Assembly (NCBI GenBank): GCA_050261575.1
Contig: JBLNDL010000014.1
Location: 10,054 to 74,053 of the forward strand
DNA: 64,000 nt
DNA from: Sphingomonadaceae bacterium
GTDB lineage: Bacteria; Chloroflexota; UBA6077
Direction of reading: 5' to 3'
Shown here: positions 1 through 64,000 of the stretch, piece by piece
Layout: each line of letters opens with the position of its first letter
Numbering within the stretch: the stretch's first letter is position 1
The notes under the pieces: model-generated
Seen by the model: the letters and a program-made list of their open reading frames with translations, nothing else
Database searches by the model: none
Told to the model about the DNA's origin: nothing
Position numbers and translations under genes: made by a program

Positions 1-1
1 G

Positions 2-187
2 ATCGCCCAGCCAAACGCGGGGGTGCCCTCCGTGGAGGGCGGCAGGACGGTCTACAGCGTGGGGGCAGCGGAGATGGCCGACTTCGTGCAACAGTTCCTG
101 GATTCGGGGGTTCGGTTGATCGGGTCCTGCTGCGGCAGCTCGCCCGAGTACACCAGGGCCATCGTGCGGGTGGCAAAGGGGGGCTGA
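2..187 (+). CDS. homocysteine S-methyltransferase-domain protein, C-terminal fragment (5' end outside window)
   Basis: Frame-2 translation ends ...FLDSGVRLIGSCCGSSPEYTRAIVRVAKGG*, typical of the C-terminus of the Hcy S-methyltransferase/MetH N-domain; stop overlaps next start (TGATG). Confidence 0.5.
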   Translation: MAQPNAGVPSVEGGRTVYSVGAAEMADFVQQFLDSGVRLIGSCCGSSPEYTRAIVRVAKGG

Positions 188-1215
188 TGGAGAAAGAGCT
201 GGAGAGGTATTCTCGCCAGATCCTTTTCGCCGGCATCGGCGAGGAGGGCCAGCGGAAGCTGCGGGGCTCGAAGGTGTTGCTGGTGGGTTGCGGCGCCTTG
301 GGCAGCAACATCGCCAACACCATGGTGAGAGCGGGGGTGGGCAAGCTCACCATCGTGGACCGTGACTTCCTGGAGCTGAACAACCTGCAGAGGCAGGTGA
401 TGTTCGACGAGGAGGACGTGGCTGCCAGCCTGCCGAAGGCGGTCGCCGCAGCCAGGAAGCTGCGGAAGATCAACTCCCAGGTGGAGGTCGAGCCGCTGGT
501 GGCCGACGTCAATCCGGGGAACATCGAGGCGCTGGTGCGGGATGCGGACCTGGTGATGGATGGCACCGACAACTTCGAGACCCGCTACCTGATCAACGAC
601 GCTTGCGTGTCGCTGGGCAAACCGTGGGTCTACGGTGGCGTGCTCGCCAGCTACGGCGTCTCGATGACCATAGTGCCCCACGAGACCTCGTGCCTGCGCT
701 GCATCTTCGCGGAGAGTCCGCCGCCGGGTACCACTCCCACCTGCGACACCGCTGGGGTGCTCGCCAGCATCGCGGCGGTCGTGGCCAACATCCAGTGCGC
801 CGAGGCGCTCAAGCTGTTGACCGGCGCCAGGGATCGGATCAACAAGGGGATGATCTGGATCGACCTGTGGGAGAACAGCTTCGAGCGGCTGCTGGGCGGC
901 CAGATCGGCGAGAACTGCCCCTGCTGTGTGCAGGGCCGGTACGAGTTCCTGGAGGCCCGAGAGGGGACCCGCACGACCTCCATGTGCGGGCGGGACGCCA
1001 TCCAGGTGAGCGTGAGGGGCGGGGGCTCCGTCTCCTTCCCCGACCTGGCGGCGCGGCTTCAGGGGGCCGGCAAGGTGCAGTACAACGAGTACATGCTGCG
1101 ATTCCAGGTGGACGACTACGAGCTGATCGTCTTCCCGGATGCCCGAACCCTGGTGAAGGGGGTTACCGACGAGGCGATGGCCCGCACCCTGTTCGCCAGG
1201 TACGTCGGGGTGTAG
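187..1215 (+). CDS. ThiF/MoeB/HesA-family E1-like adenylyltransferase (MoeZ-like) with C-terminal CxxC...CxxC and extra domain
   Basis: 342 aa; RYSRQILF, Rossmann motif LLVGCGALGS, CLRC and CPCC zinc motifs; translationally coupled to upstream gene. Confidence 0.8.
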   Translation: MEKELERYSRQILFAGIGEEGQRKLRGSKVLLVGCGALGSNIANTMVRAGVGKLTIVDRDFLELNNLQRQVMFDEEDVAASLPKAVAAARKLRKINSQVEVEPLVADVNPGNIEALVRDADLVMDGTDNFETRYLINDACVSLGKPWVYGGVLASYGVSMTIVPHETSCLRCIFAESPPPGTTPTCDTAGVLASIAAVVANIQCAEALKLLTGARDRINKGMIWIDLWENSFERLLGGQIGENCPCCVQGRYEFLEAREGTRTTSMCGRDAIQVSVRGGGSVSFPDLAARLQGAGKVQYNEYMLRFQVDDYELIVFPDARTLVKGVTDEAMARTLFARYVGV

Positions 1216-1314
1216 GTCTGTCTCGCAGGGGCGGTGGCAAGCCGGAGCGCGGCGTCCTCGGGGGCGCGGCGACCTGACGGATATCCGGCCTGCCACCGCG
1301 GTTATCCCGTGGTG

Positions 1315-1531
1315 CTATCTGGTCTCCACCGGCTTCAACTGCCTCTGAACCTCTCCCCAGAGGTCCCCCTCGGACGTGTAGACCCGGTTGGGTACCCGTT
1401 CCAGGATCTCCACGACGCTCTGTGGAGCGCCCTGCTGCTTGGCCCAGTCGACCAGCGCCGGCAGCGATTCTGGCCAACCCACCTTCCTCAAGTAGGTGCG
1501 CAACTCATCCCTGGTAAGGGTCTGGGCCACA
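1315..1531 (-). CDS. small hypothetical protein (~71 aa)
   Basis: ORF with strong RBS (GGGAGGTGA) 5 nt before a GTG start; divergent from the rrf2 promoter; no recognisable family and no GG terminus. Confidence 0.3.
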
Positions 1532-1681
1532 GCGATCACCTCCCTTCAAAGGCGGTGGCCCACCCCGGCGAGGAGTGGGCCACCAAGCACCATCGCTACT
1601 GCGTGGCCGCCTGGCGCCCCCGAGGCCGGCCGATCGCAACTGGTATATAGCACCTGTAGGTTACCGATTCGCGATCAGGAT

Positions 1682-1720
1682 GTCAATGGATGTTGACAAC
1701 GGCCGCGGGCGCGCTATAAT
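1682..1720 (+). promoter_or_regulatory. near-consensus sigma70 promoter (TTGACA-16nt-TATAAT) overlapped by inverted repeat GTCAA-N6-TTGAC, upstream of the rrf2 gene
   Basis: TTGACA at 1693-1698 and TATAAT at 1715-1720; IR GTCAATGGATGTTGAC at 1682-1697; a second TTGAC direct copy at ~1734. Confidence 0.45.
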
Positions 1721-1779
1721 AGTCGGCGTGTTGTTGACTTAGGCTGTCGGAATTATCGAATATACTGGGGAGGGTCAAC

Positions 1780-2217
1780 GTGCGGATCTCGATGAAGAGC
1801 GACTACGCGTTGCGCGCCTTGATGGAGCTTGCCACGGTGCACGGCAATCGCCCCCTCCAGACCGGCGAAATCGCGGCGCGACGCTCCGTCCCGGAGTCCT
1901 ACCTGGAGCAGTTGCTCACCGCCTTGCGGAAGGCGGGCCTCGTAACCAGCGTTCGGGGGCCTCAAGGCGGGCACTCTCTGGCCGCGCCCCCCTCTCGGAT
2001 CACCGTGGGCGACGTGGTCAGGGCCCTGGAGGGGCCGGTGATAGTCATGGACTGTCTGGATTCGCCCGATGCCTGCCAGTCTCCGGATAGCTGTGTGCTG
2101 AAGGAGTTGTGGCTCGACGTGCGGAGGGCGGTAGAGGGGGCGATGGACAGGGTCACCCTCGAGGACCTGGCATCTCGCCAAGCGCTGATCGAGGGCGGCC
2201 TCATGTACCACATATGA
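1780..2217 (+). CDS. Rrf2-family transcriptional regulator (CymR/IscR-like)
   Basis: MRISMKSDYALRALMELA... winged-helix Rrf2 N-terminus; 145 aa; GTG start 5 nt after GGGGAGGG. Confidence 0.8.
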   Translation: MRISMKSDYALRALMELATVHGNRPLQTGEIAARRSVPESYLEQLLTALRKAGLVTSVRGPQGGHSLAAPPSRITVGDVVRALEGPVIVMDCLDSPDACQSPDSCVLKELWLDVRRAVEGAMDRVTLEDLASRQALIEGGLMYHI

Positions 2218-2311
2218 TCGGCGCGGCCGCGCCTGTCCTTCCAAGGCGGAGGGGGCGTGGCCTCCTGACGCGCAGCCCGGGTACCACGGAACGTGCCGGC
2301 GGCAGGGGGCA

Positions 2312-2338
2312 CGTGAGGCGAGCGAGCGCAGCCTCGCG
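2312..2338. repeat. intergenic hairpin repeat, family H (loop CGAGCGAGCGCAG), copy 1
   Basis: CGTGAGG-CGAGCGAGCGCAG-CCTCGCG; flanked by more small hairpins (2287-2365). Confidence 0.55.
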
Positions 2339-2474
2339 GTTCGGCCTGCCCCGCGGCAGGAACGAGACGCTGAACGTAGTGGCTTGGGATCTGCAATCGT
2401 CCTGGTGGGAATGCCGATGCCTGGAGCCGCATCCCGATGCGGCTTCGAGGGAGCGGGCGAAGGGGGAGATCAGG

Positions 2475-2921
2475 TTGCGGAAAGAACAGAGCGTGGTACG
2501 CCTGCCAGGTAGCTACCTGCGAGAGATCGTCGAGCACGCTCGGGATGGAAGTCCCAACGAGGTGTGCGGACTGATCGCAGGCCGCGGCGGGTATCCCGTG
2601 AAGCTGTACCGGACTACCAACGACGATCCCAACCCGCGGGTTCGGTACAACGTCGAGCCCCGGGAGCTTCTGGAAATCCACAGGGAGATCGAAGAGAACG
2701 GCTGGAGCCTGATGGCCATCTACCATTCCCATCCCGCGAGCGAGGCCTATCCATCGGAGACCGACGTTAGGCTCTCCTACTATCCAGATGCCGTCTATCT
2801 GATCTGCTCGTTAGCGGACGAGGATCCGGTGGTGAGGGCTTTCCGGATAGTCGACAGACAGGTGACGGAGCTGGCGTTGGAGGTCGAAGTGGAAACAGAG
2901 GGGCAGCGGCACGCCTCGTAG
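2475..2921 (+). CDS. JAMM/MPN+ metalloprotease (Mec+-like deubiquitinase-type)
   Basis: EVCGLIAG...HSHPASEAYPSETD matches JAMM motif E..H-x-H-x7-S-x2-D; TTG/GTG start after AAGGGGGAG; upstream part of track ORF 2109.. is not coding. Confidence 0.75.
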   Translation: MRKEQSVVRLPGSYLREIVEHARDGSPNEVCGLIAGRGGYPVKLYRTTNDDPNPRVRYNVEPRELLEIHREIEENGWSLMAIYHSHPASEAYPSETDVRLSYYPDAVYLICSLADEDPVVRAFRIVDRQVTELALEVEVETEGQRHAS

Positions 2922-2954
2922 TGGGGAGAGAGAAAGAAGAAGGAGAAGGAATCT

Positions 2955-3908
2955 ATGCGGATCGCCAACGATATCACGGAGTTGATTGGGAAGACGCCGC
3001 TGGTCAGGCTGAACAGGGTGACGGAGGGGTGCCACGCCACGGTCGTGGCGAAGATGGAGAGTTTCAATCCCCTCTCCAGCGTGAAGGACAGGATCGGCCT
3101 CAGCATGATCGACGAGGCCGAGAAGGCCGGGCTGATCCGGCCGGGCAAGACGGTGATCGTGGAGCCGACCAGCGGCAACACCGGCATCGCCCTCGCCTTC
3201 GTGTCGGCTGCTCGCGGCTACCGGTTGATCCTGACCATGCCCGAGACAATGAGCGTGGAGCGGCGTCAACTGCTGAGGGCCCTCGGTGCCGAACTGGTGC
3301 TCACGCCGGGGTCAGAGGGGATGAAGGGGGCGGTCCGCCGGGCCGAGGAGATAGCCGCGGAGATTCCCGATGGGTGGATCCCCCAGCAGTTCAAGAACCC
3401 CGCCAATCCGAAGATCCACCGCGAGACCACGGCGCTGGAGATCTGGAACGACACCGAGGGGAAGGTGGACATCCTGGTGGGTGGCGTCGGCACCGGAGGG
3501 ACGATCACCGGCATCGCCCAGGTGATCAAGGCCCGAAAGCCCGGGTTCAAGGTGGTGGCGGTGGAGCCGAAGGCCTCGCCGGTGCTATCCGGTGGTGCGC
3601 CGGGTGCCCACAAGATCCAGGGTATCGGGGCGGGCTTCGTGCCGGATGTCCTGGACCGGGAGTTGGTGGACGAGATCATCCAGGTGGAGAACGAGGACGC
3701 TTTCGAGACGGGGAGAAGGCTGGCTCGCCGGGAGGGCCTGCTGGTCGGCATCTCCTCCGGAGCTGCTGCATGGGCGGCTCTCCAGGTGGCGAGGAGACCG
3801 GAGAACGAGGGCAAGCTGATCGTCGTGATCCTTCCGGACACGGGCGAGCGCTACCTGAGCACCCCTCTCTTCCAGGAGCCACAGGGTAACGGGACGGCCA
3901 GCCTGTAG
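2955..3908 (+). CDS. cysM: PLP-dependent cysteine synthase (CysM/CysK family)
   Basis: 317 aa; SVKDRIG lysine motif, GNTG, glycine-rich TGGT loop; RBS GAAGGAGAAGGA. Confidence 0.85.
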
Positions 3909-3997
3909 GGCGTCGTTCTGCAAGTCCCATGCGGTAGGGCGGGGGTTAGTGCCCCGCCGCCCGGCTCATCGGACGCGCCTGGCGGTGGGGCACACGT

Positions 3998-4050
3998 GGC
4001 GCGAGCGTGGCCGCGAGGCGAGCGAGCACAGCCTCGCGGCCACGCGCGCC
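3998..4050. repeat. intergenic hairpin repeat, family H, copy 2 (extended ~20-bp stem)
   Basis: GGCGCGAGCGTGGCCGCGAGG-CGAGCGAGCACAG-CCTCGCGGCCACGCGCGCC. Confidence 0.55.
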
Positions 4051-4341
4051 CTACGGGCGGCGCATTCGCGGAACGGCGCAATCAGTCTGCACGCACCGCG
4101 CCGGAAGCGGCGCATACCGACGTGTGGGGCGAAGCATCGGCGCTGGGAGCCTATGGGCGCGGTGATCCCCACACGCCACGGCTTCGCCCTCGTGCCTCGG
4201 CCCGGACTCTCGGCCAGGAATCCGGAGCCGTACCCCGCCACCCCCGCTCCGGTTGTTCGCGCCCCACAACCGGCCGTATAATTAGGTTAACGTCGCATAA
4301 TACTGCGTAATCCTGGTCGTGGGGGTGGGCGATTGGGCCGG

Positions 4342-5442
4342 ATGGTGGTCGTGGCCATGAGCGGTGGGGTGGACAGCTCTGTGGCCGCCGCCCTGCTGAA
4401 CCAGCAGGGGTACGACGTCGTCGGGGTCACCCTCAACGTATGGCCCGAGAAGAGTCTGGTGGAGGCCGATACCCGCCACAACGCTTGCTGCTCCCTCGAT
4501 TCGGTGGAGGATGCCCGGCGCGTGGCGGATCTGCTGGGCATACCCCACTACACCCTCAACTTCCGGGACGTCTTCGACCGGACCGTGATCGAGGACTTCG
4601 CCCGGGAGTACCTGCGTGGCCGCACCCCCAATCCCTGCGTGCGGTGCAACCGCTTCGTCAAGTTCGACGCCCTGCTTGCGAAGTCCCGAGCGCTCGGCGC
4701 GGAGTACCTGGCGACCGGCCACTACGCTCGGGTTGCGCGCTCGGATGAGGGCCGCTACGTGCTGCGGAGGGCCGTCGACGCCTCCAAGGATCAGAGCTAC
4801 GCCCTCTACTCCCTTACCCAGGAGCAGCTTGCCCACACCCTCTTCCCCCTGGGAGAGATGGAGAAGACGGAGACGCGGCGGATTGCGGCCAGACTCGGCC
4901 TCATCACGGCGAGGAAGCCCGACAGCCAGGAGATCTGCTTCGTCCCGGACAACGACTACGCCCGCTTCCTGCGGCAGAGGATCCCCTCGGCTGCTCGGCC
5001 GGGTCCCATCCTCGATCAGCGGGGCGAAGTGCTGGGGACCCATCCCGGCATCGCCTTCTTCACGGTTGGCCAACGAAAGGGACTGGGGCTGGCCTCCAGC
5101 ACTCCGCTCTACGTGCTCGAGATAATCCCCGAGCGGAACGCCGTTGTGGTGGGGGAGCGCGACGCGCTATACTCGGCGGGCCTGATAGCCGGGGACGTCA
5201 ACTGGGTTTCGATGGAGGAGCCCTCGGGGCCGGTGCGGGTGGACGCGCGGATCCGCTACCGAGCCCCGGAGGTTCCGGCGATGGCCCGCGTGCAGGGGGA
5301 TGGAAGCCTGCTGGTGGAGTTCGACGAGCCGCAGCGCGCCGTCTCCCCCGGGCAGGCTGTGGTGCTGTACCAGGGCGATCGGGTGGTGGCCGGCGGGACG
5401 ATCGAACGAGCTGTCAGCGGCCAGCCATCGGCTGTCAACTAG
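4342..5442 (+). CDS. mnmA: tRNA-specific 2-thiouridylase MnmA
   Basis: VVVAMSGGVDSSVAA PP-loop, C..CN motif, MnmA-length protein; TATAAT-like elements ~60 nt upstream. Confidence 0.85.
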   Translation: MVVVAMSGGVDSSVAAALLNQQGYDVVGVTLNVWPEKSLVEADTRHNACCSLDSVEDARRVADLLGIPHYTLNFRDVFDRTVIEDFAREYLRGRTPNPCVRCNRFVKFDALLAKSRALGAEYLATGHYARVARSDEGRYVLRRAVDASKDQSYALYSLTQEQLAHTLFPLGEMEKTETRRIAARLGLITARKPDSQEICFVPDNDYARFLRQRIPSAARPGPILDQRGEVLGTHPGIAFFTVGQRKGLGLASSTPLYVLEIIPERNAVVVGERDALYSAGLIAGDVNWVSMEEPSGPVRVDARIRYRAPEVPAMARVQGDGSLLVEFDEPQRAVSPGQAVVLYQGDRVVAGGTIERAVSGQPSAVN

Positions 5443-5499
5443 TACACTGTCGGCCGACCGCTGTCCGCTATTGGCTGATAGCTATACGGGGGAGCCTGA

Positions 5500-6330
5500 A
5501 TGGACGAACTGCACCAGAAATACGAGAAGCTGAAGGATGCCCTGCGCTCCATGGAGAGCGTGGCGGTGGCCTACTCCGGTGGGGTGGACAGCACCTTCCT
5601 GCTGAAGGTCGCCGTCGACGTGCTGGGGCGGGATCGCGTGCTGGGCATCGTTGCCGTGTCCGAATCCTATCCCGCTCGGGAGTTGGAGGAGGCGAAGCGT
5701 CTGGCAGAGGAGATGGGAGCGCGCATCCTCCTGATCGAAACGGAGGAGCTCGCCAACCCCGAGTACGCCCGCAACCCGGTCGATCGCTGCTTCCACTGCA
5801 AGACCGAGCTGTTTACCAAGGTGTACCCTGTGGCCAAGGAGCAGGGCCTGCGAGAGGTGCTGTACGGGGTGAACGCCGACGATCTGGGGGACTTCCGCCC
5901 CGGGATCCAGGCTGCCAAGCGGATGGGGGCCAGGGGGCCTCTACAAGAGGTCGGCCTGACGAAGAACGAGATCCGGCTACTGTCCCGGGAGTTGGGGCTA
6001 CGGACCTGGGACAAGCCCGCCTACGCGTGCCTCTCCTCCAGGATCCCCTACGGGCAGAGGATCACCAAGGAGGCCCTGCACCAGGTGGACGAGGCCGAGA
6101 ACTTCCTCCACGACCTTGGTTTCCTTCAGGTGAGGGTGCGCCACCACGACAGGATCGCCCGGATCGAGCTGCCCAGGGAGCAGATGTCGAAGCTGCTGGC
6201 GGATGGGTCCGCCGAGTTGATAGTGGCCAAGCTGAAGGAACTGGGGTACCTCTACGTGACTCTGGACCTGCAGGGCTATCGGACGGGCAGCCTGAACGAG
6301 GCCATCGGGGCTGCCAAGGTCGGCGCGTAG
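5500..6330 (+). CDS. PP-loop ATP-pyrophosphatase, LarE-like sacrificial sulfur transferase family (TIGR00268)
   Basis: VAYSGGVDSTFLL PP-loop; DRCFHCK; AYACLSSRIPYG resembles the LarE Cys loop. Confidence 0.7.
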   Translation: MDELHQKYEKLKDALRSMESVAVAYSGGVDSTFLLKVAVDVLGRDRVLGIVAVSESYPARELEEAKRLAEEMGARILLIETEELANPEYARNPVDRCFHCKTELFTKVYPVAKEQGLREVLYGVNADDLGDFRPGIQAAKRMGARGPLQEVGLTKNEIRLLSRELGLRTWDKPAYACLSSRIPYGQRITKEALHQVDEAENFLHDLGFLQVRVRHHDRIARIELPREQMSKLLADGSAELIVAKLKELGYLYVTLDLQGYRTGSLNEAIGAAKVGA

Positions 6331-6403
6331 GACAGACAGCATCGGGCGCGGCGTTCCACTGGGCCGCCTTCCGCCGCGGGACTCGAATCGGACGGTTGAG
6401 GTG

Positions 6404-6440
6404 GGGCACGCGGGGCGAGCGAAAGCAGCCTCGCGTGCCC
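6404..6440. repeat. intergenic hairpin repeat, family H, copy 3
   Basis: GGGCACGCGGGG-CGAGCGAAAGCAG-CCTCGCGTGCCC. Confidence 0.5.
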
Positions 6441-6645
6441 GCTCGTGTCACCTGCCCAAGGCCACCGTGATCCCGGCACTGCGGGCCGAGTGGTTCTCCG
6501 TCGAGCAGCATCTCCGGATAGAGCACTCGTTGTCCGCAAGGAGGCCGACGCGGAATGGAGGCATCTGCTCGGGGCAGGTGAGCGGCTGCACGTGGGGCTC
6601 GATTGAGGGGCCACGCAGCACCGAGAATCGTTTGAGGTGATGACC

Positions 6646-7341
6646 ATGCCTAGGCTACCAGTTGACCTGGTCGCTTTCGACCTGATGGGAACGGTGATCG
6701 AGGATACAGGCGCAATGGACAGGGCGCTGAAGCGAACCTTGAGCCACCACAAGGTCCCCTTCAACCAGCAAGAGGTGGACGCCATGAGGGGTGCCGCCAA
6801 GGTGGAGGTCTTCCGGGCCGTGGCGGAGCGCGCACTGGGGGCCGGTGGGAGCCCCGAAGCCTGCCTTGAGCTGGCCGAGAAGATGTACCGCACCTTCAAG
6901 CAGGCGCTCAGGGATGCCTACGCGGAGACGCCCCCGGTGGAGATCCCGGGCGCTGCGGCGACCATGCGCTGGCTGAGGGAGCGAGGCGTCAAGGTCGCCG
7001 CAACCAGCGCTCTGGATACCGACCAGTTGGGGCCGATGCTGGATCGGCTGGGATGGGCCGAGGGCGTCTTCGACTGCAAGGTATCCACCTATGAAGTCCC
7101 TCGGGGACGCCCTGCACCGTACATGATATTCCAAGCGATGATGAGGACAGGCGTGGTGGACGTGCGGCGGGTCGCCGCCGTGGGCGATACCCCTTTGGAT
7201 CTGATGGCCGGCACCAATGCGGGGCTCCGGTGGGTGATAGGCGTCTTGAGTGGCGCTCACCGTCTGGAGAGCCTGGGCGTTGTCCCCCACACCCACATCC
7301 TGAACAGCGTCGCCGACCTGCCGAGGATCCTGGAGGGCTAG
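6646..7341 (+). CDS. HAD-IA family hydrolase (phosphonatase/phosphatase-like)
   Basis: VAFDLMGTVIED (DxDGT-like motif I), C-terminal GDTPLD motif; start chosen 8 nt after GAGGTGA. Confidence 0.6.
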   Translation: MPRLPVDLVAFDLMGTVIEDTGAMDRALKRTLSHHKVPFNQQEVDAMRGAAKVEVFRAVAERALGAGGSPEACLELAEKMYRTFKQALRDAYAETPPVEIPGAAATMRWLRERGVKVAATSALDTDQLGPMLDRLGWAEGVFDCKVSTYEVPRGRPAPYMIFQAMMRTGVVDVRRVAAVGDTPLDLMAGTNAGLRWVIGVLSGAHRLESLGVVPHTHILNSVADLPRILEG

Positions 7342-7421
7342 ACTCTGTCGGCCCTGGTCTCGCAGTCTTGCCTGGCACGATGCTACTATACACAGCAAGG
7401 TAGATGTCGCGGAGGAGAGGA

Positions 7422-8213
7422 ATGGGCGATCAGGACCTGGGCAACAAGCCCATGTTGAAGAAGTTCGACCTCACCGGAAGGGTGGCGCTGGTGACCGGGT
7501 CGAGCCGTGGGATTGGCGCCGCCATGGCGGTGGCGCTCGCGGAGGCGGGCGCCGACCTGGCCTTGGTGGCTCGGACGGAGGATGCCCTGCAGGGGGTGGC
7601 CGGCCGGATTCGAGAATTGGGCCGGCGGGCGCTGGTGGTCCCCACCGACGTGTCTCGGGTGCCGGCTCTCACCCAAATGGTGGATCGAGTGGTGGCCGAA
7701 TACGGTCGAGTCGACATCCTGGTAAACGCCGCCGGAGTGCAGTGCCGGAAGCCGATACTGGAGGTGACGGAGGAGGAGTGGGACTTCGTCAACGACGTCA
7801 ACCTGAAGGCGGTGTACTTCTGTTCCCAGATCGTTGCCCGGCACATGCTGAAGCAGGGGAAGGGGAAGATCATCAACATAGCTTCACTCACCTCCACCAT
7901 TGGGATCGCAAACGTCAGCATCTACACGGCCACCAAGGGCGGGGTGCTGGCGCTCACCAGGGTCATGTCAAGGGAGTGGGCGAAGCAGGGGATCAGGGTG
8001 AACGCCATCGCCCCTGGCTACTTCCACACCGAATTGACCAAGCGGTTGTACGACGATCCCGCCCTGCGTCAGTGGGTCGTCGATCGGACCCCCGTGGGTC
8101 GTTGGGGCGAGTTGGAGGACCTGATGGGCACCGCGGTGTTCCTGGCGTCCGACGCATCGGATTTCATCACAGGCGAGCTGATAAACGTGGATGGTGGGTG
8201 GTTGTCGGCGTAG
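7422..8213 (+). CDS. SDR-family oxidoreductase (gluconate/2-deoxygluconate dehydrogenase-like)
   Basis: TGSSRGIGAAMA, NAAG, YTATKGG catalytic Tyr-x3-Lys; RBS GGAGGAGAGGA. Confidence 0.8.
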   Translation: MGDQDLGNKPMLKKFDLTGRVALVTGSSRGIGAAMAVALAEAGADLALVARTEDALQGVAGRIRELGRRALVVPTDVSRVPALTQMVDRVVAEYGRVDILVNAAGVQCRKPILEVTEEEWDFVNDVNLKAVYFCSQIVARHMLKQGKGKIINIASLTSTIGIANVSIYTATKGGVLALTRVMSREWAKQGIRVNAIAPGYFHTELTKRLYDDPALRQWVVDRTPVGRWGELEDLMGTAVFLASDASDFITGELINVDGGWLSA

Positions 8214-8250
8214 TGGGTGGCTGCCGGCGCAGAGGAAAGGAGGCCGGGTG

Positions 8251-9624
8251 ATGGCAACCATCGAGGGCTTCGTCGCCGAGAACGAGAAGCGGTTTCTGGA
8301 GGAGCTTAAGGAGTTTCTCCGCATCCCCTCCATCAGTGCCCTCCCCGAGCACAGGGAGGACATGGTGCGCTGTGCCGAGTTCGGCGCCGAGGAACTCAGG
8401 CGCATCGGGATGCAGCGAGCGGAGGTGCTGCCCACCGGCGGTGCCCCCGTGATCTACGGCGAGTGGCTGGGCGCGCCCGGCCGGCCCACGGTCCTGGTGT
8501 ACGGCCACTACGACGTTCAGCCGGTGGACCCGGTGGATCAGTGGAGCAGCCCTCCCTTCGATCCTCAGGTGAGAGGGAACGAGCTGTACGCTCGTGGATC
8601 GGCCGACGACAAGGGACAGGTTTTCCTCCATTGGAAGGCCGTCGAGGCCCACATGCGGGTGAACGGCCGTCTGCCGGTGAACCTCAAGTTTCTCATCGAG
8701 GGGGAAGAGGAGATCGGCAGCGAGCACCTGGACGAGTTCCTGAAGGCCAACCGGGAGCTGCTGAGTGCCGACGCCGTGGTGGTGTCGGACACCGCGTGGT
8801 TCGACAGAGGGATTCCCTCCATCTGCTACGGGCTGCGCGGTCTCACCTACCTGCAGGTGAACCTGAAGGCCGCCGCGAGCGATCTCCACTCGGGCAGTTT
8901 CGGCGGGGCCATCGCCGACCCAATCCAGGTGCTGGCCGAGATCATCGCGGGCCTCAAGGACGACCGGGGACGGGTCGACGTGCCGGGCTTCTACGACAGG
9001 GTGCGTCCTCTTTCCTCGGATGAGCGCCGGCAGTTCGCGAGCCTGCCGTTCGACGAGGAGAAGTACCGGAGGGAGATTGGCGCCGTGGCGCTTTGGGGTG
9101 AGGAAGGCTACACCCCACTAGAGAGGGTGTGGGCCAGGCCCACCCTGGACGTCAACGGGATCTGGGGAGGCTTCACGGGAGAGGGAAGCAAGACGGTGTT
9201 GCCCGCCAGGGCGTCCGCCAAGCTGAGCTGCCGGCTGGTGCCCGACCAGGATCCTGAGGAGATCTTCCGCCTGGTGTCGGCGCGGATAAGGGAGCTGTGT
9301 CCACCCGTGGTGGAGATGGAGATCGTCCCGATGCACTCTGGGATGTGGGCCATCACCCCCCTGGAGCATCCAGCCGTTCAGGCTGCCGCGCGGGCCATGG
9401 AGCGGGCCTTCCACAGGAAGCCGGCCTTCATCAGATCCGGGGGCTCGATCCCGATCGTCGCGTCCTTCGCGGAGGTGCTGGGAGCACCCACTGTGCTGAT
9501 GGGCTTCGCCCTGCCGGACGATCACGCCCACGCGCCTGACGAGCGGCTCGACCTGGGTAACTTCTTTGGTGGTATCCGAGCCTGCGCCTTCCTGTGGGAT
9601 GAGTTGGGTGGGGAGGGCCGTTGA
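8251..9624 (+). CDS. M20-family metallopeptidase (dipeptidase/ArgE-DapE-like)
   Basis: YGHYDVQP, RGSADDKG, EGEEE metal-ligand motifs; RBS AGGAAAGGAGG. Confidence 0.75.
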   Translation: MATIEGFVAENEKRFLEELKEFLRIPSISALPEHREDMVRCAEFGAEELRRIGMQRAEVLPTGGAPVIYGEWLGAPGRPTVLVYGHYDVQPVDPVDQWSSPPFDPQVRGNELYARGSADDKGQVFLHWKAVEAHMRVNGRLPVNLKFLIEGEEEIGSEHLDEFLKANRELLSADAVVVSDTAWFDRGIPSICYGLRGLTYLQVNLKAAASDLHSGSFGGAIADPIQVLAEIIAGLKDDRGRVDVPGFYDRVRPLSSDERRQFASLPFDEEKYRREIGAVALWGEEGYTPLERVWARPTLDVNGIWGGFTGEGSKTVLPARASAKLSCRLVPDQDPEEIFRLVSARIRELCPPVVEMEIVPMHSGMWAITPLEHPAVQAAARAMERAFHRKPAFIRSGGSIPIVASFAEVLGAPTVLMGFALPDDHAHAPDERLDLGNFFGGIRACAFLWDELGGEGR

Positions 9625-10595
9625 GGCTGGGCACCGGCGGACAACTGGGGTACTACGGGCTGATCGCCCTGGCGGCGGCGATGTGGGGCACCCTCGGGGT
9701 GTTGACCAAGCATCTCTACGAATACGGCGTCAGCCCGTGGTCGCTCACCTTCCTGCGGACACTTCTGGGGTTCCTGGCCTTCGGCGGGGTGATCCTCTTC
9801 TTGGATCGATCCAGGTTCCGCGTTCGGCGGCGGGATCTGCCCTACCTCGCCCTCTTCGGGCTGATCAGTACCTCGATCTTCTACGCCCTCTACCTCTACA
9901 CGATCAGCCTTACCAGCGTGGCGGTGGCCGCCGTGCTGCTCTACACCGCGCCAGTGTTCGCTGCCATCATGGCCAGGTTCGCATTCGGCGAAGCGATCAC
10001 CCCGCCCAAGGTGGTTGCCTTGCTGCTCACCTTTGCTGGATGCGTGCTGGTGGCTGGGCTCGAATCGGGGGCGCCGGTGGTGACGCCGCTTGGGATCGGC
10101 ACGGGGCTAGGCTCCGCCCTGACCTACGCCAGTTTTGGGATCATGGGCAAGAAGGCTGGCCAGCGCAACTGCCACTGGACAATCAACTTCTATTCCATGG
10201 GATTTGCCACCCTCTTCCTGTTGCCGGTGCTGGCGCTGCCGGAGGTGTCCCTCTGGCCCTACCAGACCGAGGTCTGGCTGCTGCTGGCCGTGATGACGGC
10301 GGGGCCCACCCTGGCCTCCAGGGCGCTCTACGTGGGGGCGGTGAAGCACGTGGAGGCGAGCCGGGCGGCCATCGTCGCCACGGTGGAGCCGGTCGCCGCG
10401 GCGGCCTTTGCCTTCCTGCTGCTGGGGGAGCTACTCTCCTCTAGCCAGTTGATGGGAGGCTTCCTCGTGCTGGCGGGCTCTGTGCTCGCCCAGCAGCCGG
10501 GCCGGCCGGACGCGGAGCCACGCGACCAGGGAGGCGCGCCCGCGAAGCGGGATGTTCTGGCGTCTACCTCAGCCTCACTTCAGCAGGACAGGTAG
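9621..10595 (+). CDS. EamA/DMT-family transporter
   Basis: 10 predicted TM helices with duplicated EamA-like halves; TTG start overlapping upstream stop. Confidence 0.65.
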   Translation: MRLGTGGQLGYYGLIALAAAMWGTLGVLTKHLYEYGVSPWSLTFLRTLLGFLAFGGVILFLDRSRFRVRRRDLPYLALFGLISTSIFYALYLYTISLTSVAVAAVLLYTAPVFAAIMARFAFGEAITPPKVVALLLTFAGCVLVAGLESGAPVVTPLGIGTGLGSALTYASFGIMGKKAGQRNCHWTINFYSMGFATLFLLPVLALPEVSLWPYQTEVWLLLAVMTAGPTLASRALYVGAVKHVEASRAAIVATVEPVAAAAFAFLLLGELLSSSQLMGGFLVLAGSVLAQQPGRPDAEPRDQGGAPAKRDVLASTSASLQQDR

Positions 10596-10656
10596 TCTGG
10601 ACAGCCACACTGGTGTAGAATCATACAGATCCGATTCCTGACTCCAGGACGAGCCT

Positions 10657-13098
10657 ATGAGCGCGTCGGCGTCCAGACTGCGGCGGTGGCTGCCGACTCG
10701 GCGGGGTCGGCCGACGGCAGTCCTTCCACTCGGGCTCCAGACCAGGATCGCCCTCCTCGTGGCCTCGGGGCTGCTGGCTCTCATGACTTCGTTCGTGGTG
10801 TTGGGCCTCGCCTCGTTGCGCGAGAGTACCGAGCAGGGCACTCAGCACAGGGTCGCCCTGGCACGGACGGCTGCAGTGCATCTGGACTTCATCCTGGAGC
10901 AGGCCGCCACGATGATCCGCTTGAGCGGCCAGGAACTGGCGGCGGCTCTCCAATCCCGCGACCAAGAGGCTGTTCGGGTGTCGCTGCGGGATGCAGCGCA
11001 CCGGATGGCCACTGTCGCGGATGGCATCCTCCTCTTCGACTCATCGGGACTTCTGCTGCAGTCTGAACCCTCCGATCTCAGCTTCTCCTACCCCTCGATC
11101 GGCCCCGGGGCGTTCGCTGCCCTGGCCTCTGGAGGGGCGATGGCGGTGGACTGGGTGCGCACGCCCCTCGGCGCCGTGGCTCTCGTCGTGGTGCCGTTGC
11201 CCGGAAGCGGCGAGGCCGACGGTGGCTACCTAGCTGCCGCCGTCGACTTCTCGGGCCAGGCTGTGGGCCACTGGCTTCGACAACTGGCACTGGGCAGAAG
11301 CGGGCGCGTGGACATCGTGGACGGTGATGGCGTGGTGCTCACGACGACCGACGAGCAGGATGCCCCGAGCGCCGAGAGCCACGCGGGCTACTTCGCAGGG
11401 TTGATGGCCGAGAGGCGAGCCACCGTGTCCACCTGCTACGACTGCCACACCACCTCCCAGGGGCAGGCGAGGAGCCGCGAGGTGATGGCCTATGCCCCGC
11501 TCCGAGTGGCCGACTGGGGAGTTGTGCTGCGGCAATCCGAAGACGAGGTGCTGGAGCCGACCCACCGGCTGCAGCGACAGGTGCTGGTGCTGGGGGGCGT
11601 CTCGCTGCTGGTTGCCCTCCTGATGGTGTGGCTGACCACCAGGAGCGTGGTGGGGCCCATCCGCGCCCTGACCCAGTCGGCGCGGAGGATCGCGGATGGG
11701 CATCTGGGTGAGGCGGTGGCCGTTCACGGCTCGGACGAGGTGGGTGAGCTGGCTCGCACGCTGGACCACATGAGGGCAAGGCTCCAGCGGTCGATCGAGG
11801 AGATCAAGGCGGGCGCCGCGGAGCTGGAAAGCCGGGTTCGGGAGCGCACGGCGGAACTGGAGCGCTCCGAGGGCGAGCTTCTCCGGCGCAACCGGGAGCT
11901 CTCCACTCTGAACTCCATAGCCGTGGCCCTCAACCAGTCGTTGGACCTGGAGTCCATCCTGAACGTCGCTCTCCTGAACGCGCTGCGGCTGACGGGGATG
12001 GATGCCGGGGCGATCTACCTGCTGGACGAGCACACCGGGGAGCTGGAGTTGGCCGCGCACCACGGCCTCTCGCGAGAGGCTGCCCAGGTGGCTGCGAACC
12101 TGGGATTGAGCGCCAGCCTCTGCGCGGCGGCGGCGCAGGCGGGAGAGCCCATCCTGGTGGAGGACACACACCGCTACGCAAGGGGGGCGAAGGGGGTGCT
12201 GCGCAGCGAAAAGATGAGGTGCATGGTGCGCGTGCCCTTCAAGTCCACCCGTGGCCTGCTGGGGACGATGTGCCTCGGGTCCGGCACCAGCAGGGGCTTC
12301 TCCAAGGCGGAGATGGACCTGCTGACCTCTGTCAGCAACCAGATCGCGGTCGCGGTGCAGAACGCCCGGCTGTACGAGGAGCTGCAGCGCAAGGAGAGGA
12401 TGAGGGGCGAACTGCTGCTGAAGGTGATCACGGCGCAGGAGGCAGAGCGAAAGCGGATCGCCCGGGAGCTGCACGATCAGACCAGCCAGGCCCTTGCCGC
12501 GCTGGCGGTGGCGGTGGAGACCGCCGCCGGTCAGGCGGCCGAGGGGGGAGACGTCGTCGAGAGCCTGGCGCGAATGAAATCGCTGGCAGTGGACACGTTG
12601 GAGGAGATCCACCGCCTGATCTTCGATCTCAGGCCGACGCTGCTGGACGATCTGGGGCTGATCGCCGCGCTCAGGTGGTACGCCGAGACGAGGCTGGGCG
12701 AGGTGGGGATCAAGGTGCGGCTGGAGGTGGTGGGTGAGGAGACGCGGTTGGCACCTCAGATCGAGACGGCGCTCTACCGGGTGGTGCAGGAGGCCGTCAC
12801 CAACGTGGCGAATCACTCAGGTGCACAGAGTTTCACGGTCACGCTGGTCCTCAAACCGGACCGCCTGCAGCTCAGCATGGTGGACGACGGGTGGGGCTTC
12901 GACATGGCCGAGCTAGCCCGCTCCCGTGATCAGAAGCGGGGGCTCGGGCTGATGGGGATGAAGGAGCGGGTGGAGCTGCTGGGCGGGAGCTTTTCGATCT
13001 ATTCGGAGTTGGGTGGAGGCACGAAGATCACGGTGGAGGTTCCGCTCACTGTGGGTGGGGGAGAGGGCGGCGAGGGAGAAGCGGGGCTCGCCGGTTGA
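10657..13098 (+). CDS. sensor histidine kinase: periplasmic domain with c-type heme motif (CYDCH), HAMP, GAF, HisKA_3, HATPase_c
   Basis: TM1 ~aa30-52, periplasmic CXXCH at aa260-264 (nt 11434-11448), TM2 ~aa308-327; HAMP; GAF; ARELHDQTSQAL H-box (NarX/NarL type); C-terminal ATPase. Confidence 0.8.
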   Translation: MSASASRLRRWLPTRRGRPTAVLPLGLQTRIALLVASGLLALMTSFVVLGLASLRESTEQGTQHRVALARTAAVHLDFILEQAATMIRLSGQELAAALQSRDQEAVRVSLRDAAHRMATVADGILLFDSSGLLLQSEPSDLSFSYPSIGPGAFAALASGGAMAVDWVRTPLGAVALVVVPLPGSGEADGGYLAAAVDFSGQAVGHWLRQLALGRSGRVDIVDGDGVVLTTTDEQDAPSAESHAGYFAGLMAERRATVSTCYDCHTTSQGQARSREVMAYAPLRVADWGVVLRQSEDEVLEPTHRLQRQVLVLGGVSLLVALLMVWLTTRSVVGPIRALTQSARRIADGHLGEAVAVHGSDEVGELARTLDHMRARLQRSIEEIKAGAAELESRVRERTAELERSEGELLRRNRELSTLNSIAVALNQSLDLESILNVALLNALRLTGMDAGAIYLLDEHTGELELAAHHGLSREAAQVAANLGLSASLCAAAAQAGEPILVEDTHRYARGAKGVLRSEKMRCMVRVPFKSTRGLLGTMCLGSGTSRGFSKAEMDLLTSVSNQIAVAVQNARLYEELQRKERMRGELLLKVITAQEAERKRIARELHDQTSQALAALAVAVETAAGQAAEGGDVVESLARMKSLAVDTLEEIHRLIFDLRPTLLDDLGLIAALRWYAETRLGEVGIKVRLEVVGEETRLAPQIETALYRVVQEAVTNVANHSGAQSFTVTLVLKPDRLQLSMVDDGWGFDMAELARSRDQKRGLGLMGMKERVELLGGSFSIYSELGGGTKITVEVPLTVGGGEGGEGEAGLAG

Positions 13099-13109
13099 GG
13101 GTGAAGGGG

Positions 13110-13760
13110 ATGGGGAAGATACGGGTACTGCTGGTTGACGACCACGCGATCCTGCGGGAGGGGATACGTGCCCTGCTCGCGCTGTCCAAGGATATCGACG
13201 TGGTGGGGGAGGCTGCCGACGGGCAGACGGGCATCGAGTGCGCGCGGGAGTTGGCGCCGGACGTGGTGCTGATGGATATCGCGATGCCTGTTCTGGACGG
13301 GCTGGAGGCCACGCGCCGGATCAAGGAGCGGCAGAAGGGGACGAAGGTGCTGATCCTGACCCAGCACGAGAATCGGGAGTACGTCTACCCCATCCTGAAG
13401 GCCGGCGCCGACGGGTACGTGCTGAAGAAGGCGGCGGGCACGGAGTTGATCTCGGCCATTCGTGCGGTGCACGAGGGCGGCACCTTCCTCTATCCCTCGG
13501 TGGCGAAGGCGGTGGTGGAGGACTACCTGCGTCCGGACGGGACGGTCGCCGAGCGTCGCCACGCCAGGCTCACAGACCGGGAGGTCGAGGTGCTGAAGCT
13601 GGTGGCGGAGGGGCGCAGCAACCAGGAGATCGCCGACCTGCTCTGCCTCAGCGTCAAGACCGTGACGGGACACCGGACCAACATCATGGAGAAGCTGGAT
13701 CTCCACAGCCGCACCGAACTGGTGAAGTACGCGATTCGGACCGGCCTGGTCCAGCCCTGA
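13110..13760 (+). CDS. NarL/LuxR-family response regulator
   Basis: VLLVDDH...D receiver domain; C-terminal LuxR HTH (EVLKLVAEGRSNQEIA); RBS GAAGGGGA. Confidence 0.85.
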   Translation: MGKIRVLLVDDHAILREGIRALLALSKDIDVVGEAADGQTGIECARELAPDVVLMDIAMPVLDGLEATRRIKERQKGTKVLILTQHENREYVYPILKAGADGYVLKKAAGTELISAIRAVHEGGTFLYPSVAKAVVEDYLRPDGTVAERRHARLTDREVEVLKLVAEGRSNQEIADLLCLSVKTVTGHRTNIMEKLDLHSRTELVKYAIRTGLVQP

Positions 13761-13768
13761 CGTTCGGC

Positions 13769-13803
13769 GAACAGGGCGTTTTTCCCCCTTGGAACAGGGC
13801 GTT
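13769..13803 (+). promoter_or_regulatory. tandem direct repeat GAACAGGGCGTT (x2, 23 bp centre to centre) in the dsrA upstream region
   Basis: GAACAGGGCGTT at 13769-13780 and 13792-13803, just downstream of the RR gene and ~170 nt upstream of the dsrA ATG. Confidence 0.4.
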
Positions 13804-13974
13804 CTGCGGATATGCCCCCCACCTCTGCTCCCCTAGACTGCGGACGGTAGCTTCCGCTCCGGCACCGTTTTCCATCCGAGGTCTCGCGCGCTGTCTCCCC
13901 GCCGGCTCTGGGGTGCCGATTCGTCCGCCATCAAACCGGGACAGGGGAGCGCGGAATGCTGTGGGAGGTAGTTG

Positions 13975-15159
13975 ATGGCAGACGATTCCAAGACACCCTT
14001 GGTGGACGAACTGGAAAAGGGAAGCTGGCCCAGTTTCGCCAAAGAAATGAAGCGGCGGGCCGAGAAGAACCTGGCCGCGAAGGACTTGGTAGGCCAGCTT
14101 GAACTCTCCTACCAGGAGAAACGGGTCCACTGGAAGCACGGCGGGGTCGTGGGCGTCAGGGGCTACGGGGGTGGGGTGATCGGTCGCTACTCCGACGTTC
14201 CCGAGAAGTTCCCCAACGCCGCCGAGTTCCACACGATGCGGGTGAACCAGCCCAGTGGCTGGTTCTACACCACCGAAAGCCTCCGCAAGCTGTGCGACGT
14301 TTGGGAGAAGTACGGGACGGGCCTCACCAACATGCACGGCTCCACAGGCGACATCATCCTCCTGGGCACGCAGACGGCCAACTTGCAGGAAGCCTTCAAC
14401 GCCCTGAGCGACGCCGGGTTCGACCTGGGTGGCTCCGGCTCCGACCTACGAACCCCGAGCGCCTGCGTGGGCCCCGCTCGATGCGAGTACGCCTGCATCG
14501 ACAGCCTGGGGATCTGCCACGACATCACTACGACCTACCAGAACGAGATTCACCGGCCGATGTGGCCCTACAAGTTCAAGATCAAGGTGGCGGGTTGCGC
14601 CAACGACTGCGTCGCATCCGTCGCCAGGTCCGATTTCGCCATCATCGGCACCTGGAAGGGCCCTTTGCGGATAGACCAGGCCGCGGTGAAGGAGTACATC
14701 GCCGCGGGCTTCGACGTGAAGGGCGAGGTGGTCGATATGTGCCCCACGAGGGCGCTGTGGCTGAACCAGGATGACAGCCTGGCTCTTGTCGCCGAGGAGT
14801 GCAAGCGCTGCATGCACTGTCTCAACAAGATGCCGAAGGCGATCAAGCCCGGCAGCGAGAAGGGCGCGACGATTATGGTCGGCGGGAAGGCCCCCATCGT
14901 CCGCGGCGCCTACCTCTCGTGGGTGGTCGTGCCATTCATGAAAATGGAGCCTCCCTACACGGAGTTGAAGGAGCTGCTGGAGAAGATCTGGGAGTGGTGG
15001 GACGAGCACGGGAAGTCCAGGGAGCGGATCGGGGAGTTGATCGACCGACTCGGGATGGGCCGCTTCCTCCGCGATCTGGGACTGGAGCCCTCGCCTGCGA
15101 TGGTGTTCCAGCCGAGGTCCAACCCCTACTACTTCTGGCAGCCCGAGGAGGTGAAGTGA
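13975..15159 (+). CDS. dsrA: dissimilatory sulfite reductase alpha subunit
   Basis: ~395 aa; siroheme/FeS Cys clusters ([16 protein letters not shown]), ferredoxin-like insert (CKRCMHCLN); RBS GGAGG. Confidence 0.85.
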
Positions 15160-15160
15160 G

Positions 15161-16225
15161 ATGGCAGAGGCTAGAACCGATTTCGGGCCTCCGTACTTCA
15201 AGGACATGTTGCCTCCGGTGATGGCGGAGAACTACGGCAAGTGGGTCTACCACGAGACGCTGCGCCCCGGGGTGTTGATGCACGTGGCCGAGAGCGGGGC
15301 GGCGGTCTACACGGTGAGGGTCGGCTCGCCCCGCCTGATGAGCATAGACACCATCCGAGAGCTGTGCGACGTGGCCGATCGGTACTGCGACGGCCACCTG
15401 CGCTTCACGAGCCGGCACAACGTCGAGTTTCTGCTGACCGACCCGGGCAAGATCGAGCCGCTGATGGCCGAAATGAAGAGCCGCGGCTGGCCGGTGGGCG
15501 GGACGGGAAACTCGATCAGCAACATCGTGCACACCCAGGGGTGGATCCACTGCCACAGTGCGGCCACCGACGCCTCCGCGCTGGTGAAGTCCATCATGGA
15601 CGAGGTCCAACCCTACTTCGAGAGCATGACGCTGCCCGCGAAGGTGCGGATCGCAGTGGCCTGCTGCCTCAATATGTGTGGCGCGGTGCACTGCTCCGAC
15701 ATCGCCCTTGTGGGGATCCATCGGAAGCCGCCAAAGGTGGACGCCGAGCGGCTGGCGAAGACCTGCGAGGTGCCGAACATCATCGCGGCCTGCCCGACTG
15801 CGGCGATCCGGCCGAACCCGAAGGAGAAGGGAGTCATCATCAACGAAGAGCGATGCATGTACTGCGGCAACTGCTTCACCGTGTGCCCGGCCATGCCCAT
15901 CGCCGACCCGGAGAACGACGGGGTGGCGGTCTTCGTGGGCGGCAAGGTGTCGAACGCGAGGAGCGCTCCGATGTTCTCCCGGCTGGCGATTCCATATCTG
16001 CCCAACAACCCGCCTCGCTGGCCCGAGACGGTGGCCGCGGTGAAGACCATCGTCGAGGTGTACGCGAAGCACGCCCGCAAGGGCGAGCGGGTCGGGGAGT
16101 GGATCGAGCGGGTCGGCTGGGAGCGGTTCTTCCAGTTGACGGGCATCCCGTTCACCGACAAGCACATCGACGACTTCCGCTTCGCTCCCACCACCTTCAG
16201 GACCTCGGCTGCGTTCAAGTGGTAA
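15161..16225 (+). CDS. dsrB: dissimilatory sulfite reductase beta subunit
   Basis: 354 aa; [20 protein letters not shown] siroheme-[4Fe-4S] motif, ferredoxin insert [12 protein letters not shown]; 1-nt gap after dsrA. Confidence 0.85.
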
Positions 16226-16283
16226 AGGAGTGGGATGGTGGGGGCGGGCTCCGCCCCCACCGATCCATCGAAGGGAGTTGGCC

Positions 16284-16475
16284 ATGAGTGAGGATCTGAA
16301 GGATCGGGTGATGGCCTATCTGGCCACGGTGGAGAAGGCGAAGAACAGGGACATCGCGAACGCCCTGGGGGCGCCGAAGCCCGAGGTGGACAAGGCGGTT
16401 GGCGACCTGGCCAAGGAGGACAAGATCGAGTACATCTACATCGGCACCTCCTACGTGAAGATCAAGGGGAAGTAG
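16284..16475 (+). CDS. dsrD: DsrD-like small winged-helix protein
   Basis: 63 aa MSEDLKDRVMAYLA...IEYIYIGTSYVKIKGK; position right after dsrB and size/pattern match DsrD; RBS GGAG. Confidence 0.55.
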   Translation: MSEDLKDRVMAYLATVEKAKNRDIANALGAPKPEVDKAVGDLAKEDKIEYIYIGTSYVKIKGK

Positions 16476-16487
16476 GGGCCCTCACCC

Positions 16488-16533
16488 CGCAACGCGAGCG
16501 AGTGCAGCGTTGCGCCTCTTGCAGAAGGAGAGG
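16488..16533. repeat. compound hairpin repeat: family H copy 4 plus CCTCTT..AGAGG hairpin
   Basis: CGCAACG-CGAGCGAGTGCAG-CGTTGCG, then CCTCTTGCAGAAGGAGAGG; preceded by GCCCTCACCCC. Confidence 0.55.
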
Positions 16534-16559
16534 GGGAACTGGGGACAGCCTCTCCCGTC

Positions 16560-17099
16560 GTGAGAGGGGGCTGGCAGGTAGCGGTGCTGACGGAGTTGAT
16601 CGAGGCGAACCGAGCCACGCTGCTGAAGCGATGGTTCGAATCGATATTGGAGGGTTACCCCTCGGACGTGGCCGGCCTTCTACGTCGGGAGGCTGACCCG
16701 TTCCTGAACCCCGTCGGAAGCACGATCTCCCGGGAGATCGGGACCGTGCTGGACGAGCTTCGCCGTGGCGGGGGCGGCGCCGGGCTCTCGGCCGCGCTGG
16801 ACGCCATCGTTCAGATCCGGGCGGTGCAGGAGATGGAGCCATCCCGGGCAGTCGGGTTCGTCTTCCTGCTCAAGAGGGTGGTGAGGGAGACGGTCGACGT
16901 CGAGGGCGCGGACCCGCGGCTGCAGGCTGAACTGCAGGAGTTCGAGTCCAGGGTGGATGGTGCGGCTCTTCTCGCCTTCGACCTGTACCTGAAGCATCGG
17001 GAGAGGATCCACGAGATCCGCACGAAGGAGGTTCGGGAGAGGTCCGAACGTCTGATGGAGCGGATGAGCCGGATCTACGGGATACGGGAGCCGGTGTAG
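16560..17099 (+). CDS. dsrT: DsrT-like protein (RsbRD_N-type domain)
   Basis: 179 aa between dsrD and dsrM; LKRWFESIL..ADPFLNPVG pattern resembles the RsbRD N-domain/DsrT; start uncertain (GTG 16560 or 16584). Confidence 0.45.
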   Translation: MRGGWQVAVLTELIEANRATLLKRWFESILEGYPSDVAGLLRREADPFLNPVGSTISREIGTVLDELRRGGGGAGLSAALDAIVQIRAVQEMEPSRAVGFVFLLKRVVRETVDVEGADPRLQAELQEFESRVDGAALLAFDLYLKHRERIHEIRTKEVRERSERLMERMSRIYGIREPV

Positions 17100-17312
17100 G
17101 GGCAGGCGGGCGTGTCTGCCCGGCCGAGGTGGAAGCGCGGCGCCGTGTGTGAGGGACGAGGGCGCACCCGTGTGTGCGCCCCTGCCAGGGTGACGCCGCG
17201 TCGGTAGGGGCTGACGCGCATCGGTCTGGGCGGGCCCGAAGAGCAGTCGACGGCGAGAACGCCGAGTCGGCGGGCATGGTGGCAGGGCTGCCGGCCCCCA
17301 CGTTACCCACTC

Positions 17313-17358
17313 CACAACGCGAGCGAGCGCAGCGTTGCGCCTCTCCCAGGGGGAGAGG
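17313..17358. repeat. compound hairpin repeat: family H copy 5 plus CCTCTCCC..GGGAGAGG hairpin
   Basis: CACAACG-CGAGCGAGCGCAG-CGTTGCG, then CCTCTCCCAGGGGGAGAGG; ~70 nt upstream of dsrM. Confidence 0.55.
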
Positions 17359-17425
17359 CAGAGTAGCGGAGAGATCCAGCGAGCGAGGCATTCGTTCCGA
17401 TGGCCGTGAAGCGAGGCAGTGCTAG

Positions 17426-18430
17426 ATGAGAATCCTCTGTCCCATGCTGGCGGTCCTGGCCATCGCCCTGATCGGGCTGGCGGGCGGGAGCGTGAGCGGC
17501 CTGCGAGCCGTCTTCGGCATCGCCATTCCGTATCTGGCCCTCGGTCTCTTCGTCGTGGGGTTGGTGTGGAGGGTGGTGGACTGGGCCAGATCGCCCGTCC
17601 CCTACCGCATACCCACCACCTGCGGGCAGCAGAGATCGCTGCCCTGGCTGAGAGCCAGTAACCTGGAGAGCCCGCACGACACCCTGGGCGTCGTGGGCCG
17701 TATGGCCCTGGAGGTGCTGGCGTTCCGGTCCCTGTTCCGGAATAGCTCCGTGGAGATAAGGGGCAAGCGGCTGCTATACCGCGACCGGAAGCTGCTGTGG
17801 GTGGCCGCGATCTTCTTCCACTGGTCCATGCTGGTGGTGATCCTCCGGCACTCGCGCTTCTTCCTGGAGCCGGTGCCTGTCTTCGTCTCCCTGCTCCAAT
17901 CGTTGGACGGGTTCTTCCAGATAGGCGAGCCGGTGCTGTTCGTCACGACGGTGGGCTTCCTGGCCGGGCTGAGCTACCTGCTGGTCCGCCGGGTGGTGCT
18001 GCCGCAGGTCCGCTACATCTCGCTGCCATCGGACTACTTCCCCCTCTTCCTCCTCATTGGCATCGGGCTCACCGGTGTCCTGATGCGCCACTTCTTCCGC
18101 ACCGACGTGGCGGCGGTGAAGGATCTGACCCTGGGGTTGGTGAGCCTTCAGCCCGTGGTTCCGGACGGGGTGTCGCCCCTCTTCTTCGCCCACCTGCTTC
18201 TGGTCAGCAGCCTCTTCGCCTACTTCCCCGCGAGCAAGCTGATGCACGCGGGTGGCATCTTCCTGAGCCCGACCAGAAACCTGGCGAACGACAGCCGAGC
18301 GCGCAGGCACGTGAACCCGTGGAACCATCCGGTGCCGGTCCACAGCTACTGGGAGTGGCAACAGGAGTTCAAGGACAAGCTGGAGGCGGCGGGGCTGCCG
18401 TTGGATCCCGAGCCGAGTCGAGAAGGTTGA
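17426..18430 (+). CDS. dsrM: DsrM, membrane di-heme b subunit (NarI/HdrE-like)
   Basis: 334 aa, ~6 TM helices, conserved His in TM helices; first gene of the dsrMKJOP block. Confidence 0.8.
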   Translation: MRILCPMLAVLAIALIGLAGGSVSGLRAVFGIAIPYLALGLFVVGLVWRVVDWARSPVPYRIPTTCGQQRSLPWLRASNLESPHDTLGVVGRMALEVLAFRSLFRNSSVEIRGKRLLYRDRKLLWVAAIFFHWSMLVVILRHSRFFLEPVPVFVSLLQSLDGFFQIGEPVLFVTTVGFLAGLSYLLVRRVVLPQVRYISLPSDYFPLFLLIGIGLTGVLMRHFFRTDVAAVKDLTLGLVSLQPVVPDGVSPLFFAHLLLVSSLFAYFPASKLMHAGGIFLSPTRNLANDSRARRHVNPWNHPVPVHSYWEWQQEFKDKLEAAGLPLDPEPSREG

Positions 18431-18431
18431 G

Positions 18432-20069
18432 ATGCCGGAGAAGAAACCGACACCAGAGCAGTTGATGCAGGTGGATCACACGCCGCCCTCGCGGGACTGG
18501 ATGGACGCCCACGTCGACTTCCAGGCCAGGAGGGGCAGCTACTGCTACAGCGCGAAGCCGGAGATGCTCGAATATCTCGGCATGCCCAACCCTCGGAAGT
18601 GGCAGCCCTACGATGAGGACTGGAAGCTTCCCCCGGACTGGAGGGAGACGATCCTGGAGGGGATGAAGGAGAGGCTGGCGAAGTACCGCTCCTTCAAGCT
18701 CTTCATGGACATCTGCGTGCGATGCGGCGCTTGTGCAGACAAGTGTCACTACTTCGTCGGCTCCGGGGACCCGAAGAACATGCCCGTCCTGAGGGCTGAG
18801 CTGATGAGGTCGGTGTACAGGAGGTACTTCACCACCTCCGGGAGGCTGTTGGGACGTTTCGGGGGGGCGCGCGAGCTGACGGAGGAGGTGCTGAAGGAGT
18901 GGTTCTACTACTTCTACCAGTGCACCGAGTGCCGCCGCTGCTCCGTCTTCTGTCCCTACGGCATCGACACCGCCGAGATCACGATGATGGGGCGGGAGCT
19001 GCTCAATCTGGTGGGGGTGAACATCAACTGGATCCTGGAGCCTGCCGCCAACTGCTACCGCACCGGCAACCACCTGGGGGTCCAGCCGCACACCTTCAAG
19101 GACAACCTGGAGTTTGCCGCATCGGATCTAGAAGACATCACGGGGGTTAAGGTCGAGGCGCCGATCAACAGGAAGGGCGCCGAGGTGCTGGTGATCGTGC
19201 CCTCGGCAGACTACTTCGGGAATCCCCACTACTATACCTTCCTGGGCTACCTGGCGATCTTCCAGGAGATAGGGCTGGACTACACCTTCAGCGCGTTCGC
19301 GTCGGAGGGAGGCAACTTCGGCCTGTTCTCCTCGCACGAGATGGCGAAGCGGCTGAACGCTAAGATCTACGCGGAGGCCGAGAGGCTGAAAGTGAAGTGG
19401 ATCCTGGGGGGCGAGTGCGGCCACATGTGGAGGGTGCTGCACCAGTACATGGACACGCACAACGGCCCCGCCGACTTCTTGGAGGTGCCGGTCTCGCCGA
19501 TCACGGGAACAAGGTTCGAGCATGCCAGGTCGACGAAGATGGTGCACATCGCCGAGTTCACGGCGGACCTGCTGCGGCACGGGAAGCTGAAGCTCGACCC
19601 GAGCCGGAACGACCGCTGGCGGGTGACCTACCACGACTCCTGCAACCTCGCGCGGAGCATGGGGCTGTTCGAGGAGCCGCGCTACATCCTGAGGAGTTGC
19701 TGCAACCACTTCTACGAGATGCCGGAGAACACCATCCGGGAGAAGACCTTCTGCTGCGGGAGTGGCTCAGGATTGGGGACCGAGGAGAACCTGGAGATGA
19801 GGCTGCGGGGCGGGCTGCCCAGGGCCAACGCGGTGAAGCACGTGCACGATAAGTACGTCGTGAACCTGCTCGCCTGCATGTGTGCTATCGACAAAGCCAC
19901 TCTTCCGACGCTGATGGAGTATTGGGTGCCGGGGGTGGAGGTCGCCGGCGTGCACGAGCTGTTGGGCAACGCCCTCGTGATGACAGGCGAGAAGAAGCGG
20001 ACCACGGACCTGCGCTTCGAGCCTCTGCCGGGCGTGGAGGAGGCGGAGGGGGTGGAAGCCAATGTATGA
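18432..20069 (+). CDS. dsrK: DsrK, cytoplasmic FeS/CCG-domain subunit (HdrD-like)
   Basis: 545 aa; CVRCGACADKCH and CTECRRCSVFCP ferredoxin motifs; CCG-domain cysteines (CCGSGSG). Confidence 0.85.
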   Translation: MPEKKPTPEQLMQVDHTPPSRDWMDAHVDFQARRGSYCYSAKPEMLEYLGMPNPRKWQPYDEDWKLPPDWRETILEGMKERLAKYRSFKLFMDICVRCGACADKCHYFVGSGDPKNMPVLRAELMRSVYRRYFTTSGRLLGRFGGARELTEEVLKEWFYYFYQCTECRRCSVFCPYGIDTAEITMMGRELLNLVGVNINWILEPAANCYRTGNHLGVQPHTFKDNLEFAASDLEDITGVKVEAPINRKGAEVLVIVPSADYFGNPHYYTFLGYLAIFQEIGLDYTFSAFASEGGNFGLFSSHEMAKRLNAKIYAEAERLKVKWILGGECGHMWRVLHQYMDTHNGPADFLEVPVSPITGTRFEHARSTKMVHIAEFTADLLRHGKLKLDPSRNDRWRVTYHDSCNLARSMGLFEEPRYILRSCCNHFYEMPENTIREKTFCCGSGSGLGTEENLEMRLRGGLPRANAVKHVHDKYVVNLLACMCAIDKATLPTLMEYWVPGVEVAGVHELLGNALVMTGEKKRTTDLRFEPLPGVEEAEGVEANV

Positions 20070-20445
20070 CGGTGGGAAGATCGTCCCAGGGCTGATCCTC
20101 TTCCTGGGGTTGCTGTTGACGCCCTTCTGGTACAACGCCGGGGCGGGGCGGGCGGCTGCAAAGCCGGAGATCGTAAAGCCGGTCGACGAGAAGGCGTGCG
20201 TGGAGCCGGCGGAGTTCATGCGGGCCAACCACATGCGGCTGCTGATCGACTGGCGCGAGGACGCCGTGCGCGGCGGCGACCTGCTGTACGTGGCCGGCGA
20301 CGGGAGGAAGCACGACAAGAGCCTCAGCAACAACTGCATGAAGTGCCACTCCAACAAGGAGGAGTTCTGCGACCGGTGTCACGACTACGCCCAGGTTAAG
20401 CCTAACTGCTGGGATTGCCACACGGTCCCCAAGGAGGGGAAGTGA
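20062..20445 (+). CDS. dsrJ: DsrJ, periplasmic triheme cytochrome c
   Basis: 127 aa, N-terminal signal/TM, three CXXCH (CMKCH, CDRCH, CWDCH). Confidence 0.8.
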   Translation: MYDGGKIVPGLILFLGLLLTPFWYNAGAGRAAAKPEIVKPVDEKACVEPAEFMRANHMRLLIDWREDAVRGGDLLYVAGDGRKHDKSLSNNCMKCHSNKEEFCDRCHDYAQVKPNCWDCHTVPKEGK

Positions 20446-21245
20446 TGCGAGCGGACAGAAGGCAGTTCCTGAAGATTGCCGGGGTCGCTGTCCTGGGGCT
20501 GGGCCTCAAGGGTGGTGCGGATCTGCTGAATGGCGGCCGGCTCGTGGAGGCCTCGGTCGTCGGAGGCGTGCCGGGCCGGAGCCCCCGCGCGGGCAAGCGG
20601 TGGGCGATGGTGGTGGATCTGCCGAAGTGCTGGGAGGGCAAGGGGTGCACCGACTGCATCGACGCCTGCCACAGAGAGCACAACGTTCCCCACTTCGAGG
20701 AGCCGAAGAACGAGGTGAAGTGGGCATGGCAGGACCGTTACGAGGTCGCCTTCTCCGGCCAGGACCCGCGGCTGCTATCCCCCGGCCTCCGGGATAGGTC
20801 CGCTCTCCTGATGTGCAACCACTGCGACAACCCCCCGTGCGTCCGGGTGTGTCCGACCAGGGCAACCTGGCAGCGGGAGGACGGGATAGTGGCGACGGAC
20901 ATGCACCGTTGCATCGGCTGCCGCTACTGCATGGTGGCCTGCCCCTATGGGGCGAGGAGCTTCAACTGGATCGACCCTCGACGGGGTCTGGACATGGAGA
21001 AGGTGAACGCCGATTTCCCCACCAGGACGCGGGGGGTGGTGGAGAAGTGCACCTTCTGTGCGGAGAGGATCGACAGGGGCGGCGCCCCCGCCTGCGTCGA
21101 GGCGTGCCGGCAGAAGGCGCTGACGTTCGGCGACCTGAACGACCCAGCCTCTGAGGTGAGGAGGATCGTCGAGTCGCGGTACACCCTGGTGCGGCGGCCG
21201 GAGTTGGGGACCAGGCCGCAGGTGTACTACGTGGCCTCGCAGTGA
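20445..21245 (+). CDS. dsrO: DsrO, periplasmic Tat-exported 4x[4Fe-4S] ferredoxin-like subunit
   Basis: RRQFLK twin-arginine signal; CNHCDNPPCVRVCP, CIGCRYCMVACP, CTFCAERI FeS motifs; ATG overlaps dsrJ stop. Confidence 0.8.
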   Translation: MRADRRQFLKIAGVAVLGLGLKGGADLLNGGRLVEASVVGGVPGRSPRAGKRWAMVVDLPKCWEGKGCTDCIDACHREHNVPHFEEPKNEVKWAWQDRYEVAFSGQDPRLLSPGLRDRSALLMCNHCDNPPCVRVCPTRATWQREDGIVATDMHRCIGCRYCMVACPYGARSFNWIDPRRGLDMEKVNADFPTRTRGVVEKCTFCAERIDRGGAPACVEACRQKALTFGDLNDPASEVRRIVESRYTLVRRPELGTRPQVYYVASQ

Positions 21246-21252
21246 GGTAGAG

Positions 21253-22425
21253 ATGGTGGAGAAAGCGCTGAGGGGAAGCCGCGCGTATTGGGGCTGGCTG
21301 CTGTTCCTGCTCGCTGTGTCCGTGACAGGGCTCGGCTTCTACCTGTGGCAGGCCGCGACCGGCACCGAGGCATCGGGGCTGAGCAGGGACGTGCCGTGGG
21401 GCTTCTTCATCGCGAACTACACGTTCATGGTCGGGGTGGCAGCTTCGGCCGTCGTGGTGGTGATACCGTACTACCTCCACAGCCAGAGGGAGTTCGGCCG
21501 GATGATCGCGCTGGGGGAGTTCCTGGCCGTAGCAGCGGTGCTGACGACCCTGCTGTTCATCATGGCGGACCTGGGCCAACCCGGCAGGATGTTCAACATC
21601 CTCCTCTACCCGACGCCCAATTCCCCCTTCTTCTGGAATACCATCGTCCTGCCGGGCTACCTGCTGCTGAATCTGGTGATAGCCTGGTTCACCCTGGATG
21701 CCGAGCGGCACGACGTGCCGGTGCCCGGCTGGGTGAAGCTGCTGATCCTGGTGTCGATCCCCTGGGCGATCAGCATCCACACCCTTACGTCGTTCGTCTA
21801 CAGCGGGTTGGTGGCGAGGCCGTTCTGGAACAGCGCCATATTGACCCCCCGCTTCCTCGCCTCGGCCTTCGCCTCGGGTCCTGCGCTGCTGGTGATCCTG
21901 GCGCTGGTGGTGAGGCGTTACACCGGCTACGATCCGGGCAGCAGGGCCATAGAGAAGGTGGCGCTGATCGTCACCTACGCTGCCACCGCCAACCTGTTCC
22001 TGGTGCTGGTGGAGATCTTCGCAGTGGTGTACAGCAACGTCGCGGGGCACATGGAGCACTTCGAATACATGTTCTTCGGCCTCGAAGGGCGCGGCCAGTT
22101 GGTGCCATGGATGTGGCTCTCGGTGATCGTGGCGGTGGTGTCGGTCGCGCTGCTTATCGTCCCGCGGACTCGCAGGAACGAGAAGACGTTGCTGGCGGCC
22201 TGCGCGGGGGTGTTCTTCTCCACGTGGATCGACAAGGGACTCTGCCTCGTGGTGGGGGGATTCGTTCCCTCGACGCTCGGCAGGATCACGGAGTACCTGC
22301 CAACGGTGCAGGAGTGGGTGATCGCTGGCGCGATATACGCAGCCGCGGGGATGTTGTTGACGTTGCTGTACAAGGTGGCCATCGGCGTGAGACTGGAAGA
22401 GGAGGAGGTGCAGGAATGCCGATAA
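21253..22425 (+). CDS. dsrP: DsrP, NrfD/PsrC-type integral membrane subunit
   Basis: 390 aa, ~10 TM helices, NrfD-like topology. Confidence 0.8.
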   Translation: MVEKALRGSRAYWGWLLFLLAVSVTGLGFYLWQAATGTEASGLSRDVPWGFFIANYTFMVGVAASAVVVVIPYYLHSQREFGRMIALGEFLAVAAVLTTLLFIMADLGQPGRMFNILLYPTPNSPFFWNTIVLPGYLLLNLVIAWFTLDAERHDVPVPGWVKLLILVSIPWAISIHTLTSFVYSGLVARPFWNSAILTPRFLASAFASGPALLVILALVVRRYTGYDPGSRAIEKVALIVTYAATANLFLVLVEIFAVVYSNVAGHMEHFEYMFFGLEGRGQLVPWMWLSVIVAVVSVALLIVPRTRRNEKTLLAACAGVFFSTWIDKGLCLVVGGFVPSTLGRITEYLPTVQEWVIAGAIYAAAGMLLTLLYKVAIGVRLEEEEVQECR

Positions 22426-22733
22426 TCACTCTGAGGGGCCGGGACTTCGAGGTGGACGAGGACGGGTTCCTGGAGGATCCGACGATTTGGAACGAGGAGG
22501 TAGCTCGCTGCTTCGCCGACACCGAAGGCATCGCGGAGCTGACCGAGGATCACTGGAAGGTGATCAACTACCTGCACAACTACTACCAGCAGTACGGGAT
22601 CGCCCCGATGATCCGGAAGCTATGCAAAGACACCGGTTTCGATCTAAAATACATTTACCAGCTATTCCCCTCAGGCCCAGCCAAGGGAGCCTGCAAGCTG
22701 GCTGGTCTGCCGAAGCCCACCGGGTGCGTGTAG
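22416..22733 (+). CDS. dsrC: DsrC (TusE/DsrC family) with conserved C-terminal arm
   Basis: 105 aa ending ...GACKLAGLPKPTGCV (two conserved Cys in the flexible arm); RBS GGAGGAGG; overlaps dsrP 3' end by 10 nt. Confidence 0.85.
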   Translation: MPIITLRGRDFEVDEDGFLEDPTIWNEEVARCFADTEGIAELTEDHWKVINYLHNYYQQYGIAPMIRKLCKDTGFDLKYIYQLFPSGPAKGACKLAGLPKPTGCV

Positions 22734-22770
22734 GCCATCATTTCGGAGTTGAGGAGAACAGGGCAAGAGG

Positions 22771-22959
22771 ATGTACGTCATCACTATCAACGAGGATAAG
22801 TGTGAGGGCGACGGGGAGTGCGTGAGCACCTGCCCGGTGGAGATGTTCGAGCTGAAGAACGGCAAGGCCGTCCAGGTGGGCTCGACGGACGACTGCCTCG
22901 GCTGCGAGAGTTGCGTGAGCGTCTGCCCCAGCGGGGCGATCACGCTGCAGGAGATGTAG
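22771..22959 (+). CDS. small 2x[4Fe-4S] ferredoxin
   Basis: 62 aa; CEGDGECVSTCP and CLGCESCVSVCP. Confidence 0.7.
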   Translation: MYVITINEDKCEGDGECVSTCPVEMFELKNGKAVQVGSTDDCLGCESCVSVCPSGAITLQEM

Positions 22960-22973
22960 CCTAACGGCAACAG

Positions 22974-23000
22974 CGAAGGGGGGTGGAAGGCCCCCCTTCT
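22974..23000. terminator. GC-rich hairpin between the convergent dsr operon and the dsrMK-like operon (possible bidirectional terminator)
   Basis: CGAAGGGGGG-TGGAAGG-CCCCCCTTC followed by T-rich TTCTCGATTCC. Confidence 0.5.
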
Positions 23001-23006
23001 CGATTC

Positions 23007-24602
23007 CTACCACTCGAGATAGGGAGGGAGGTCGGACATCGCGTTCACGATCAACTCGGCCAGGCCGCCGTAGTGGAGGTTGTGTTTCTCCCCGATGCCG
23101 TAGAACTCCAGCAGCCCCCGCATCTGCCCCTTGCAGTTGGAGCAGGGGGCGCAGACGTACTTGGGGATGGATGGATCCATCTCCCCCTCGAAGGCTTCGA
23201 GTATCTGCTTCAGCTTCGTCCGGCCCGAGATCGCGTTCCGCCACTCGGGGAAGTTGAGCGCCTGCATGATTGCGAAGCCGCTGCCACCCCCGCAGCAGTA
23301 GTTCTCCACGCCGTGCGGGGCCATCTCCCGGAAGCGTGGGGCGATCCGCCGCAAGATCCTGCGCTGGGGCTCCACGATCCCCATCAGCCGCACGACGTTG
23401 CAGGGATCGTGGAGGGTCACCGGGAAGTCGTTTCGGCCGGGGTCCAACTCCAGCCTGCCGGAGGCGACGAGGCCGTCTAGCAGGGTGAGGCAGCTCTCCC
23501 TGGGCACGTTGTACTCGGCTGCGAATATGCGGTCGGCGATGACCGAGAGCGCCTTGTGGGCGTGGCCGCACTCGCCGATCACGATCTTCTTCACCTTCAG
23601 CTTCTTCGCCACCTGGGCGTGCCTGAGGGCGATGCGGGCGAACTGGACGTCGTCGTACCAGAGGCCGTAGTTGACGGCGTCGTATCCGAGCAGGTCGCTG
23701 GAGAGGGTGTAGCTTAGCCCTGCCCGTTCGAAGACGATGGCGAACGCCTCCGGGTTCTCCGGCCAGGCCACGAACTCGCCCGCATTGTGGAGCAGCAGGA
23801 TATCCGCCCCCTCCTTGTCCACCGGCCACTCGAAGCTGAGGCCGGTGCGGTCCGTGACGTCCTCCTGGAGGAACTCGATGTTGTTGGCCAGCGCGGCCGG
23901 TGTCATCCCCGTGCTGGAGCCGACCCGAAGCTGCTGGATCGTTCCCTGCTGGTGGATTTCCTTTGGGGCGATCCCCATCTCCATGCTGAACAGCTTCCTG
24001 ATCTCGTGGGCCACGAGCCCGTTGTCCACGCCGATGGGGCACGCCTGGGCACAGCGGCGGCAGAGGTTGCAGCGGTAGGCCAGCTCCGCCAGGCGGGCCA
24101 CGGTTCGCCAGTTCAGCTCGACTTCCGCGCCGGACAGCTTCGCCCTGAGCCTCCCCGCGGGGGAAAGGTACTTCCTGACGATACGGCGGAGGACCTCCGT
24201 GCGGAAGCTCGGGCGGTAGGCTGGGAGGCGGCCGCTGGCCTGGTAGACGTGGCAGGCGTCGGCGCAACTCTGGCAGCGGGCGCAGTTGTCCAGGGAGAGC
24301 ACGAGCGGCTGCCAGAAGGCCCAGTTGCTGTCGCGAGAGAGCAGCTTCCGAAGCCCTCGGAGGAAGCTCTCCACCAGCGTCCTCTCCGCCTCGGGCGAGC
24401 CCGGTTTGGGGATGGCGATGGCGGAGTAGCCATCCAGGGAGGCCTCAAGGGTCTTGCGGCGATCGGACCTGACCCCCTGCAGGGGGGGGAGTGGGGCCTC
24501 GCAGGGGAAGGGGAGCGGCATCAACCCCTCCGAGCGCGGCTGAAACAACGGGTCGGTCTCCCGACCGAAGTCCCGCTCGTTCAACTCGGGATAGCCCTCC
24601 AT
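23007..24602 (-). CDS. DsrK/HdrD-like FeS (CCG-domain) oxidoreductase, paralog 2
   Basis: CARCQSCADACH, CNLCRRCAQACP, CCGGGSGF; similar architecture to dsrK; ATG overlaps upstream stop (TGATG); RBS GGAGG. Confidence 0.75.
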   Translation of the reverse strand: MEGYPELNERDFGRETDPLFQPRSEGLMPLPFPCEAPLPPLQGVRSDRRKTLEASLDGYSAIAIPKPGSPEAERTLVESFLRGLRKLLSRDSNWAFWQPLVLSLDNCARCQSCADACHVYQASGRLPAYRPSFRTEVLRRIVRKYLSPAGRLRAKLSGAEVELNWRTVARLAELAYRCNLCRRCAQACPIGVDNGLVAHEIRKLFSMEMGIAPKEIHQQGTIQQLRVGSSTGMTPAALANNIEFLQEDVTDRTGLSFEWPVDKEGADILLLHNAGEFVAWPENPEAFAIVFERAGLSYTLSSDLLGYDAVNYGLWYDDVQFARIALRHAQVAKKLKVKKIVIGECGHAHKALSVIADRIFAAEYNVPRESCLTLLDGLVASGRLELDPGRNDFPVTLHDPCNVVRLMGIVEPQRRILRRIAPRFREMAPHGVENYCCGGGSGFAIMQALNFPEWRNAISGRTKLKQILEAFEGEMDPSIPKYVCAPCSNCKGQMRGLLEFYGIGEKHNLHYGGLAELIVNAMSDLPPYLEW

Positions 24603-25507
24603 CACTTCGCCTCCGAGGCCGCGTCGGCCCAACTCTCGTCGGGATCGATGTGGGGCGCGGACCAGCCGACCGGCCGGGCCAGGTTGGATCGCATGCGGTC
24701 CAGCATTCGGGGGTCGCCGAGGTTAGGGGCATCGTCCCAACGCACCTGGTGGTAGGTGAAGTACTTGGCGACGAAGTGGGTCATGTGAGTGAATGGCAGG
24801 TAGATCAGGAACAGGGCGGCCACGACGACCTGGGCGGCGACGGCGGGGCTCACGTGGGGCGGCGTGCCGAAGGTGAGCGCTCCCCGGAGGAACGCTCGAA
24901 GTTGGGAGAGGGAGGGGTCCGCGGTGAGCCAGGCGAACGCGGCAGAGAGGAAGACCGCGAGCAGGAAGATCAGGTTGACGTAATCCGCGCGCGTGCTGGA
25001 GTTCCTGAGCCGCGCGTCGGTGAGGCGACGGCGCAGTAGGGAGAGCGCCCCGAACGTGGCGGAGAGGAGCCCGGCGGCACCGGTGGCGTGGGTGAACCCA
25101 TCGAGGACGCTCCACCAGGGGGGCGGGTCGCCCGCGGGCTGCAGGGCGGCGCCTAGGACGAGCAGCAGGGTGAAGCCGAAGAGGAGGTAGATGCCGGCGT
25201 GGAACGGGAAGGAGGCGCACCAGTGGGGGCGATTGTGGTGCCAGAGGCTGCGGACGAGCAGCATCTCCTCCAGCATCGCCCGGATCTCTCCCGATAGGCT
25301 AGTGTCCCGGGGGCGGGTCCACCAGTCTGGATCCTCGAAGTAGGAGCCGCCGTGGTCTGCCTTGCCCTTTTCATGGGGCACGGGGTAAAGCTCCCAGCGG
25401 AGGTGCATCGGTGCGCGCGCGTACTTGGCGGCGGTCAGCGCGACGCCGGTGAAGAAGGCCAGGACCGAGATGTAGGTAAGCGCCAGCAGCAGCGACGGTC
25501 CGATCAA
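24602..25507 (-). CDS. DsrM/HdrE/NarI-like membrane heme-b protein, paralog 2
   Basis: 301 aa, 5-6 TM helices with conserved His; TTG start with RBS GGAGGA; translationally coupled to the downstream DsrK-like gene. Confidence 0.65.
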   Translation of the reverse strand: MIGPSLLLALTYISVLAFFTGVALTAAKYARAPMHLRWELYPVPHEKGKADHGGSYFEDPDWWTRPRDTSLSGEIRAMLEEMLLVRSLWHHNRPHWCASFPFHAGIYLLFGFTLLLVLGAALQPAGDPPPWWSVLDGFTHATGAAGLLSATFGALSLLRRRLTDARLRNSSTRADYVNLIFLLAVFLSAAFAWLTADPSLSQLRAFLRGALTFGTPPHVSPAVAAQVVVAALFLIYLPFTHMTHFVAKYFTYHQVRWDDAPNLGDPRMLDRMRSNLARPVGWSAPHIDPDESWADAASEAK

Positions 25508-25588
25508 TGGCTGTCCTCCGATGCTCGGTCGAGAGATGGGCTAGCGGGGGCGGAATCGGGCCACCAGAGTCAGTATACGGGGAATGGA

Positions 25589-25606
25589 GCAGCTTCGCAT
25601 GGGGCG
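25589..25606. promoter_or_regulatory. 18-bp perfect palindrome ATGGGGCGTACGCCCCAT upstream of the dsrMK-like operon
   Basis: Perfect dyad ~85 nt upstream of the TTG start at 25507, in the divergent region shared with coaX. Confidence 0.35.
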
Positions 25607-25964
25607 TACGCCCCATTTTGCGGTGGTGAGATCGCAGTATTGGCTTCGGGTAACCGGATCACGGTGGTCGACGCATGGCTTCCCCATTTACCCAGGCGTG
25701 GTCTTTCGCAGCAGTGCTCATCGAGAACGACCACCGCTGTCATCCACACGGGCTCAGCGGCGCTCCACTGCGATGCCATCGCCGGGCTTCGGCCCTCGGG
25801 GGCGGCTGTCTTCAGGTAGGCAGTGACGGCCTCTCTGACGCCGGACTCGAGTCCCAGGGGGAGAGGGGGGTGGGAGCGGGTGCCGGCCAAGTGGCGATCG
25901 AGTAGGGCTGTTGATATACTGAGATCATCTGGGGACGACGCCGTCCCGACCGGAGGACGCGAGG

Positions 25965-26756
25965 GTGCGAAGCGAGGAGAAGGACGCTTTGCTGCTGGCC
26001 GTAGACGTGGGGAACACCAACACCGTGGTAGGGGTCTTCCAGGGGGAGGAGTTGGTCGCCGATTGGCGGCTGGCCACCGACTCCCACACGATGCCGGACG
26101 AGTACGCCGTCCTGCTGTGGAGTCTGTTGGGCTACCGGGGCCTGAGCATGTCGCAGCTCGATGCCGCCATCATCGCCAGTGTGGTGCCGAAGGTGACGGC
26201 CAATCTGAGGGAGATGATCGAGAGGTACGTGCGGGTCGAGGCGCTGGTGGTTGGGCCTGGCATCGAAACGGGGGTTCGTATCGGGATCGACAACCCGAAG
26301 GAGGTTGGCGCGGACCGGATCGTGAACGCGCTGGCCGCGTACAGGCTGTACGGTGGACCCGCGATAGTCATCGACCTGGGCACAGCCACCACCTTCGATG
26401 CGGTTTCCGCCGACGGGGAGTACCAGGGAGGGGCGATCGCGCCGGGGATCCTGACCTCGGTGGAGGCGCTCGCGCGCCAGACGGCCAGGTTGCCGCGCGT
26501 GGACATGGTGAGGCCCGCGCACGCCATCGGCAGGGACACCCTGAGTGCGATGCAGTCGGGCATCATTCTCGGCCACGCCTCAATGGTGGAGGGGATGGTG
26601 CGCAGGATCGCCGCGGAGATGGAGGGCGAGCCTCGCGTCGTCGCGACCGGCGGGCTGTGCGCGGTGATGGCCGCCGAAGTGCCCCTCATCGAGGTGGCGG
26701 ACAAGAACCTCACCCTGAAGGGGCTGAGGATGATGTACGAGTTGAACAGGCGGTAG
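25965..26756 (+). CDS. coaX: type III pantothenate kinase
   Basis: LLAVDVGNTNTVVGV..., DLGTATTFD, Bvg accessory factor/CoaX family signature. Confidence 0.85.
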   Translation: MRSEEKDALLLAVDVGNTNTVVGVFQGEELVADWRLATDSHTMPDEYAVLLWSLLGYRGLSMSQLDAAIIASVVPKVTANLREMIERYVRVEALVVGPGIETGVRIGIDNPKEVGADRIVNALAAYRLYGGPAIVIDLGTATTFDAVSADGEYQGGAIAPGILTSVEALARQTARLPRVDMVRPAHAIGRDTLSAMQSGIILGHASMVEGMVRRIAAEMEGEPRVVATGGLCAVMAAEVPLIEVADKNLTLKGLRMMYELNRR

Positions 26757-26986
26757 GCAGGGCTGAGGACTGAGTGGTCCACCCCGCAGGCTCGGGGGAG
26801 CCGTCCAGTCACCCTGAGCGGGGCGAAGGGTCCCCAGTGTCGTGTGCACGCCATCCCGAGATAGCTGCCGAGGCCGAAGTACGCGTTCCCCACCGGAACG
26901 GTCGGCGTGAACAAAGGACGACTGCCCGGCAGGCGGGGCACACCACTCAGCACCCAGAACGCGAGACGACAAAGGAGTCCAGAGGC

Positions 26987-28198
26987 ATGCTGGAGGGCAA
27001 AAAGATCGTCCTGGGCGTCACGGGGAGCATTGCCGCGTACAAGGCGGCGATACTCGCCAGCAGCCTGACCCAGGCCGGCGCGGAAGTAGACGTGATCATG
27101 ACCGAGTCGGCGACGAAGCTGGTGGCTCCTCTGACGTTCCAGAGCCTCACGCGCCGGCCGGTCCACGTGGATATGTTTCGGCTGCTGGAGCAGCCCGACA
27201 TCACCCACGTCTCGCTGGGTGTCGCCGCCGACCTGCTGGTGATTGCGCCCGCGACGGCGAACATCCTGGCGAAGATGGCCTGGGGGATGGCGGACGACCT
27301 CCTCTCGACTACCGTGCTGGCGGCGCGCTGCCCCATCATCGTGGCTCCGGCCATGGACGCCGAGATGTACGAGAACCCGGCCACCAAGGAGAACGTGGCG
27401 CGTTTGCGGGATCGGGGCGTGGTGGTGGTGGAGCCAGATTTCGGACGGTTGGCGTCCGGGCTGGTGGGTCGGGGCAGGCTGGCCGACCTGGAGGAGATCC
27501 TCGGAAGGATCCGCTGGGTGCTCGGCCGCGATGGCGACCTGGCCGACGTCCACCTGCTGGTGACCGCGGGTGGCACCCAGGAGCCGCTGGACCCGGTGCG
27601 GGTGCTGACCAACCGCTCCTCCGGGAAGATGGGCTACGCCATCGCCGAGGCGGCGATGGACCGCGGCGCCCGCGTGACCCTGATCTCGGCACCCACCTCG
27701 CTGAAGCCCCCCAAGGCGGCGGAGTTCGTACCCGTCACCACCGCTACGGAAATGTGCGAAGCGGTGATGGCGAAGCTGCGGCACGCCGACGTGCTGGTGA
27801 TGGCCGCCGCCGTGGCCGACTATCGGGTGGATCAGACGGCGACCCAGAAGATGAAGAGGGCGGACAAGGCCATCCAGATCACCCTGGTGCCCAATCCGGA
27901 TATCCTGATGGAGACGGCGAAGTCTCAGGATGGCGGGAAGGCTCCGATCCGAGTTGGCTTTGCGCTCGAAAGCGAGGATCTGGAGACAGCGGCCCGAGAG
28001 AAGCTATCCCGCAAGAGACTCGACCTCATCGTGGCTAACCGCGTGGATGCCGGCGGTGGTGTGTTCGGCAGCGACCGGAACGAAGTGGTGATGCTGGACC
28101 GAACCGGGAGACGGATAGACGTTCCGCTGGCCTCGAAGGTGCAAGTCGCCCATCGCATACTGGATGAGGTGGTTCAGCTACTGAAAGAGAGGGGGTAA
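26987..28198 (+). CDS. coaBC: bifunctional phosphopantothenoylcysteine decarboxylase/phosphopantothenate-cysteine ligase
   Basis: KKIVLGVTGSIAAYKA flavoprotein N-domain plus C-terminal CoaB domain; RBS AAAGGAG; leader part of track ORF 26774.. is not coding. Confidence 0.85.
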   Translation: MLEGKKIVLGVTGSIAAYKAAILASSLTQAGAEVDVIMTESATKLVAPLTFQSLTRRPVHVDMFRLLEQPDITHVSLGVAADLLVIAPATANILAKMAWGMADDLLSTTVLAARCPIIVAPAMDAEMYENPATKENVARLRDRGVVVVEPDFGRLASGLVGRGRLADLEEILGRIRWVLGRDGDLADVHLLVTAGGTQEPLDPVRVLTNRSSGKMGYAIAEAAMDRGARVTLISAPTSLKPPKAAEFVPVTTATEMCEAVMAKLRHADVLVMAAAVADYRVDQTATQKMKRADKAIQITLVPNPDILMETAKSQDGGKAPIRVGFALESEDLETAAREKLSRKRLDLIVANRVDAGGGVFGSDRNEVVMLDRTGRRIDVPLASKVQVAHRILDEVVQLLKERG

Positions 28199-28220
28199 GA
28201 AGGGGGGGGCGACGAGCGAT

Positions 28221-28275
28221 GCCCTCACCCCGTGAACGTGCCACTGGCACGTTCACGCCTCTCCCGAGGGAGAGG
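28221..28275. repeat. compound hairpin element related to family H (different first loop) plus CCTCTCCC..GGGAGAGG hairpin
   Basis: GCCCTCACCCC then CGTGAACGTGCC-ACTG-GGCACGTTCACG then CCTCTCCCGAGGGAGAGG, 12 nt upstream of the panC ATG. Confidence 0.5.
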
Positions 28276-28287
28276 GAAAATGGTGGC

Positions 28288-29124
28288 ATGAAGCAGATAT
28301 CGACGGTCGCGGAGATGCGGCGAGCGCTGGCCGGGGTGCACGGCAGCGTGGGACTGGTTCCTACGATGGGATTCCTTCACGCCGGCCACATGGCGCTGGT
28401 GGAGAGGGCGCGTGCAGAGAACGACATCGTGGTCGTGTCCATATTCGTGAACCCCACCCAGTTTGGCCCCGGAGAGGATTTCGAAAGGTATCCTCGGGAC
28501 GAGAAACGCGATCTGGCGATGCTCCGCAAGGCCGGGGTCGATTTCGTCTTCACGCCGGAGCCTTCGGAGGTCTACCCTGAGGGGTTCTCGACCTACGTCA
28601 CTGTGGAGGGCCTGTCCGAGAAGCTGGAGGGGGCCTTCCGGCCGGGGCACTTCCGTGGGGTGGCGACTGTGGTGTCGAAGCTGTTCAACATAATCCCGGC
28701 GACGAGGGCCTACTTCGGCCAGAAGGATGCCCAGCAGGTCGTGGTGATCCGGAGGATGGCGGCGGACCTCAACTTCCCTCACGAGATCGTGGTGGTGCCG
28801 ACGGTGCGGGAGCCCGACGGCCTTGCTCTGAGCAGCCGGAACGTCTACCTGAACGCCGAGGAGAGGCAGAGCGCGCTGGTGCTATCCCGGGCGCTGTTCC
28901 TCGCCAAGGAGATGCACGAGAAGGGCGAGAGGAGCGCGGTGGAGATCCGCACTGCCATGAGGGCCATGCTGGAAGCGGAGCCCGGGGTGAAGACCGACTA
29001 CGTGACTGTGTCTGATCCAGAGACGCTGGAAGAGGTGGATCGCATCGAGGGCCGGGTGCTGGTGGCCCTGGCGGCTCGGGTGGGCAAGACTCGGCTGATA
29101 GACAACCTGGTGCTGGGAGAGTGA
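28288..29124 (+). CDS. panC: pantoate--beta-alanine ligase
   Basis: LVPTMGFLHAGHMALV HIGH-type motif; ~278 aa. Confidence 0.85.
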   Translation: MKQISTVAEMRRALAGVHGSVGLVPTMGFLHAGHMALVERARAENDIVVVSIFVNPTQFGPGEDFERYPRDEKRDLAMLRKAGVDFVFTPEPSEVYPEGFSTYVTVEGLSEKLEGAFRPGHFRGVATVVSKLFNIIPATRAYFGQKDAQQVVVIRRMAADLNFPHEIVVVPTVREPDGLALSSRNVYLNAEERQSALVLSRALFLAKEMHEKGERSAVEIRTAMRAMLEAEPGVKTDYVTVSDPETLEEVDRIEGRVLVALAARVGKTRLIDNLVLGE

Positions 29125-29163
29125 AATCCGAGGAGACCGGTTGCGCAGATAGGTCACTGAGGG

Positions 29164-29736
29164 GTGTACAGAGTGGTTGACAATGACGCGGTTGAAGAGG
29201 CGGTCCGCAGCTTGCTGCTTGCCATAGGAGAGAACCCGGAGCGAGAGGGGCTGGAGGGAACCCCGCGGCGGATTGCCGAGATGTACCGGGAGGTATTCGC
29301 CGGGATGGACCAGGATCCGCGGGAGATCCTGTCCGTGGGGTTCGAAGAGGGGCACGAGGAGATGGTGGTCGTGCGGGACATCCCGTTCTTCTCGATGTGC
29401 GAGCATCACCTTCTGCCCTTTCACGGGGTTGCCCACGTCGGGTACATCCCGAAGGGGCGGGTAGTGGGGATCAGCAAGCTGGCCAGGGCAGTCGAGGTCT
29501 TCGCGCGTCGCCCCCAGGTGCAGGAGCGGCTCACCAGCCAGATCGCCGACGCCATCATGGATGTGGCCACGCCGCACGGGGTCGGCGTGGTGATGGAGGC
29601 GGAGCACCTTTGTATGACCATGAGGGGCGTCAAGAAGCCCGGAAGCAAGGTGGTGACCTCGGCTAACCGCGGGATTTTCAGGACGAGGCCCGCTACCAGG
29701 GCGGAATTCATGGCCATCGTCACGGGCCGCAAGTAG
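29164..29736 (+). CDS. folE: GTP cyclohydrolase I
   Basis: [13 protein letters not shown]...[12 protein letters not shown] conserved FolE core. Confidence 0.85.
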
Positions 29737-29738
29737 GG

Positions 29739-30239
29739 ATGGCCGACCGGCGAACCGCCTACCTTTCTCTGGGCTCCAACGTGGGGGACCGCCTCGCCCA
29801 CCTGCGGCAGGCGGTCGATCTGTTGTCTGCGACGCCGGGCATCTCGGTCCAGCGGGTGGCCGGGGTGTACGAGACGGAGCCGGTGGGTGTGGAGGATCAG
29901 CCCTGGTTCCTCAACACAGTCGTGGAGGTGTCCACCGAGCTGGCGCCGCGCGACCTGCTGTCGGCTGTGAAGGCTGTCGAGCGCTCCGTTGGGCGGACCC
30001 CGACCTTCCGCTGGGGTCCCCGGGAGATCGACGTCGACATCGTGCTGTACGAGGGTGTCGAGGTCTCCGACGGTGACTTGACCGTGCCCCATCCCCGCAT
30101 GCGCGAGAGGCTGTTCGTGCTGCTCCCCCTGCGCGAGCTGTGCCCATCGTGGCGGGACGCCGAGGGCGTGGGGATCGACGAGTTGATAGAGAGGGCTCGG
30201 GGTACGGCCGGACTCCGGCCGTACCCCGAGCAAGTCTAA
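29739..30239 (+). CDS. folK: 2-amino-4-hydroxy-6-hydroxymethyldihydropteridine diphosphokinase
   Basis: AYLSLGSNVGDR...WGPREIDVDIVLY HPPK motifs. Confidence 0.8.
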   Translation: MADRRTAYLSLGSNVGDRLAHLRQAVDLLSATPGISVQRVAGVYETEPVGVEDQPWFLNTVVEVSTELAPRDLLSAVKAVERSVGRTPTFRWGPREIDVDIVLYEGVEVSDGDLTVPHPRMRERLFVLLPLRELCPSWRDAEGVGIDELIERARGTAGLRPYPEQV

Positions 30240-30269
30240 AGCTGATGCGGTCCCCGAACCCTGCCGGGT

Positions 30270-30296
30270 CGCAACGCGGGCGAGCGCAGCGTTGCG
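30270..30296. repeat. intergenic hairpin repeat, family H, copy 6
   Basis: CGCAACG-CGGGCGAGCGCAG-CGTTGCG between convergent folK and the aldolase gene. Confidence 0.55.
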
Positions 30297-30311
30297 TGCC
30301 CTGGACCCGCC

Positions 30312-31076
30312 TTACGACTGGCGGGCTTTCTGGAGGAAGGAGGTGGCGCCGCTCATGATGAGGCCGGCGGCACCCACGAGGACGTAGCTGGATCCCTTGT
30401 CCACGTACTGTCTCACCTCGTCGGCGTTGCGGGCGATGTTCCCCACCTTCTTGCCCGCGGCCGTGATCTCCTTCATCGCCCTGTCCACGACAGCGACCAG
30501 ATCCGGATGGTTGTACTGGGCTGGGATGCCCATGGAGTGCGACAGGTCCGAGGTCCCGATGAAGTAGACGTCGATGCCGTCCACCGCGAGCAACTCGGGC
30601 AGGTTGTGCACGGCCTGGATGTTCTCGATGTGAGCGATGATCATGCTCTCCTGGTTGGAGATCTTCACCTGCTCGCTCAACGGGCCGGCGACGCCGTAGC
30701 CGTGGGCCCTGGTGCCGGCGAGGCCCCGCTGGCCCATGGGGTGGAACTTGACCGATCGGACCGCGGTGACTGCGTCCTGTGCCGTGTTGATCTGGGGGAT
30801 GTGGAGGCCCATCGTGCCGGTGTCGACGTATCGCAGGATGTCCTGCGGAATGTTCAGGGGGCACCGGATGATAGAAGGGATCCCAGCGGCTTCGGCGGTC
30901 CTCACTAGGTTCTCGCAGGTCTCGACGGACAGGGGACCGTGCTCGGCGTCGAGGACGACGAAGTCGAAGCCGGCGTAGGCGAAGATCTCCACGAGGATCG
31001 GGGCGTTGAAGCCCATGATCGGCCCGATCACCGGCTGGCCCGCCTGGATCTTCTCTTTGACGAGGTTTTTCTTCAT
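30312..31076 (-). CDS. HpcH/HpaI-family 2-keto-3-deoxy-acid aldolase
   Basis: 254 aa, class II aldolase TIM-barrel pattern (DxEHG, PMGQRG); RBS GGAGG before ATG. Confidence 0.7.
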   Translation of the reverse strand: MKKNLVKEKIQAGQPVIGPIMGFNAPILVEIFAYAGFDFVVLDAEHGPLSVETCENLVRTAEAAGIPSIIRCPLNIPQDILRYVDTGTMGLHIPQINTAQDAVTAVRSVKFHPMGQRGLAGTRAHGYGVAGPLSEQVKISNQESMIIAHIENIQAVHNLPELLAVDGIDVYFIGTSDLSHSMGIPAQYNHPDLVAVVDRAMKEITAAGKKVGNIARNADEVRQYVDKGSSYVLVGAAGLIMSGATSFLQKARQS

Positions 31077-31167
31077 CGAATACCTCCGCGGATTGGGTGG
31101 GGCTTGGTCAGCTGGCGCATTATAGGCCGCTGCGAGCGAGCGCCGCAAATCCTGGTAGAATCAGGCC

Positions 31168-32637
31168 ATGTACGACGACACCATTGCCGCCATTTCCACT
31201 TCGGCGGGCGAAGCGGGGATCGGGATCGTCCGAATCTCGGGTCGCGACGCCGTGCCGATCCTTCGTCGGGTCTTCCGCAAGTCCGTCAGAGGGGGCGCCA
31301 CGGACGGTGGTGGCGGCTGCCTGGGGCCAGGCACCGGGGTGACGGGGGGCGACGCCACGCGGTGCGGGGCGGGAGAAGCCGGGGGGACGGCTGGTGTCCC
31401 CTTCGAGTCCCACCGGGTCTACTACGGCCAGGCAGTCGACCCCGCCACGGGTGCCCCCATCGACGAGGTGCTGGTGTTCTGCATGCTGGCCCCACGCAGC
31501 TACACCCGAGAGGACGTGGTGGAGATCCACTGCCACGGAGGGGCCGTGCCGCTGCGGCGGGTGCTTCTGGCGGTCCTGCAGGCGGGCGCCCGGCCGGCGC
31601 AGCCCGGCGAGTTCACCCTGAGGGCCTACCTGAACGGCCGGATCGACCTGGCCCAAGCCGAGGCGGTCGTGGACGTGATCCGCTCACGGACCGAGAAGGG
31701 GCTCGCTGTGGCGGTGAAGGGTCTGAGCGGCCACCTATCCGGCCGGGTGCGAGCGATTCGCAAGGAGTTGCTGAGGTTGCTCGCCTACCTCGAGGCCACG
31801 ATCGACTTCGAGGAGGACGACGTGCCCGAAGAGGACGTGGACGGCCCGCTGGCCGAGGGGCTGGACGCAGTGAGGCGGTTGCTAGCCACCGCGGATCAGG
31901 GAATCGTATGCCGGCAGGGGATCCGGGTCGCCATCGTGGGACGGCCGAACGTTGGCAAGTCCTCCCTGTTGAATGCCCTGCTGAGGAGCGACCGAGCTAT
32001 CGTCACCGAGATAGCAGGCACCACCCGGGACACGCTGGAGGAGACCGCGAACCTCGGCGGGGTTCCGGTATGCCTCGTCGACACTGCCGGTATCGCCGAG
32101 ACGCGGGACCCGGTAGAGCGGCTGGGGATCGAGAGAAGCCGCAAGGCGATCGAAGAGGCGGATCTCTGCCTGATGGTGGTCGACCGCTCCGTCCCGCTGT
32201 TGCCCGAGGATCGGTCGATAGCCGCATCAGTGGCGTGCAAGGTGACGATCCTGGTGGCCAACAAGTCCGATCTGCCCCCCGTCGTGACCCTGGAGGGGCT
32301 GCAGTCGCTCGTGCCGGGCTCGACGGTGGTGGAGACCTCCGCCGTCGGCGGGGAGGGGCTGGAGGCGCTGGTATCGTCGATCCTGGACGTCGTGTTCTCC
32401 GGACAGGTGGTCCAGAGCGACGAGCTGCTGGTATCCAATCCTCGCCACAAGGGGGTCTTGATGCGGGTGGAGACCCACCTGCGAGACGCCCTGTCCAGCC
32501 GGCACGCCCGCCTGCCGGCCGACTGCACCGCCTCCGACCTCCGCGCGGCGGTCGATGCCCTTGGGGAGATAACGGGGGAGACCGCGACGGAGGAGCTTCT
32601 GGATACCATCTTCTCCCGTTTCTGCGTCGGCAAGTAG
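31168..32637 (+). CDS. mnmE: tRNA modification GTPase MnmE (TrmE) with a Gly-rich N-domain insertion
   Basis: G-domain GRPNVGKSSLLNAL, DTAG, NKSD; C-terminal CVGK; ~40-aa Gly-rich insert at aa ~40-80. Confidence 0.8.
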   Translation: MYDDTIAAISTSAGEAGIGIVRISGRDAVPILRRVFRKSVRGGATDGGGGCLGPGTGVTGGDATRCGAGEAGGTAGVPFESHRVYYGQAVDPATGAPIDEVLVFCMLAPRSYTREDVVEIHCHGGAVPLRRVLLAVLQAGARPAQPGEFTLRAYLNGRIDLAQAEAVVDVIRSRTEKGLAVAVKGLSGHLSGRVRAIRKELLRLLAYLEATIDFEEDDVPEEDVDGPLAEGLDAVRRLLATADQGIVCRQGIRVAIVGRPNVGKSSLLNALLRSDRAIVTEIAGTTRDTLEETANLGGVPVCLVDTAGIAETRDPVERLGIERSRKAIEEADLCLMVVDRSVPLLPEDRSIAASVACKVTILVANKSDLPPVVTLEGLQSLVPGSTVVETSAVGGEGLEALVSSILDVVFSGQVVQSDELLVSNPRHKGVLMRVETHLRDALSSRHARLPADCTASDLRAAVDALGEITGETATEELLDTIFSRFCVGK

Positions 32638-32862
32638 CCGCCGGTGGCGTCCCGACGATTGCGGAAAACCTGCCAGCGAGGGTAGACACACAGGTCTGTC
32701 TCTACTGGGTTTCCGCAACCCCGAGTTCACTACCGTCCTGATGGTCGTAGCGAGTAGTGGCATGCGCCGTGCAACCCTCGGCCGATTCCGCGGTGGCGAG
32801 GAGGCCGATCTCTCCGCTTCCGAAGGGAGAGGGCCGAGTCGCGAGAAGAGCAGCAGATCCCG

Positions 32863-33972
32863 ATGGACGTGGACGGGACGGTGCGTCGTTCGATCGGCGC
32901 GGAGGTGGACGGGATGAGGAAGGGCAGGGAGATGGCGGGGCTGCCTGTGATTGCCCTGGCTCAGGCCGAGAGAGTGGGTGTGGTTCGGGACCTGGTGGTG
33001 GATTTGGGCCGCCGCGCCGTGGTGGCGCTTCTGCTCGCGGATACCGCCCAGCAGACGCCGGACAGGGAGGTTCTCTACCAATCGGTTCGGCGGGTGGGTC
33101 CCGACGCGGTGATGATAGACGATCGATCGTCGGTGACTCCTGTGCTGGAGCGTCCGCAGGCATCGACGCTGCGGGAAGGCGCGACGAAGTTGTCGGGGCT
33201 CCAGGTCCTCACCGAGGAGGGGAGGACTGTGGGCACCGTCGCCGACGTGGTGCTGGACGAGCGCTCGGGGAGGATCGAGCAGTACGAGATCTCCGCGGGG
33301 GCCCTGCGCGACGTGGTGGCGGGGCGGCTCGTCATTCCGGCATCGGCTCCCCGTGCCGTCGGCCGGGAGTACATGATCGTGCCGGAGTCGGTGCTGCCAG
33401 ATGGGAGGCGGCGGCTTGAGGAGGGGCCTCCGCTGGTGATGGAGACTCCGCCTGGCCAGTTCGTCGAGTTGCACGCGGAGGAGATGGAGCGACTGGCGGC
33501 GGAACTGGTGATCCAGCAGGAGGATCTCGTCCTTGGGATGCGGTCCTCCAAGACGATCACGAACGAGGACGCTGGCGGGACGATCTGCTTCGAGGGAGAG
33601 CCGATCACCCAGGAGATCGTCCAGCGAGCGAGGGACGCGGGGAAGCTGAATCTGCTGGTTCAGGCGGCGGGCGAGCCTGCGGTCGCGGCGATGGCTCGGG
33701 GGCTGGCAGAGCAGTACGCCCTCGTGGCTCCGGGGCGGATGGCTGCGAGAACCGTGCGCACGAGTGGGGGGGAGGTCCTGGTCTCCCAGGGAGACGTGGT
33801 CACCGAGGAGGTGGTGAGCCGTGCCCGGGAGGCGGGGGTGCTCGACCAGTTGATGGAAGCGGTGCGGACGCCTGCCGAGGAGGCGTCGGAAGAGGAAGTC
33901 CGGAGGACCGCCGCTCGGTCGATGTGGCGCCAGCTCGGTGGCAGGCTGGCCCGTCTCAGGAGAAGAGGCTGA
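32863..33972 (+). CDS. PRC-barrel domain protein (multiple repeats)
   Basis: Repeated G..V.D.VvD...g.i..l pattern typical of PRC barrels; function unknown; start uncertain. Confidence 0.45.
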   Translation: MDVDGTVRRSIGAEVDGMRKGREMAGLPVIALAQAERVGVVRDLVVDLGRRAVVALLLADTAQQTPDREVLYQSVRRVGPDAVMIDDRSSVTPVLERPQASTLREGATKLSGLQVLTEEGRTVGTVADVVLDERSGRIEQYEISAGALRDVVAGRLVIPASAPRAVGREYMIVPESVLPDGRRRLEEGPPLVMETPPGQFVELHAEEMERLAAELVIQQEDLVLGMRSSKTITNEDAGGTICFEGEPITQEIVQRARDAGKLNLLVQAAGEPAVAAMARGLAEQYALVAPGRMAARTVRTSGGEVLVSQGDVVTEEVVSRAREAGVLDQLMEAVRTPAEEASEEEVRRTAARSMWRQLGGRLARLRRRG

Positions 33973-34282
33973 AGTCGAAGCCTCGAGTGAACTGAAGCAG
34001 GGCAGCCAGCACCAGCGCGGCCATCACGATCAGGAAGGCCAGCAGCAGGCTTCCCAGACCCGAGCCCTCGGGGTTCCGGTCGACGTCGCTCGCGTTCGTT
34101 TCGTCTCCCTCGTTCTTCTCGCCGGGATCGACGCCCGGCGATGCGGATTCCACGGACGGCTGCAAGTCTAGCACGCCTGGCTAGCGGGTGCCAGGTGGCC
34201 ACAAGGGGCGGGTGGGCATAGCGATCGGAAAGGCGAGACGTACTGCGCGTGGTGGCCGGCCGTCAGGAGGACGCGGCTGCAG

Positions 34283-36832
34283 CTATCGGCGGCGCTTGGT
34301 GAACTCGAAGCCCAGGGTGGAGGTGAGGGCCACCGCGACGGCGGCCGCCCACTGGCGGGGATCGGGCGGGCTGAACTGTGCCGCGGAGGCCAGGGGATCG
34401 AGATAGAGCACGAGGCCGAGGCCCGCCAGCGTAGCCGCCACGGCCGGCAGAAGGACTCTGTTGTCCGTCAATCCCCGCCGCCAGAAGGGATCCCTGGGTG
34501 AGCGCGCCTGCAGCACGAGGACCGTCTGGGCGATCACCAGGGTGGCGATGCCCGTGGCCCGAGCCTGATCCAGTGGCACCCCGCCTGCAAGCAGCCACAG
34601 GTAGACGGCCAGGATGCCCAGGAAGATGGCGACTCCCTCCACAGCGACACGCGCGGCAGTGTCAGCGGCAAGGAAGGGTTGGCGCGGGGCGCGGGGCGGC
34701 CGTCGCATGAGGTCTTGGTCCGGTGGCTCGGCCTCGAACACCAGGGCCGCCGTGGGGTGGACTATCAATTCCAGCCACACCAGGTGGACCGGGAGGAGTA
34801 GCAGGGGGGCCCCCGACAGCGGGATGAGCAGCGCCCCCAGCACGATCGGGAGGTGGAAGGTCATCAGGTAGACGAACCCACGCTCGAGGTTGTCGAAGAC
34901 GCGCCTGCCCTGCCGCACTGCCTCCACGATGGTGCCGAAGTTGTCGTCCAGGAGGACCATAGTGGCGGCCTCACGGGCTACCTGAGTGCCCCGCTGCCCC
35001 ATGGCTATGCCGATGTCCGCGGCTCGAAGGGCGGGGGCGTCGTTTATGCCGTCTCCCGTCATGGCCACGACCTGTCCAAGGGCCTGGAGACCGCGAACGA
35101 TTCTGAGCTTCTGGGCGGGCATCATCCTGGCGAAGATGGCGACGTTGCCCAGTGTTCGGAGCAGCGACGCGTCGTCCAGCGCCGCCACCTCCTGCCCCGT
35201 CAGGATGGCCTGGTCCTCGTGGTAGAGGCCGGCGGCCTCGGCGACGGCGTGAGCGGTAAGCGGGTGGTCTCCGGTTATCATGATCACCCGAATGCCAGCC
35301 GACTGGCATTCGCCCACCGCTTCCGGCACCCCTTCCCGAAGCGGGTCCGCGAAGCCGATGAGCCCCACCAGCCCAATGCCGGCTTCGTTCGCCCATCGCT
35401 CCTGCGCGAGCCGGTCTATCGACCTCTCCGCGACGGCGATCACCCTCATGCCGCGTCCGGTCATCTCCTCAAGGGCACGCATCACCGCCTCGCGTGTGGC
35501 CCGGGGCGGGAGCGATAGATCCAGGATCCCCTCGATGGCGCCCTTAGAGCAGAGCCGGGTCTCCCCCTCGCGGGAGCGCCAGACGTGAGTCACGTACTTG
35601 CGTGCCGGGTCGAAGGGGTAATCCCTCACCATGCCCCAGTCGCGATAGAGCGCCGGAGGGCTGATCCCGCACTGCTCCGCCAGTTCTCCGATGGCCCGGT
35701 CCAGGGGGTCGATGGGGTGGGGCTCCGATGCGAGGAGGGCGTCCTCCAGGAGCCGTCTCGCCTCGGGGGTCTCGGCAGAGCACCGGCCGAGTTGGAGCGT
35801 GTGGCCGTCGTAGAATCCCTCCACCACCAGCCGACCCTGTGTGAGGGTGCCGGTCTTGTCGGTGCAGATGACGGTGGTGCTGCCGAGCGTCTCTACACCG
35901 GCCAGCCTTCGGATGAGCGCGCGACGGCGCGCCATGCGCCACGCGCCGAGGGTGAGGTAGATTGCGTAGACGATGGAAAACTCTTCGGGGATAGCGGCGA
36001 TGGCGAGGCTCACTCCGGCGAGCAGGGCATCCACCCAGCCCGCCCCGCGAGCGACCTGGAGGGCGGCGACAGCGAGGGATGCGCCGATCGCTCCCACGCC
36101 CAGCGCCGTCACCAGACCGGCGATAGATCGCTGCAGGGGCGTGGGCTGCAGCCTCGCCTCGGCCACCAGCGTTCCGATCTCCCCGTACTCGGTGGCTGCG
36201 CCCGTCGCTGTCACGATCACCGTCGCCCTTCCGGCGAGCACGGTGGTGCCGGCGAACACCCGTGACTCCCGATCCTGGAGCCGGGGGCCGAAGAGGGGCC
36301 AGCCCGCACCTCGCTTGGAGACCGGCAGGGACTCGCCGGTCAGAGCTGACTCGTCCACCAGGAAGTTGGACTCCGACTCCACGACGCCGTCGGCGGGGAC
36401 GATCTCTCCCTCCTCCAGCAGCAGCACGTCGCCCGGCACCAGTTGATCGGCCGGCAGCGACTGCTCCCTGCCGTCCCGGCGGACGGTGGCCCTGGGTGAG
36501 GCCAATTCTCGCAGCCGCTCCAGGGTTTGCTCCGCTCTGACCTCCAGCACCACGTCCACCACGATTACGGGCACTATGGCGGCCAGCATGATGGTGCCAT
36601 CCCGTCGCTCCCCGAGGGCGAAGAAGATGGCGCCCGCGACCAGTAGGATGAGCACCATCGGGTCGGTGAATGGGCGGAGGAAGCGGCGCCAGGCGATCCC
36701 GGCTTCGCGGGGGACGAGGCGGTTGGGTCCGTAGCTGGCGAGCCGGGCCTCGGCCTCACGGGCACTGAGGCCGCGGGCGGGATCGACTCGGAGGTCGGCA
36801 AGCTCGGCCTGCGCGGGGCTGGCGCGTGCCAT
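34283..36832 (-). CDS. cation-transporting P-type ATPase (P2/P3-type, Ca2+/Mg2+-like)
   Basis: DKTGTLT phosphorylation site, TGES, MITGD, VAMTGDGINDAPAL; ~10 TM helices; N-terminal cation-ATPase domain. Confidence 0.85.
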   Translation of the reverse strand: MARASPAQAELADLRVDPARGLSAREAEARLASYGPNRLVPREAGIAWRRFLRPFTDPMVLILLVAGAIFFALGERRDGTIMLAAIVPVIVVDVVLEVRAEQTLERLRELASPRATVRRDGREQSLPADQLVPGDVLLLEEGEIVPADGVVESESNFLVDESALTGESLPVSKRGAGWPLFGPRLQDRESRVFAGTTVLAGRATVIVTATGAATEYGEIGTLVAEARLQPTPLQRSIAGLVTALGVGAIGASLAVAALQVARGAGWVDALLAGVSLAIAAIPEEFSIVYAIYLTLGAWRMARRRALIRRLAGVETLGSTTVICTDKTGTLTQGRLVVEGFYDGHTLQLGRCSAETPEARRLLEDALLASEPHPIDPLDRAIGELAEQCGISPPALYRDWGMVRDYPFDPARKYVTHVWRSREGETRLCSKGAIEGILDLSLPPRATREAVMRALEEMTGRGMRVIAVAERSIDRLAQERWANEAGIGLVGLIGFADPLREGVPEAVGECQSAGIRVIMITGDHPLTAHAVAEAAGLYHEDQAILTGQEVAALDDASLLRTLGNVAIFARMMPAQKLRIVRGLQALGQVVAMTGDGINDAPALRAADIGIAMGQRGTQVAREAATMVLLDDNFGTIVEAVRQGRRVFDNLERGFVYLMTFHLPIVLGALLIPLSGAPLLLLPVHLVWLELIVHPTAALVFEAEPPDQDLMRRPPRAPRQPFLAADTAARVAVEGVAIFLGILAVYLWLLAGGVPLDQARATGIATLVIAQTVLVLQARSPRDPFWRRGLTDNRVLLPAVAATLAGLGLVLYLDPLASAAQFSPPDPRQWAAAVAVALTSTLGFEFTKRRR

Positions 36833-36959
36833 GGGACACTCCCTGGATGACGAGGCGTTAGGGGCCCTGGAGAGGCCGAGTCGGCAAGGGGCATACCAGG
36901 AATCGCGTCCGGCGGAGGCCGGGGTTTGGTGGGGTTGACAGTGGCGCGGATCGTGCGAA

Positions 36960-36982
36960 TAATTGAGACGCAGTATCAATTA
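36960..36982. promoter_or_regulatory. inverted repeat TAATTGA-N9-TCAATTA (AT-rich metalloregulator box candidate) between the divergent P-type ATPase and fur-family genes
   Basis: Perfect 7-bp arms in an otherwise GC-rich region, immediately 5' of the predicted Fur-family start. Confidence 0.4.
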
Positions 36983-36994
36983 CGCGGAGGGACA

Positions 36995-37444
36995 GTGGAC
37001 GGCCTGGGCCTGACCGTGCCGAAGGTGTTGCGAACCCTGCAGCTTGCCGGCTACAGGGCGACCGCCGCGCGTCGCGCCGTAATCGAGGCGGTGCTGGAGA
37101 AGGAGCGCCACTTCAGCGGCGCCGAGCTGCTCGCCGAGGTGGCCGCGGCGGACCGGTCGGTGGGGCGTGCCACCGTCTTCCGGACCCTCGACGTGCTGGT
37201 GGAACTGGGGGTGCTGGGTCGGGTCCACCGCCCAGAGGGCGGCCACGGCTACGTGCTGTGCGCCCGGGATCACCATCACCACCACGCGATCTGCTCGCGT
37301 TGCGGGCTGGTGGTGACGCTGCCCGGCTGTCCGATCGACTCGGTGGCGGAGAGGGACGCCGCGGCCGCGGGTTTTCGCCTCGAGGGCCACCGCCTGGAGT
37401 ATTACGGCATCTGCCTGGCCTGCCAAGGTAAGGGGGATAGCTGA
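36995..37444 (+). CDS. Fur-family metalloregulator (Fur/Zur/Nur)
   Basis: ~150 aa; HHHHH...C..C and C..C metal sites; GTG start after GGAGGGACAG; the longer track ORF would cover the AT-rich operator. Confidence 0.7.
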   Translation: MDGLGLTVPKVLRTLQLAGYRATAARRAVIEAVLEKERHFSGAELLAEVAAADRSVGRATVFRTLDVLVELGVLGRVHRPEGGHGYVLCARDHHHHHAICSRCGLVVTLPGCPIDSVAERDAAAAGFRLEGHRLEYYGICLACQGKGDS

Positions 37445-37445
37445 C

Positions 37446-38207
37446 ATGTCCCACCTTCACATTCCCGACGGGGTGCTTCCCCTGTGGCTGGCCGGCTCCG
37501 GCTGGCTTCTGCTGGCGATCCTGTTGCTCCTGGCTCTCCGCCGAATGGGCAAGGAGGACCGCGGCCGTCGGCTTCCCCTCTTGGGGGTGATGTCGGCGGT
37601 GATGCTGATCGGAATGTCCACCGAGATCGTGCCCATCGCCTACCACACCAACCTGTCGGTGCTAGCGGGCATCGTGCTGGGGCCGGCTCTTGGCTTGGTG
37701 GCGGCATTCATCGTCAACCTGATGCTGGCCCTATTCGGCCACGGCGGCATCACCGTGGTGGGCCTGAACGCCTTGGTTCTGGGCTTCGAGGCCGCACTCG
37801 GCCACTACCTCTTCCGGGGGGTGTGGTCGCTGCTGAGCCGAAGGCAGCGGTCGCCCGCGATCGCCGCGGGGATCGCGACGGTGTTAGCGCTGCTGGCGAG
37901 CAGCTCCCTCATGGTCGCCATCGTCGGGCTATCGAACCTCGATCCGGCCTCTTCGGTCGTCGGGCACGTCGAGAGCCTCGGCTTCCGGAATCCCTTCGAG
38001 CATGGGCTGGTCTCGCAGGAGCTGCTCTCCCCCCAGGCGGGACACGAGGAAGAGGGGGAGGCGGCGGGGCGAATGGACCTCTTCTCCTTCGCCAGACTGG
38101 TGTTGCTGCTCGGTGTGGCAGGCTGGGCGTTGGAGGGCGTTCTCATCGGCGCGATCGTGGGTTTCGTGCACAGGGTCCGAAGCGATCTGGTTATCGAAGG
38201 GAAGTAG
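37446..38207 (+). CDS. CbiM/NikM-like ECF transporter S-component
   Basis: Starts MSHLHIPDG (conserved N-terminal His of CbiM/NikM), 6-7 TM helices. Confidence 0.7.
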   Translation: MSHLHIPDGVLPLWLAGSGWLLLAILLLLALRRMGKEDRGRRLPLLGVMSAVMLIGMSTEIVPIAYHTNLSVLAGIVLGPALGLVAAFIVNLMLALFGHGGITVVGLNALVLGFEAALGHYLFRGVWSLLSRRQRSPAIAAGIATVLALLASSSLMVAIVGLSNLDPASSVVGHVESLGFRNPFEHGLVSQELLSPQAGHEEEGEAAGRMDLFSFARLVLLLGVAGWALEGVLIGAIVGFVHRVRSDLVIEGK

Positions 38208-38208
38208 C

Positions 38209-40020
38209 ATGGACATAGCAGCCATCGACCACTGGGCCAACAGCGGAAGCAGCGGCCTGCATCGTTCCTCGGCTCTGGCGAAGGGGGTGGCGGCCCTGGG
38301 CTTCGTAGCCGCGGCGGTGATGGCCTCCAGCCCGTTCCTGCTGGCGGCACTCTACCTGCTGCTGGCCGCCGGAGTCTTCGCGACGAGGCTTCCCGCGCGG
38401 AAGCTCTTCGCCATCGCCGCCTATCCCACCCTGTTCGCCCTGCTGTTTGCCGCCAGTCGCTGGGATGGGAGCTTGGCGGCGCCGGCCGTGATCCTGTTGA
38501 AGGCCCTGACGGCGGCTCAAGCGATGGTGCTGCTGATCGCCACCACGCCGTACACCGATCTCTTCGCCGCGGTGGGTAGGGCGATGCCCGGCCTCCTGGC
38601 GGATGGCCTCTTCGTAACGTACCGCTCCTTCTTCGTGCTGCTCCGAGAGATGGACAGGATGGTGACGGCCGCGCGGCTGCGCGGAGGGCTTCGGCCGCGG
38701 CGGATATCCTCCAACCTGGGCGTCTTCAGTCGAGCCCTGGGCACGCTCCTGGTGCGGGCCGTGGAGCTGTCGGAGCGGCTGTACGCCGTGCTGCGGGTCC
38801 GCGGGTATCGCGGGCGGCTGATGGTGGGCGATCGGTGGCGTGCTCTCTCCTCCCACGACGTGATCCCGCTATCGACCGGCGCGGCCGCGCTGACGTTGGC
38901 GGTGTTCGCCTCCCTCCGGCCGGCGCTTTGGGCATCGGTGAACGGGGTGGTTCTCGTGGGCGCGGGGCTGCTGGCGGGGACCGCATTCCTCGCCCAAAGG
39001 GGACGCGGGGACGGGGGGAACGCAGGACTGAGGACTGGGGACTGGGGACTGAGGGATGAGGGGGAAGCGATCGGCAATCAGCGATCAGCGATCGGCAGTC
39101 GCCAGCCGGGATCCAGCATCCAGGGCCAAGAACCCACCACTCGTCACTCATCGCTCGCCACTCGGCACTCCTCGGACGAGGTCGCGCGGGTGAGCTGCGT
39201 ACGCCACCTCTACCCGGATGGCACGGAGGTGAGCCTGTGCGGGCTGGACTTCGTGGCTCATCGGGGCGAGCGGGTGGTGATCCTCGGACCGAACGGTGCC
39301 GGCAAGAGCACCCTGCTGAACCACCTGCTCGGCTTGCTCAGACCGGCGGAGGGAGAGGTGGTGGTGCTGGGGCACGATCCGGCGCGGGAGTTCGGTGAGA
39401 TCCAGCCCAGGATCGGCGTGCTGCTGCAGAACGTGGAGGAGCAGTTGCTGGGGCCGACCGTAGCCGACGACGTTGCCTTCGGCGCCCGCAACGCGGGTTT
39501 CGGCGAGGCGGAAGCGCGCGCGATGGCCGAGCGGGCCATGAAACGGCTGGGTGTCTTGCATCTGGCGGATAAGGTCCCGCACTACCTGTCAGGCGGGCAG
39601 AAGAGGAAGGTTGCCCTGGCGGGCGCACTGGTGACCGATCCGGAGATGCTGGTTCTGGACGAGCCTTTCGAGGGGCTAGATCCCCGCTCACGCGGCGAAT
39701 TGGTGGCGCTGCTGAACGATCTGCACCGCGAGCGCGGGATGGCGATCGTCGTGACCACCCACCACGTCGACCTGCTTCCTCTGCTGGCGGACACCGTCTA
39801 CCTGCTGGTGGACGGGGGGAGGATCGTGGCCAGCGGGACTCCGCAGGAGGTGTTCGCACGTCCGGAGCTGCTGAAGGAGTCGTCGATCGAGCCTCCCGCC
39901 ATCACACTGCTGTTTCAGAGGCTGGCGGAGGCGGGTCTCGATGTGGGGACGCCGGCGGACGTCGAGGATGCCGCGCGGCGGCTTCTGCGCGCCTTGGCGA
40001 CGGGTCGCGCCTCGGTATAG
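38209..40020 (+). CDS. apparent EcfT (CbiQ-like)-EcfA (CbiO-like ABC ATPase) fusion joined by a low-complexity linker
   Basis: N-terminal ~270 aa is polytopic membrane protein (EcfT-like); C-terminal ~280 aa has Walker A GPNGAGKST, LSGGQKRK, Walker B LVLDEP; one uninterrupted frame through a repeat-rich linker (nt ~39000-39180). Confidence 0.55.
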   Translation: MDIAAIDHWANSGSSGLHRSSALAKGVAALGFVAAAVMASSPFLLAALYLLLAAGVFATRLPARKLFAIAAYPTLFALLFAASRWDGSLAAPAVILLKALTAAQAMVLLIATTPYTDLFAAVGRAMPGLLADGLFVTYRSFFVLLREMDRMVTAARLRGGLRPRRISSNLGVFSRALGTLLVRAVELSERLYAVLRVRGYRGRLMVGDRWRALSSHDVIPLSTGAAALTLAVFASLRPALWASVNGVVLVGAGLLAGTAFLAQRGRGDGGNAGLRTGDWGLRDEGEAIGNQRSAIGSRQPGSSIQGQEPTTRHSSLATRHSSDEVARVSCVRHLYPDGTEVSLCGLDFVAHRGERVVILGPNGAGKSTLLNHLLGLLRPAEGEVVVLGHDPAREFGEIQPRIGVLLQNVEEQLLGPTVADDVAFGARNAGFGEAEARAMAERAMKRLGVLHLADKVPHYLSGGQKRKVALAGALVTDPEMLVLDEPFEGLDPRSRGELVALLNDLHRERGMAIVVTTHHVDLLPLLADTVYLLVDGGRIVASGTPQEVFARPELLKESSIEPPAITLLFQRLAEAGLDVGTPADVEDAARRLLRALATGRASV

Positions 40021-40064
40021 TGGGGCGCGTGGGGGCGGGGAGAGAGTTTGAGGCCCTCACCCCC

Positions 40065-42185
40065 TTAGCCCACGGGCTGGACTTCCTCACGAGGCCGAAC
40101 CTCTACCGGCTGCGCGCGCCCTCCCCAGTCCGTTCTGCGTCGCCTCAGCACGACCTCGCCGCCGTCGGACGCGCCGTCCATCTGGAAGCGGGCGACGGCC
40201 GACTGCAACCGCTCTGCCATTTGGGCGAGATGCTGGGCCTGGGCCACCATCTCCTGCACCTGGGCGCTCATCTCCTCGGTGGAGGCGCTCACCTCCTGGG
40301 CCGAGGCGCTGGTCTCCTCGCTGACCGCCGCGACCTTCTCGATCGAGGTGGCGACTTGCTGGCTGGACTGGGCCATACTGCGCGCGGCGGCCCGCGATTC
40401 CTCGGCGACCGTCTCCACCGAGTCCATCGCGGCAACCACCTCCTTGGAGGCGGACTCCATCTGCTGGACCGTTCCGGCGATCTGGGTCACCTGACCTGCA
40501 GCGACCTCGACGGCGGACAGGATGTTCTTGAGTGCCTCTCCGGCCTCCTCGGCGAAACGGGACCCAAGCTCTACTTCCTTGGTGCCACGGTTCATCGCGT
40601 TGACGGCCTCCTGGGTCCCCTTCTGCACCTGCGTGATGAGGTCTGCGATCTCCCTGGTGGACTTGGCCGACCGCTCGGCCAGTTTGCGCACCTCGTCGGC
40701 CACCACCGCGAAGCCCCGCCCGTGCTCGCCTGCCCGCGCCGCCTCAATCGCCGCGTTCAGCGCCAGCAAATTGGTCTGCTCGGCTATGTCGCTGATGGTC
40801 TCCACGATGGTGCCGATCTGTTCGGAGTACGCCTCCAACTCCTGGATCTTGTCGGCGGCTCTGGTGGTGGTGGCTCTGATTGCCGCCATGCCTTTCGCCG
40901 ACTTGCGCACGGTCTCCGCTCCGGAGACCGCGGCTTCCTGGGCTGCGCGGGCGGAGGCGGACACCTCCTTCGAGGCCGATGCCACCCTGGAGATGGAGCT
41001 GTTCAATTGGCTAACCGAGGAGGATGCCCTCTCGACGGCCCGAGACTGCTCGTCGGTTCCTCTGGCAATCTGCTCGATGGAGCGGGAGAGTAGCTCCACC
41101 GAGGCGGAGGTCTCCTGGACAGCGACCGCTTGCTCCTGGTTGCCTGTGGCGACTTGCTGGATGGTGGTTGCGATCTGTTGGGTGGCGGAGCCGGCCTGGT
41201 CCGAGGCCGTCAGGAGCCGCTGGCTGGCTCCAGCCAGATCCGAGGCGGAGACGGAGACACTGCCGACCATCTCTCGCAGGTTGGCGACCATTCGGTTGAA
41301 AGCGTTCCCGAGAGCGTCCCTGTCGGAGCGGGGCACGACTTCGCGGGAGAGGTCGCCGCGAGCCAACCGCTCGGCGACTGAGACCATCTCCTTCAGATAG
41401 TCGATCAGCCGGCAGAACGCTGCAACCACCTGACCCACTTCGTCGCGGCTCCCCGCCTGGAGTTCGAGCTTCTGATCCACGTCTCCCAGGGCCAATCCTT
41501 CCGCCGCGACCTCGATGCGGCGCAACCCGCCCGTGATCGATCTAGAGAGGAGGAAGGCGATAGTCACGCTGATGACCAGGGCCAGAGTGATGAGAAGGAG
41601 CATCTGGGTGCGCGCGGCGTCGTACTGGCTGCGGGAGTCGGTGTAGGCGGCCTCGGCTTGGCGCTGCATCTGTGCCACCAGGAGGTCCATGGCCTCGATG
41701 ACTGCGGCATCGCTGGTCTGTATCTGGATGATCAGTCCCCGCATCTCCGGCAGCATCTCGACCCCGCTGGCCTGCTTGCCAGAGGCGGCGGTGCGGAGAA
41801 GGATATCGTGGAGGAACAGTCCCTTCTCTCTGGCATCGCGCACCCTGGCCAGGGCCTCCTTGCCCTCTGTCGTGCTCAGGAGGGGTTCCAGTTCCTTCAA
41901 CCTGTCTTGGAGCGCTGTGTCGGCTTTCGCCCAGTCCTGGGAGGCCTTGTCGATCGCCTCTCTGTCCGCAGCGAGGGCCGCGTCGCGAAGGGCGACACCC
42001 ATCTCGGACAGGTTCATCTTGGCATCGTTGACCTTGGAGATGCCCTGGCCTTGATTGAGGTACATCTCGTCGACCATTCGATTGACGGCGGTCATCTTGT
42101 CGATGCCGACCCAGCCCACCGCCATCATCAGAGCCAAGACCGTCGCGAACCCGGCGAGCAGCCTAAGCCGCATGGTGACTCGCAT
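40065..42185 (-). CDS. methyl-accepting chemotaxis protein (4HB-type sensor, HAMP, MCP signalling domain)
   Basis: N-terminal TM-sensor-TM, HAMP, highly conserved MCP signalling core (...[16 protein letters not shown]...); RBS AAAGGAG. Confidence 0.85.
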
Positions 42186-42411
42186 TCCCGTTGCTCCTTT
42201 CCGCTGGCCGACGACGACCAACAGCAGTACTGGACAGGTATACGTGCAATGGTCACTAGGACCCCAAGAAGTAGTATCGGCAACTCTCCGCAACCTCTGT
42301 AGAGGTAGCGGGGTTGGTTGGGAGTGGGGTTTCACCAACCTCCTTGACAGGGGGACTGTGCCGCCACAGAATGTGCGGGGGTGCACAAACTCACTCGGGG
42401 TGGTGGGAGCG

Positions 42412-43623
42412 ATGGCCAGGGGACTCACGGGGTTGCGGGTTCTCGATCTCTCACAGGCGCTGTCTGGCCCCTATGCGGGGATGATCCTGGGCGACTTGGG
42501 GGCAGAGGTCATCAAGATCGAGCCCCCGGGCGGTGAGATCTTTCGTAATCTGGGGCCCTACTATCGGGGTGGGTGGAGCAGCTACTTCGTGAGCATTCAC
42601 CGGAACAAGAAGGGGGTAGTGCTGGATCTCAAGAAGGAGGGAGGTCGCCAAGCCTTCCTGGATCTGGCCAAGGTCTCCGACGTGGTGCTGAACAATTTCA
42701 GGCCGGGGGTTCTGGAGCGGTTGGGGATCCCCTACTCGCTGATGAAGGACGTCAACCCCCGGGTGATCGTGGCCTCCATCACGGGCTACGGCTCCACCGG
42801 CAGTTGCCGCCACAAGACCGCCTTCGATCTCGCCGTGCAGGCGGCTAGTGGGGTGCTCAGCGTGACCGGTACCGAGGATGGGGAGCTGGTGAAGTGCGGC
42901 GTGCCGGTGGCGGACCTGGCGGCTGGCATGTTCGCGGTGATCGGGATCCTCACGGCGCTCCGGGAGCGGGAGGTAAGCGGCCAGGGGCAACACGTGGACG
43001 TTTCCATGTTCGACACGCAGCTATCGATGCTGAGCTACCAGATCTCCTGGTACACCTCCAGCGGGGACGTTCCGAAACCGATAGGGACGAGCCACCTCGG
43101 GTTGGAGCCATACGGGGCGTACAAGACTAAGGACGGCTACCTGGTATGGACTATCGGCACCGAGGACTTCTGGCGCCAGCTTTGCCGGGTGCTGGGGGTG
43201 CCCGATCTCGCCTTCGATCCCCGTTTCGACACCGTCAAGAACCGGCACGAGAACCGAGCCGAGTTGAAGCGGATCCTGGAGGAGATTCTATCCACCCGGA
43301 CGACGTCCGAGTGGATGGTGGTGATGGAGAAGGCGGGCATTCCGGCGGCGCCCGTGAACAACCTGGCCCAAGCGCTAGAGGAGCCCTGCGTTCGGGAGCG
43401 GCACATGCTGGTCGAGGTGGACCAGCCCGGATATGGGAAGGCTTACATTGCCGGGAATCCGGTGAAGCTCTCTCGCACCGGCGGCGAGGAGTTCACTCCC
43501 ACGCCTGCCTTGGGTGAGCACACAGTGGAGGTTCTGCGGGAAGTGGCGGGCTACTCCGCGGCCAAGATCGAGCAACTGCTGAGCGAGAAGTCCGCCGTGC
43601 AGGGTCAACTCCTCACGGTCTGA
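42412..43623 (+). CDS. family III CoA-transferase (CaiB/BaiF)
   Basis: [31 protein letters not shown]-terminus and conserved Asp region; the 5' 350 nt of track ORF 42055.. is non-coding leader. Confidence 0.8.
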
Positions 43624-43826
43624 GTGCGCAGCTTTGCCGTCGCGACTTGGAGTGATCGAAGGATGAATGGAGGGCGGGGCAGCCTCTTGCCCGCAGAGAC
43701 GCCCACACGAGCGAGCCTGTCCGGCAGTGGCGCGCCGGTTGGCAAGGGTGACGGGGGCGATGGCTGCCGTGTCGGGTTTCGGTCCCGAACCTGGCTATCG
43801 GGTCAAACCCGCGACGATGGAGAAGG

Positions 43827-43877
43827 ACAGGGAGTGGCCGGCTGGGTGCGAGCGACACCCGGCCGGCCACTCCCTGT
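43827..43877. repeat. long hairpin related to family H (loop CGAGCGA), copy 7
   Basis: ACAGGGAGTGGCCGG(CTGGGTG-CGAGCGA-CACCCGG)CCGGCCACTCCCTGT; 15-bp perfect outer stem. Confidence 0.5.
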
Positions 43878-43894
43878 TGGCGGGCACTATTCGG

Positions 43895-44134
43895 ATGGGA
43901 GGTAGGCAGTTGGGCTACATCGAGATCGAGGAGGAGCGCTGCAAGGGGTGCGAACTGTGCGGCGAGGCTTGTCCCAGGCATCTCATTCACCTCTCGTCGG
44001 CACGGATCAACCGCCTCGGCTACCGTCCCGCAGAATTCGGCCAGGAGGAGGTGAATGGCAGGGGTAAGGGGTGCACCGGTTGCGCAGTGTGCGCCCTCGT
44101 ATGTCCCGAGACAGCGATAGCAGTCTACAGGTGA
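43895..44134 (+). CDS. 2-oxoacid:ferredoxin oxidoreductase delta (ferredoxin) subunit
   Basis: CKGCELCGEACP and CTGCAVCALVCP; ~79 aa; alternative start at 43817. Confidence 0.55.
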   Translation: MGGRQLGYIEIEEERCKGCELCGEACPRHLIHLSSARINRLGYRPAEFGQEEVNGRGKGCTGCAVCALVCPETAIAVYR

Positions 44135-44252
44135 GTGCAGGGTGCTGAGTCCTCTCCCTCTCTCAAGAGGAGAGGGAGCGACTCCGGTCCCAAAAGGATC
44201 GGGGAGCCCGCTGTCTCCCAAAAGGAGAAGTGGATCGTGAAGGTGAGGGCAA

Positions 44253-45347
44253 ATGGCAGCACGACTGGAAACTGTCACGAGAACCGGGATACGCGTGCTG
44301 ATGGAGGGCAACGAGGCCATCGGCGAAGGTGCGATACGCGCCGGATGTGATGCCTACTTCGGCTACCCAATCACTCCTCAGACCGAACTGCTGGAGTACA
44401 TGGCGCGGAGGATGCCGGCACTGGGGAGGGTGTTCGTACAGGCCGAGAGCGAGGTTGCGGCGATCAACATGGTGCTCGGAGCCGCGGCGACCGGTGCCAG
44501 GGCGATGACCTCTTCCTCCAGCCCGGGCATCAGTCTGAAGCAGGAGGGCATATCCTACCTGGCCGGCAACGAGTTGCCGGCGGTCATCGTGAACGTGATG
44601 AGGGGAGGCCCGGGGCTGGGGAACGTCGCCCCCGCCCAAGGCGACTACTTCCAGGCCACCAAGGGAGGTGGCCACGGTGTCTACCATCCCATCGTTCTTG
44701 CCCCCGCTTCCGTGCAGGAGGCCATGGACCTCACGGCTCTCGCTTTCGACCTGGCGGATCGCTACCGCAATCCGGTCATGGTGCTGGCCGACGGCGTAAT
44801 CGGCCAGACGGTCGAGCCGGTCGAACTCCACGACTACCAGATGCCATCGGACCTTCCGGCGAAGGATTGGGCGCTGGGGAGCAGTGCCGGCAGGCGGAGG
44901 CGGATTCTGCAGTCGATTGGGTTGGAGCCGGAGGTGCTGGAGCCGCGAAACCAGCGGCTGGTGCGGAAGTATGAGGCGATCGAGGAGAGGGAGGTGCGCT
45001 GGGCGGGGGCCTATCTGGAGGATGCCCAGTTGGCGGTGGTGGCGTTCGGGACCCCGGCCAGGGTGGGACTGAGCGCCGTCAGGGCGGCGCGATCGGCCGG
45101 CATCCCCGCGGGCCTCTTCCGGCCGATCACGCTGTTCCCCTTCCCGGGGCGAGAGATCGCGGCGTTGGCGAGTCGTGTCCGCGGGTTGCTGGTGGTGGAG
45201 CTGAACCAGGGCCAGATGGTGGAGGACGTGCAGAGGGTGGTCGCAGGGAGGGTGCCCGTCGGCTTCGTGGGGCGTCTCGGGGGCTTCGTCGTGACGCCCG
45301 AGGAGGTGGTGTCCGCCCTGAGGGAGCTGTGGGGGGTGACGAGATGA
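44253..45347 (+). CDS. 2-oxoacid:ferredoxin oxidoreductase alpha subunit
   Basis: KorA/PorA-like: MEGNEAIGEGAIRAGC..YFGYPITPQTE conserved N-terminus. Confidence 0.8.
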   Translation: MAARLETVTRTGIRVLMEGNEAIGEGAIRAGCDAYFGYPITPQTELLEYMARRMPALGRVFVQAESEVAAINMVLGAAATGARAMTSSSSPGISLKQEGISYLAGNELPAVIVNVMRGGPGLGNVAPAQGDYFQATKGGGHGVYHPIVLAPASVQEAMDLTALAFDLADRYRNPVMVLADGVIGQTVEPVELHDYQMPSDLPAKDWALGSSAGRRRRILQSIGLEPEVLEPRNQRLVRKYEAIEEREVRWAGAYLEDAQLAVVAFGTPARVGLSAVRAARSAGIPAGLFRPITLFPFPGREIAALASRVRGLLVVELNQGQMVEDVQRVVAGRVPVGFVGRLGGFVVTPEEVVSALRELWGVTR

Positions 45348-46114
45348 GCACGACTGCAACTGCCCAGCGGGTGTTCAGCCGGCCGCGCTGCCTCTCAGCC
45401 ACCGTTACCCACTACTGCCGCGGTTGCGGCCACGGCGTGGTCCACAGGCTGGTGGCCGAGGCGATAGACGAGTTGGGGCTCCAGGAGCGTGCGCTGGGGG
45501 TCTGGCCGGTGGGGTGCAGCGTCTTCGGGTACAACTACTTCGAGTTCGACGGCTGCGAGGCCGCGCACGGGCGCGCCCCGGCGGTGGCCACCGGAATCAA
45601 GCGGGTGCATCCCGAGCTGTTCGTGTTCGCCTACCAGGGAGACGGCGACCTGGGGGCGATCGGCACAGCCGAGATCGTGCACGCGGCCGCGAGGGGGGAG
45701 AACATCACCATCGTCTTCGTGAACAACGCCGTCTACGGCATGACGGGCGGGCAGATGGCGCCGACGACCCTGCCGGGGCAACGGACCACCTCGACCCCTA
45801 CGGGGCGGGAGACGGCGAAGGCAGGGTATCCCATCCGGATCAGCGAGATGCTGGCGACCCTGGAGGGACCGCGCTACATCACACGCGTGGCTGTGCACAG
45901 TCCGGGGGCGATTCGAAGGGCTGGGGCGGCGATCCGCAGAGCCTTCAAGTGCCAGGAGGCGGGACTGGGCTTCTCTCTGGTGGAGGTGCTGTCTCCCTGC
46001 CCAACGAACTGGGGGGTGAGCCCGAAGGAGTCCCTGAAGTGGTTGGAGGAGCGGATGATGCCCTACTACCCGGTGGGTGACATCAAAGTGGTTCCGGCCG
46101 TGGACGCGTTGTGA
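45344..46114 (+). CDS. 2-oxoacid:ferredoxin oxidoreductase beta (TPP-binding) subunit
   Basis: CRGCGHG, GDGDLGAIG TPP motif; ATGA overlap with alpha subunit. Confidence 0.8.
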   Translation: MSTTATAQRVFSRPRCLSATVTHYCRGCGHGVVHRLVAEAIDELGLQERALGVWPVGCSVFGYNYFEFDGCEAAHGRAPAVATGIKRVHPELFVFAYQGDGDLGAIGTAEIVHAAARGENITIVFVNNAVYGMTGGQMAPTTLPGQRTTSTPTGRETAKAGYPIRISEMLATLEGPRYITRVAVHSPGAIRRAGAAIRRAFKCQEAGLGFSLVEVLSPCPTNWGVSPKESLKWLEERMMPYYPVGDIKVVPAVDAL

Positions 46115-46128
46115 GGGGAGGTCGTCAG

Positions 46129-46695
46129 ATGGAGCAGGACCACGAGATCATCATAGCCGGCTTCGGCGGGCAGGGTGTCCTGTTTGCCGGGATGCTGCTA
46201 GCTCATGCCGCCCTTCACTGCGACCGCAACGTGGCGTGGATCCCATCGTACGGGCCGGAGATGCGGGGGGGAACAGCCAGGTGCACCGTGATCCTCTCGC
46301 ACGAGGAGGTGGGGTCTCCTATCGTCAGCTATCCATCGTCTGCGATAGTGATGAACGAACCCTCTCTGGCGAAGTTTGGTCCGAGAGTGCGTTCGGGTGG
46401 GGTACTGGTGATCAACCGTTCCCTGGCAAAGGCCCCATTCTGCAGGGACGACATCCGCGTGCTGGAGGTCGCGGCGAACGAGATCGCCGCGCGGCTCGGG
46501 AGTGACCGGGCGGCGAACATGGTGGCATTGGGGGCCTTGCTTCGCGCCACAGGCGCCCTACCTATAGATGTGGTGGAGGCGGCGATGCCCGATGCCCTGG
46601 GGCCGGGCAAAGAGCGATTCGTCGAGTCGAACGTCGAGGCGCTGCGGACGGGTGCCGCGCTAGCAGGCGAGCTGCTGAGGGTGCCGGTCGGGTAG
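46129..46695 (+). CDS. 2-oxoacid:ferredoxin oxidoreductase gamma subunit
   Basis: IIIAGFGGQGVLFAG... gamma-subunit signature. Confidence 0.75.
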   Translation: MEQDHEIIIAGFGGQGVLFAGMLLAHAALHCDRNVAWIPSYGPEMRGGTARCTVILSHEEVGSPIVSYPSSAIVMNEPSLAKFGPRVRSGGVLVINRSLAKAPFCRDDIRVLEVAANEIAARLGSDRAANMVALGALLRATGALPIDVVEAAMPDALGPGKERFVESNVEALRTGAALAGELLRVPVG

Positions 46696-46730
46696 CGGGG
46701 CCAATCGACTGGGTGCGGAGTCGCGATGAG

Positions 46731-46766
46731 AGGGCGGCCATCCCGGAACGCCGGGATGGCCGCCCT
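46731..46766 (+). terminator. GC-rich hairpin downstream of the OFOR operon
   Basis: AGGGCGGCCATCCCGG-AACG-CCGGGATGGCCGCCCT, 16-bp perfect stem. Confidence 0.5.
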
Positions 46767-46771
46767 GTGGG

Positions 46772-46844
46772 TCTAAGCAGGTATCTCTAGTTCATGTCAA
46801 CCGTTCCGGCGGGATCTGTACTCAGTCCGGAGATACCTGCTCAG
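46772..46844 (+). mobile_element. MITE-like ~72-bp element with ~18-bp terminal inverted repeats, copy 1
   Basis: CTAAGCAGGTATCTCTAG...CCGGAGATACCTGCTCAG; right TIR supplies the TGA stop of the minus-strand MCP gene. Confidence 0.55.
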
Positions 46845-49309
46845 ACGGCGGGGACCGCACTGGCCCTGGCGCCCGCGAGTGGCTCGGGGCGAACCGGCGC
46901 GGTCCAGTCGTCTTGGCGCTGCCTGAACACCACGCCCTTCTCCTGGCTCATCCGGAAGTGGGCGATGGCGCCCTGAAGCTGTGCGGCCATGGCGGTGAGA
47001 TGCTGGGCCTGGGCCACCATCTCCTGCACCTGGGCGCTCATCTCCTCGGCGGCTGCGCTGACCTCCTCTGCGGAGGCGCTGGTTTCCTCGCTCACTGCCG
47101 CCACCCTCTCGACGGTCGACGTAACCTGCTGGCTGGAGACGACCATCTCCTGGGTAGCGGTGGCCGACGTGTCCGCCGCTGTGGAGACGCCGTTCATTAC
47201 CTGGACGACGTGCCGCGAGGCATCCTCCATCTGGCCGACGGCCGAGGCAATCTGGCTGACCTGGGTGGCGGCGGACTCCACGAGGGAGAGGATGTCCTTC
47301 AGAGCAGCGCCTGCCTCTTCGGCGAGGGCGGTGCCGGCTTCTACCTCCTTCATCCCCTCCTGGATCGCCATGACCGCCTCCTGGGTCTCCTTCTGAACCT
47401 GGCCGATCAGTTCCGCTATCTCTCTGGTTGAGCGGCTGGTGCGCTCCGCGAGCTTGCGCACTTCCTCCGCCACCACCGCGAAGCCTCGTCCGTGCTCTCC
47501 GGCGCGGGCTGCCTCGATGGCGGCATTGAGCGCGAGCAGGTTCGTCTGCTCGGCTATGTCGTCGATCGTCTCGACTATGGAGTTGATCTGCTCGGAGTAC
47601 TTGTCCAGGTCCTGGACTTCTTGGGTCGAGGCGATAGTGCGTTGCTTGATGACGGCTATCCCGTCTACCGTCTTCTCCACTGCCTTTGCCCCAGAGAGGG
47701 CGGCGCGTTGTGCTTGCTGGGTTGCCTCCGCCACCTCTCGCGAGGCCGCAGCGACCCTGGAGATGGAGTCGTTCAGTTGTGCCACTGAACCGGACGCCTT
47801 GCCGACGGCGTCCACCTGCCCCCGCGATGTGTCGGCGATCAGGTCTATTGCCCGGGACAACTGGTCGAGCGAGGATGCCGCCTCCTGGACGGAGCCGGAT
47901 TGCTCTTGGTTGCCCCGCGCCACTTCCTGAATGGTCTGGGCGATCTGGTGGGTGGCGGCGCCAGCCTGGGAAGAAGCGGAGGAGAGCGCCTCCCCTGCCT
48001 CGGCGACCCCGTTGGCCACGTCGGCCACCTGGCCTATGGCCTCGCGCAGGCCAGAGACCATCTGGGCGAAGGCGTTGCCCAGCAGGTCTCGCTCCGAGCA
48101 GGGATGTACCTCCACGGTCAAGTCGCCGCCTGCTATGGCCTCGGCCTGTCGGGATGCCCGCTTCAGGTACTCCCGGATGCCGCGGAAGGCGAGCCCTATC
48201 TGTCCGATCTCGTCCTGTCTGACGGTCTTCTTCCACTTCTTCTCGTCGGCGTGATAGGTGACGTCACCCTCGGCGGTGTGACGTGCCACGTCGGTGAGGG
48301 CTTCGAGGGGTTCGGCCACGCGCCGGGCGACGAACCAAGCCATGATCAGGACCAGCACCAGCAGCACGGCGGCCAGCGGCGCCATGCCGATCAACAGCCC
48401 ACGTGCGGGCGCCATGAACTCCGCCTCCAAGGCGGCGACTCCCACTGCCATCCCCTGGCCCTTGTAATCCCCGTCGGGCTTCACCGGGGCGAAGCCGATC
48501 AGCCTGCCAGATCCGTCCAACTGGTAGCTGCCTGCTCCGGTCTCGCCTGAGACCATCCGCTTGCCGATGGCCGCCAACTCAGGGACTTGATGCTCAGTCA
48601 GGCCGGTGGAGAGGGCGTGGGTGGAGTCTGTGCTCGCCACGATTGTGCCGGCGCGATCCACTACGAAGGCGTAGCTGTGTTCTCCTGCATTGATCTGCTG
48701 CAACTTGGCGGAGATCAGACCGTAGTCCAGGGCGCCGCCCAGAATGGCCTGCACCCGTCCCGCCTCGTCCTTCATCGGCACGGCAACGACGCTGATGAGC
48801 TGCTTGGTGACGGGCGAGGGCTTGGGCTCGCCGACGAATAGCTGACCCTCGATGGCGGGCTTGAAGAAGTCCCAGTTGGAGAAGTCCTGTCCGAGGAGTT
48901 TGCCGTCCAAGGCATCGAGGAACACCTTGCCGTCGATGCCGACCAGGAAGACGTTCTCGTACTCGCCGATCTGCAGAAGGTGCTCACCCTTCAGTTGGTC
49001 GATCGCGTTCTTGCGGGTGGCATCCTCCATGGAGCCCTTGGCCTGTTCGGCAACCGCCTTGTTCAGTAGGGCCCCGGTGCCAAGGACCATCATGGAGCGA
49101 ACCCTCTGGTTGAGGTGCTCAGAGATGAGAGCGGCTTGCTGCTCGGCCGTCCCGCTGAGCCTTTCGTACACCTGACTTCGGAGTGCGCTCTCGAAGCTTC
49201 TGTAGGACACGACCGTCGCCAGCGCCAGCGGCACGAGCGCTGTCACGAGACAGAGGGGGACCAGACTATTGCGCAAGCTTCGGGAGAAGATGCCGCGGAT
49301 CCTTCCCAT
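46841..49309 (-). CDS. methyl-accepting chemotaxis protein (Cache-type periplasmic sensor, HAMP, MCP signalling domain)
   Basis: TM, large periplasmic Cache-like domain, TM, HAMP, MCP core nearly identical to the other MCP. Confidence 0.85.
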
Positions 49310-49466
49310 CGTAGTGATCGAACCTCCTCACCTGATTGCCCCGCTCCGGGAATGGCCAATTTCGGCCCCGGCCTCGAGCAGTGATTGGTGGCCTGACACG
49401 AAGCTCCGGTTAGCCGCGTACGGTAGCACGGCCAATCCAGACAGCGGGGTTTCGCGCCGCGGTCAC

Positions 49467-49540
49467 GCTGAGCAGGTATCTCTGGTGCGTGTCAACTTCT
49501 CTGGCGGGGAACGTGTACTCGATCTGGAGATACCTGTTTA
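49467..49540 (+). mobile_element. MITE-like element, copy 2
   Basis: CTGAGCAGGTATCTCTGG...CTGGAGATACCTGTTTAG; ~160 nt upstream of the MCP start. Confidence 0.5.
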
Positions 49541-49635
49541 GTAAGATCGGCAGAACCGGAGATCTCTTTAGGGTTCGACGTGGGTAGGGCTACGATGGAG
49601 GTGGGGCTACGATCCACGGCCGGTGCAACCCGTAA

Positions 49636-49704
49636 CACCTATCTCTAGTTCATGTCACCTTCTCCGGCGGGAGACGCGTACTCCATCTGGAGATACCTGC
49701 TCAG
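49636..49704 (+). mobile_element. MITE-like element, copy 3 (left end degenerate)
   Basis: ...CACCTATCTCTAGTTCATGTCACC...CTGGAGATACCTGCTCAG; right TIR overlaps the TGA stop of ccmD. Confidence 0.5.
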
Positions 49705-49850
49705 TTGCCCTCTCGCTCGGCGAGGACTGCCTTCAGCGTCTCGATCTCCTCGCTCAGGGTCTTCTGTCGCGCGGCGATGCTGTAACTGTAGAGGAGCATC
49801 GCGAGCCAGATGATGGCGTAGGCCGCGAATAGAAACGTCAGATTGCCCAT
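49701..49850 (-). CDS. ccmD: heme exporter protein D (CcmD-like small membrane protein)
   Basis: 49 aa single-TM MGNLTFLFAAYAIIWLAMLLY..., directly downstream of ccmC; RBS GGAGG. Confidence 0.5.
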   Translation of the reverse strand: MGNLTFLFAAYAIIWLAMLLYSYSIAARQKTLSEEIETLKAVLAEREGN

Positions 49851-49933
49851 GTGGTTCCTCCGTGTACCCGATTCTGAGTCCCGAGTGTTGAGTGTTGGAT
49901 GCTGCGAGATGCCCTGTAAGGCCTGACTTCTCA

Positions 49934-50701
49934 CTACTCCTCGTAGAGCACATGGTCTCGTAGCCGGTACACCTCTTCCCTCTGCAGTTCGAGCCTCGTC
50001 CGCAGCCGGAGCAGGTGGACGAAGAGGAGGGTGAAGGCGGCCAGGCACACCACGAGGGTGGTCACCATGCGGGGATCGAGCTCCAGACTGGTGGAGGTGA
50101 TGACCACGGGGTGGATGGTACGCCACCATCTGATCGACATAAAGACGATCGGGACGTCGACGAAACCCACGATCCCTACGACGGCGGCGAGGGATGCGCG
50201 CTTGGAGGGGTTCTCCACCGCCGATCGGAGCATCAGGTAGGAGACGTAGATCAGCCACAGGATCAGGGTAGTGGTTAGCCTGGGGTCCCAGTCCCACCAG
50301 GTGCCCCACGTTGGCTTGGCCCAAATGGACCCAGTAAGGAGCGCCACCGTGGTGAAGAGGACGCCCACCTCCGCCCCGCTGGCGGCGAGGGCATCCCATC
50401 GGTGCCTCCTGGTGCGAAGCCACTGTATGCTGGCCGCGAACACCACAGCGAACGAGAGGAACCCGACCCAGGCCGCAGGCACGTGGAAGTAGAAGATGCG
50501 CTGCACGTCTCCCATCGTCGCCTCAGTTGGTGCGTAGAGAAAGGCGAAGTAGAGGGCCACCACCATCGCCGGAGCCACCGACCATCCGATGAGGTCGGGT
50601 TTGGAGCGACCGGCGATGCGGCTCAGTCCGGTCGCGTCTCTCTCGCGCGCGTCGCGCGTGGGTTTCGCCTCGGCGTCTACTGCCATCGGTTGCTCACTCA
50701 T
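49934..50701 (-). CDS. ccmC: heme exporter protein C
   Basis: CcmC family: WGTWWDWDPRL WWD motif, 6 TM helices. Confidence 0.8.
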   Translation of the reverse strand: MSEQPMAVDAEAKPTRDARERDATGLSRIAGRSKPDLIGWSVAPAMVVALYFAFLYAPTEATMGDVQRIFYFHVPAAWVGFLSFAVVFAASIQWLRTRRHRWDALAASGAEVGVLFTTVALLTGSIWAKPTWGTWWDWDPRLTTTLILWLIYVSYLMLRSAVENPSKRASLAAVVGIVGFVDVPIVFMSIRWWRTIHPVVITSTSLELDPRMVTTLVVCLAAFTLLFVHLLRLRTRLELQREEVYRLRDHVLYEE

Positions 50702-50707
50702 GGGCGG

Positions 50708-51382
50708 CTACTCCTGGAACACGTACTCGAATGTCAGGAAGGCTGCGGTAAGGAAGATAGCGTCGAAGCCGATCAGGACCGACAGCCAGGGACCGGAGCT
50801 AGCAGCAGGGGTGCTCGCCAGCGCCTCACCCGTCGCTTTGACGGCGGCGACGAGGACCGGCACCGCCACCGGTAGCAGCAGGATCGGTAGCATGATCTCC
50901 CGGGTCCGGGTGTGGACGGCAATGGCCGAGAAGAGGGTCCCCACGGCGGCGAAGCCAAGGGTTCCCAGCAGAACGATCAGCAGCAACCCGGGGCTGAAGA
51001 CCGGCAGATCGAAGAAGGCCCCGAACACCGGAAGGATGATGGCCTCCATGGTGGCCATGAAGAGCAGGTTGCCGACCATCTTGCCCAGGTAGATGGTGCC
51101 GCGATCGACGGGGCAGAGGAGGAGTCCCTCCATGCAACCCCGATCCTTCTCGGTGATGAAGGATCGGTTCAGTCCCAGCATGCCTGCGAAGACTATTGCT
51201 ACCCAGAGCACCCCGGGAGCGGCGGCCTCTTGGTTCTCCACCCTCAGGTCGAAGGCGAAGTTGAAGATCACTATGACCAGGAGGGCGAAGACGAACATGG
51301 AGCTGAGCATCTCGCGTGTGCGCAACTCCGAAACCACATCCTTGCGGACGATGGCCAGCACCTTGTCCAGGTAAGACATCAT
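50708..51382 (-). CDS. ccmB: heme exporter protein B
   Basis: 224 aa, 6 TM helices, CcmB-like; follows ccmA with 4-nt overlap. Confidence 0.7.
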   Translation of the reverse strand: MMSYLDKVLAIVRKDVVSELRTREMLSSMFVFALLVIVIFNFAFDLRVENQEAAAPGVLWVAIVFAGMLGLNRSFITEKDRGCMEGLLLCPVDRGTIYLGKMVGNLLFMATMEAIILPVFGAFFDLPVFSPGLLLIVLLGTLGFAAVGTLFSAIAVHTRTREIMLPILLLPVAVPVLVAAVKATGEALASTPAASSGPWLSVLIGFDAIFLTAAFLTFEYVFQE

Positions 51383-52143
51383 CGCCCGTTGCCCCCCCTG
51401 TGGCCTTGGGCGGTGTATCGGGAGTAGAGCTGGCGGACTGTGGTTGGATCCAGCTCCTCCGAGGGCGCCTGGAAGGCGATCCGCCCATCCACCAGGATGA
51501 CCACTCGGTCGCTGAGGGCCAGACCCAGGTCGAGGTGGTGGGTGATGACCAGCGCCGCCCTGCGGCGACCGGAGGCGGGCTCCCGCAGCAGGTCGACCAG
51601 CAGTTCGAGTGCGTCCTGGTCGAGCCCCGCCTCCGGCTCGTCCAGCATCAACACCTCCGGGTCGTGGAGAATCGCCCTCGCCATGGCGATCCGCTGCCGC
51701 ATCCCATGGGAGAAGGTGCCGACCCGATCGTCGAGTCGAGCCGTAAGCCCAACCCGCTCAACCGTCTGCGCGATCCTACGATCGAGGTTCTGGACATCGT
51801 ACATCCGGCCGTAGAAGCGGAGGTTCTCACGCGCCGTCAGGTCGTCGTACAGGTAGGAATGGTGGGAGACGACACCGATCCGCCGTCGCGCTTCGAGGGG
51901 GTCTTCTTCGGGATCGATGCCGTCTATCACCACGCGGCCGGTGGTGGGAGAGGCAACCGTGGCCAGGATGCGCATCAGAGTGGTCTTTCCGGCCCCATTG
52001 GGGCCGAAGATGGCCACCCGCTCTCCCCTTGCCAGGGAAAGGCCGATCCCCTTGAGTACCAGCCGGTGGCCGAATCGCTTCGTGACTCCCTTGGCCTCCA
52101 GGGCCAGGGCGGTCGACTCGGCCACCGTCGATCCTCCGATCAC
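51379..52143 (-). CDS. ccmA: heme exporter ATP-binding protein CcmA
   Basis: Walker A GPNGAGKTTL, signature FSHGMRQR, Walker B LMLDEP. Confidence 0.8.
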   Translation of the reverse strand: MIGGSTVAESTALALEAKGVTKRFGHRLVLKGIGLSLARGERVAIFGPNGAGKTTLMRILATVASPTTGRVVIDGIDPEEDPLEARRRIGVVSHHSYLYDDLTARENLRFYGRMYDVQNLDRRIAQTVERVGLTARLDDRVGTFSHGMRQRIAMARAILHDPEVLMLDEPEAGLDQDALELLVDLLREPASGRRRAALVITHHLDLGLALSDRVVILVDGRIAFQAPSEELDPTTVRQLYSRYTAQGHRGGNGR

Positions 52144-53591
52144 TGGTCGCCCCTGGCGGCCGCCAGCGCCTTCTGCCGGGCGACCACCTCGACCAGGCGC
52201 TTCTTCTTCTCCGCCCGCAGGCGTCCGTACTCCTCGGCGCCGATCTTCCCGCTCTCGAATTCGTCGTCCAGGCGCGCGATTGCGCCTATCAGTTCTCGCT
52301 TCTCGGCATCGAGGATCTCCTCCTCGGCCTCGATCTCGGCCTCGGTGTGCGGCGCGGCCGACGCTTCCTCAAGGCCGGATTCGGCCTCCGGCGATTCCCT
52401 GTTGCGTGCGGGGGCTGCAGGCCGAGCGGCGCCGGTGCGCCGCTTGCCGCGTCGCCTCACCAGGATGACCGCGACCACGACGACCGCCACGACGATGGCT
52501 GCCACCCCGGCTATCAGCGGCGTCTGAGACTGCTGCGCCGTGGGTGCCTGTGCCTTGGATAGCTGGTCCAGGTCGAACTTCAGCTCGGTATCGGCGGACA
52601 CGTTGTCACCGCTGAGGAGCACGAACTTCTCGCCCTGGATGTCGGGGTTGCTCCTGTTGGGGAGGTTGGACACCGAGATGCCCACCCCGTTGTCCGGCAT
52701 GAGGACGTTGACCTTGGCGGTTGCCTGGGTGACCTTCGAGACGAAGCTTGCGGAGCCGTTCGTGGCGGTGATCCGGTACCGGAAGATCCGTTGAGTGTCG
52801 CCAGGATAGAGCGGCCAGGTGTCTACCAGGCTGCCCTCGCTCTCGAACACTCGGGTTCCGACCATGCCGCCGCCGTATTCCACGTCTTGAGCGCCCTGTG
52901 GAAGGGCGAAGCGAAGGGTCTCCTTCACTCCCTCGTGGATTTCCCTGGAGCCCACGTAGGTCTTGTCGCCGCTGTTGCTGATGATGGCGATCTCGGATAC
53001 GTTGACTCCCTCGGGATCCGGCTCCAGGAGGTAGTGGCGGGCGGCCCATTTGATTGCCTGGTCGGAGGTGGTGGCGTCGAACACTTGCACCTCGGCCGTC
53101 TGCTCGGAGGAGCCCGACGGGAACGTGAGCGGCTCGGCCGCGTAGTCCACTCCCTGATACTGGACGTGCAGCAAGTAGGTGAAGTCCTGCCCGGTCTCCA
53201 GTCCTTCGAAGGCGAACTTCCCGTCCTGTCCGGCAGTGGCCGTCCGCTTGTCGGCCTGATCCTGACCCTTGAAGACGAGGAGGTTGACCTCGACCCCGGC
53301 CACGCTGCCTCCGTCCTTGGTCAGATTCACCACGCTGCCCTTGATGGTGCCCATGGCTCCCGTCGCCGCCGTTGCCGCCGGGGTGGCGGCGGGAGTAGCG
53401 GCAGGCGTGGCGGCCTGCTGGCTCTCCGCGGCCATGGCCGTGGCAGCCAGGCCCAGGAAGAAGACCGCGACGAGCGCGAGCGCAGTCAGTGTGGTAGCCC
53501 TCACCCTAGCCCGCTCCCAGAGGGAGAGGGGATTCGCCGACTGCCTCTGGGAGCGAGTCGGGGTGAGAGCCCCAGTCGATCCGTTCTCCAT
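52140..53591 (-). CDS. secreted, membrane-anchored protein with carboxypeptidase-regulatory-like beta-sandwich and C-terminal coiled-coil, embedded in the ccm operon
   Basis: Signal peptide, ATPAATPAATPA linker, GSVVNLTKDGGSVAGVEVNL (CarbopepD_reg-like), C-terminal TM plus charged helix; RBS GAGGGGG; overlaps ccmA start. Confidence 0.45.
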   Translation of the reverse strand: MENGSTGALTPTRSQRQSANPLSLWERARVRATTLTALALVAVFFLGLAATAMAAESQQAATPAATPAATPAATAATGAMGTIKGSVVNLTKDGGSVAGVEVNLLVFKGQDQADKRTATAGQDGKFAFEGLETGQDFTYLLHVQYQGVDYAAEPLTFPSGSSEQTAEVQVFDATTSDQAIKWAARHYLLEPDPEGVNVSEIAIISNSGDKTYVGSREIHEGVKETLRFALPQGAQDVEYGGGMVGTRVFESEGSLVDTWPLYPGDTQRIFRYRITATNGSASFVSKVTQATAKVNVLMPDNGVGISVSNLPNRSNPDIQGEKFVLLSGDNVSADTELKFDLDQLSKAQAPTAQQSQTPLIAGVAAIVVAVVVVAVILVRRRGKRRTGAARPAAPARNRESPEAESGLEEASAAPHTEAEIEAEEEILDAEKRELIGAIARLDDEFESGKIGAEEYGRLRAEKKKRLVEVVARQKALAAARGDQ

Positions 53592-53649
53592 GTATAGTCC
53601 CCCTCGACTCGGTATTCGACTCAAAGCTTTCCAAGACCTAACACATATT

Positions 53650-54237
53650 CTACCGCTTCGACCCGCGTCGAAGTGATGCCCCGCACCTGCTGCAGAAGGC
53701 CGCTTCGGGGTCCAGAACCCGTTGCCCGCATTCGGGGCAGAGGACCGCACTCGAGCCCTTGGAGTCCCCGCCTCTGCGGACGCTGGACCCCTTGGATCGC
53801 TTTCGGAAGGATTGGATCTCCTCCTCCAGGTCCAACTCCGAGTCCTCGACGTGGCCGCGTCCGGTATCCCCGGCCGTCGAGGGCAAGTCGGCCAGGAACT
53901 CCTCCTCGGCCTCCGGAACGCTCCTGCCCCGGAGTCTGCCGGATCGTGCGTCGTCGATTCGTTTGAGGATGGCCACCGCCTTCTTCTTGTATCGGTCCTG
54001 GAGTTCCTGGAAATCCTCCTGGGATAGGTTGCCCATCGCCAGGTCGAACTCCAACTCCTTCATGGCGGCGTACACCGTGTCTCGCTGGAAGAGCAGTCGC
54101 TGGAGCACGGGCTCGCTCGGCTCCCCACCGAGGAACTCCTCGGGTCTGGTTCGCCCGAAGAGAAGGGGCCATGCTACGAAGACCGCTGCGCCGACGGTGA
54201 TGGCCAGCATGGCCACCATGGTCCACTGGAACGACAT
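53650..54237 (-). CDS. membrane-anchored protein with C-terminal zinc-ribbon (CPECG...CSRCG)
   Basis: N-terminal TM, acidic helical region, C-terminal C-P-x-C-G/C-x-R-C-G pair; between ccmH-like and the unknown secreted gene. Confidence 0.4.
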   Translation of the reverse strand: MSFQWTMVAMLAITVGAAVFVAWPLLFGRTRPEEFLGGEPSEPVLQRLLFQRDTVYAAMKELEFDLAMGNLSQEDFQELQDRYKKKAVAILKRIDDARSGRLRGRSVPEAEEEFLADLPSTAGDTGRGHVEDSELDLEEEIQSFRKRSKGSSVRRGGDSKGSSAVLCPECGQRVLDPEAAFCSRCGASLRRGSKR

Positions 54238-54257
54238 TCTCGCCTCAACCTCCCGTG

Positions 54258-54815
54258 CTATTCGAACTGCTGCAGATCTCTCGAGAGTTGGGACTCGTAC
54301 CGTCGCAACTCTTCTTCACTCAGATCCCTGGCCACCTCGGCGTTCAGGTAGGCATCGTGCCACCTGCGCTCCCTCAACCAGGCGGTCAGCAGGTACCCCA
54401 GGAGGGCAGCCCCGCCGAAAATGGTGGCGAAGGGGGTGATCCAGGCCGCCAGGCTGAAGCCCTGCTTGGAGGGCGCCGGCAGGATGCGCTCGCCGTACTG
54501 GCGAACCAAGGTGTCCACGATCCTCTGACGTGGCCAGCCTTCGGCCGTCTTGGCTCGGATGAACGATCTCATCCACGCGGCCTCGGGTGTGTTGGACGTG
54601 CGCAGCGGCCGCGAACTGGCCGCCGAAGGGCACCTCAACTCGTCGATCAGTTCATCCGCCGGGTCGGTTGCCCCCAGCGGTGCAGTCAGCCAGAGTACCA
54701 CGACCCCGGCCGACAGCAACGCGACGAGGATAAGCCGCAGGGCAGGCGAATGGCTCTCTCCACGGTGAGGGAGAGCCCGCCTCGTCGTCAACATCGCATT
54801 ACGGATCCACCGCAT
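54258..54815 (-). CDS. ccmH: CcmH/NrfF-like cytochrome c biogenesis protein (LRCP motif, single Cys)
   Basis: Signal/TM, LIDELRCPSAAS where the canonical family has LRCxxC; C-terminal TM; TPR-less short form. Confidence 0.5.
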   Translation of the reverse strand: MRWIRNAMLTTRRALPHRGESHSPALRLILVALLSAGVVVLWLTAPLGATDPADELIDELRCPSAASSRPLRTSNTPEAAWMRSFIRAKTAEGWPRQRIVDTLVRQYGERILPAPSKQGFSLAAWITPFATIFGGAALLGYLLTAWLRERRWHDAYLNAEVARDLSEEELRRYESQLSRDLQQFE

Positions 54816-54899
54816 CGTGAATCAGACTTCCGGTCAGCCCGAGCTCCGCAGGTGGCGAAGTCCTCCATATCCCTGCCTTGGTGATCCGAGCAGGTTCGG

Positions 54900-56903
54900 C
54901 TACGCATCGACCGGCTGAAGCACTTCTGCCGTTGGACGCTCGGCGGCCAGCCACGCCGCCTCTCGACGCCTCTCCTTCGCGTCCGGCCAGATGGCGATGA
55001 AGCCGCCCAGCATCAGCAGGTAGCCTCCGGCCCATATCCACGCCACCAGGGGGTTGATCACGAGTCTCAGTGAGGCGCTCTGGCCGGTCCAGGAGTTGAG
55101 TATGAGATAGAGGTCCTCCGCCGCAGTGCTTCGGATGGCCACCTCTGTGTTGGGCTGATCCCAGCCCTGGTAGAACTCCTTGGTGGGGGTCATCGTCCCC
55201 AGCAACTGGTCGCCGGAGTACATGGTGATGTTCGCCGCCACGATCTCCTTCCGACCCTCCCTAGAATCGGAGAGACCCTGGTAGACCAGGCGGTAGCCGC
55301 CGATGGTGGCCTCCTGGCCCGGGGCAAGGGTGACGTCTTTCTCCGTCTTGAAGCCGCTGGAGCCCACTACGCCGATGGCCAGCACGACGATGCCGAGATG
55401 AACCAGGTAGCCGCCGTAGCGAGGCTTGTTTCCCCAGACCAGCGGGCCCAGCGCGAGCAGGGGGTTGCGGTTCAGTATGCGAGCTTGGGCGCGCGCCCCG
55501 CGCCAGAACTCCAGGGCTATGGTGCCCAGCACGAAGCCGCACGAGGCGAACGCCACCAGTGCGTAGAGCTGGCGGACGTTGAGGAAGAGGGCGATCGCCG
55601 TGGCGATCAGCCCAGCCAGGACCGGAGCGCGGAAGTTCCTCAGGAGGTTGTCCATCGAGGCTCGCCGCCAGCCGATGATGGGGCAGATCCCCATGAGAAC
55701 GACGATGGCGAGCAGAATGGGACCGACCACCTGGTTGAAGAACGGCGCGTTGACTGTGACCTTGACACCGCGGATCGCCTCGGAGATCAGCGGGAACATC
55801 GTGCCCCAGAGGACGGCGAAGGCGCCGCCCACCAGGAGAAGGTTGTTCAGCAGGAAGCTAGACTCCCTGGAGACCAGGGAGTCCAGTTCGTTCTCCCCCT
55901 GCAGAAGCGGAAGCCGGTCCCAGATGAGCGCGACGGAGACGGTGATGGTCACGAGCATCATCGCCACGAACATGGGCCCGACGTTGGTTTCCCCGAAGGT
56001 GTGCACTGAGGAGAGGATATCGCTTCTCGTGAGGAAGGTGCCGAAGACGGTGAGGAGGAAGGTGGCGATGATCAGCGCGAGGTTCCACACCTTCAGCATG
56101 CCGCGGCGGCGCTGGATCATGATGGAGTGGAGGAAAGCGGTGCCGGTGAGCCACGGCATGAAGGAGGAGTTCTCCACCGGGTCCCAGCCCCAGTAGCCGC
56201 CCCATCCCAGCTCCACGTAGGCCCACTGGGCGCCCAGCAGGTTGCCGATGCCCAGGAAGACCCACGCGAAGAGCGTCCATCGCCTGGTGATCTGGATCCA
56301 CTCGTTGCCCAGTTGTCCAGTGATGAGCGCAGCCAGGGCGAAGGCGAAGGGCACCGTGAACGCGACGTAGCCCAGGTAGAGGGCGGGCGGGTGGAACAGC
56401 ATGCCCACGTTTTGGAGCAACGGGTTCAGGCCCTGGCCGTCGGGAGGCGGAGCCGGCAGACGGATGAAGGGGTCGGAGAAGAACACCAGCAGTGATAGGA
56501 AGAAGGTCGAGACGAAGCCCATCACGGAGGTGACCCAGGGCATGAGGGTCTTGTGCCGCCCCCGGTTCTGGAGTGTGACGATCAGCAGCATCATCACGAC
56601 GCCCCAGGCCCACATGAGCAACGAGCCTTCTTGGCTGGCGTAGGCCCCGGAGAGGCTGTAGACGAGGTCGATGTCGCGGCTGTTGTAGCGCGCGACGGTC
56701 TGCAGGGAGAAGTCGTGGGTCGCGAAGGCGTACAGCAGCACCCCCCAGGCAAGGGAGACCAGCGCGGCCGCGGCGTAAACCGCATTGCGTGCGCTGGCCA
56801 GCAGATCCGCCTCGCGCCGCGTGATGCCGATTGCCGAAATCACCGTCAGGTAGGAGGTGATGACGAAGGCTACAACCAGTGAGATGCGTCCGATTTCTGC
56901 CAT
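54900..56903 (-). CDS. ccmF: cytochrome c-type biogenesis protein CcmF (heme lyase)
   Basis: 667 aa, ~15 TM helices, WGGYWGWDPVEN WWD motif. Confidence 0.85.
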   Translation of the reverse strand: MAEIGRISLVVAFVITSYLTVISAIGITRREADLLASARNAVYAAAALVSLAWGVLLYAFATHDFSLQTVARYNSRDIDLVYSLSGAYASQEGSLLMWAWGVVMMLLIVTLQNRGRHKTLMPWVTSVMGFVSTFFLSLLVFFSDPFIRLPAPPPDGQGLNPLLQNVGMLFHPPALYLGYVAFTVPFAFALAALITGQLGNEWIQITRRWTLFAWVFLGIGNLLGAQWAYVELGWGGYWGWDPVENSSFMPWLTGTAFLHSIMIQRRRGMLKVWNLALIIATFLLTVFGTFLTRSDILSSVHTFGETNVGPMFVAMMLVTITVSVALIWDRLPLLQGENELDSLVSRESSFLLNNLLLVGGAFAVLWGTMFPLISEAIRGVKVTVNAPFFNQVVGPILLAIVVLMGICPIIGWRRASMDNLLRNFRAPVLAGLIATAIALFLNVRQLYALVAFASCGFVLGTIALEFWRGARAQARILNRNPLLALGPLVWGNKPRYGGYLVHLGIVVLAIGVVGSSGFKTEKDVTLAPGQEATIGGYRLVYQGLSDSREGRKEIVAANITMYSGDQLLGTMTPTKEFYQGWDQPNTEVAIRSTAAEDLYLILNSWTGQSASLRLVINPLVAWIWAGGYLLMLGGFIAIWPDAKERRREAAWLAAERPTAEVLQPVDA

Positions 56904-57051
56904 GTGGTCCGGCTATCCTCGCTTTCGGGCCCGCGCCGTTCTCCGCGCGGGTGTGGATCTGGGCCTCGGGACGCTGGCTTGCAGGGCGCGGGAGAGCGGA
57001 CGCTCGTTCCCCGCGGAAGGGGGACGAGGCGCCCGTGCCCGGCGGCTACCG

Positions 57052-57525
57052 CTACTGGGTAGCCGGCGTGTACTTGGAGGCGCACTTGGCCAGGAGCGTG
57101 GAGGCCTGGAACTGGCCATCGACCCCCAGCTTGCCCTCGACGATCACGTCGGTCCCCTCCTGGAAGCTGTCGGGGACGACCCCCGTGTAGGTGATCGGCA
57201 GGGTTTCCTTGCCGTCGGTGAGACTGAAGGACACGGTGCTGGTCCCCTTCTCCCACTGCACGGAGCCCTCGACCACCCGTCCTCCCAGCTTGGTCTGCTG
57301 GCCGATGGCCTTCTCCCCCATCGCCTTGAGCTCGCCGGTGGTGACGAAGTACTCGGACCCGCTCTGGGTGGCCGCGTAGATCATGTAGGCTATGGCGGCC
57401 ACGATCACGAGCCCCGCCACCACGAACCGCAACTTGGTGCGGGGGCGACGGCGGCTCGAACCCCTGCTGGACGCTCTTGCCGTCGCGACTCGCGAGCCGG
57501 TCCTGACGGTGTCCTCTGTCAGCAT
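57052..57525 (-). CDS. ccmE: heme chaperone CcmE, Cys-type variant (LAKCASKY)
   Basis: N-terminal TM, OB-fold core, C-terminal LAKCASKY where the canonical protein has LAKHDENY (Cys replaces the heme-binding His). Confidence 0.75.
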   Translation of the reverse strand: MLTEDTVRTGSRVATARASSRGSSRRRPRTKLRFVVAGLVIVAAIAYMIYAATQSGSEYFVTTGELKAMGEKAIGQQTKLGGRVVEGSVQWEKGTSTVSFSLTDGKETLPITYTGVVPDSFQEGTDVIVEGKLGVDGQFQASTLLAKCASKYTPATQ

Positions 57526-57703
57526 CGACCTCTCTCCTCTCTTGGGTCAGACCGCTCGGCCTCTTACCCGATGCGCGCCGCCCCTGCGGCTGGCCGGCCC
57601 GACTCAGGAAGGCTCGGACGACGCTGCACCCGCTCGCGTCGCGCCTCTGGCACGCGGGCGGAGTGGACAGGGCCGGCTCCTCGTCGTCGGCGCGGGACAA
57701 CCG

Positions 57704-58108
57704 CTACCACGGAAGCCAGTAACGGTGGGTCGAAGACTCCACGATCAGTCTGCCCCGGTAGATGCCCATCTCCGAGGTAAACAGATACTCTCCCCGTGGG
57801 GGCTGCGGCAATTCGATGCAGGTGGTCCTATACGCCGGCAACCGTCTGTCGACCCCGAGTTCTGAGAAGATCACCCGGCTGGAGCACTCCTCGTTCTCCA
57901 GACGGGTAAACCTCAGCCTCAAGGGGATCCCCTCGCGCGCAATAGCCACGTCAGGGGTGTATCCCCCCAGCACCACTATCTCCATCTCCTGCACCCCATC
58001 CGGCCCCAGCCGCGCCTCCCGGCGGCGCCGGTCGTTGCGCCGAACGAGAAGGAGGGCCACAACCGCTGGAAGCCCGAAGAGGGTGGCCAGTACAGCGAAT
58101 TGGTCCAT
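57704..58108 (-). CDS. membrane-anchored cupredoxin-like domain protein (tentative)
   Basis: N-terminal TM then ~100-aa beta-rich domain (EIVVLGGYTPDVAIAREGIPLRLRF) resembling a cupredoxin_1-type fold; low confidence. Confidence 0.3.
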   Translation of the reverse strand: MDQFAVLATLFGLPAVVALLLVRRNDRRRREARLGPDGVQEMEIVVLGGYTPDVAIAREGIPLRLRFTRLENEECSSRVIFSELGVDRRLPAYRTTCIELPQPPRGEYLFTSEMGIYRGRLIVESSTHRYWLPW

Positions 58109-58251
58109 GACGACGCCTGCCTAGCGGTCCGCCGGCAGCGGACGGCAGCCAGCCGCCAACTGGGCGTTCTGTAGATGATACCGCGCGGGCCGAAGCTGGG
58201 GGCGGGAGAAATATTAGACTAGGATAAGAATTGCGATGGGCCATCGGCCAA

Positions 58252-58322
58252 ACCTGGTGTCTCCAGTTCTTGTCAACTTCCCCGGCGGGAAACGTGTACT
58301 CTATGCAGAGATACCCGCTTAG
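58252..58322 (+). mobile_element. MITE-like element, copy 4
   Basis: ACCTGGTGTCTCCAGTTCTTGTCAACTTCCCCGGCGGGAAACGTGTACTC...GAGATACCCGCTTAG; right TIR supplies the TAA stop of the histidine kinase gene. Confidence 0.5.
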
Positions 58323-59701
58323 ACTGCGGGCAGGCGGACGGTGAAAGTGGTTCCCTGTCCCGGGTCGCTGCTAGCCTCGATCTCGCCCCCGTGCTCCTCT
58401 GCGATCCAACGGGCGATGGCCAGTCCCAACCCGGTGCCCCCTTCGTCACGGGCCCTGGCCTTGTCCGCCCGATAGAAGCGCTGGAAGATGTGTGGCAGGT
58501 CCTCCGGCGCGATCCCCATGCCGGTATCCTTCACCCGGAGCACGGCCATCCCGTCCTCGCGCTGCAGGGACAGCGTGACGGTCCCGCCGCGAGGCGTGTA
58601 CTTGAAGGCGTTCTCCAGGAGTATCAGCAGCAACTGCTTGAGCCAGGTGGCGCTCGCGCGGACCGCCACTGGCTGGACCGAGTCCATCATCAGCGCCACG
58701 CCGTGCTCGTTGCCCTGCCGCGTGCGATAGGTGTCGGCCAGCAGTTCGTCCAGGTCGACTCTCTCCATGTCGATCTTGTGGCCTGCGTCGGCCTTGGCCA
58801 GCAGCAGCAGGTCGGAGGTTAGCCGGCTCATTCGCTCGACCTCCGCTGCCACGTCGTCCAGGGCCTCCGCCCGATCCTCTTTCGGTGCGTCCAGGGCTCG
58901 CTGCAGGAACTCGATGTTGCTTCGGATGGAGGTGAGAGGGGAGCGCAGCTCGTGGGAGGCATCGGATACGAACCGCCGCTGGGCGTCGTAGGCCGCGTCG
59001 AGGCTGGAGAGCATCTCGTTGAAGGTGATCGCCAGCCGCCCGACCTCGTCTCGCGACCTGCCCACCTTTAGCCTCCGCCCAAAGCCGCGGGACAGGGCGA
59101 TTGCTCGGGCGGTTTGGGTGATCTCCTCGATCGGTTTCAGCCCGTTGCGGGCGATCAGCCAGCCGACCGCCACCGCCACCAGTAGGCCGAAGGCGTTGCC
59201 GGCCAGCAACAGTGCCCTCACGCGGGCCAGGGCGGCATCCACATCCCGAAGGGAGCTGAGCACTAGGACGAACCCCCTGGGCTCTCCCGTGCCGCGGATG
59301 GGCGCGAGTAGGGCTCGGTATCTTTGCCCCTGCATTGCGGCGGTGTAGCTGGCCGGTGTTCCCCACCAAGCTGTGGCGAAGGCATCGTCGGGAATGGGGA
59401 AGGTCTCGCCAGCCAGGTTGGATGAGCTGGCGACGGGGCGGCCGTTGGGGTCCAGTATCTCCACCGACACGCCAGGGGATGCGAAGGGCTCGAGTGCTCC
59501 CTCCTGGACCGTGATGGGAGCGGAGGGGTCTGGGCTGCTCCTGAGGGATTGGCGCACCTGTTCGCTGAATGGGGCGAGCCAGCGGTCCGCCTGCAGCAGC
59601 AGTTCGCGCTCCAGGGTGAGGTAGACCAGGGGCGCGAAGATCAGGAACATGAGGGCCAGGAGGGCCGTGTACCAGAGAGCCAGACGGAGGCGGATGGACA
59701 C
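58319..59701 (-). CDS. sensor histidine kinase (HAMP-HisKA-HATPase_c, OmpR-partner type)
   Basis: Two TM helices, HAMP, H-box SHELRSPL, N/G1/G2 boxes. Confidence 0.85.
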   Translation of the reverse strand: MSIRLRLALWYTALLALMFLIFAPLVYLTLERELLLQADRWLAPFSEQVRQSLRSSPDPSAPITVQEGALEPFASPGVSVEILDPNGRPVASSSNLAGETFPIPDDAFATAWWGTPASYTAAMQGQRYRALLAPIRGTGEPRGFVLVLSSLRDVDAALARVRALLLAGNAFGLLVAVAVGWLIARNGLKPIEEITQTARAIALSRGFGRRLKVGRSRDEVGRLAITFNEMLSSLDAAYDAQRRFVSDASHELRSPLTSIRSNIEFLQRALDAPKEDRAEALDDVAAEVERMSRLTSDLLLLAKADAGHKIDMERVDLDELLADTYRTRQGNEHGVALMMDSVQPVAVRASATWLKQLLLILLENAFKYTPRGGTVTLSLQREDGMAVLRVKDTGMGIAPEDLPHIFQRFYRADKARARDEGGTGLGLAIARWIAEEHGGEIEASSDPGQGTTFTVRLPAV

Positions 59702-59705
59702 GCGG

Positions 59706-60401
59706 TCACTCCCTCAGAACGTATCCCGCTCCCCGAACGGTGTGGATCAGCCGCGGCTCGCCCTCCGCCTCCAGCTTGGTCCGGAGGTAGCGGATGTAGA
59801 CCTCGAGGACGTTGGACTCGCTCTCGAAGTCGTAACCCCACACCTTCTCGAGGATGACGTGCCGCGGTACCACCTCGCCCGGGCGACCCAAGAAGAACTC
59901 CAGCAGCCTGTACTCGGTGGTGGTCAGATCGATCCTCCGCTCGCCACGGCGCGCGGTCCTGGAGCGGGCGTCGAGGTGGAGGTCCTGGTAGATCAGCTCG
60001 GTGCGAGGCTGGGGCTCCCTGCGGCGCAGCAGCGCACGTACGCGCGCGAGCAACTCCTCGAAGGCGAACGGCTTGACCAGATAGTCGTCGGCTCCGGCGT
60101 CCAGGCCGGCGACCCGGCTGGCCACCTCGTCCTTGGCGGTAAGCATCAGTATGGGAACGTCGCTGGTCCGGCGAAAGAGCCGACACACCTCCATCCCGTC
60201 GATGCCGGGCATCATGATGTCCAGCACCACTAGGTCTGGCGCGGGGTCTCTGGCCCTCGTGAGGGCCTCGGCGCCGCTGTTGGCGACGTCCACCGCGTAC
60301 CCCTCGTAGGTGAGGCCGCGGCGGAGCGCGCCGGTGATCTTCCGGTCGTCGTCAACGACGAGTATGCGCGGGCTGGTCTGGGGGTGGCCATTCACTTCCA
60401 T
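59706..60401 (-). CDS. OmpR-family response regulator
   Basis: ILVVDDD...D receiver and winged-helix trans_reg_C ([24 protein letters not shown]). Confidence 0.85.
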
Positions 60402-60487
60402 AGTGACTGATTATACCACCGGGCGGATGCCTCGAGGCGCTGGGACAGTAAGGCGCAGCCTCACCGCGGTCTCGTGGACGGCCACCT

Positions 60488-61570
60488 CTACTCGACACCG
60501 CTGGAGAAGAAGGCACCTCCATCCTGGTTGAACCCTGCGGCACGACTCGGGGACGACGCCATGGGGCTTCCGCAGGAGCCAGCCACGATGAGGGGTGCAT
60601 CGAGGAGTACCGACTGGGGGCTGTCGGGTCCCCTACCCTCCAGCCGCGATACCAAGAGCTCGGCGGCCACGCGCCCGAGATCCAATGAGGGGACTGAGAT
60701 CCTGGTCAACGGTGGATCGACCAAGTCGTTCCACGGGTCGCTTCCCATGCCCACGAGCGCAACGTCGTCCGGCACGCGTATGCCCTTCTCCCTCAGGAAA
60801 CGGACGACCTCGTACGACAACTGGGCATGGGCAACAACCAGGGCTGTCGGTCGGGGCGACCCAGATAGCAGGCGAGTCATCCCCAGCCGTACCTCGTGGG
60901 GCTCGGGCTGGATCTCACATATGAGTCTGTCCTGCAATGGGATCCCATGTGACAGGAGCGCCTGGGAGTACCCAGTCCGGCGGGCGGTGAACATGGCGCG
61001 CGGGCTCGCCCTTCCGACGAATCCGATGCGCCGGTGGCCGAGCGACAGCAGATGCTCCGTAGCCCTCTTCACGGCCAGCTCATCGTCGATGTCGACGCAA
61101 TCGACAGTCGCCGAAGCGGGATGGCAGTGAACCAATACGACCGGGAATTCGGTGAAACCTGCCATCTTGTTGACGAACATCTCGGAGCACCCGATCGCCA
61201 GCAGCCCGTCTACACGCAGATCCGTCAGGGTGCGGATGGCGTTCAACTCAAACGAAGACTGCAGGTGCGTGCAGGAGAGGATGGGCGAGTACCCATGCGC
61301 AACCAGCACCTCCTCGGCACCCGTCACCAAGACACCGACGGACGGGACACGAACGTGGGAAACAAGACACCCAACAGTGTTCGTTCGCTTCGTCTTCAAC
61401 CCGCGAGCAAGTCTGTTGGGGCGGTATCCGATCTGCTCCGCCACGGCCAGCACTCGCTCTCGAGTCTCCGGTTTTACGTGGCGAGTACCGTGTATGGCGT
61501 GGGAGACGGTACAGACCGAGAGTCCGGTGAGTTCGGCTACATCCTTAATGGTGGGCACTGGCTGCTTCAT
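60488..61570 (-). CDS. LacI-family transcriptional regulator
   Basis: N-terminal HTH TIKDVAELTGLSVCTVSHAI..., periplasmic-binding-fold C-domain. Confidence 0.8.
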   Translation of the reverse strand: MKQPVPTIKDVAELTGLSVCTVSHAIHGTRHVKPETRERVLAVAEQIGYRPNRLARGLKTKRTNTVGCLVSHVRVPSVGVLVTGAEEVLVAHGYSPILSCTHLQSSFELNAIRTLTDLRVDGLLAIGCSEMFVNKMAGFTEFPVVLVHCHPASATVDCVDIDDELAVKRATEHLLSLGHRRIGFVGRASPRAMFTARRTGYSQALLSHGIPLQDRLICEIQPEPHEVRLGMTRLLSGSPRPTALVVAHAQLSYEVVRFLREKGIRVPDDVALVGMGSDPWNDLVDPPLTRISVPSLDLGRVAAELLVSRLEGRGPDSPQSVLLDAPLIVAGSCGSPMASSPSRAAGFNQDGGAFFSSGVE

Positions 61571-61732
61571 CCAAAGGTCGAGTTCTCCATGGAGGGGCGC
61601 TGAGACCTAAGGCAGCACTGTCTCGGCGTCTATGATAGCAGATGATGAGCAGGCCAACGACCAAGGTATGGCCCACGTGGCGGGGTGGGAGGTGGGACAG
61701 GGCACACCGACGGAAGTGGGATCCCGCTACCG

Positions 61733-62725
61733 CTAGATCTTGAAGCTCTCCCGGGTGTTAGGCGCGAACAGTTCCTCGGGGTTCAGTCGGCGCGGTGTCA
61801 GCCCCTGGTCCCAGAGGTAATCCATCAGGGTCTGGAGCGTTCGCTGGTTGGGGCTGAGCCCATCCGGCCATGGATCTTCGCCCATGAGGTTGACCATCTC
61901 CTCCACGTCGGCGACCATCCACGGAAGCAGGTAGCGGAGTGACGTGGGATTGGCGATCGACTGGTAGCAGAGCCGTTTCGCCTGGATGAATGCCTTGAGA
62001 AGGCTGGGGGCCACCCACGGGTACTGCTGGTAGACACCCTTCCTGATGACGATCGTGTGCATGATCGGGAAGATTCCCGTTTGGCCGAAGTACTCCTTCT
62101 CCACCTTCCGACAGTCTCGGAACAACCGTCTTATCTCACCGCTTCTCGTGCGAAAGATGGAGGGGGTACGGGCTGCCAGCAGCGCAGCAATCTCACCGTC
62201 GAGGAGCATATCGTTCAGGGATCTACCGGGAGGAGCCTGCTCGATGTGAACCCCAGGAGGCGACTGAAGCGGGATCTTCTCTTTTCGATCGGGCTGTTCC
62301 TGTCCGCCGGTCACCCACTCGATTTGTTCGGGACCGACGCCGTATTGGTCTTTCAGGATGCCCCTTACCCATACCGCCGCGGTGATCTGGTACTCTGGTA
62401 CACCAACCCGTCTCCCAATGAGGTCCGCCGGCTGTTCGATGCCCGAATCCTGTCGAACGTAGAGCGACGAATGCCGGAACATCCGAGAGGGGAACACTGG
62501 GATAGCCACGAAGGGCGAGGCGTTTCGAGCGCACTCCATGGCATACATGGCAAGCGACATCTCGGAGACGTCGAACTCCTGGTGACGGATCATTCGCCAG
62601 AAGGTCTCTTCCGGCTCGAGGGGCAGGTAGTTCAAGTCGATGCCCTCCGGTGTCACCCGCCCGTCCAGCAGTGCCCGAGTGCGGTCGTAGTCACCACAGG
62701 CAAGGGTGATCCTGACTTTTGCCAT
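61733..62725 (-). CDS. SsuA/THI5-fold protein, 4,5-dihydroxyphthalate decarboxylase-like family
   Basis: MAKVRITLACGDYDRTRALLDGRVTPEGIDL N-terminus typical of this family; RBS GAGG 7 nt before ATG 62725. Confidence 0.45.
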   Translation of the reverse strand: MAKVRITLACGDYDRTRALLDGRVTPEGIDLNYLPLEPEETFWRMIRHQEFDVSEMSLAMYAMECARNASPFVAIPVFPSRMFRHSSLYVRQDSGIEQPADLIGRRVGVPEYQITAAVWVRGILKDQYGVGPEQIEWVTGGQEQPDRKEKIPLQSPPGVHIEQAPPGRSLNDMLLDGEIAALLAARTPSIFRTRSGEIRRLFRDCRKVEKEYFGQTGIFPIMHTIVIRKGVYQQYPWVAPSLLKAFIQAKRLCYQSIANPTSLRYLLPWMVADVEEMVNLMGEDPWPDGLSPNQRTLQTLMDYLWDQGLTPRRLNPEELFAPNTRESFKI

Positions 62726-62848
62726 GGTTTGCCTCATTCCTTGGTGATCTCAGGTGCCGATCGTCGCTGGGGTCTCTGGTTCCGTGGGGCGATGGCCGCT
62801 TGCCAGCGAGGACGAACGTATTCCTCGTCCTCACTGGCCCCGCAGCCT

Positions 62849-63550
62849 CTACCTGGAAGCGGGAAGAGACCGGAGATAATCCATCACCTCCGCCACCTTC
62901 ATGACGTCCGCATACTTCGCGTTCATGTCGAACAGGTTGATCTTGTGGGAAACCTCACCCCGGTCGAAGGTGCACTCCTCGATGACGCCAACCTTGAAAT
63001 TGTAGGAGAAGGCATCGATGACCGTCGCGCGCACACATCCGCTTGTCGTAGTGCCGCAGACCAAGACCGTGTCAACGTTGTGATATATGAGGTAGCTCAG
63101 CAATGGTGTCGCGAAGAAGAGAGAAGGTTTCTCTTTTGGGATGATGATGTCGTCCGGCCCGGGAGCGATTTCGGCCACTATCTGGTTGCCGTCGCCCTCT
63201 CCGGGCTCGCCAGTGCGGCGGTTCTTGGCCGCCCACTGACCGGCGAAGATCCGTTGCGCTCCACTCCTGGGTTTCCCTGTAGAGTAGAAGATCGGGACCT
63301 TCCGCTCCCTCGCGAGGGGTAGGACCTGCTGCAGCCCTCGCACCGCATCCCACCCTGCCTCGCCACAGGACATGTGGAACCGCTTGATCGATTCCAGGAT
63401 CGGTTCGGGCTTGTCCCCCACGAAGTTGTAGTTCACGTCGATTATGATAATCGCCGGCTTACGGCCGAGTCCACCACGTTGACCATAGCCAGCCGCCTCG
63501 TATACCAGCTTGTCCTTCTCAGTGAGGACGTCGTCCCAGACTCTTCCCAT
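62849..63550 (-). CDS. isochorismatase-family cysteine hydrolase
   Basis: AIIIIDVNYNF (Asp), K, and VLVCGTTTSGCVRAT (catalytic Cys) triad pattern. Confidence 0.75.
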   Translation of the reverse strand: MGRVWDDVLTEKDKLVYEAAGYGQRGGLGRKPAIIIIDVNYNFVGDKPEPILESIKRFHMSCGEAGWDAVRGLQQVLPLARERKVPIFYSTGKPRSGAQRIFAGQWAAKNRRTGEPGEGDGNQIVAEIAPGPDDIIIPKEKPSLFFATPLLSYLIYHNVDTVLVCGTTTSGCVRATVIDAFSYNFKVGVIEECTFDRGEVSHKINLFDMNAKYADVMKVAEVMDYLRSLPASR

Positions 63551-63773
63551 CGCTCATCCTCTCGACTGCGAAATCCTCGAGCAAGATCATCTTGTTGGGT
63601 TGGTGGCGACCCGTCCGCTGGAGAGGTCGAGATCGGAATCGGCGATCTCTGAGGTGGGCTACCCTCTCCGGCGACACGAGCCGCCGCCACGCAAGAACTC
63701 GGCTACCGACAGCGCTTAACGCAGCCCGTGCAGGGGCGGACCTATGTGGCCGCCCCTACGGGTACTGTCAGGA

Positions 63774-63843
63774 TCTAAGCAGGTCTCTCCAGATAGTACA
63801 CGCTTCTCGACAGAGAAGTAGACGTGAACTAGAAGCCTGCTCA
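63774..63843 (-). mobile_element. MITE-like element, copy 5 (inverted orientation)
   Basis: CTAAGCAGGTCTCTCCAG...CTAGAAGCCTGCTCAG; reverse complement aligns with copies 1-4; abuts the stop of the following gene. Confidence 0.5.
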
Positions 63844-63847
63844 GGCT

Positions 63848-64000
63848 ACTGGGAATTGGCCATCATCGGCTTGATTATGGCCTCGGTTTCGTTCCAGTAG
63901 GCGCCGTACGCTGCAGCATCCATGTACTTGAGGGGCAGAGAGGCTTCCTTGATCTTCTTCTTGTGCTCCTCGTTGTTGATCGCCTTCTTGAATGCGGCAT
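63848..64000 (-). CDS. TctC/Bug-family tripartite tricarboxylate transporter substrate-binding protein, C-terminal fragment (5' end outside window)
   Basis: Minus-strand translation ...AAFKKAINNEEHKKKIKEASLPLKYMDAAAYGAYWNETEAIIKPMMANSQ* matches the TctC C-terminal consensus. Confidence 0.4.

Follow-up and report, generated by a model that had tools for sequence, protein, structure and literature searches.

A complete reductive-type dsr locus, probably for sulfite reduction, in a high-GC Chloroflexota bacterium

Does a block of dsr genes in a high-GC genome labelled Sphingomonadaceae serve the reduction of sulfite or the oxidation of sulfur, and to which lineage does it belong? A sequence-only reading of the window (the whole 64-kb stretch of DNA analysed here) had proposed a complete reductive-type dsr locus from a less studied lineage, and family models, motifs and the placement of DsrA bear this out, with Chloroflexota as the lineage. 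We conclude that the block very likely serves dissimilatory sulfite reduction in an uncultured Chloroflexota bacterium of high GC content that has UBA6077 among its closest relatives. It is a complete, ordinary-looking cluster for sulfite respiration, the last step of sulfate respiration.

Gene content and layout of the locus

The 11 genes of the block lie on the plus strand at or near the coordinates first proposed (13975–22959). Nine of the 11 products (the seven subunits of DsrAB and DsrMKJOP, together with DsrC and DsrT) pass curated family models and have intact cofactor motifs; the models for the seven subunits are NCBIfam equivalogs, each scoring above its curated cut-off. The GC content is 64.3% in the dsr block and 65.6% in the window, and composition is uniform over the entire 64 kb. 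The sulfite reductase alpha and beta subunits are encoded by dsrA (13975–15159; TIGR02064, 569 bits against a cut-off of 393) and dsrB (15161–16225; TIGR02066, 518 bits against 342). DsrA contains the cluster cysteines C165-x5-C171...C209-x3-C213 (Cx5C...Cx3C), and those of DsrB (C131...C168-C169-x3-C173) are conserved in an end-to-end alignment with 3mm5_B and 2v4j_B.

The DsrMKJOP membrane complex is present in full, as had been claimed. It consists of the membrane dihaem cytochrome b DsrM (17426–18430; NF038037, 486 bits, cut-off 300), the cytoplasmic HdrD-like Fe-S/CCG subunit DsrK (18432–20069; NF045796, 722 bits, cut-off 400), which has two CxxCxxCxxxC motifs and CCG, the trihaem cytochrome c DsrJ (20062–20445; NF038038, 167 bits, cut-off 100), which has three CxxCH motifs plus Cys46, the Tat-exported Fe-S subunit DsrO (20445–21245; NF045797, 303 bits, cut-off 200; RRQFLK Tat motif; 266 residues in an independent gene call), and the NrfD-type membrane subunit DsrP (21253–22425; NF045798, 400 bits, cut-off 350). 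The window also contains ccmABCEFH, a cytochrome c maturation operon of System I, which fits a haem-c DsrJ. DsrC (22416–22733; PF04358, 135 bits; TIGR03342, 124 bits) ends in CKLAGLPKPTGCV, and both cysteines of its diagnostic C-terminal arm, C93 and C104, are in place. The 62-residue ferredoxin encoded by fdx (22771–22959; Pfam Fer4 families) is not the plain 2x[4Fe-4S] protein that it had been taken for: it has seven cysteines rather than eight, with CxxDxxCxxxCP as the first motif and CxxCxxCxxxCP as the second. A motif survey found cysteine at the variant position in 39 of 42 dsr-linked homologues; the residue is Asp in the window and in the related locus L001, Ala in L006 and Glu in L028.

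DsrD (16284–16475) is a 63-residue winged-helix protein of a Firmicutes/Chloroflexota-type variant. The window protein alone scores no match to the Pfam DsrD model PF08679, so that direct HMM confirmation formally failed, and the identity survives only through transitive evidence from homologues, position and fold. Homologues lie immediately 3′ of dsrB in 55 of 80 related loci, 22 of 34 aligned sequences match PF08679, and the profile of the alignment reaches PDB 1ucr (DsvD) at E=3.9e-6. An AF2 model (pLDDT 81) has a wHTH fold, with Z-alpha-like proteins as the top structural matches. The YWSSGSTT motif of Desulfobacterota DsrD is absent; compared with the Desulfovibrio protein, the window DsrD has YIYIGTSY in its place and is 15 residues shorter.

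The DsrT call stands on its own model, PF14361 (RsbRD_N; an RsbRD N-terminal-like domain), which the protein matches with 66 bits (cut-off 24). The gene spans 16560–17099, and its real start is possibly a GTG at 16584. Its position between dsrD and dsrM had been described as uncommon, and the locus survey and the literature refute this. An MKJOP-type dsrM directly follows dsrT in 23 of the 80 related loci, and in 16 of those 23 the genes run consecutively from dsrD, 14 of them as D-T-M and two (L005, L044) as D-C-T-M. According to the paper that defines the DsrT family, dsrT always lies 5′ of dsrMKJOP (PMC6018805), and DsrABDNCTMKJOP clusters are known from several lineages (PMC10504309). The order dsrD-dsrT-dsrM is canonical.

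Two gene pairs that flank the block were overlooked in the sequence-only reading. A conserved two-component pair lies 5′ of dsrA, beginning with a sensor histidine kinase (10657–13098, plus strand; Pfam domains weak dCache, HAMP, GAF, HisKA_3 and HATPase_c) and followed by a NarL/LuxR-type response regulator (13110–13760, plus strand; Response_reg, 102 bits; GerE HTH, 73 bits) that ends 214 nt before the dsrA start. By tblastn, the Chloroflexota loci L001, L002, L003 and L006 have a kinase homologue of 68–81% identity at this position, and two Dehalococcoidia loci, L028 and L054, have one of 38–40%. The regulator is 86–89% identical in the same four Chloroflexota loci, a conservation equal to or above that of DsrA. 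Convergent with the dsr operon on its 3′ side, on the minus strand, is a second DsrMK-like pair. K2 (23007–24602) has DsrK as its best NCBIfam match, at 347 bits under the cut-off of 400, and 21 of the 80 dsr loci have a homologue of at least 50% identity, which adjoins dsrC in eight. Its partner M2 (24602–25507), a NarI/DsrM-like membrane cytochrome b (PF02665, 38 bits; weak DsrM match, 29 bits), accompanies K2 in related loci such as L006 (60% identity).

Placement of DsrAB

The solved structures that best match DsrAB are the reductive enzymes of Archaeoglobus fulgidus and Desulfovibrio. In the structure search DsrA scores highest against A. fulgidus 3mm5_A (573 bits), D. vulgaris DsrA being markedly more distant at 472 bits. 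The top DsrA match is a Chloroflexi MAG at 88% identity. Identity is 56–88% to reductive bacterial-type sequences, including 65–69% to Carboxydothermus, Paradesulfitobacterium, Pelotomaculum and Desulforamulus, against 47% and 44% to the two oxidative-type references, whose gene context was verified (L088, dsrAB-EFH-C-MK-L-JOP-N; L087, dsrAB-EFH-C). In neighbour-joining (NJ) trees with these two oxidative references, the window DsrA falls among the reductive bacterial-type sequences. The reductive/oxidative split and a five-member Chloroflexota clade that includes the window each appear in 200 of 200 bootstraps, and the concatenated DsrAB tree agrees.

Gene content points the same way. Oxidative rDsr clusters of the Allochromatium type (dsrABEFHCMKLJOPN; L088, L087) have homologous DsrAB, DsrC and DsrMKJOP, together with dsrEFH and dsrL; dsrD and dsrT are missing from them. 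The window has the reverse pattern. When all coding-like ORFs of the 64 kb were scanned with Pfam, no DsrE/DsrH, DsrL-like, DsrN-like, Sat, AprAB or Qmo protein turned up, which confirms the reported absence of dsrEFH and dsrL from the window; dsrEFH, dsrL, dsrN, sat, aprAB and qmo were not found either in the recovered flanks (~4.5 kb on the left, ~10 kb on the right). Some points speak against our reading as a sulfite-reduction module: dsrN is missing, DsrD fails its Pfam model and lacks YWSSGSTT, and several close DsrAB relatives, among them Pelotomaculum and Syntrophomonas, are syntrophs not known as sulfate reducers.

Proposed function, direction and host

By homology with characterised systems, DsrAB would reduce sulfite at its sirohaem-[4Fe-4S] site in DsrB, and the two C-terminal cysteines of DsrC would take up the sulfur intermediate to form a trisulfide. 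DsrK, the CCG subunit of DsrMKJOP, would then reduce the DsrC trisulfide to sulfide, and through the complex this reaction would be coupled to the quinone pool and hence to energy conservation. This pathway is outlined, and Chloroflexota with dsrD and without dsrL are reported, in PMC10591310. DsrD, an allosteric activator (PMC8794893), would raise DsrAB activity on binding. DsrT would be a regulatory accessory of dsrMKJOP. We infer further that DsrAB may receive electrons from the co-transcribed seven-cysteine ferredoxin, that the kinase/LuxR-type pair probably controls expression, and that the K2–M2 pair is probably a second quinol-to-thiol/disulfide route.

The physiological electron acceptor may be sulfite, drawn from sulfite, thiosulfate or organosulfonates, or else sulfate if sat, aprAB and qmo lie elsewhere. 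The second case would make the locus the terminal module of a complete sulfate reducer with sat, aprAB and qmoAB(C) elsewhere in the genome, which we regard as possible and rather unlikely. In many sulfate reducers dsr is unlinked from apr, sat and qmo, which counts for it, as does the text of PMC10591310 where it credits Chloroflexota with most genes of the Dsr pathway. Against it, Table S1 of that paper gives zero for sat, aprA, aprB, qmoA and qmoB in the syntenic relative UBA6077; of its Chloroflexota MAG rows, the five with readable counts in the excerpts all lack aprAB, and sat, aprAB and qmo are in neither the 64 kb nor the recovered flanks, an argument that MAG incompleteness weakens. 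The reductive direction is likewise a matter of inference, and gene content alone does not fix it: organisms that combine DsrAB of the reductive type with DsrD, such as cable bacteria and Desulfurivibrio, can oxidise or disproportionate (PMC13293266). That this machinery runs in reverse or disproportionates here, oxidising sulfide, sulfur or thiosulfate the way cable bacteria and Desulfurivibrio alkaliphilus do, is improbable. In its favour, organisms with this gene set can oxidise sulfide and often carry a cryptic type II DsrEFH that sequence models miss (PMC13293266), and for the seven-cysteine ferredoxin variant a cluster of higher potential would be expected; yet the window has neither a tusA/yeeE-linked small-gene triplet nor a DsrE/DsrH domain, type II dsrEFH was found mainly in Desulfobacterota and Nitrospirota (PMC13293266), and DsrD and DsrT are markers tied to reduction (PMC6018805, PMC10504309).

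The record label raises the case that the locus sits, after lateral transfer, in a Sphingomonadaceae (Alphaproteobacteria) genome. Its 100%-identical MnmE (MGE5618218.1) and CcmF, both on a 112,077-bp contig, are indeed named '[Sphingomonadaceae bacterium]' by NCBI. Apart from these self-matches, the named matches of both proteins down to ~53% identity are almost all Chloroflexota, Anaerolineae or Dehalococcoidia, the exceptions being one MnmE at 67% (Actinobacteria) and one CcmF at 55% (Nitrospirae), and no other Sphingomonad is among the 120 matches listed for each. Housekeeping and dsr genes are joined at 99.99% identity in an independent Logan assembly and also share contigs in Chloroflexota relatives (134,280 bp in UBA6077; 120,544 bp in a JGI assembly), and the uniform composition of the whole 64 kb likewise speaks against transfer into such a genome, which we consider extremely unlikely. 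These protein matches place the host in Chloroflexota, with the GTDB class UBA6077 among its closest relatives, and the label of the public record is apparently wrong.

Comparison with known dsr loci

The novelty that had been implied for the locus is overstated, as similar dsr loci in Chloroflexota are already published: PMC10591310 and its Table S1 describe Chloroflexota with dsrABD(T)MKJOP and without dsrL. The Chloroflexota MAGs UBA6077 (GCA_002436065) and 'clean759' (DAHVXI010000063) share the order HK-RR-dsrAB-D-T-MKJOP-C-fdx. This entire order recurs in the MAG loci L001 and L006, and L002 (to dsrO) and L003 (to dsrM) follow it up to the ends of their short contigs. UBA6077 and L006 also have the convergent DsrMK-like pair. 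Like the window, these MAGs have dsrD and neither dsrL nor dsrEFH (see also Table S1 of PMC10591310). Their DsrA is 73–88% identical to that of the window, which is a different species-level population with a best DsrA match of 88%.

Firmicutes-group loci (Syntrophomonas zehnderi, Desulfosporosinus, Carboxydothermus and Desulfotomaculum relatives) and A. fulgidus (3mm5), the best structural match, belong to the same DsrAB subfamily as the window (62–69% identity) and share its short 'YLYxGTS'-type DsrD, and Syntrophomonadaceae have the same dsrABD-T-MKJOP-C order. Many Firmicutes differ in having a two-subunit DsrMK only (DsrK ~37% identical) and an eight-cysteine ferredoxin 5′ of dsrA, whereas the seven-cysteine form in the window lies 3′ of dsrC; the kinase/regulator pair was not seen in Firmicutes loci. 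All components and cofactor motifs match those of the biochemical reference Desulfovibrio vulgaris (2v4j, 1ucr), including a DsrC arm whose two cysteines have ten residues between them, a distance of eleven positions. In Desulfovibrio the dsr genes are spread across several loci.

Two features set the window apart from the Chloroflexota MAGs. The additional ~2 kb inserted between regulator and dsrA in L001 and L002 are missing from the window. The dsrT-dsrM spacer, ~50–70 nt in L001, L002, L003 and L006 (sequences inspected), is unusually long in the window at 326 nt and contains an extra hairpin repeat. The repeat, a REP-like element absent from the earlier reading, consists of GCAACGC-N11-GCGTTGC followed by a second hairpin, and repeat search, pattern search and folding located two plus-strand copies, one directly 3′ of the dsrD stop codon (16483–16548) and the other inside the spacer (17308–17373; fold z = -2.9).

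The dsr operon and its gene order

Because the window is GC-rich (65.6% on average) and has many spurious ORFs, we chose coding frames by codon-position GC and then checked them against family models. A sequence-only reading of this DNA had described a complete dsr block, and we found it as described, with small refinements of the coordinates: eleven co-directional genes on the + strand at 13975–22959, in the order dsrA-B-D-T-MKJOP-C-fdx. NCBIfam equivalog models recognize DsrA (TIGR02064, 569 bits against a curated cut-off of 393), DsrB (TIGR02066, 518 against 342), DsrM (486 against 300), DsrK (722 against 400), DsrJ (167 against 100), DsrO (303 against 200), and DsrP, which has an NrfD domain (400 against 350). 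The cofactor cysteines are intact in DsrA (C165/C171/C209/C213 as Cx5C...Cx3C, and CxxCxxC at 277) and in DsrB (C131/C168/C169/C173 as C...CCx3C, and CxxCxxCxxxCP at 232), and those of DsrB align with the A. fulgidus (3mm5_B) and D. vulgaris (2v4j_B) structures. Both subunits contain the inserted ferredoxin domain. The five DsrMKJOP subunits are contiguous, and the motifs for cofactor binding and export are in place: DsrK has CCG and two [4Fe-4S] motifs, DsrJ three CxxCH plus Cys46, and DsrO the Tat signal RRQFLK. DsrC matches PF04358 with 135 bits and ends in CKLAGLPKPTGCV. Its C-terminal arm contains both cysteines, as had been claimed, the penultimate C104 and C93 eleven positions upstream (...GAC93KLAGLPKPTGC104V), the pair that marks DsrC as opposed to its TusE/RspA-type relatives.

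The 179-residue protein before dsrM, previously called DsrT-like, scores 66 bits on PF14361 (RsbRD_N; cut-off 24) over profile positions 1–103 of 104; an RsbRD N-terminal-like domain is the DsrT definition of Anantharaman et al. (PMC6018805). Between the end of this gene (17099) and dsrM (from 17426) there is no other gene. The suggestion that the order dsrD-dsrT-dsrM is uncommon did not hold. Among 80 related dsr loci, 23 have dsrT directly before an MKJOP-type dsrM, and the order is a consecutive D-(C)-T-M in 16 of these, including Syntrophomonas zehnderi and other Syntrophomonadaceae, with dsrC between dsrD and dsrT in two (L005 and L044). In the literature, dsrMKJOP is always preceded by dsrT (PMC6018805), and DsrABDNCTMKJOP clusters are found in several lineages (PMC10504309). 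Five Firmicutes loci (L011, L016, L067, L073, and L080) have a permuted dsrT-K-J-O-P-M block on the upstream side of dsrAB, in which dsrM follows dsrP and does not precede dsrK.

The dsrT–dsrM spacer (17100–17425) is 326 nt long, compared with ~50–70 nt in the four closest relatives, and holds no coding-like ORF. The last ~20 nt 5' of the dsrM start (GCGAGGCAGTGCTAGATG) are conserved, and the extra sequence contains the second copy of a hairpin, GCAACGCG(A/G)GCGAG(T/C)GCAGCGTTGCG, that is present in three intergenic copies on the same strand of the window. Copies 1 (16483–16548, after dsrD) and 2 (17308–17373, before dsrM) are 66 nt long and 79% identical, including a second hairpin; the third, a core hairpin at 30272–30296, lies between convergent genes after folK. 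We rejected the idea that the repeat is a regulatory RNA or binding site specific to dsr, as the core hairpin also follows folK, the repeat was found neither in the 80 related loci nor in a metagenome scan, and a single copy had a better fold than shuffled sequences. The hairpin resembles a REP-like or terminator element and seems peculiar to this genome. At Rfam gathering thresholds the whole window contains no known RNA family, a sigma-70 promoter scan gave no match, and terminator-like sites did not exceed those in shuffled sequences.

A DsrD subtype and the Pfam model

The DsrD candidate is a cysteine-free protein of 63 residues whose gene starts 59 nt past dsrB. The HMM check of this call came out in two parts: the protein itself does not match PF08679 even at E<=5, giving weak matches to generic winged-helix models, Z-alpha among them, but homologues, profile, position, and fold uphold its identification. 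By tblastn, 55 of the 80 related loci have an ORF directly 3' of dsrB that is 42–76% identical to it. We aligned 33 of these positional homologues with the window protein; 22 of the 34 sequences match PF08679, the best with E=7.6e-21, and the profile of the alignment matches the D. vulgaris DsvD structure 1ucr (E=3.9e-6) over residues 2–68, almost the full length. An hhalign comparison with a D. vulgaris DsrD sequence not taken from a database gave a probability of 96%.

A single-sequence AlphaFold (AF2) model of the candidate (pLDDT 81) is a winged helix with H-E-H-H-E-E topology. The top PDB matches of this model are Z-alpha domains and generic winged helices, and 1ucr is not among the top 50, so the structural comparison does not point to DsrD in particular. 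DsrD has been described as having a fold of this class (PMC8794893), and we regard the modeled fold as consistent with DsrD but not discriminating. The Desulfobacterota motif YWSSGSTT is replaced by YIYIGTSY in the window protein, and a variant (Y/F)LYxGTS(Y/F) is common to the Firmicutes and Chloroflexota homologues. Judged by homology and position, the 63-residue protein is a DsrD of this Firmicutes/Chloroflexota-type variant. The Pfam model under-detects this subtype, a relevant gap given how widely dsrD serves as a marker of the reductive direction.

Reductive-type DsrAB in a Chloroflexota genome

The nearest relatives of the window DsrA are in Chloroflexota MAGs (86–88% identity, then 73–82%), followed by reductive enzymes of the Firmicutes group at 62–72% (Paradesulfitobacterium, Carboxydothermus, Pelotomaculum, and relatives of Desulfotomaculum). 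The best solved structure for the window DsrAB is that of A. fulgidus DsrAB. For oxidative references we took two full-length representatives from a 50%-identity representative library and inspected their genomic context. P0243 lies in dsrAB-EFH-C-MK-L-JOP-N (locus L088) and P0252 in dsrAB-EFH-C (locus L087), and we class both as oxidative because they are accompanied by dsrEFH, in L088 also by dsrL. The window DsrA is 47% identical to P0243 and 44% to P0252, compared with 56–88% to reductive references; identity to the archaeal Thermocladium and Pyrobaculum DsrA is 31–32%. In a neighbor-joining DsrA tree with these two as its only oxidative references, the oxidative pair formed its own clade with the window DsrA outside it in 200/200 bootstraps, and the window DsrA grouped with those of the Chloroflexota MAGs clean759, clean1545, SBF912, and UBA6077, also in 200/200. 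The window fell in the same neighborhood in a tree built from 75 concatenated DsrAB sequences. The reductive branching expected from the earlier reading was thus recovered, and these neighbor-joining trees support a reductive bacterial-type DsrAB.

The reading had also reported no dsrEFH or dsrL, and this absence now extends to ~4.5 kb on the left and ~10 kb on the right of the 64-kb window, with dsrD present. Pfam and NCBIfam searches of the coding-like ORFs of the window found no DsrE/DsrH, DsrL-like, DsrN-like, Sat, AprAB, or Qmo protein, nor did exact-protein look-ups in the flanks, where ThiS-like, methyltransferase, heat-shock, and MerR genes lie on the left and TctC, amidohydrolase, and shikimate-pathway genes on the right. 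The recently described DsrEFH type II is missed by sequence models, yet its genes lie beside tusA/yeeE (PMC13293266); we rejected its presence in the window, which has neither a tusA/yeeE neighborhood nor a run of three small unassigned genes. We hold oxidative use of the locus, or use in disproportionation, to be improbable.

The source record names a different host. MnmE (31159–32637) and CcmF (54900–56912) have 100%-identical entries on one 112,077-bp NCBI contig labelled 'MAG: ... [Sphingomonadaceae bacterium]' (MnmE, MGE5618218.1). All other named matches, from 88% down to ~53% identity, are to Chloroflexota, Anaerolineae, Dehalococcoidia, and Ardenticatena, except that one MnmE (67% identity) carries the label Actinobacteria and one CcmF (55%) the label Nitrospirae; apart from the identical entries, no sphingomonad sequence is among these matches. 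The linkage of dsr to housekeeping genes recurs in relatives: UBA6077 has dsr and ccmF on one 134,280-bp contig, and dsrA, mnmE, and ccmF of a JGI relative all lie on a 120,544-bp contig. On the basis of the MnmE and CcmF matches and this linkage, we conclude that the contig is from Chloroflexota and that the Sphingomonadaceae bin label is wrong, apparently through mis-binning or mislabelling of the source MAG. If the label were accepted as it stands, dsr genes would be wrongly ascribed to an aerobic alphaproteobacterial family. We also rejected lateral gain of the dsr block within this genome, as its composition shows no break and relatives have dsr on the same contigs as ccmF and mnmE; the related dsr loci are likewise GC-rich (60–67%). 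The window DsrA (13975–15159) was not returned by a search of a large protein collection, where its best match was 86% identical and MnmE and CcmF were found at 100%; we treat the missing entry as a database gap.

A Logan assembly of SRR24035586 reproduces window positions 21168–40256 at 99.99% identity and joins dsrOPC to mnmE. The window thus adds one more well-assembled Chloroflexota dissimilatory-sulfur locus, 64 kb long and in agreement with an independent assembly. This kind of locus is already known: the closest relatives have the same dsr synteny, and Chloroflexota with dsrD and without dsrL have been described (PMC10591310; PMC6018805). Mildly new are a conserved two-component pair, a ferredoxin variant with seven cysteines, and the DsrD subtype that Pfam under-detects. 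The practical value is cautionary, in the blind spot of the Pfam DsrD model and the mislabelled source record.

Electron acceptor, regulation, and electron supply

By homology, the locus is predicted to encode DsrAB-catalysed sulfite reduction (pathway summarized in PMC10591310). DsrC would be the co-substrate of DsrAB, its trisulfide would be recycled by DsrK of DsrMKJOP, and DsrD would act as an allosteric activator of DsrAB (PMC8794893). In Table S1 of Diao et al. (PMC10591310), UBA6077 is scored 0 for sat, aprA, aprB, qmoA, and qmoB and present for dsrABCD, dsrMKJOP, and dsrT, and none of the five Chloroflexota MAG rows with readable counts has aprAB. Because of these rows we lean towards an organism that respires sulfite, thiosulfate, or organosulfonates. 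A complete sulfate reducer would have the same dsr genes together with sat, aprAB, and qmoAB(C), which are missing from the window and its flanks as well as from the UBA6077 record, and we consider this the less probable lifestyle, at well under even odds. The window population could help settle the question of sulfate versus sulfite for Chloroflexota.

Upstream of the operon, a sensor kinase (HAMP-GAF-HisKA_3) and a NarL/LuxR-type regulator occupy 10657–13760 and end 214 nt 5' of dsrA. The pair is kept at the same place in Chloroflexota dsr loci, where the regulator is 86–89% identical, and is more distantly conserved in two Dehalococcoidia loci. We refer to it as a candidate dedicated regulator of the dsr operon.

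A second DsrK-like/DsrM-like pair lies on the minus strand at 23007–25507, convergent to the dsr operon. Against the DsrK model, its K subunit reaches 347 bits, under the cut-off, and it has homologues of at least 50% identity in 21 of the 80 dsr loci, often directly 3' of dsrC. The pair is neither an MKJOP-type DsrMK nor the two-subunit DsrMK found in Firmicutes; a DsrMK-only copy beside DsrMKJOP is known from other lineages (PMC10504309). Homologues of the pair adjoin dsrC in Chloroflexota, Thermodesulfobacteriota, and Firmicutes loci.

The ferredoxin after dsrC, which had been read as 2x[4Fe-4S], is present, but it is not a plain 8-Cys protein: its first motif is CxxDxxCxxxCP, leaving seven cysteines. 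The variable position is Cys in 39 of 42 dsr-linked homologues; the exceptions are Asp in the window and its closest relative, Ala in UBA6077, and Glu in one Dehalococcoidia locus. A ferredoxin with this motif is predicted to have a [3Fe-4S] or an Asp-ligated cluster. Overall, the locus and its relatives show that in this clade the dsr module is inherited together with housekeeping genes, the two-component regulator, the second DsrMK pair, and the variant ferredoxin.

Tentatively, and with the joint reading more doubtful than not, the dsr operon of this clade may be a self-contained, signal-controlled unit for sulfite respiration. The kinase would sense the periplasm and, through the NarL/LuxR-type regulator, induce the operon on sulfite or a related sulfur oxyanion; the clade-specific 7-Cys ([3Fe-4S][4Fe-4S]-type) ferredoxin and the second DsrMK would feed electrons; and the organisms, which would have no APS pathway at all, would be obligate respirers of sulfite, thiosulfate, or organosulfonates and not sulfate reducers.

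The window holds other operons and clusters. One is an operon for System I maturation of cytochrome c (ccmABCEFH), which fits the locus because DsrJ is a haem-c protein. At 42055–46695, the gene for a family III CoA-transferase precedes those for the delta ferredoxin, VorB-like alpha, beta, and gamma subunits of a 2-oxoacid:ferredoxin oxidoreductase, which could supply the dsr-linked ferredoxin with reduced ferredoxin. Window positions 1–3908, and likewise locus L085, contain a sulfur-carrier-type biosynthetic cluster with ThiS-like, homocysteine S-methyltransferase, ThiF/MoeB-like adenylyltransferase, DUF2795, Rrf2 regulator, JAB/MPN metalloprotease, and CysK genes, which resembles a cysteine or homocysteine pathway of the CysO/Mec+ type.

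Follow-up and report, generated by a model that had tools for sequence, protein, structure and literature searches.

Why should an organism that already encodes a complete DsrMKJOP complex carry, on the opposite strand, a second pair of genes for a membrane cytochrome b and a DsrK-like iron-sulfur protein, and how is this pair controlled? The question is raised by a window of 64,000 nucleotides (the whole stretch of DNA analysed) and concerns DsrMK, the step to which energy conservation in sulfate and sulfite respiration is attributed. DsrMKJOP is a menaquinol:DsrC-trisulfide oxidoreductase (PMC10861901), and doubts have been raised as to whether menaquinol can drive the reduction of the DsrC trisulfide against the membrane potential (PMC3949148). 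An additional MK pair, conserved over many phyla and often located right after dsrC, has been noted and then ignored. The genes of this pair, hereafter M2 and K2, and their surroundings are as follows:

13972-22959, plus strand: operon of dsrA, B, D, T, M, K, J, O, P, C and a ferredoxin gene
22422-22733, plus strand: dsrC, its product ending in ...CKLAGLPKPTGCV (TIGR03342, 124.6 bits)
22975-22999, no strand assigned: GC-rich hairpin with a 9-bp stem, GAAGGGGGG...CCCCCCTTC
23007-24602, minus strand: K2, DsrK-like cytoplasmic iron-sulfur subunit of 531 aa, read from the ATG at 24602 (open reading frame and sequence)
24600-24604, minus strand: TGATG stop/start overlap between M2 and K2, read from the sequence
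24602-25507, minus strand: M2, NarI/DsrM-like membrane cytochrome b of 301 aa with a TTG start (open reading frame and sequence)
25514-25519, minus strand: GGAGGA, the Shine-Dalgarno sequence of M2, read from the sequence

The stop codon TGA of M2 (24604-24602) and the ATG of K2 (24602-24600) have one A in common, an overlap indicating translational coupling of the two genes. Open reading frames, Pfam matches and overlap agree with the original prediction of a NarI-like gene and a CCG iron-sulfur gene coupled by TGATG on the minus strand. The TTG start proposed for M2 held as well: it is preceded by GGAGGA and lines up with the ATG of the orthologues in eight related contigs, while GGAGG was seen in 8/9 sequences of the alignment (the L090 row being incomplete at this position), in a region where the local pairwise identity of the related-contig alignment is 0.73-0.79. 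M2-K2 is a genuine two-gene operon coding for a membrane cytochrome b and an iron-sulfur thiol/disulfide reductase, i.e. the paralogous two-subunit module that had been expected beside a full DsrMKJOP. In the databases, K2 is named '(Fe-S)-binding protein' and M2 'respiratory nitrate reductase gamma subunit'.

As had been stated, the pair is convergent on a complete dsrMKJOP, each gene of the dsr operon passing an NCBIfam or Pfam model. M2-K2 does not belong to DsrMKJOP: dsrJ, dsrO and dsrP go with the other MK pair on the plus strand, and M2-K2 stands alone on the minus strand, next to dsrC and the ferredoxin gene. The latter (62 aa, 2x[4Fe-4S]) adjoins the pair here and in 8/9 related contigs; the convergence on the dsr operon is kept in 8/9 related Chloroflexota contigs, L090 having no nearby dsr gene. 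The reductive-type markers dsrD and dsrT are present in the window, and neither etfAB nor the other partner genes sought around the pair (glpAB, Tmc/Hmc cytochrome c, lactate permease) were found. K2 and the ferredoxin gene converge with 47 nt between them, and this spacer holds the hairpin (22975-22999), folding at -24.6 kcal/mol with a z-score of just -1.68; it has no T-run and was not called by the terminator scan, which between 22700 and 26100 returned just two weak terminator-like sites, both intragenic. The hairpin may be a bidirectional terminator.

Concerning the control of the pair, promoter elements were predicted from conservation across nine related contigs:

25572-25577, minus strand: TATACT, the putative -10-like hexamer of the M2K2 promoter, its role predicted from conservation
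25599-25616, no strand assigned: perfect 18-bp palindrome ATGGGGCGTACGCCCCAT, the local form of a conserved inverted repeat, ATGGGGC-N4-GCCCCAT
25626-25641, minus strand: second conserved upstream block, AATACTGCGATCTCAC (ATAGTGCGATCTCA or ATAGTGTGATCACA in relatives)

The palindrome is present and perfect, as first described, but it lies at 25599-25616 and not at 25589-25606, i.e. 10 nt off, and its distance to the TTG codon is 91 nt instead of about 85. Its perfection is not significant because shuffled windows yield such 18-mers often: 200 dinucleotide shuffles gave 0.43 perfect 18-bp palindromes per window, with at least one in 35% of the shuffles, and the window itself holds two, the second (16723-16740) within a coding region. 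What exceeds chance is the conservation of the inverted repeat, not the perfection of the 18-mer. A AATGGGGC-AAAC-GCCCCATG-like sequence stands at the same position in 8/9 related contigs, the mean pairwise identity being 0.68-0.78 at the palindrome position vs. 0.37 in the remaining non-coding region. ATGGGGC-N4-GCCCCAT recurs in 8/9 related Chloroflexota promoters, 20-22 nt upstream of the conserved TATACT (in the window, the repeat ends 21 nt upstream of the hexamer), and TATACT itself is found in seven of the nine contigs, the other two having TACACT and TAGACT (pairwise identity 0.93).

That eight of nine contigs retain the inverted repeat in the orthologous promoter, with a constant spacing to core promoter elements, favours the original view of the palindrome as a candidate operator, and supports reading the repeat as the putative target of a regulator, overlapping the -35 position. 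It is rather unlikely that the palindrome is no operator at all, having arisen by chance, forming a hairpin with another role or being part of a -35/UP region. The frequency of perfect 18-mers in shuffled windows and the second copy in a coding region are in line with such an origin, as are the centre of the palindrome, which varies without compensation, the degenerate L092 copy, the absence of a regulator gene next to the palindrome and the result of a position weight matrix of the repeat, which gave one other above-threshold match, a weak one, in the 64-kb window. These points are to be set against the fixed spacing to TATACT and the outer arms ATGGGG/CCCCAT, kept in 8/9 contigs though the upstream neighbour varies (coaX, a MacB transporter gene and others); moreover, the upstream gene is divergent, which makes a terminator role unlikely. 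A generic sigma-70 scan called no promoter in 22700-26100, a good -35 being missing for TATACT.

No second strong site was found with a relaxed pattern and the position weight matrix in the window and related loci. Weak motif matches upstream of dsrA (13772-13791 in the window; also in L089) were rejected: they represent a different direct-repeat motif, AGGGCGTTYT, with only a half-site in common. When the exact palindrome was searched across all loci, only contigs of the same organism carried copies, and no similar palindrome occurs at the MerR-linked loci described below, so that the operator would be specific to the window's lineage. The block at 25626-25641 (pairwise identity 0.58-0.62, background 0.37) could be a second site or a UP-like element; an Rfam search of the whole window gave no match, hence the block is not a known RNA. 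In the proposed scheme, transcription would start downstream of TATACT, and a dimeric regulator would bind ATGGGGC-N4-GCCCCAT over the -35 position, thereby controlling M2K2 transcription.

As for the function of the pair, K2 matches Pfam Fer4_8 and CCG, and contains two CX2CX2CX3C motifs for [4Fe-4S] clusters (C107/110/113/117 and C178/181/184/188), a GECGH motif (G343-E-C345-G-H347) with the cysteine C345, and a sole complete CCG motif (C401...C436-C437-G438...C487-x2-C490). The DsrK signature consists of two ferredoxin-type [4Fe-4S] motifs, a single CXnCCGXnCX2C/D and the GECGH cysteine (PMC10861901); K2 possesses this functional signature of the DsrK catalytic subunit in full: its two [4Fe-4S] motifs are of the cubane type, and its CCG motif is of the kind that holds a non-cubane [4Fe-4S] cluster. 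The parallel originally drawn between the two sets of cysteine motifs is confirmed. The motif cysteines are invariant in 76/76 family sequences. Two features set K2 apart from DsrK: an extra, family-specific and invariant cysteine (C484), and the last CCG position, always Cys in K2 and either Asp (n = 19) or Cys (n = 13) in DsrK.

With the NCBIfam DsrK equivalog model (NF045796), K2 scores 347.6 bits, under the cutoff of 400, compared with 722 bits for the window's own DsrK, to which it is 28% identical. Five other K2 members score 330-356 bits and a short DsrMK-only DsrK 424.7; sub-threshold scores are common to the members from Archaeoglobaceae, a delta-proteobacterial MAG, Thermoguttaceae and Bacillota. 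In the tree, K2 forms a clade of its own, apart from DsrJOP-linked DsrK (monophyletic, 76 sequences, stem of 0.50), with a median identity of 62% within K2 and 27% between K2 and DsrK (range of 22-34% with JOP-linked DsrK). Over the same genome pairs, K2 is not better conserved than DsrK (median of 64% vs. 69%). The AlphaFold model of K2 (14-row alignment, moderate confidence at a pLDDT of 66.7), used for fold assignment only, has HdrB (5odc_B, probability 1.0) as its best PDB fold match. A sequence search of the PDB returned no solved DsrK or DsrM and matched EtfD and NarI marginally.

The family was surveyed through its best 80 matches, at 80 genome loci with flanks of up to 10 kb. It is tight, with at least 55% identity among these best 80 matches, and spans more than 10 phyla plus Archaeoglobaceae. 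M2 is found beside K2 in 76/80 loci, and dsr genes lie within the flanks in 41, with none in the remaining 39. The order dsrA-B-N-C-M2-K2-(T)-M-K-J-O-P recurs in many phyla, i.e. M-K orthologues are found near dsrC, dsrN or dsrAB, apart from the pair that goes with JOP. A genetic link of M2-K2 with dsrC, dsrAB and dsrN exists across many phyla. In 17/80 loci, a DsrC-family gene is directly upstream of M2 on the same strand; 15 of these adjacent DsrCs end in ...C-x10-C-(V/L), matching the C-terminus of the window DsrC, and two end differently.

Genome surveys have named 'dsrM2/dsrK2', an 'alternative DsrMK type' (PMC6018796, PMC6372793, PMC8477390, PMC10504309), mentioning it in passing, without function, cofactor analysis or regulation. 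Matched by synteny and descriptions, the window pair is most probably of the same family: in Acidobacteriota locus L080, M2-K2 lies upstream of dsrAB, exactly as published for this phylum, and the divergent K2-M2/M2-K2 layout of Archaeoglobaceae locus L034 equals that reported for A. fulgidus AF0544-AF0547. In A. fulgidus, expression of the second DsrMK(K) set is constitutive and high (PMC3949148). The pair is a member of the large known dsrM2/dsrK2 family (PMC6018796) and is not novel to the window's genome; the loss of distal-haem histidines in M2, discussed below, and the conserved promoter inverted repeat appear unreported.

Its nearest named relative is the DsrMK of DsrMKJOP (A. fulgidus Hme, Desulfovibrio; PMC10861901), with which it shares a NarI-like subunit, the DsrK motif set and the genetic linkage to dsrC and dsrAB, DsrK being also the best HMM match of K2. 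In contrast, identities are only 27-28% (K) and 22% (M), both subunits fall below the NCBIfam cutoffs, JOP partners are absent, and a conserved 65-residue cytoplasmic loop of M2 (PMHLRWELYPVPHEKG...GGSYFE) is absent from DsrM. M2K2 is probably a DsrM2K2-family operon, a distinct ancient paralogue of the sulfite-respiration DsrMK, for which a DsrC-linked role is proposed: K2 would reduce the DsrC trisulfide, or a DsrC disulfide, exchanging electrons with the menaquinone pool via M2, and the window DsrC is likely to be the substrate protein of both DsrK and K2.

The pair could instead be a DsrMK-like, quinone-linked thiol/disulfide reductase acting on another persulfide or heterodisulfide carrier, or on a low-molecular-weight disulfide. 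The invariant C484 and a last CCG residue that is Cys throughout and never Asp would fit such a substrate, and so would the 39/80 loci without dsr neighbours, some of which have a MerR-family gene instead (translationally coupled upstream in eight), the atypical C-terminus of the DsrC-like neighbour in Bacillota locus L094, and the fact that DsrMKJOP is already there to serve DsrC. Such an alternative substrate is nevertheless unlikely, considering the 17 DsrC-family genes immediately upstream, 15 of them with the ...C-x10-C-(V/L) ending, the embedding of the pair between dsrC and dsrT-MKJOP in many phyla, and its position abutting dsrC-fdx in the window. The different thiol/disulfide substrate initially suggested is thus not favoured, dsrC directly preceding the pair in 17/80 loci and dsr genes being present in 41/80 flanks.

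How the DsrM2K2 pair might differ from DsrMK in energy terms depends on M2. This protein reaches 38.3 bits with Pfam Nitrate_red_gam (PF02665; cutoff 22.9) and only 29.2 bits with NCBIfam DsrM (cutoff 300). Five transmembrane helices are predicted, and the AlphaFold model (pLDDT 81.6) has NarI (1q16_C/3egw_C) and EtfD (9ojn) as top Foldseek matches, with a probability of 1.0 and, for NarI, a TM-score (target) of 0.58; M2 has the five-helix NarI fold. Di-haem proteins of the DsrM/NarI type have four histidines, a pair 10 residues apart in TM2 and a pair 18 apart in TM5, ligating haems bP and bD. M2 does not follow this pattern: H103 and H244, the proximal-haem pair, are kept, and T113 and Q226 occupy the distal-haem histidine columns (in a phmmer alignment to E. 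coli NarI, Q226 falls on H187 and H244 on H205). Across the M2 family, 99% of the sequences keep H103 and H244, His occurs in 15% and 27% at the two remaining columns, and position 113 is not His in any of the 41 closer homologues. All four histidines are complete in 23/24 DsrM sequences, with H256 replaced by Pro in one. The four-histidine M2 forms are confined to one subclade, so that the loss of distal histidines tracks the clades and is no artefact of a noisy alignment. Further invariant histidines of M2 are H35, H45, H253 and H286.

The haem-b assignment made for M2 has to be qualified, two of the four DsrM/NarI haem histidines being absent; M2 seems to have lost one of the two usual haem sites. 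With just the cytoplasm-proximal histidine pair left, it most likely binds one haem b, like mycobacterial EtfD. The latter (EtfD/EMO, PDB 9ojn) is a fused NarI-like and HdrD-like ETF:menaquinone oxidoreductase, sharing the domain logic of the pair, and is its closest solved structure by sequence (K2) and by fold (M2), the K2-EtfD sequence similarity being marginal (E = 3e-4 over 80 residues). Its single haem b sits on His78/His241, the proximal pair, with menaquinone 4-5 A away; one distal histidine of EtfD is conserved despite the missing haem, and ligand counting is accordingly imperfect. Electron transfer in EtfD has been interpreted as 'without energetic coupling', a precedent for an uncoupled electron wire. 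In an M2 with the proximal haem only, the electron exchange with quinone would take place at the cytoplasmic face, which would make the pair a non-electrogenic, uncoupled isoenzyme beside the energy-conserving DsrMKJOP. Histidine loss and EtfD likeness thus suggest an uncoupled quinol:DsrC-trisulfide reductase. Extended to the family, the proposal, a tentative one, is that most DsrM2K2 members, that of the window included, have lost the distal haem and would be single-haem, non-electrogenic quinol:DsrC-trisulfide reductases, the coupled and uncoupled forms being separately regulated.

The same analogue raises the prospect of an EtfD/EMO-like electron input, the pair running in reverse from a cytoplasmic donor to menaquinone. 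The donor could be the adjacent ferredoxin, or else reduced DsrC or a persulfide where sulfur is oxidised or disproportionated. That EtfD 9ojn, the nearest solved architecture analogue, is a single-haem menaquinone reducer, that the 62-aa ferredoxin gene adjoins the pair here and in 8/9 related contigs, and that DsrMKJOP is thought to run backwards in sulfur oxidisers (PMC6018796) all speak for this direction. It is improbable given the reductive-type dsrD and dsrT of the window, the absence of etfAB nearby and the DsrK pattern of K2 (one CCG motif plus GECGH vs. the two CCG domains of EtfD). EtfD also differs from the pair in being a single polypeptide, whose CCG domains hold a linear [3Fe-4S] and a non-cubane cluster, in its partner ETF and in having no dsr gene linkage.

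The HdrDE of Methanosarcina resembles the pair in having two subunits, a cytochrome b and a CCG protein, and HdrB (5odc_B) is the fold match of K2. However, HdrD, which reduces CoM-S-S-CoB, carries two complete CCG motifs, and HdrE has both haem sites. The HdrDE-like label originally attached to the pair was therefore dropped, the second CCG motif of K2 being reduced to the single GECGH cysteine where two complete motifs are needed. Tmc/Hmc was rejected too, with scores (TmcB 181.2, HmcF 185.9 bits) far under the cutoffs of 735 and 750 and no cytochrome c neighbours, as were GlpC (21.7 bits), GlcF (23.4), LutA-LldE (21.1) and LdhH (42), far below cutoffs of 278-800. Membership of a characterised non-dsr family (GlpC, GlcF, LutA/LldE, LdhH, TfrB, HdrDE, TmcBC or HmcEF) can practically be dismissed: the CCG domain is common to all of them and weak HMM matches exist, but K2 scores 15-42 bits with the non-dsr CCG families, and 181-186 with TmcB/HmcF, vs. 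347.6 with DsrK, all far under their own cutoffs, the partner genes are absent, and there is one complete CCG motif vs. two in HdrD. By these HMM scores, the pair does not group with such a family, which would have overturned the original prediction.

As a member of a known family, the gene pair is ordinary, and the locus is not extraordinary. The conserved promoter motif offers a handle for tracing the regulator in uncultured Chloroflexota. If M2 truly has a cytoplasm-side haem only, this would give a concrete, testable reason for the persistence of the paralogue beside DsrMKJOP, and would matter for how energy yield, reversibility and isotope fractionation are modelled in sulfur cycling. If most of the family has lost the distal haem, many sulfite or sulfate reducers would possess a coupled DsrMKJOP and an uncoupled DsrM2K2 as terminal reductases, in likeness to NDH-1/NDH-2 or to the coupled and uncoupled EMO/EtfD forms, and cells could balance the energy gained in the final step of sulfate respiration against its rate or its thermodynamic feasibility.

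The second DsrMK-like pair consists of a NarI/DsrM-like membrane protein, M2, and its CCG-domain FeS partner, K2, which match in Pfam Nitrate_red_gam and a 4Fe-4S dicluster domain plus a CCG domain, respectively. The M2 stop overlaps the K2 start (TGATG, 24604-24600), GGAGGA lies 6 nt 5' of the M2 TTG, and in eight related contigs the orthologues have an ATG aligned with this TTG. The pair is on the minus strand and a complete reductive dsr operon on the plus strand; the two are therefore convergent, with a gap of 47 nt between K2 and the ferredoxin gene, and the predicted arrangement is borne out by the ORFs, the Pfam matches and the operon coordinates.

Genes of the M2K2 pair and of the dsr operon
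24602-25507, minus strand: M2, 301 aa, TTG start
23007-24632, minus strand: K2 ORF; the first ATG, at 24602, gives 531 aa
13972-15159, plus strand: dsrA
15161-16225, plus strand: dsrB
about 16284-16475, plus strand: dsrD-like small ORF, recognised by eye from sequence and position, no model
16560-17099, plus strand: RsbRD_N/DsrT-like protein
17426-18430, plus strand: dsrM
18432-20069, plus strand: dsrK
20062-20445, plus strand: dsrJ, from position and CxxCH motifs, no model
20415-21245, plus strand: dsrO
21253-22425, plus strand: dsrP
22422-22733, plus strand: dsrC
22771-22959, plus strand: 62-aa 2x[4Fe-4S] ferredoxin

The gap between K2 and the ferredoxin gene contains a hairpin with a 9-bp G/C stem (22975-22999; folding z-score only -1.7), a possible bidirectional terminator that lacks a T-run. 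No dsrN was found in the dsr operon of the window (13972-22959); in most other loci it lies between dsrB and dsrC, just before M2K2. Concerning the origin of the contig, public proteins with 100% identity are labelled 'MAG: Sphingomonadaceae bacterium' and named close relatives (69-85% identity) are all labelled Chloroflexota; the contig is likely mislabelled or mis-binned.

K2 scores 347.6 bits on the NCBIfam DsrK equivalog model, below its cutoff of 400 bits, followed by HmcF (185.9 bits) and TmcB (181.2 bits). An identity as the FeS subunit of a glycerol-3-phosphate or lactate dehydrogenase was rejected, and the DsrMK-type reading survives by HMM scores, since K2 reaches at most 42 bits on LdhH, TfrB, GlcF, GlpC and LutB. 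A sub-threshold DsrK score (330-356 bits) was also obtained for K2 from Archaeoglobaceae, delta-proteobacterial, Thermoguttaceae and Bacillota MAGs. Within the window, K2 and DsrK share only 28% identity, and M2 and DsrM 22%. The AlphaFold model of K2 (pLDDT 66.7; best PDB match HdrB, 5odc_B) supports the fold assignment only.

A database search returned 4752 K2 homologues at E <= 1e-20, the best 120 of which are 60-100% identical, come from many phyla and bear the sole name '(Fe-S)-binding protein'; the name given to M2 homologues is 'respiratory nitrate reductase subunit gamma'. At least 586 K2 loci were found by genome scan, numbered here with the prefix L where a locus is named. The best 80 of them belong to Chloroflexota, Syntrophaceae (Smithella, Syntrophus), Syntrophorhabdaceae, Desulfomonilaceae, Acidobacteriota, Gemmatimonadota, Planctomycetota, Zixibacteria, Ignavibacteria, Fibrobacteraceae, Methylomirabilis and Archaeoglobaceae. 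A neighbour-joining tree was built from these 80 loci with 76 K2 sequences and 33 further DsrK-like ones; K2 forms a monophyletic group in it, with a stem of 0.50 substitutions per site. K2 sequences share a median identity of 62% with one another (the minimum of 55% being a consequence of picking the best 80 loci) and of 27% with JOP-linked DsrK, i.e. the DsrK encoded with dsrJ, dsrO and dsrP. The original reading stands for the most part as regards kind, a paralogue of the DsrMK-only type; the proposed HdrDE affinity is wrong.

Such paralogues have been recorded several times. Hausmann et al. described 'dsrMK-paralogs (dsrM2, dsrK2) upstream of dsrAB' as not uncommon (PMC6018796), and the Thermoanaerobaculia (Acidobacteriota) locus L080 has exactly this gene order. 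A second DsrMK set is listed for Desulfosporosinus (PMC6372793), separate models were made in DiSCo for an 'alternative DsrMK type' (PMC8477390), and Neukirchen et al. recovered a basal DsrMK-only clade, whose deltaproteobacterial members also have DsrMKJOP (PMC10504309). For Barbosa et al., the DsrK signature is a pair of cubane clusters, a single CCG motif and a GECGH cysteine that is strictly conserved, the last CCG position being often Asp in JOP-linked DsrK and Cys in A. fulgidus AF0543, AF0544 and AF0547 (PMC10861901). The same split is seen in the window, where this stretch reads C-A-I-D in DsrK and C487-S-N-C490 in K2; all 76 K2 sequences have the Cys, plus an additional invariant Cys484. 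The Archaeoglobaceae locus L034 shows the divergent K2-M2/M2-K2 arrangement expected of AF0544-AF0547, and the second DsrMK(K) set of A. fulgidus is constitutively and highly expressed (PMC3949148). Our literature search found no biochemical work on the DsrM2K2 paralogue; M2K2 therefore belongs to a known but uncharacterised kind, and this locus is a typical representative of its family, which is widespread and named but unstudied.

The ORFs of all 80 loci were clustered and the recurrent clusters annotated. K2 is adjoined by M2 in 76 loci, and the recurrent neighbours are DsrC (30), DsrO (28), DsrN (27), DsrP (25), DsrM (25), DsrJ (24) and DsrA/B (22), most commonly in the order dsrA-dsrB-dsrN-dsrC-M2-K2-(dsrT)-dsrM-dsrK-dsrJ-dsrO-dsrP. 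A dsr gene lies within the fetched flank in 41 of the 80 loci; of the 48 loci with at least 5 kb on both sides, 29 have one. In 17 of the 80, a DsrC-family gene is immediately 5' of M2 on the same strand, and 15 of these 17 proteins end in ...C-x10-C-(V/L). The different thiol/disulfide substrate originally suggested for the pair is probably wrong.

Nine related Chloroflexota contigs, with K2 70-85% identical, were compared. The arrangement found in the window, with M2-K2 convergent on fdx-dsrC-dsrPOJKM-T-D-B-A, recurs in eight of them, despite a varying gene upstream of M2; the ninth, L090, has no dsr gene nearby. In L089, a close Chloroflexota relative, M2K2 is retained and DsrMKJOP is replaced beside dsrABD by a short DsrMK (12259-14333 of that locus; 243 and 448 aa; 424.7 bits on the DsrK model), so that at least three DsrK-like lineages exist. 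Separately, a third DsrK-like group, with about 27-29% identity to both K2 and DsrK, was observed at L009, L017, L029, L032, L035, L044, L070, L075 and L084, in a cluster of a Macro-domain protein, a 231-aa protein, the DsrK-like protein and a histidine kinase, often directly upstream of M2K2. An ORF of ~214-228 aa after dsrP, with no Pfam or NCBIfam match, is conserved in 13 loci, including L020, L029, L050, L052, L053, L055, L059, L077-L079 and L081.

The palindrome predicted at 25589-25606 in the M2 promoter region is real and perfect, although placed ten bases off: ATGGGGCGTACGCCCCAT occupies 25599-25616, 91 nt upstream of the M2 TTG. By itself, a perfect 18-bp palindrome has no significance: 0.43 are expected per window and 35% of shuffles contain one. 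A second, CGATCTCCCGGGAGATCG (16723-16740), lies inside the RsbRD_N/DsrT-like ORF, and thus perfect 18-mers arise by chance in this GC-rich window. Conservation is another matter: when the M2 upstream regions of nine species were aligned (background pairwise identity 0.37), four conserved islands appeared amid otherwise diverged sequence.

Conserved islands upstream of M2, with pairwise identity
25626-25641: AATAGTGCGATCTCA-like block, 0.58
25597-25618: inverted repeat AATGGGGC-AAAC-GCCCCATG, 0.68-0.78
25572-25577: TATACT, 0.93
25514-25519: Shine-Dalgarno of M2, 0.73-0.79

In the inverted repeat, the arms are conserved and the four central bases vary without compensation. The end of the repeat lies 20-22 nt upstream of TATACT in all species aligned, so that, if TATACT is the -10 hexamer, the repeat would cover the -35 region with its centre near -42. 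This position upstream of the putative transcription start argues for a candidate protein binding site at the DNA level and against an RNA hairpin. The gene upstream, coaX, runs divergently in the window and is a different one in other species, which makes a role as terminator unlikely.

A position weight matrix built on eight sites found no second strong operator-like site in the window or the related loci. Weak matches upstream of dsrA in the window and in L089 proved to be direct repeats (AGGGCGTTYT) that have only a half-site in common with the candidate operator. In the window, two such repeats, ACAGGGCGTT(T/C)T, stand about 22 nt apart around 13771-13806 in the dsrA upstream region (13761-13971), and a comparable pair is seen in L089; their half-site, GGGCGTT, is similar to the right arm of the candidate M2 operator. 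Genes for a Cache-HAMP-GAF histidine kinase and a LuxR/GerE response regulator (10657-13760, the regulator at 13095-13760) are directly upstream of dsrA, a neighbourhood recorded, with the shared half-site, as a lead only. Planctomycetota, Gemmatimonadota and Zixibacteria have a translationally coupled MerR-family gene (~172 aa) upstream of M2K2 on the same strand (L007, L009, L011, L014, L017, L018, L027 and L073), about 500 nt upstream of M2, the MerR and M2 genes being within a few bases of each other at five of these eight loci; in the Bacillota MAG L094, a divergent MerR gene (7829-8248) flanks dsrC-like-M2-K2. This linkage suggests that the module is regulated in another way in these lineages.

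According to Neukirchen et al. (PMC10504309), DsrM proteins show high conservation of the histidines that ligate haem. Histidine columns were scored in an alignment of 24 DsrM and 74 M2 sequences: H132, H142, H256 and H274 are present in 100, 100, 96 and 100% of DsrM, while M2 retains only the first and last ligand (H103 and H244, 99% each), the remaining two columns being His in 15% and 27%. The window M2 has T113 and Q226 at these columns; both histidines are absent in all eight Chloroflexota relatives, and position 113 is not His in any of 41 closer database homologues. An independent phmmer alignment with E. coli NarI sets Q226 opposite H187 and H244 opposite H205. In NarGHI, the proximal haem bP is ligated by H56/H205 and the distal haem bD by H66/H187. 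The bP/bD scheme is also summarised in the 2026 preprint on EMO, the mycobacterial ETF:menaquinone oxidoreductase. All ten four-histidine M2 sequences belong to a single K2 subclade, adjacent to Archaeoglobaceae, so the loss tracks clades and is not alignment noise.

The AlphaFold model of M2 (pLDDT 81.6) matched both NarI and the EtfD of M. smegmatis (9ojn) at probability 1.0. In EtfD, NarI-like and HdrD-like parts are fused in one protein, whose only haem b is held by His78/His241, 4-5 A from menaquinone, and the EMO preprint describes electron transfer by this single haem 'without energetic coupling'. Other M2 histidines are also invariant, namely H35, H45, H253 and H286. Residues 30-95 (about 25223-25420) form a long cytoplasmic loop with the nearly invariant motif P-M-H35-L-R-W-E-L-Y-P-V-P-H45-E-K-G...G-G-S-Y-F-E, and H253 and H286 are in the C-terminal tail. 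H35, H45 and H253 are missing from canonical DsrM, and these loop and tail histidines could be a K2 interface or an additional ligand set.

Two points are new with respect to the literature consulted, both being readings that we infer: the distal-haem ligands are lost in most of the DsrM2K2 family, and the M2K2 promoter architecture is conserved in this Chloroflexota lineage. By analogy with EtfD, in which ligand counting did not predict haem occupancy exactly, M2K2 would act as a quinol:DsrC-trisulfide reductase that has one haem and is non-electrogenic.

Follow-up and report, generated by a model that had tools for sequence, protein, structure and literature searches.

Copies of a short inverted-repeat element

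The window analysed here, a 64-kb stretch of DNA, comes from an uncultured, Chloroflexota-like bacterium of 65% GC and carries several copies of a short repeat with inverted ends (Table 1). Together with two further contigs, L089 and L103, which we assigned to the same organism on the basis of shared samples and of proteins listed under the same NCBI MAG name, the sequence surveyed amounts to ~128 kb. The neighbours of the copies are syntenic housekeeping genes, including the ccm operon, a two-component system and homoserine dehydrogenase.

A first-pass annotation of the window had described five copies of a MITE-like, non-coding element with inverted ends. All five are present, and their limits moved by 0–5 nt when we bounded each copy by its terminal CTNAG. 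In an nhmmer profile search these copies (c1–c5) score E = 4e-24 to 6e-20, and the same search also picks up c6 and c7, which are decayed copies in the window, and five intact copies on L089 and L103 (c8–c12), so the further genomic copies that the annotation had called for do exist. The family therefore comprises 10 intact and 2 decayed copies on three contigs, a density of ~1 per 11 kb, and its description as a multi-copy, MITE-like element is supported. With one mismatch or fewer, matches to the 13-mer GGAGATACCTGCT in the window are confined to the elements; allowing up to three mismatches raises the count to 34, as against 17 ± 4 in shuffles.

A terminal-repeat search of the 64-kb window returned the elements themselves and nothing else; neither a transposase nor a full-length element bounded by such ends came to light. 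Further afield, a strict pattern of core plus right arm had no match in GTDB representative genomes, an inverted-ends pattern none in viral contigs and the consensus none in plasmids, and a CcmF-based genome scan returned distant relatives only (≤58% identity), which lack the element. We found no sequence similarity to any known MITE family. The one match of the strict pattern in JGI metagenomes, L005, covers only part of the profile (E = 0.08) and was taken as chance.

Table 1. Repeat copies, the stop codons they adjoin and nearby hairpins in the 64-kb window
Feature	Position	Strand	Remarks
Copy c6, decayed	~6505..6573	-	nhmmer E ~6e-6; intergenic, between NAD-synthase-like gene and HAD hydrolase gene
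Copy c7, decayed	~26858..26932	-	core recognisable, arms gone; between coaX (end 26756) and coaBC (true start ~26987)
GC-rich hairpin	46732..46765		convergent POR-gamma/MCP interval, 8 nt beyond c1
Copy c1, 72 bp	46773..46844	+	both arms intact; right CTCAG holds MCP stop
MCP gene (822 aa), TGA stop	46843..46841	-	within c1
Copy c2, 74 bp	49468..49541	+	near-perfect 18-bp inverted repeat
Copy c3	49631..49704	+	left arm decayed; right CTCAG holds stop of CcmD-like gene
CcmD-like gene (49 aa), TGA stop	49703..49701	-	within c3
Terminator-like hairpin, T-rich tail	58234..58246	-	just downstream of c4 in mRNA sense
Copy c4	58249..58322	+	left arm decayed; right CTTAG holds histidine kinase stop
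Histidine kinase gene, TAA stop	58321..58319	-	within c4
GC-rich hairpin	63732..63757		17 nt beyond c5 in mRNA sense
Copy c5, 70 bp	63775..63844	- (inverted)	begins just past tctC stop
tctC, TAG stop	63848..63846		1–2 nt outside c5

The element is 70–77 bp long, with 18-bp arms that are nearly perfect in c1 and c2, while in c3, c4, c8 and c10 much of one arm is gone. Its consensus terminal sequences are CTNAGCAGG...CCTGCTNAG, the inverted repeats that bound it are AGCAGGTATCTCTAG...CTGGAGATACCTGCT, and by majority the ends read CTAAG...CTTAG. No reading frame stays open across the consensus element in either direction. The annotation had also placed all three stop codons, in different frames, in the terminal repeat; two frames do stop inside the 18-bp arm, and the third runs on to the far end of the consensus element. 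Over the 10 copies, 84.7% of arm cells are paired, and this falls to 22–46% when the partner is slid by 1–3 columns. The long stem-loop that had been proposed is formed by intact copies, with folding z-scores of -3.9 to -6.8 for c1 and c2, but the folding of c3 and c4 is at the level of shuffles. The element is AT-richer than the host (65% GC), and substitutions among copies run from AT to GC 26 times and from GC to AT 10 times. We rejected an outward promoter: only 3/10 copies have TTGACA on the strand complementary to the core, and no -10 element was found.

Most copies supply the stop codon of the adjacent gene

In 8/10 intact copies the stop codon of the neighbouring gene lies inside the terminal C-TNA-G of the element, and it does so in one frame throughout (8/8). 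Under uniform insertion over non-coding positions, such an overlap would have P = 3e-15. The ninth intact copy, c5, starts 1–2 nt past a stop, so that 9/10 directly follow a gene end, and the tenth, c2, lies mid-intergenic between the CcmD-like gene and the MCP start with no stop codon involved. The first-pass annotation had identified the terminal CTCAG or CTTAG as the stop of the MCP, ccmD and histidine kinase genes, which is correct for all three, and it was also right that a fourth copy abuts the tctC stop; the supply of gene 3′ ends by the element is more regular than it had claimed. In about 7% of the surveyed genes (8/~110) it is now a mobile element that provides the stop codon. The product called CcmD has no Pfam match, and its name is based on its size, a hydrophobic helix and its place after ccmC.

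The element has no fixed orientation toward the gene: c8 and c10 present one end to it and the other six copies the opposite end. The two ends are unequal with respect to the gene. The gene-proximal end reads TGA, TAA or TAG, with TGA in 6/9 copies, whereas at the distal end the third position is always A and never G (P = 0.009).

Orthologous sites in relatives are empty

We compared c1, c3 and c4 with the relative L086, c3 also with L087, c5 with L097, and c11 and c12 with L105 (83–90% nucleotide identity). The element is absent from 6/6 sites in 7/7 comparisons. No copies occur in ~73 kb of L086, L087, L097, L098 and L101, in L105–L107, or in the related MAG GCA_040960625.1, the source of the TctC paralogs P0116 and P0136. 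The annotation had proposed this comparison of orthologous loci, and had held that conserved 3′ ends in relatives, or a want of further copies, would speak against a mobile element; the relatives' sites lack the element, and further copies were found. Among strains that are 99.6–99.95% identical there is no presence/absence polymorphism, and hence no sign of recent movement. The copies are dispersed, lineage-specific insertions located at stop codons.

The protein ends are native. The C-terminal ends of the MCP and the kinase align with their orthologs to the last residue, the 125-aa and 428-aa proteins are identical in length to theirs, and where ends were compared, lengths are identical in four cases and CcmD is off by 1–3 residues. 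The annotation had read the terminal stop codons as a sign of selection for insertion-tolerant ends, which is not needed: the use of a single frame together with native protein ends points to the stop codon as the place of insertion rather than to tolerance of random insertion. The empty orthologous sites read G-TAG-G, C-TAA-T, G-TAA-T, G-TAG-T, C-TGA-C and C-TGA-G, and none is CTAG. At c1, c11 and c12 the filled sites have TGA where the relatives' stops are TAG or TAA, and thus the proximal TGA is not simply the old stop; we ruled out a native origin for it on this ground. The ccmD-MCP spacer is too diverged from that of L087 to align.

The stem at the RNA level

The annotation had further held that the elements likely act as terminators, and the evidence does not bear this out. 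An intrinsic terminator has a GC-rich stem and then a T run, whereas the stems here are ~50% GC, no T-run follows the element and a terminator scan flags no element. Separate GC hairpins lie after c1, c4 and c5 (Table 1). The hairpin beyond c1 is kept in L087, where it directly follows the stop of a different, non-orthologous MCP, and is probably a native terminator; the hairpin beyond c5 is a candidate for the native tctC terminator. Some copies lie inside operons, and c9–c12 are between same-strand genes. In a relative, the gap from homoserine dehydrogenase to the next gene, which has a PALP domain and is probably thrC, is 13 bp.

Nor do changes in the stem look compensatory: 84.7% of stem cells are paired against 84.5% in shuffles, and 3 double changes are seen against 3.0 expected. 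In mRNA sense G·U pairs (15) and A·C pairs (13) are balanced, which rules out RNA-level selection as the source of the unequal ends. Rfam gives 0 matches at the gathering score over the whole window and none relevant at E ≤ 10 over 46600–49800. From the lack of compensatory change, of an Rfam match and of a T-run, together with the native hairpins and the copies within operons, we conclude that the stem is an inverted repeat inherited from a non-autonomous transposon (MITE) and not a selected RNA helix or terminator.

The target site

A TA duplication in a CTAG-like target would fit the consensus ends C-TA-AGCAGG...CCTGCT-TA-G, although C-TA-A...T-TA-G is palindromic in its own right and the putative duplication therefore cannot be told apart from the inverted repeat. 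The only intact copy with the same dinucleotide at both junctions is c9, which has CTAG at each. A 3-bp TNA duplication of the IS5/Harbinger type was rejected, since the two trinucleotides are never direct repeats, and a 4-bp CTAA/CTAG duplication fits c9 alone. CTAG is scarce in this genome, where genes end in TAG more often than in any other stop codon, so that ~45% of insertion-tolerant CTAG sites consist of a C-ending sense codon followed by a TAG stop. By census there are 21 stop-type and 26 non-coding CTAG sites, and thus 45% of insertions are expected at stops, where 8/12 are observed (P = 0.11). This census is compatible with a CTAG target, against which stands the want of CTAG at the empty sites of relatives. 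Expressed as occupancy, the element fills 8/21 C-TAG-type stops and 4/26 non-coding CTAG sites (P = 0.10).

Discussion

We consider it likely that these elements are remnants of a non-coding DNA transposon, a MITE with 18-bp terminal inverted repeats, that entered stop codons by way of a TA/CTAG-type target. It is a tidy and essentially ordinary miniature transposon, of which the family is new and the kind is known. Movement would have been in trans, by a transposase presumably encoded elsewhere, into a short palindromic TA-containing target, and the best fit appears to be C/TA/G with TA duplication in the manner of IS630/Tc1-mariner elements. With A as the first base of the element, insertion into C-TA-G would give C-TA-A, and hence an in-frame TAA at the old stop with the protein unchanged. 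The copies may then have decayed neutrally, drifting from an initial 47% GC toward the composition of the host, and the gene-proximal TAA would mostly have become TGA later; it is only because this later change is assumed that the proximal TGA in 6/9 copies fits the TA model. The effect on the host is probably nil beyond an extra hairpin in the 3′ untranslated or intercistronic RNA.

A stronger version of this reading, which we think doubtful, is that integration is aimed at stop codons as such and not merely at CTAG, with the stop rebuilt from the element's own terminus; the gene-proximal end would in this way come to read TGA in two of three cases, with TAA retained distally. If true, such targeting implies a further step, in which either joining is orientation-specific or the rebuilt stop is under selection. 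Rather less probable is site- or strand-specific integration that recognises CTNAG, through a recombinase with a circular intermediate or a single-strand, IS200/IS605-like route, and it is just as improbable that, as this would have it, the proximal trinucleotide comes from the target and the distal one from the element. CTNAG recognition would account for the asymmetry of the ends, for the lack of a convincing direct duplication at any copy and for the somewhat higher occupancy of stops than of non-coding CTAG sites. Against it, the filled sites at c1, c11 and c12 differ from the relatives' stops, the inverted repeats are symmetric, unlike the ends of IS200/IS605 elements, either orientation faces genes, and the attC core sites RYYYAAC and GTTRRRY are absent from copies whose neighbours are syntenic housekeeping genes.

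Two further explanations make the palindrome itself the point. A hairpin at the stop could be useful, and the repeat might then be a selected 3′-UTR RNA element, which could end transcription independently of factors, stabilise the mRNA by blocking 3′ exonucleases, or regulate the termination of translation. E. coli REP hairpins stabilise upstream mRNA, and those within ~15 nt of a stop codon are reportedly found by Liang and Deutscher to lower translation. The strong folding of c1 and c2 and the position of 9/10 intact copies directly after a gene end are in keeping with such a role, and Coxiella MITE hairpins at gene 3′ ends have been discussed as RNase III substrates (PMC5896051). We nevertheless regard it as quite unlikely: pairing and compensatory changes are not above shuffles, G·U and A·C pairs are equally common, four copies have lost much of an arm and c3 and c4 fold at shuffle level, no T-run or terminator call accompanies the element, genes at c1, c4 and c5 have GC hairpins of their own, termination at c9–c12 would cut off downstream same-strand genes, Rfam has no match and all orthologous sites tested lack the element. 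Least probable, by a little, is a REP/REPIN-type repeat, in which two inverted REP units are moved by a RAYT (IS200-like Y1) rather than a DDE transposase. The repeat resembles REPINs as a short extragenic palindrome of 70–77 bp that forms a single long hairpin, is present at high density and shows no clear target-site duplication. Most REP superfamilies are defined by a GTAG or CGTC tag, placed at one end of a palindromic unit of 20–40 bp (PMC3733652), and both consensus arms lack this tag; moreover, the 18-bp arms pair with each other instead of being individually self-palindromic, and they are true terminal inverted repeats with TA-type flanks.

Insertion of IS630 and IS870 is into 5′-CTAG-3′ with TA duplication, and the stop codon of IS870 itself is reportedly complete only with CTAG as target. 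A palindromic CTAG target that contains TAG, together with TA duplication, is what we propose for the elements described here; those insertion sequences are full-length and encode a transposase, whereas here there is only a miniature derivative, and it is the stop of the host gene that is rebuilt. REP, REPIN and BIME repeats of Proteobacteria are likewise abundant extragenic palindromes at gene 3′ ends, with a possible effect on mRNA stability and, near a stop codon, on translation. Integron attC sites carry RYYYAAC...GTTRRRY cores after the cassette genes of an array, unlike the ends CTNAGCAGG...CCTGCTNAG. The IS200/IS605-derived PATEs have dissimilar ends that carry subterminal hairpins, lack inverted terminal repeats and lie in a fixed orientation next to a 4–5-nt target, in contrast to the symmetric arms seen here and the use of either end toward the gene.

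Bacterial MITEs with TA-flanked ends from IS630/Tc1-mariner-type elements have been reviewed (PMC2229807). Like RUP of Streptococcus pneumoniae and Correia/NEMIS of Neisseria (PMC2229807), the present family is non-coding, shorter than 200 bp and mostly intergenic, has terminal inverted repeats with an outer TA and an end-to-end RNA hairpin, occurs in many copies, is AT-richer than its host and is presumably mobilised in trans. It differs in having no sequence similarity to them, in that its TA duplication is putative, in its 65% GC, Chloroflexota-like host, and in the placement of 80% of intact copies exactly on a stop codon, a feature that the review does not mention. In Coxiella burnetii, QMITE1 and QMITE2 overlap the 3′ ends of functional genes by 1–50 bp; all affected functional genes are hit 3′ and protein size is barely altered (PMC5896051). 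The length of that overlap varies and C-terminal residues are altered, whereas the overlap seen here is a constant 4–5 nt, always in one frame, and does not alter the protein end.

The family is a clean natural case of how a selfish element can settle harmlessly in a genome that is compact and GC-rich. Were integration truly aimed at stop codons, it would amount to a "safe-haven" strategy on a trinucleotide that every gene needs, and if the preference for stops exceeds what a preference for CTAG explains, target choice of this kind would be new. With a hairpin that starts within the stop codon, the element in either case allows the influence of structure at this site on termination, and on expression of the downstream gene, to be studied in a natural setting. 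For annotation, the repeat is of use as a mark of gene ends. One contig ends 7 nt from c4, and assembly breaks near copies may relate to the repeat.

Copies of the element in the window and on other contigs

Five intact copies of the repeat are present where the first-pass annotation had placed them, with offsets of 0-5 nt, and two decayed copies lie elsewhere in the window. A repeat finder grouped four of the five (families D3 and D5), and in a MAFFT alignment c5 could be aligned solely as its reverse complement. A profile made from the five recovers c1-c5 with E values of 4e-24 to 6e-20, and the 13-mer GGAGATACCTGCT, at ≤1 mismatch, is confined within the window to copies of the element. The GC content of the element is ~50%, compared with 59-69% for the window.

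Copies of the element, with the stop codons and genes next to them
Copy	Contig	Position	Orientation or strand	Placed by	Adjacent stop or junction	Gene context
c1	window	46773-46844		terminal pentamer CTNAG	TGA 46843..46841	MCP, 46841..49309 (minus)
c2	window	49468-49541		terminal pentamer CTNAG		
c3	window	49631-49704		terminal pentamer CTNAG	TGA 49703..49701	49-aa CcmD-like protein
c4	window	58249-58322		terminal pentamer CTNAG	TAA 58321..58319	histidine kinase, 58319..59701 (minus)
c5	window	63775-63844	inverted	terminal pentamer CTNAG	TAG 63848..63846	tctC
c6 (decayed)	window	~6505-6573	(-)	profile match		intergenic
c7 (decayed)	window	~26858-26932	(-)	profile match		intergenic; coaBC next, true start near 26987
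c8	L089	8720-8796			GAC TAA GCAGG (begins in TAA stop)	TatA/B-family gene
c9	L103				ATC TAG GCAGG (mRNA sense)	CoA-transferase
c10	L103				TAC TGA GCTGG (mRNA sense)	FAA hydrolase
c11	L103				GAC TGA GCAGG (mRNA sense)	125-aa protein
c12	L103				GAC TGA GCAGG (mRNA sense)	homoserine dehydrogenase

Other contigs of the organism were reached through TctC paralogs and homoserine dehydrogenase, with the same MAG name and the same samples. L089 and L103 carry c8-c12 and a third region of ~17 kb (L093, L094) has zero copies, so that the total is 10 intact and 2 decayed copies in ~128 kb surveyed, roughly one per 11 kb. Strict pattern scans gave no match in representative genomes, viral contigs or plasmids, and one chance-like match only in JGI metagenomes.

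Copies cluster locally. L103 holds four in 5.8 kb, and c2 and c3 share one spacer (window 49468-49704) in the same orientation at a start-to-start distance of 163 bp, and between them they occupy over a third of the 391 bp separating ccmD from the MCP gene. One metagenomic contig (L004, Logan SRR36106230) ends at window 58329, 7 nt outside c4, and other metagenomic contigs of this region end within ccmF, at 56175-56189; such assembly breaks may be due in part to the repeat.

Stop codons supplied by the element

By Pfam, the genes around the window copies comprise the MCP gene, the ccm operon, the histidine kinase with a response regulator, and genes for a cupredoxin, an isochorismatase and a TctC C-terminus. 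Donation of a stop codon by c1, c3 and c4, together with c5 abutting the TctC stop, had been described from the sequence, and the coordinates of the four stops bear this out: three lie inside the terminal CTNAG and the tctC stop is 1-2 nt outside c5. On all contigs, the element supplies the stop in 8 of the 10 intact copies, every time from positions 2-4 of its terminus. If insertions were uniform over non-coding positions, at least 8 of 12 copies would lie at a stop with P = 3e-15, and all eight stops would share a given one of the three frames with P = 1.5e-4.

The two ends of the element differ. At the gene-proximal terminus the third base is G (TGA) in six of nine copies (c1, c3, c5, c10, c11 and c12) and A in c4, c8 and c9, whereas the gene-distal terminus has A in 9/9 (CTAAG; Fisher P = 0.009). 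The proximal G does not simply reproduce the old stop, as the corresponding sites in relatives read TAA (c1), TAG (c11) and TAA (c12). The asymmetry may stem either from later replacement of TAA by TGA, favoured at working stops, or from an orientation-dependent step of integration.

Empty sites in related genomes

Gene order is common to three related genomes, and the element is absent from the orthologous sites tested in all of them. In L086 and L097 (JGI sample 3300069939; MCP 58% and TctC 78% identical to those of the window), the MCP, CcmD, kinase and tctC sites are all without it. The MCP ends in AVPAV* in both organisms and the kinase ends pair RLPAV* with RLPLA*, each aligned through the last residue, and CcmD of the relative is shorter by one residue. 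The CcmD site is also empty in L087 (GCA_040960625.1; nucleotide identity 77-82%), where CcmD is three residues longer. In the closest relative, L105 (GCA_054604675.1; homoserine dehydrogenase 92% identical as protein, nucleotides 83-90%), the empty c11 site reads GGG GAG TAG GGCGGCTCGACGCCC and the empty c12 site GAG GAC TAA TGGAGGAACCATCATG, with protein lengths unchanged at 125 and 428 aa. No copy was found in L086, L087, L097, L098 and L101 (~73 kb) or in L105-L107. Strain variants that are 99.6-99.95% identical all have the same copies; the insertions thus predate the divergence of the strains and postdate the split from L105.

The stem as a DNA repeat

The first-pass annotation proposed that the elements likely act as terminators, and intact copies do fold into long hairpins, yet the folding of c3 and c4 does not surpass that of shuffled sequence. 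Over the 18-pair stem in a 10-copy alignment, 84.7% of cells are paired compared with 84.5% in shuffles, and pairs changed on both sides number 3 against 3.0 expected; a 6-copy alignment gives the same stem-pairing result. In the mRNA sense of the upstream gene, G.U pairs (15) are no more frequent than A.C mismatches (13), so pairing in the transcript is unprotected, and the same counts rule out a general RNA-pairing effect as the source of the proximal G. Rfam gave no family at gathering score over the whole window, nor a relevant one at E ≤ 10 over 46600-49800. A terminator scan left the elements unflagged, the T-run is absent, and separate GC hairpins lie just downstream of c1, c4 and c5, the one beyond c1 being kept in L087 directly after the stop of a non-orthologous MCP. 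Moreover, c9-c12 lie between same-strand genes, and from homoserine dehydrogenase to the next gene (PALP domain, probably thrC) the gap is only 13 bp in the relative. From all of this, the terminator reading is unsupported, and the stem was inherited as an inverted repeat and decays at random.

On the complementary strand, the core of c1, c2 and c4 (46796-46803, 49491-49498 and 58273-58280) contains TTGACA, a perfect -35 hexamer pointing at the downstream minus-strand genes. Just 3 of the 10 copies have it, and a search for a -10 partner found none.

A possible route to stop codons

IS630 elements insert into CTAG with duplication of TA. The majority consensus of the family, C-TA-AGCAGGTATCTCTAG ... 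CTGGAGATACCTGCT-TA-G, is arranged like those bacterial MITEs that are flanked by TA (PMC2229807). Changes away from this consensus are AT to GC in 26 cases versus GC to AT in 10, so that TA-type ends are likely ancestral and the TG/CA variants later. We infer from these sequences a route in which the target would be CTAG, with TA duplicated on insertion; because the first base of the element is A, C|TA|G would become C-TA-A, the stop would be rebuilt in place and in frame, and protein ends would thus be unchanged.

CTAG is scarce: the 64-kb window has 41 sites, of which only 7 fall outside genes and elements. Among stop codons TAG ranks first, at 28 of 57 window genes and 27 of 53 in L089, L093 and L103, and TAA is the rarest; this usage is unusual at 65% GC, where TGA is normally dominant. 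Over all surveyed loci the tolerable CTAG-type sites are 21 C-TAG stops and 26 non-coding sites, so ~45% of surviving insertions would be expected at stops, and the observed 8/12 is compatible with this (P = 0.11). The TA pair is inseparable from the inverted repeat, and CTAG is identical at both junctions in c9 only; the relatives carry stop codons at their empty sites, yet none of these reads CTAG. The striking association with stop codons probably results from target choice together with selection.

The upstream paralog of the MCP gene has a stop of the C-TAA-G form (GGC TAA GGG) and no element there. The two MCP genes (40065-42428 and 46841-49309), 6.8 kb apart, have 70-79% nucleotide identity in their C-terminal signalling halves and form repeat families D1, D2 and D4.

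Class of the element and its host

The MITE-like character first read from the sequence holds: the element is short and non-coding, has inverted ends and many copies, and is missing from orthologous sites in relatives. The copies form a genuine and well-defined MITE family, specific to the lineage, with most of the defining features. Membership tests rejected an attC site, an IS200/IS605-type element, an intrinsic terminator and an Rfam family, and REP/REPIN identity was rejected because the GTAG/CGTC tag (PMC3733652) is missing. For Coxiella, overlap of MITEs with the 3′ ends of genes has already been described (PMC5896051); exact-wording text searches of the literature returned no family whose copies mostly provide the stop codon and no report of MITEs in Chloroflexota. 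Stop-codon targeting and the TGA/TAA asymmetry of the ends are the aspects worth whole-genome follow-up.

At NCBI, proteins of this contig are assigned to a MAG named "Sphingomonadaceae bacterium"; the MCP of the window has an identical match there, on a 112-kb contig. Several sequencing runs contain Logan contigs that match the window at 99.9-100% identity. The nearest CcmF among GTDB representatives is only 58% identical; the top CcmF matches are mostly Chloroflexota MAGs, with the single best labelled Ktedonobacter racemifer, and other proteins of the organism have close homologs named Chloroflexota. The host thus seems to belong to an uncultured Chloroflexota-like lineage, and the MAG is probably mislabelled.

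The intergenic spacers also hold GC-rich palindromic repeats of another family, unrelated to the element (2298-2356, 3986-4064 and 6395-6453), with a related pair at 16483-16548 and 17308-17373. Its core, GAGGCGAGCGAGCGCAGCCTCGCG, has 3 matches at ≤3 mismatches versus 0 in shuffles. A similar sequence apparently follows c12 (L103 ~16160-16200), where the two families may be stacked in one spacer.
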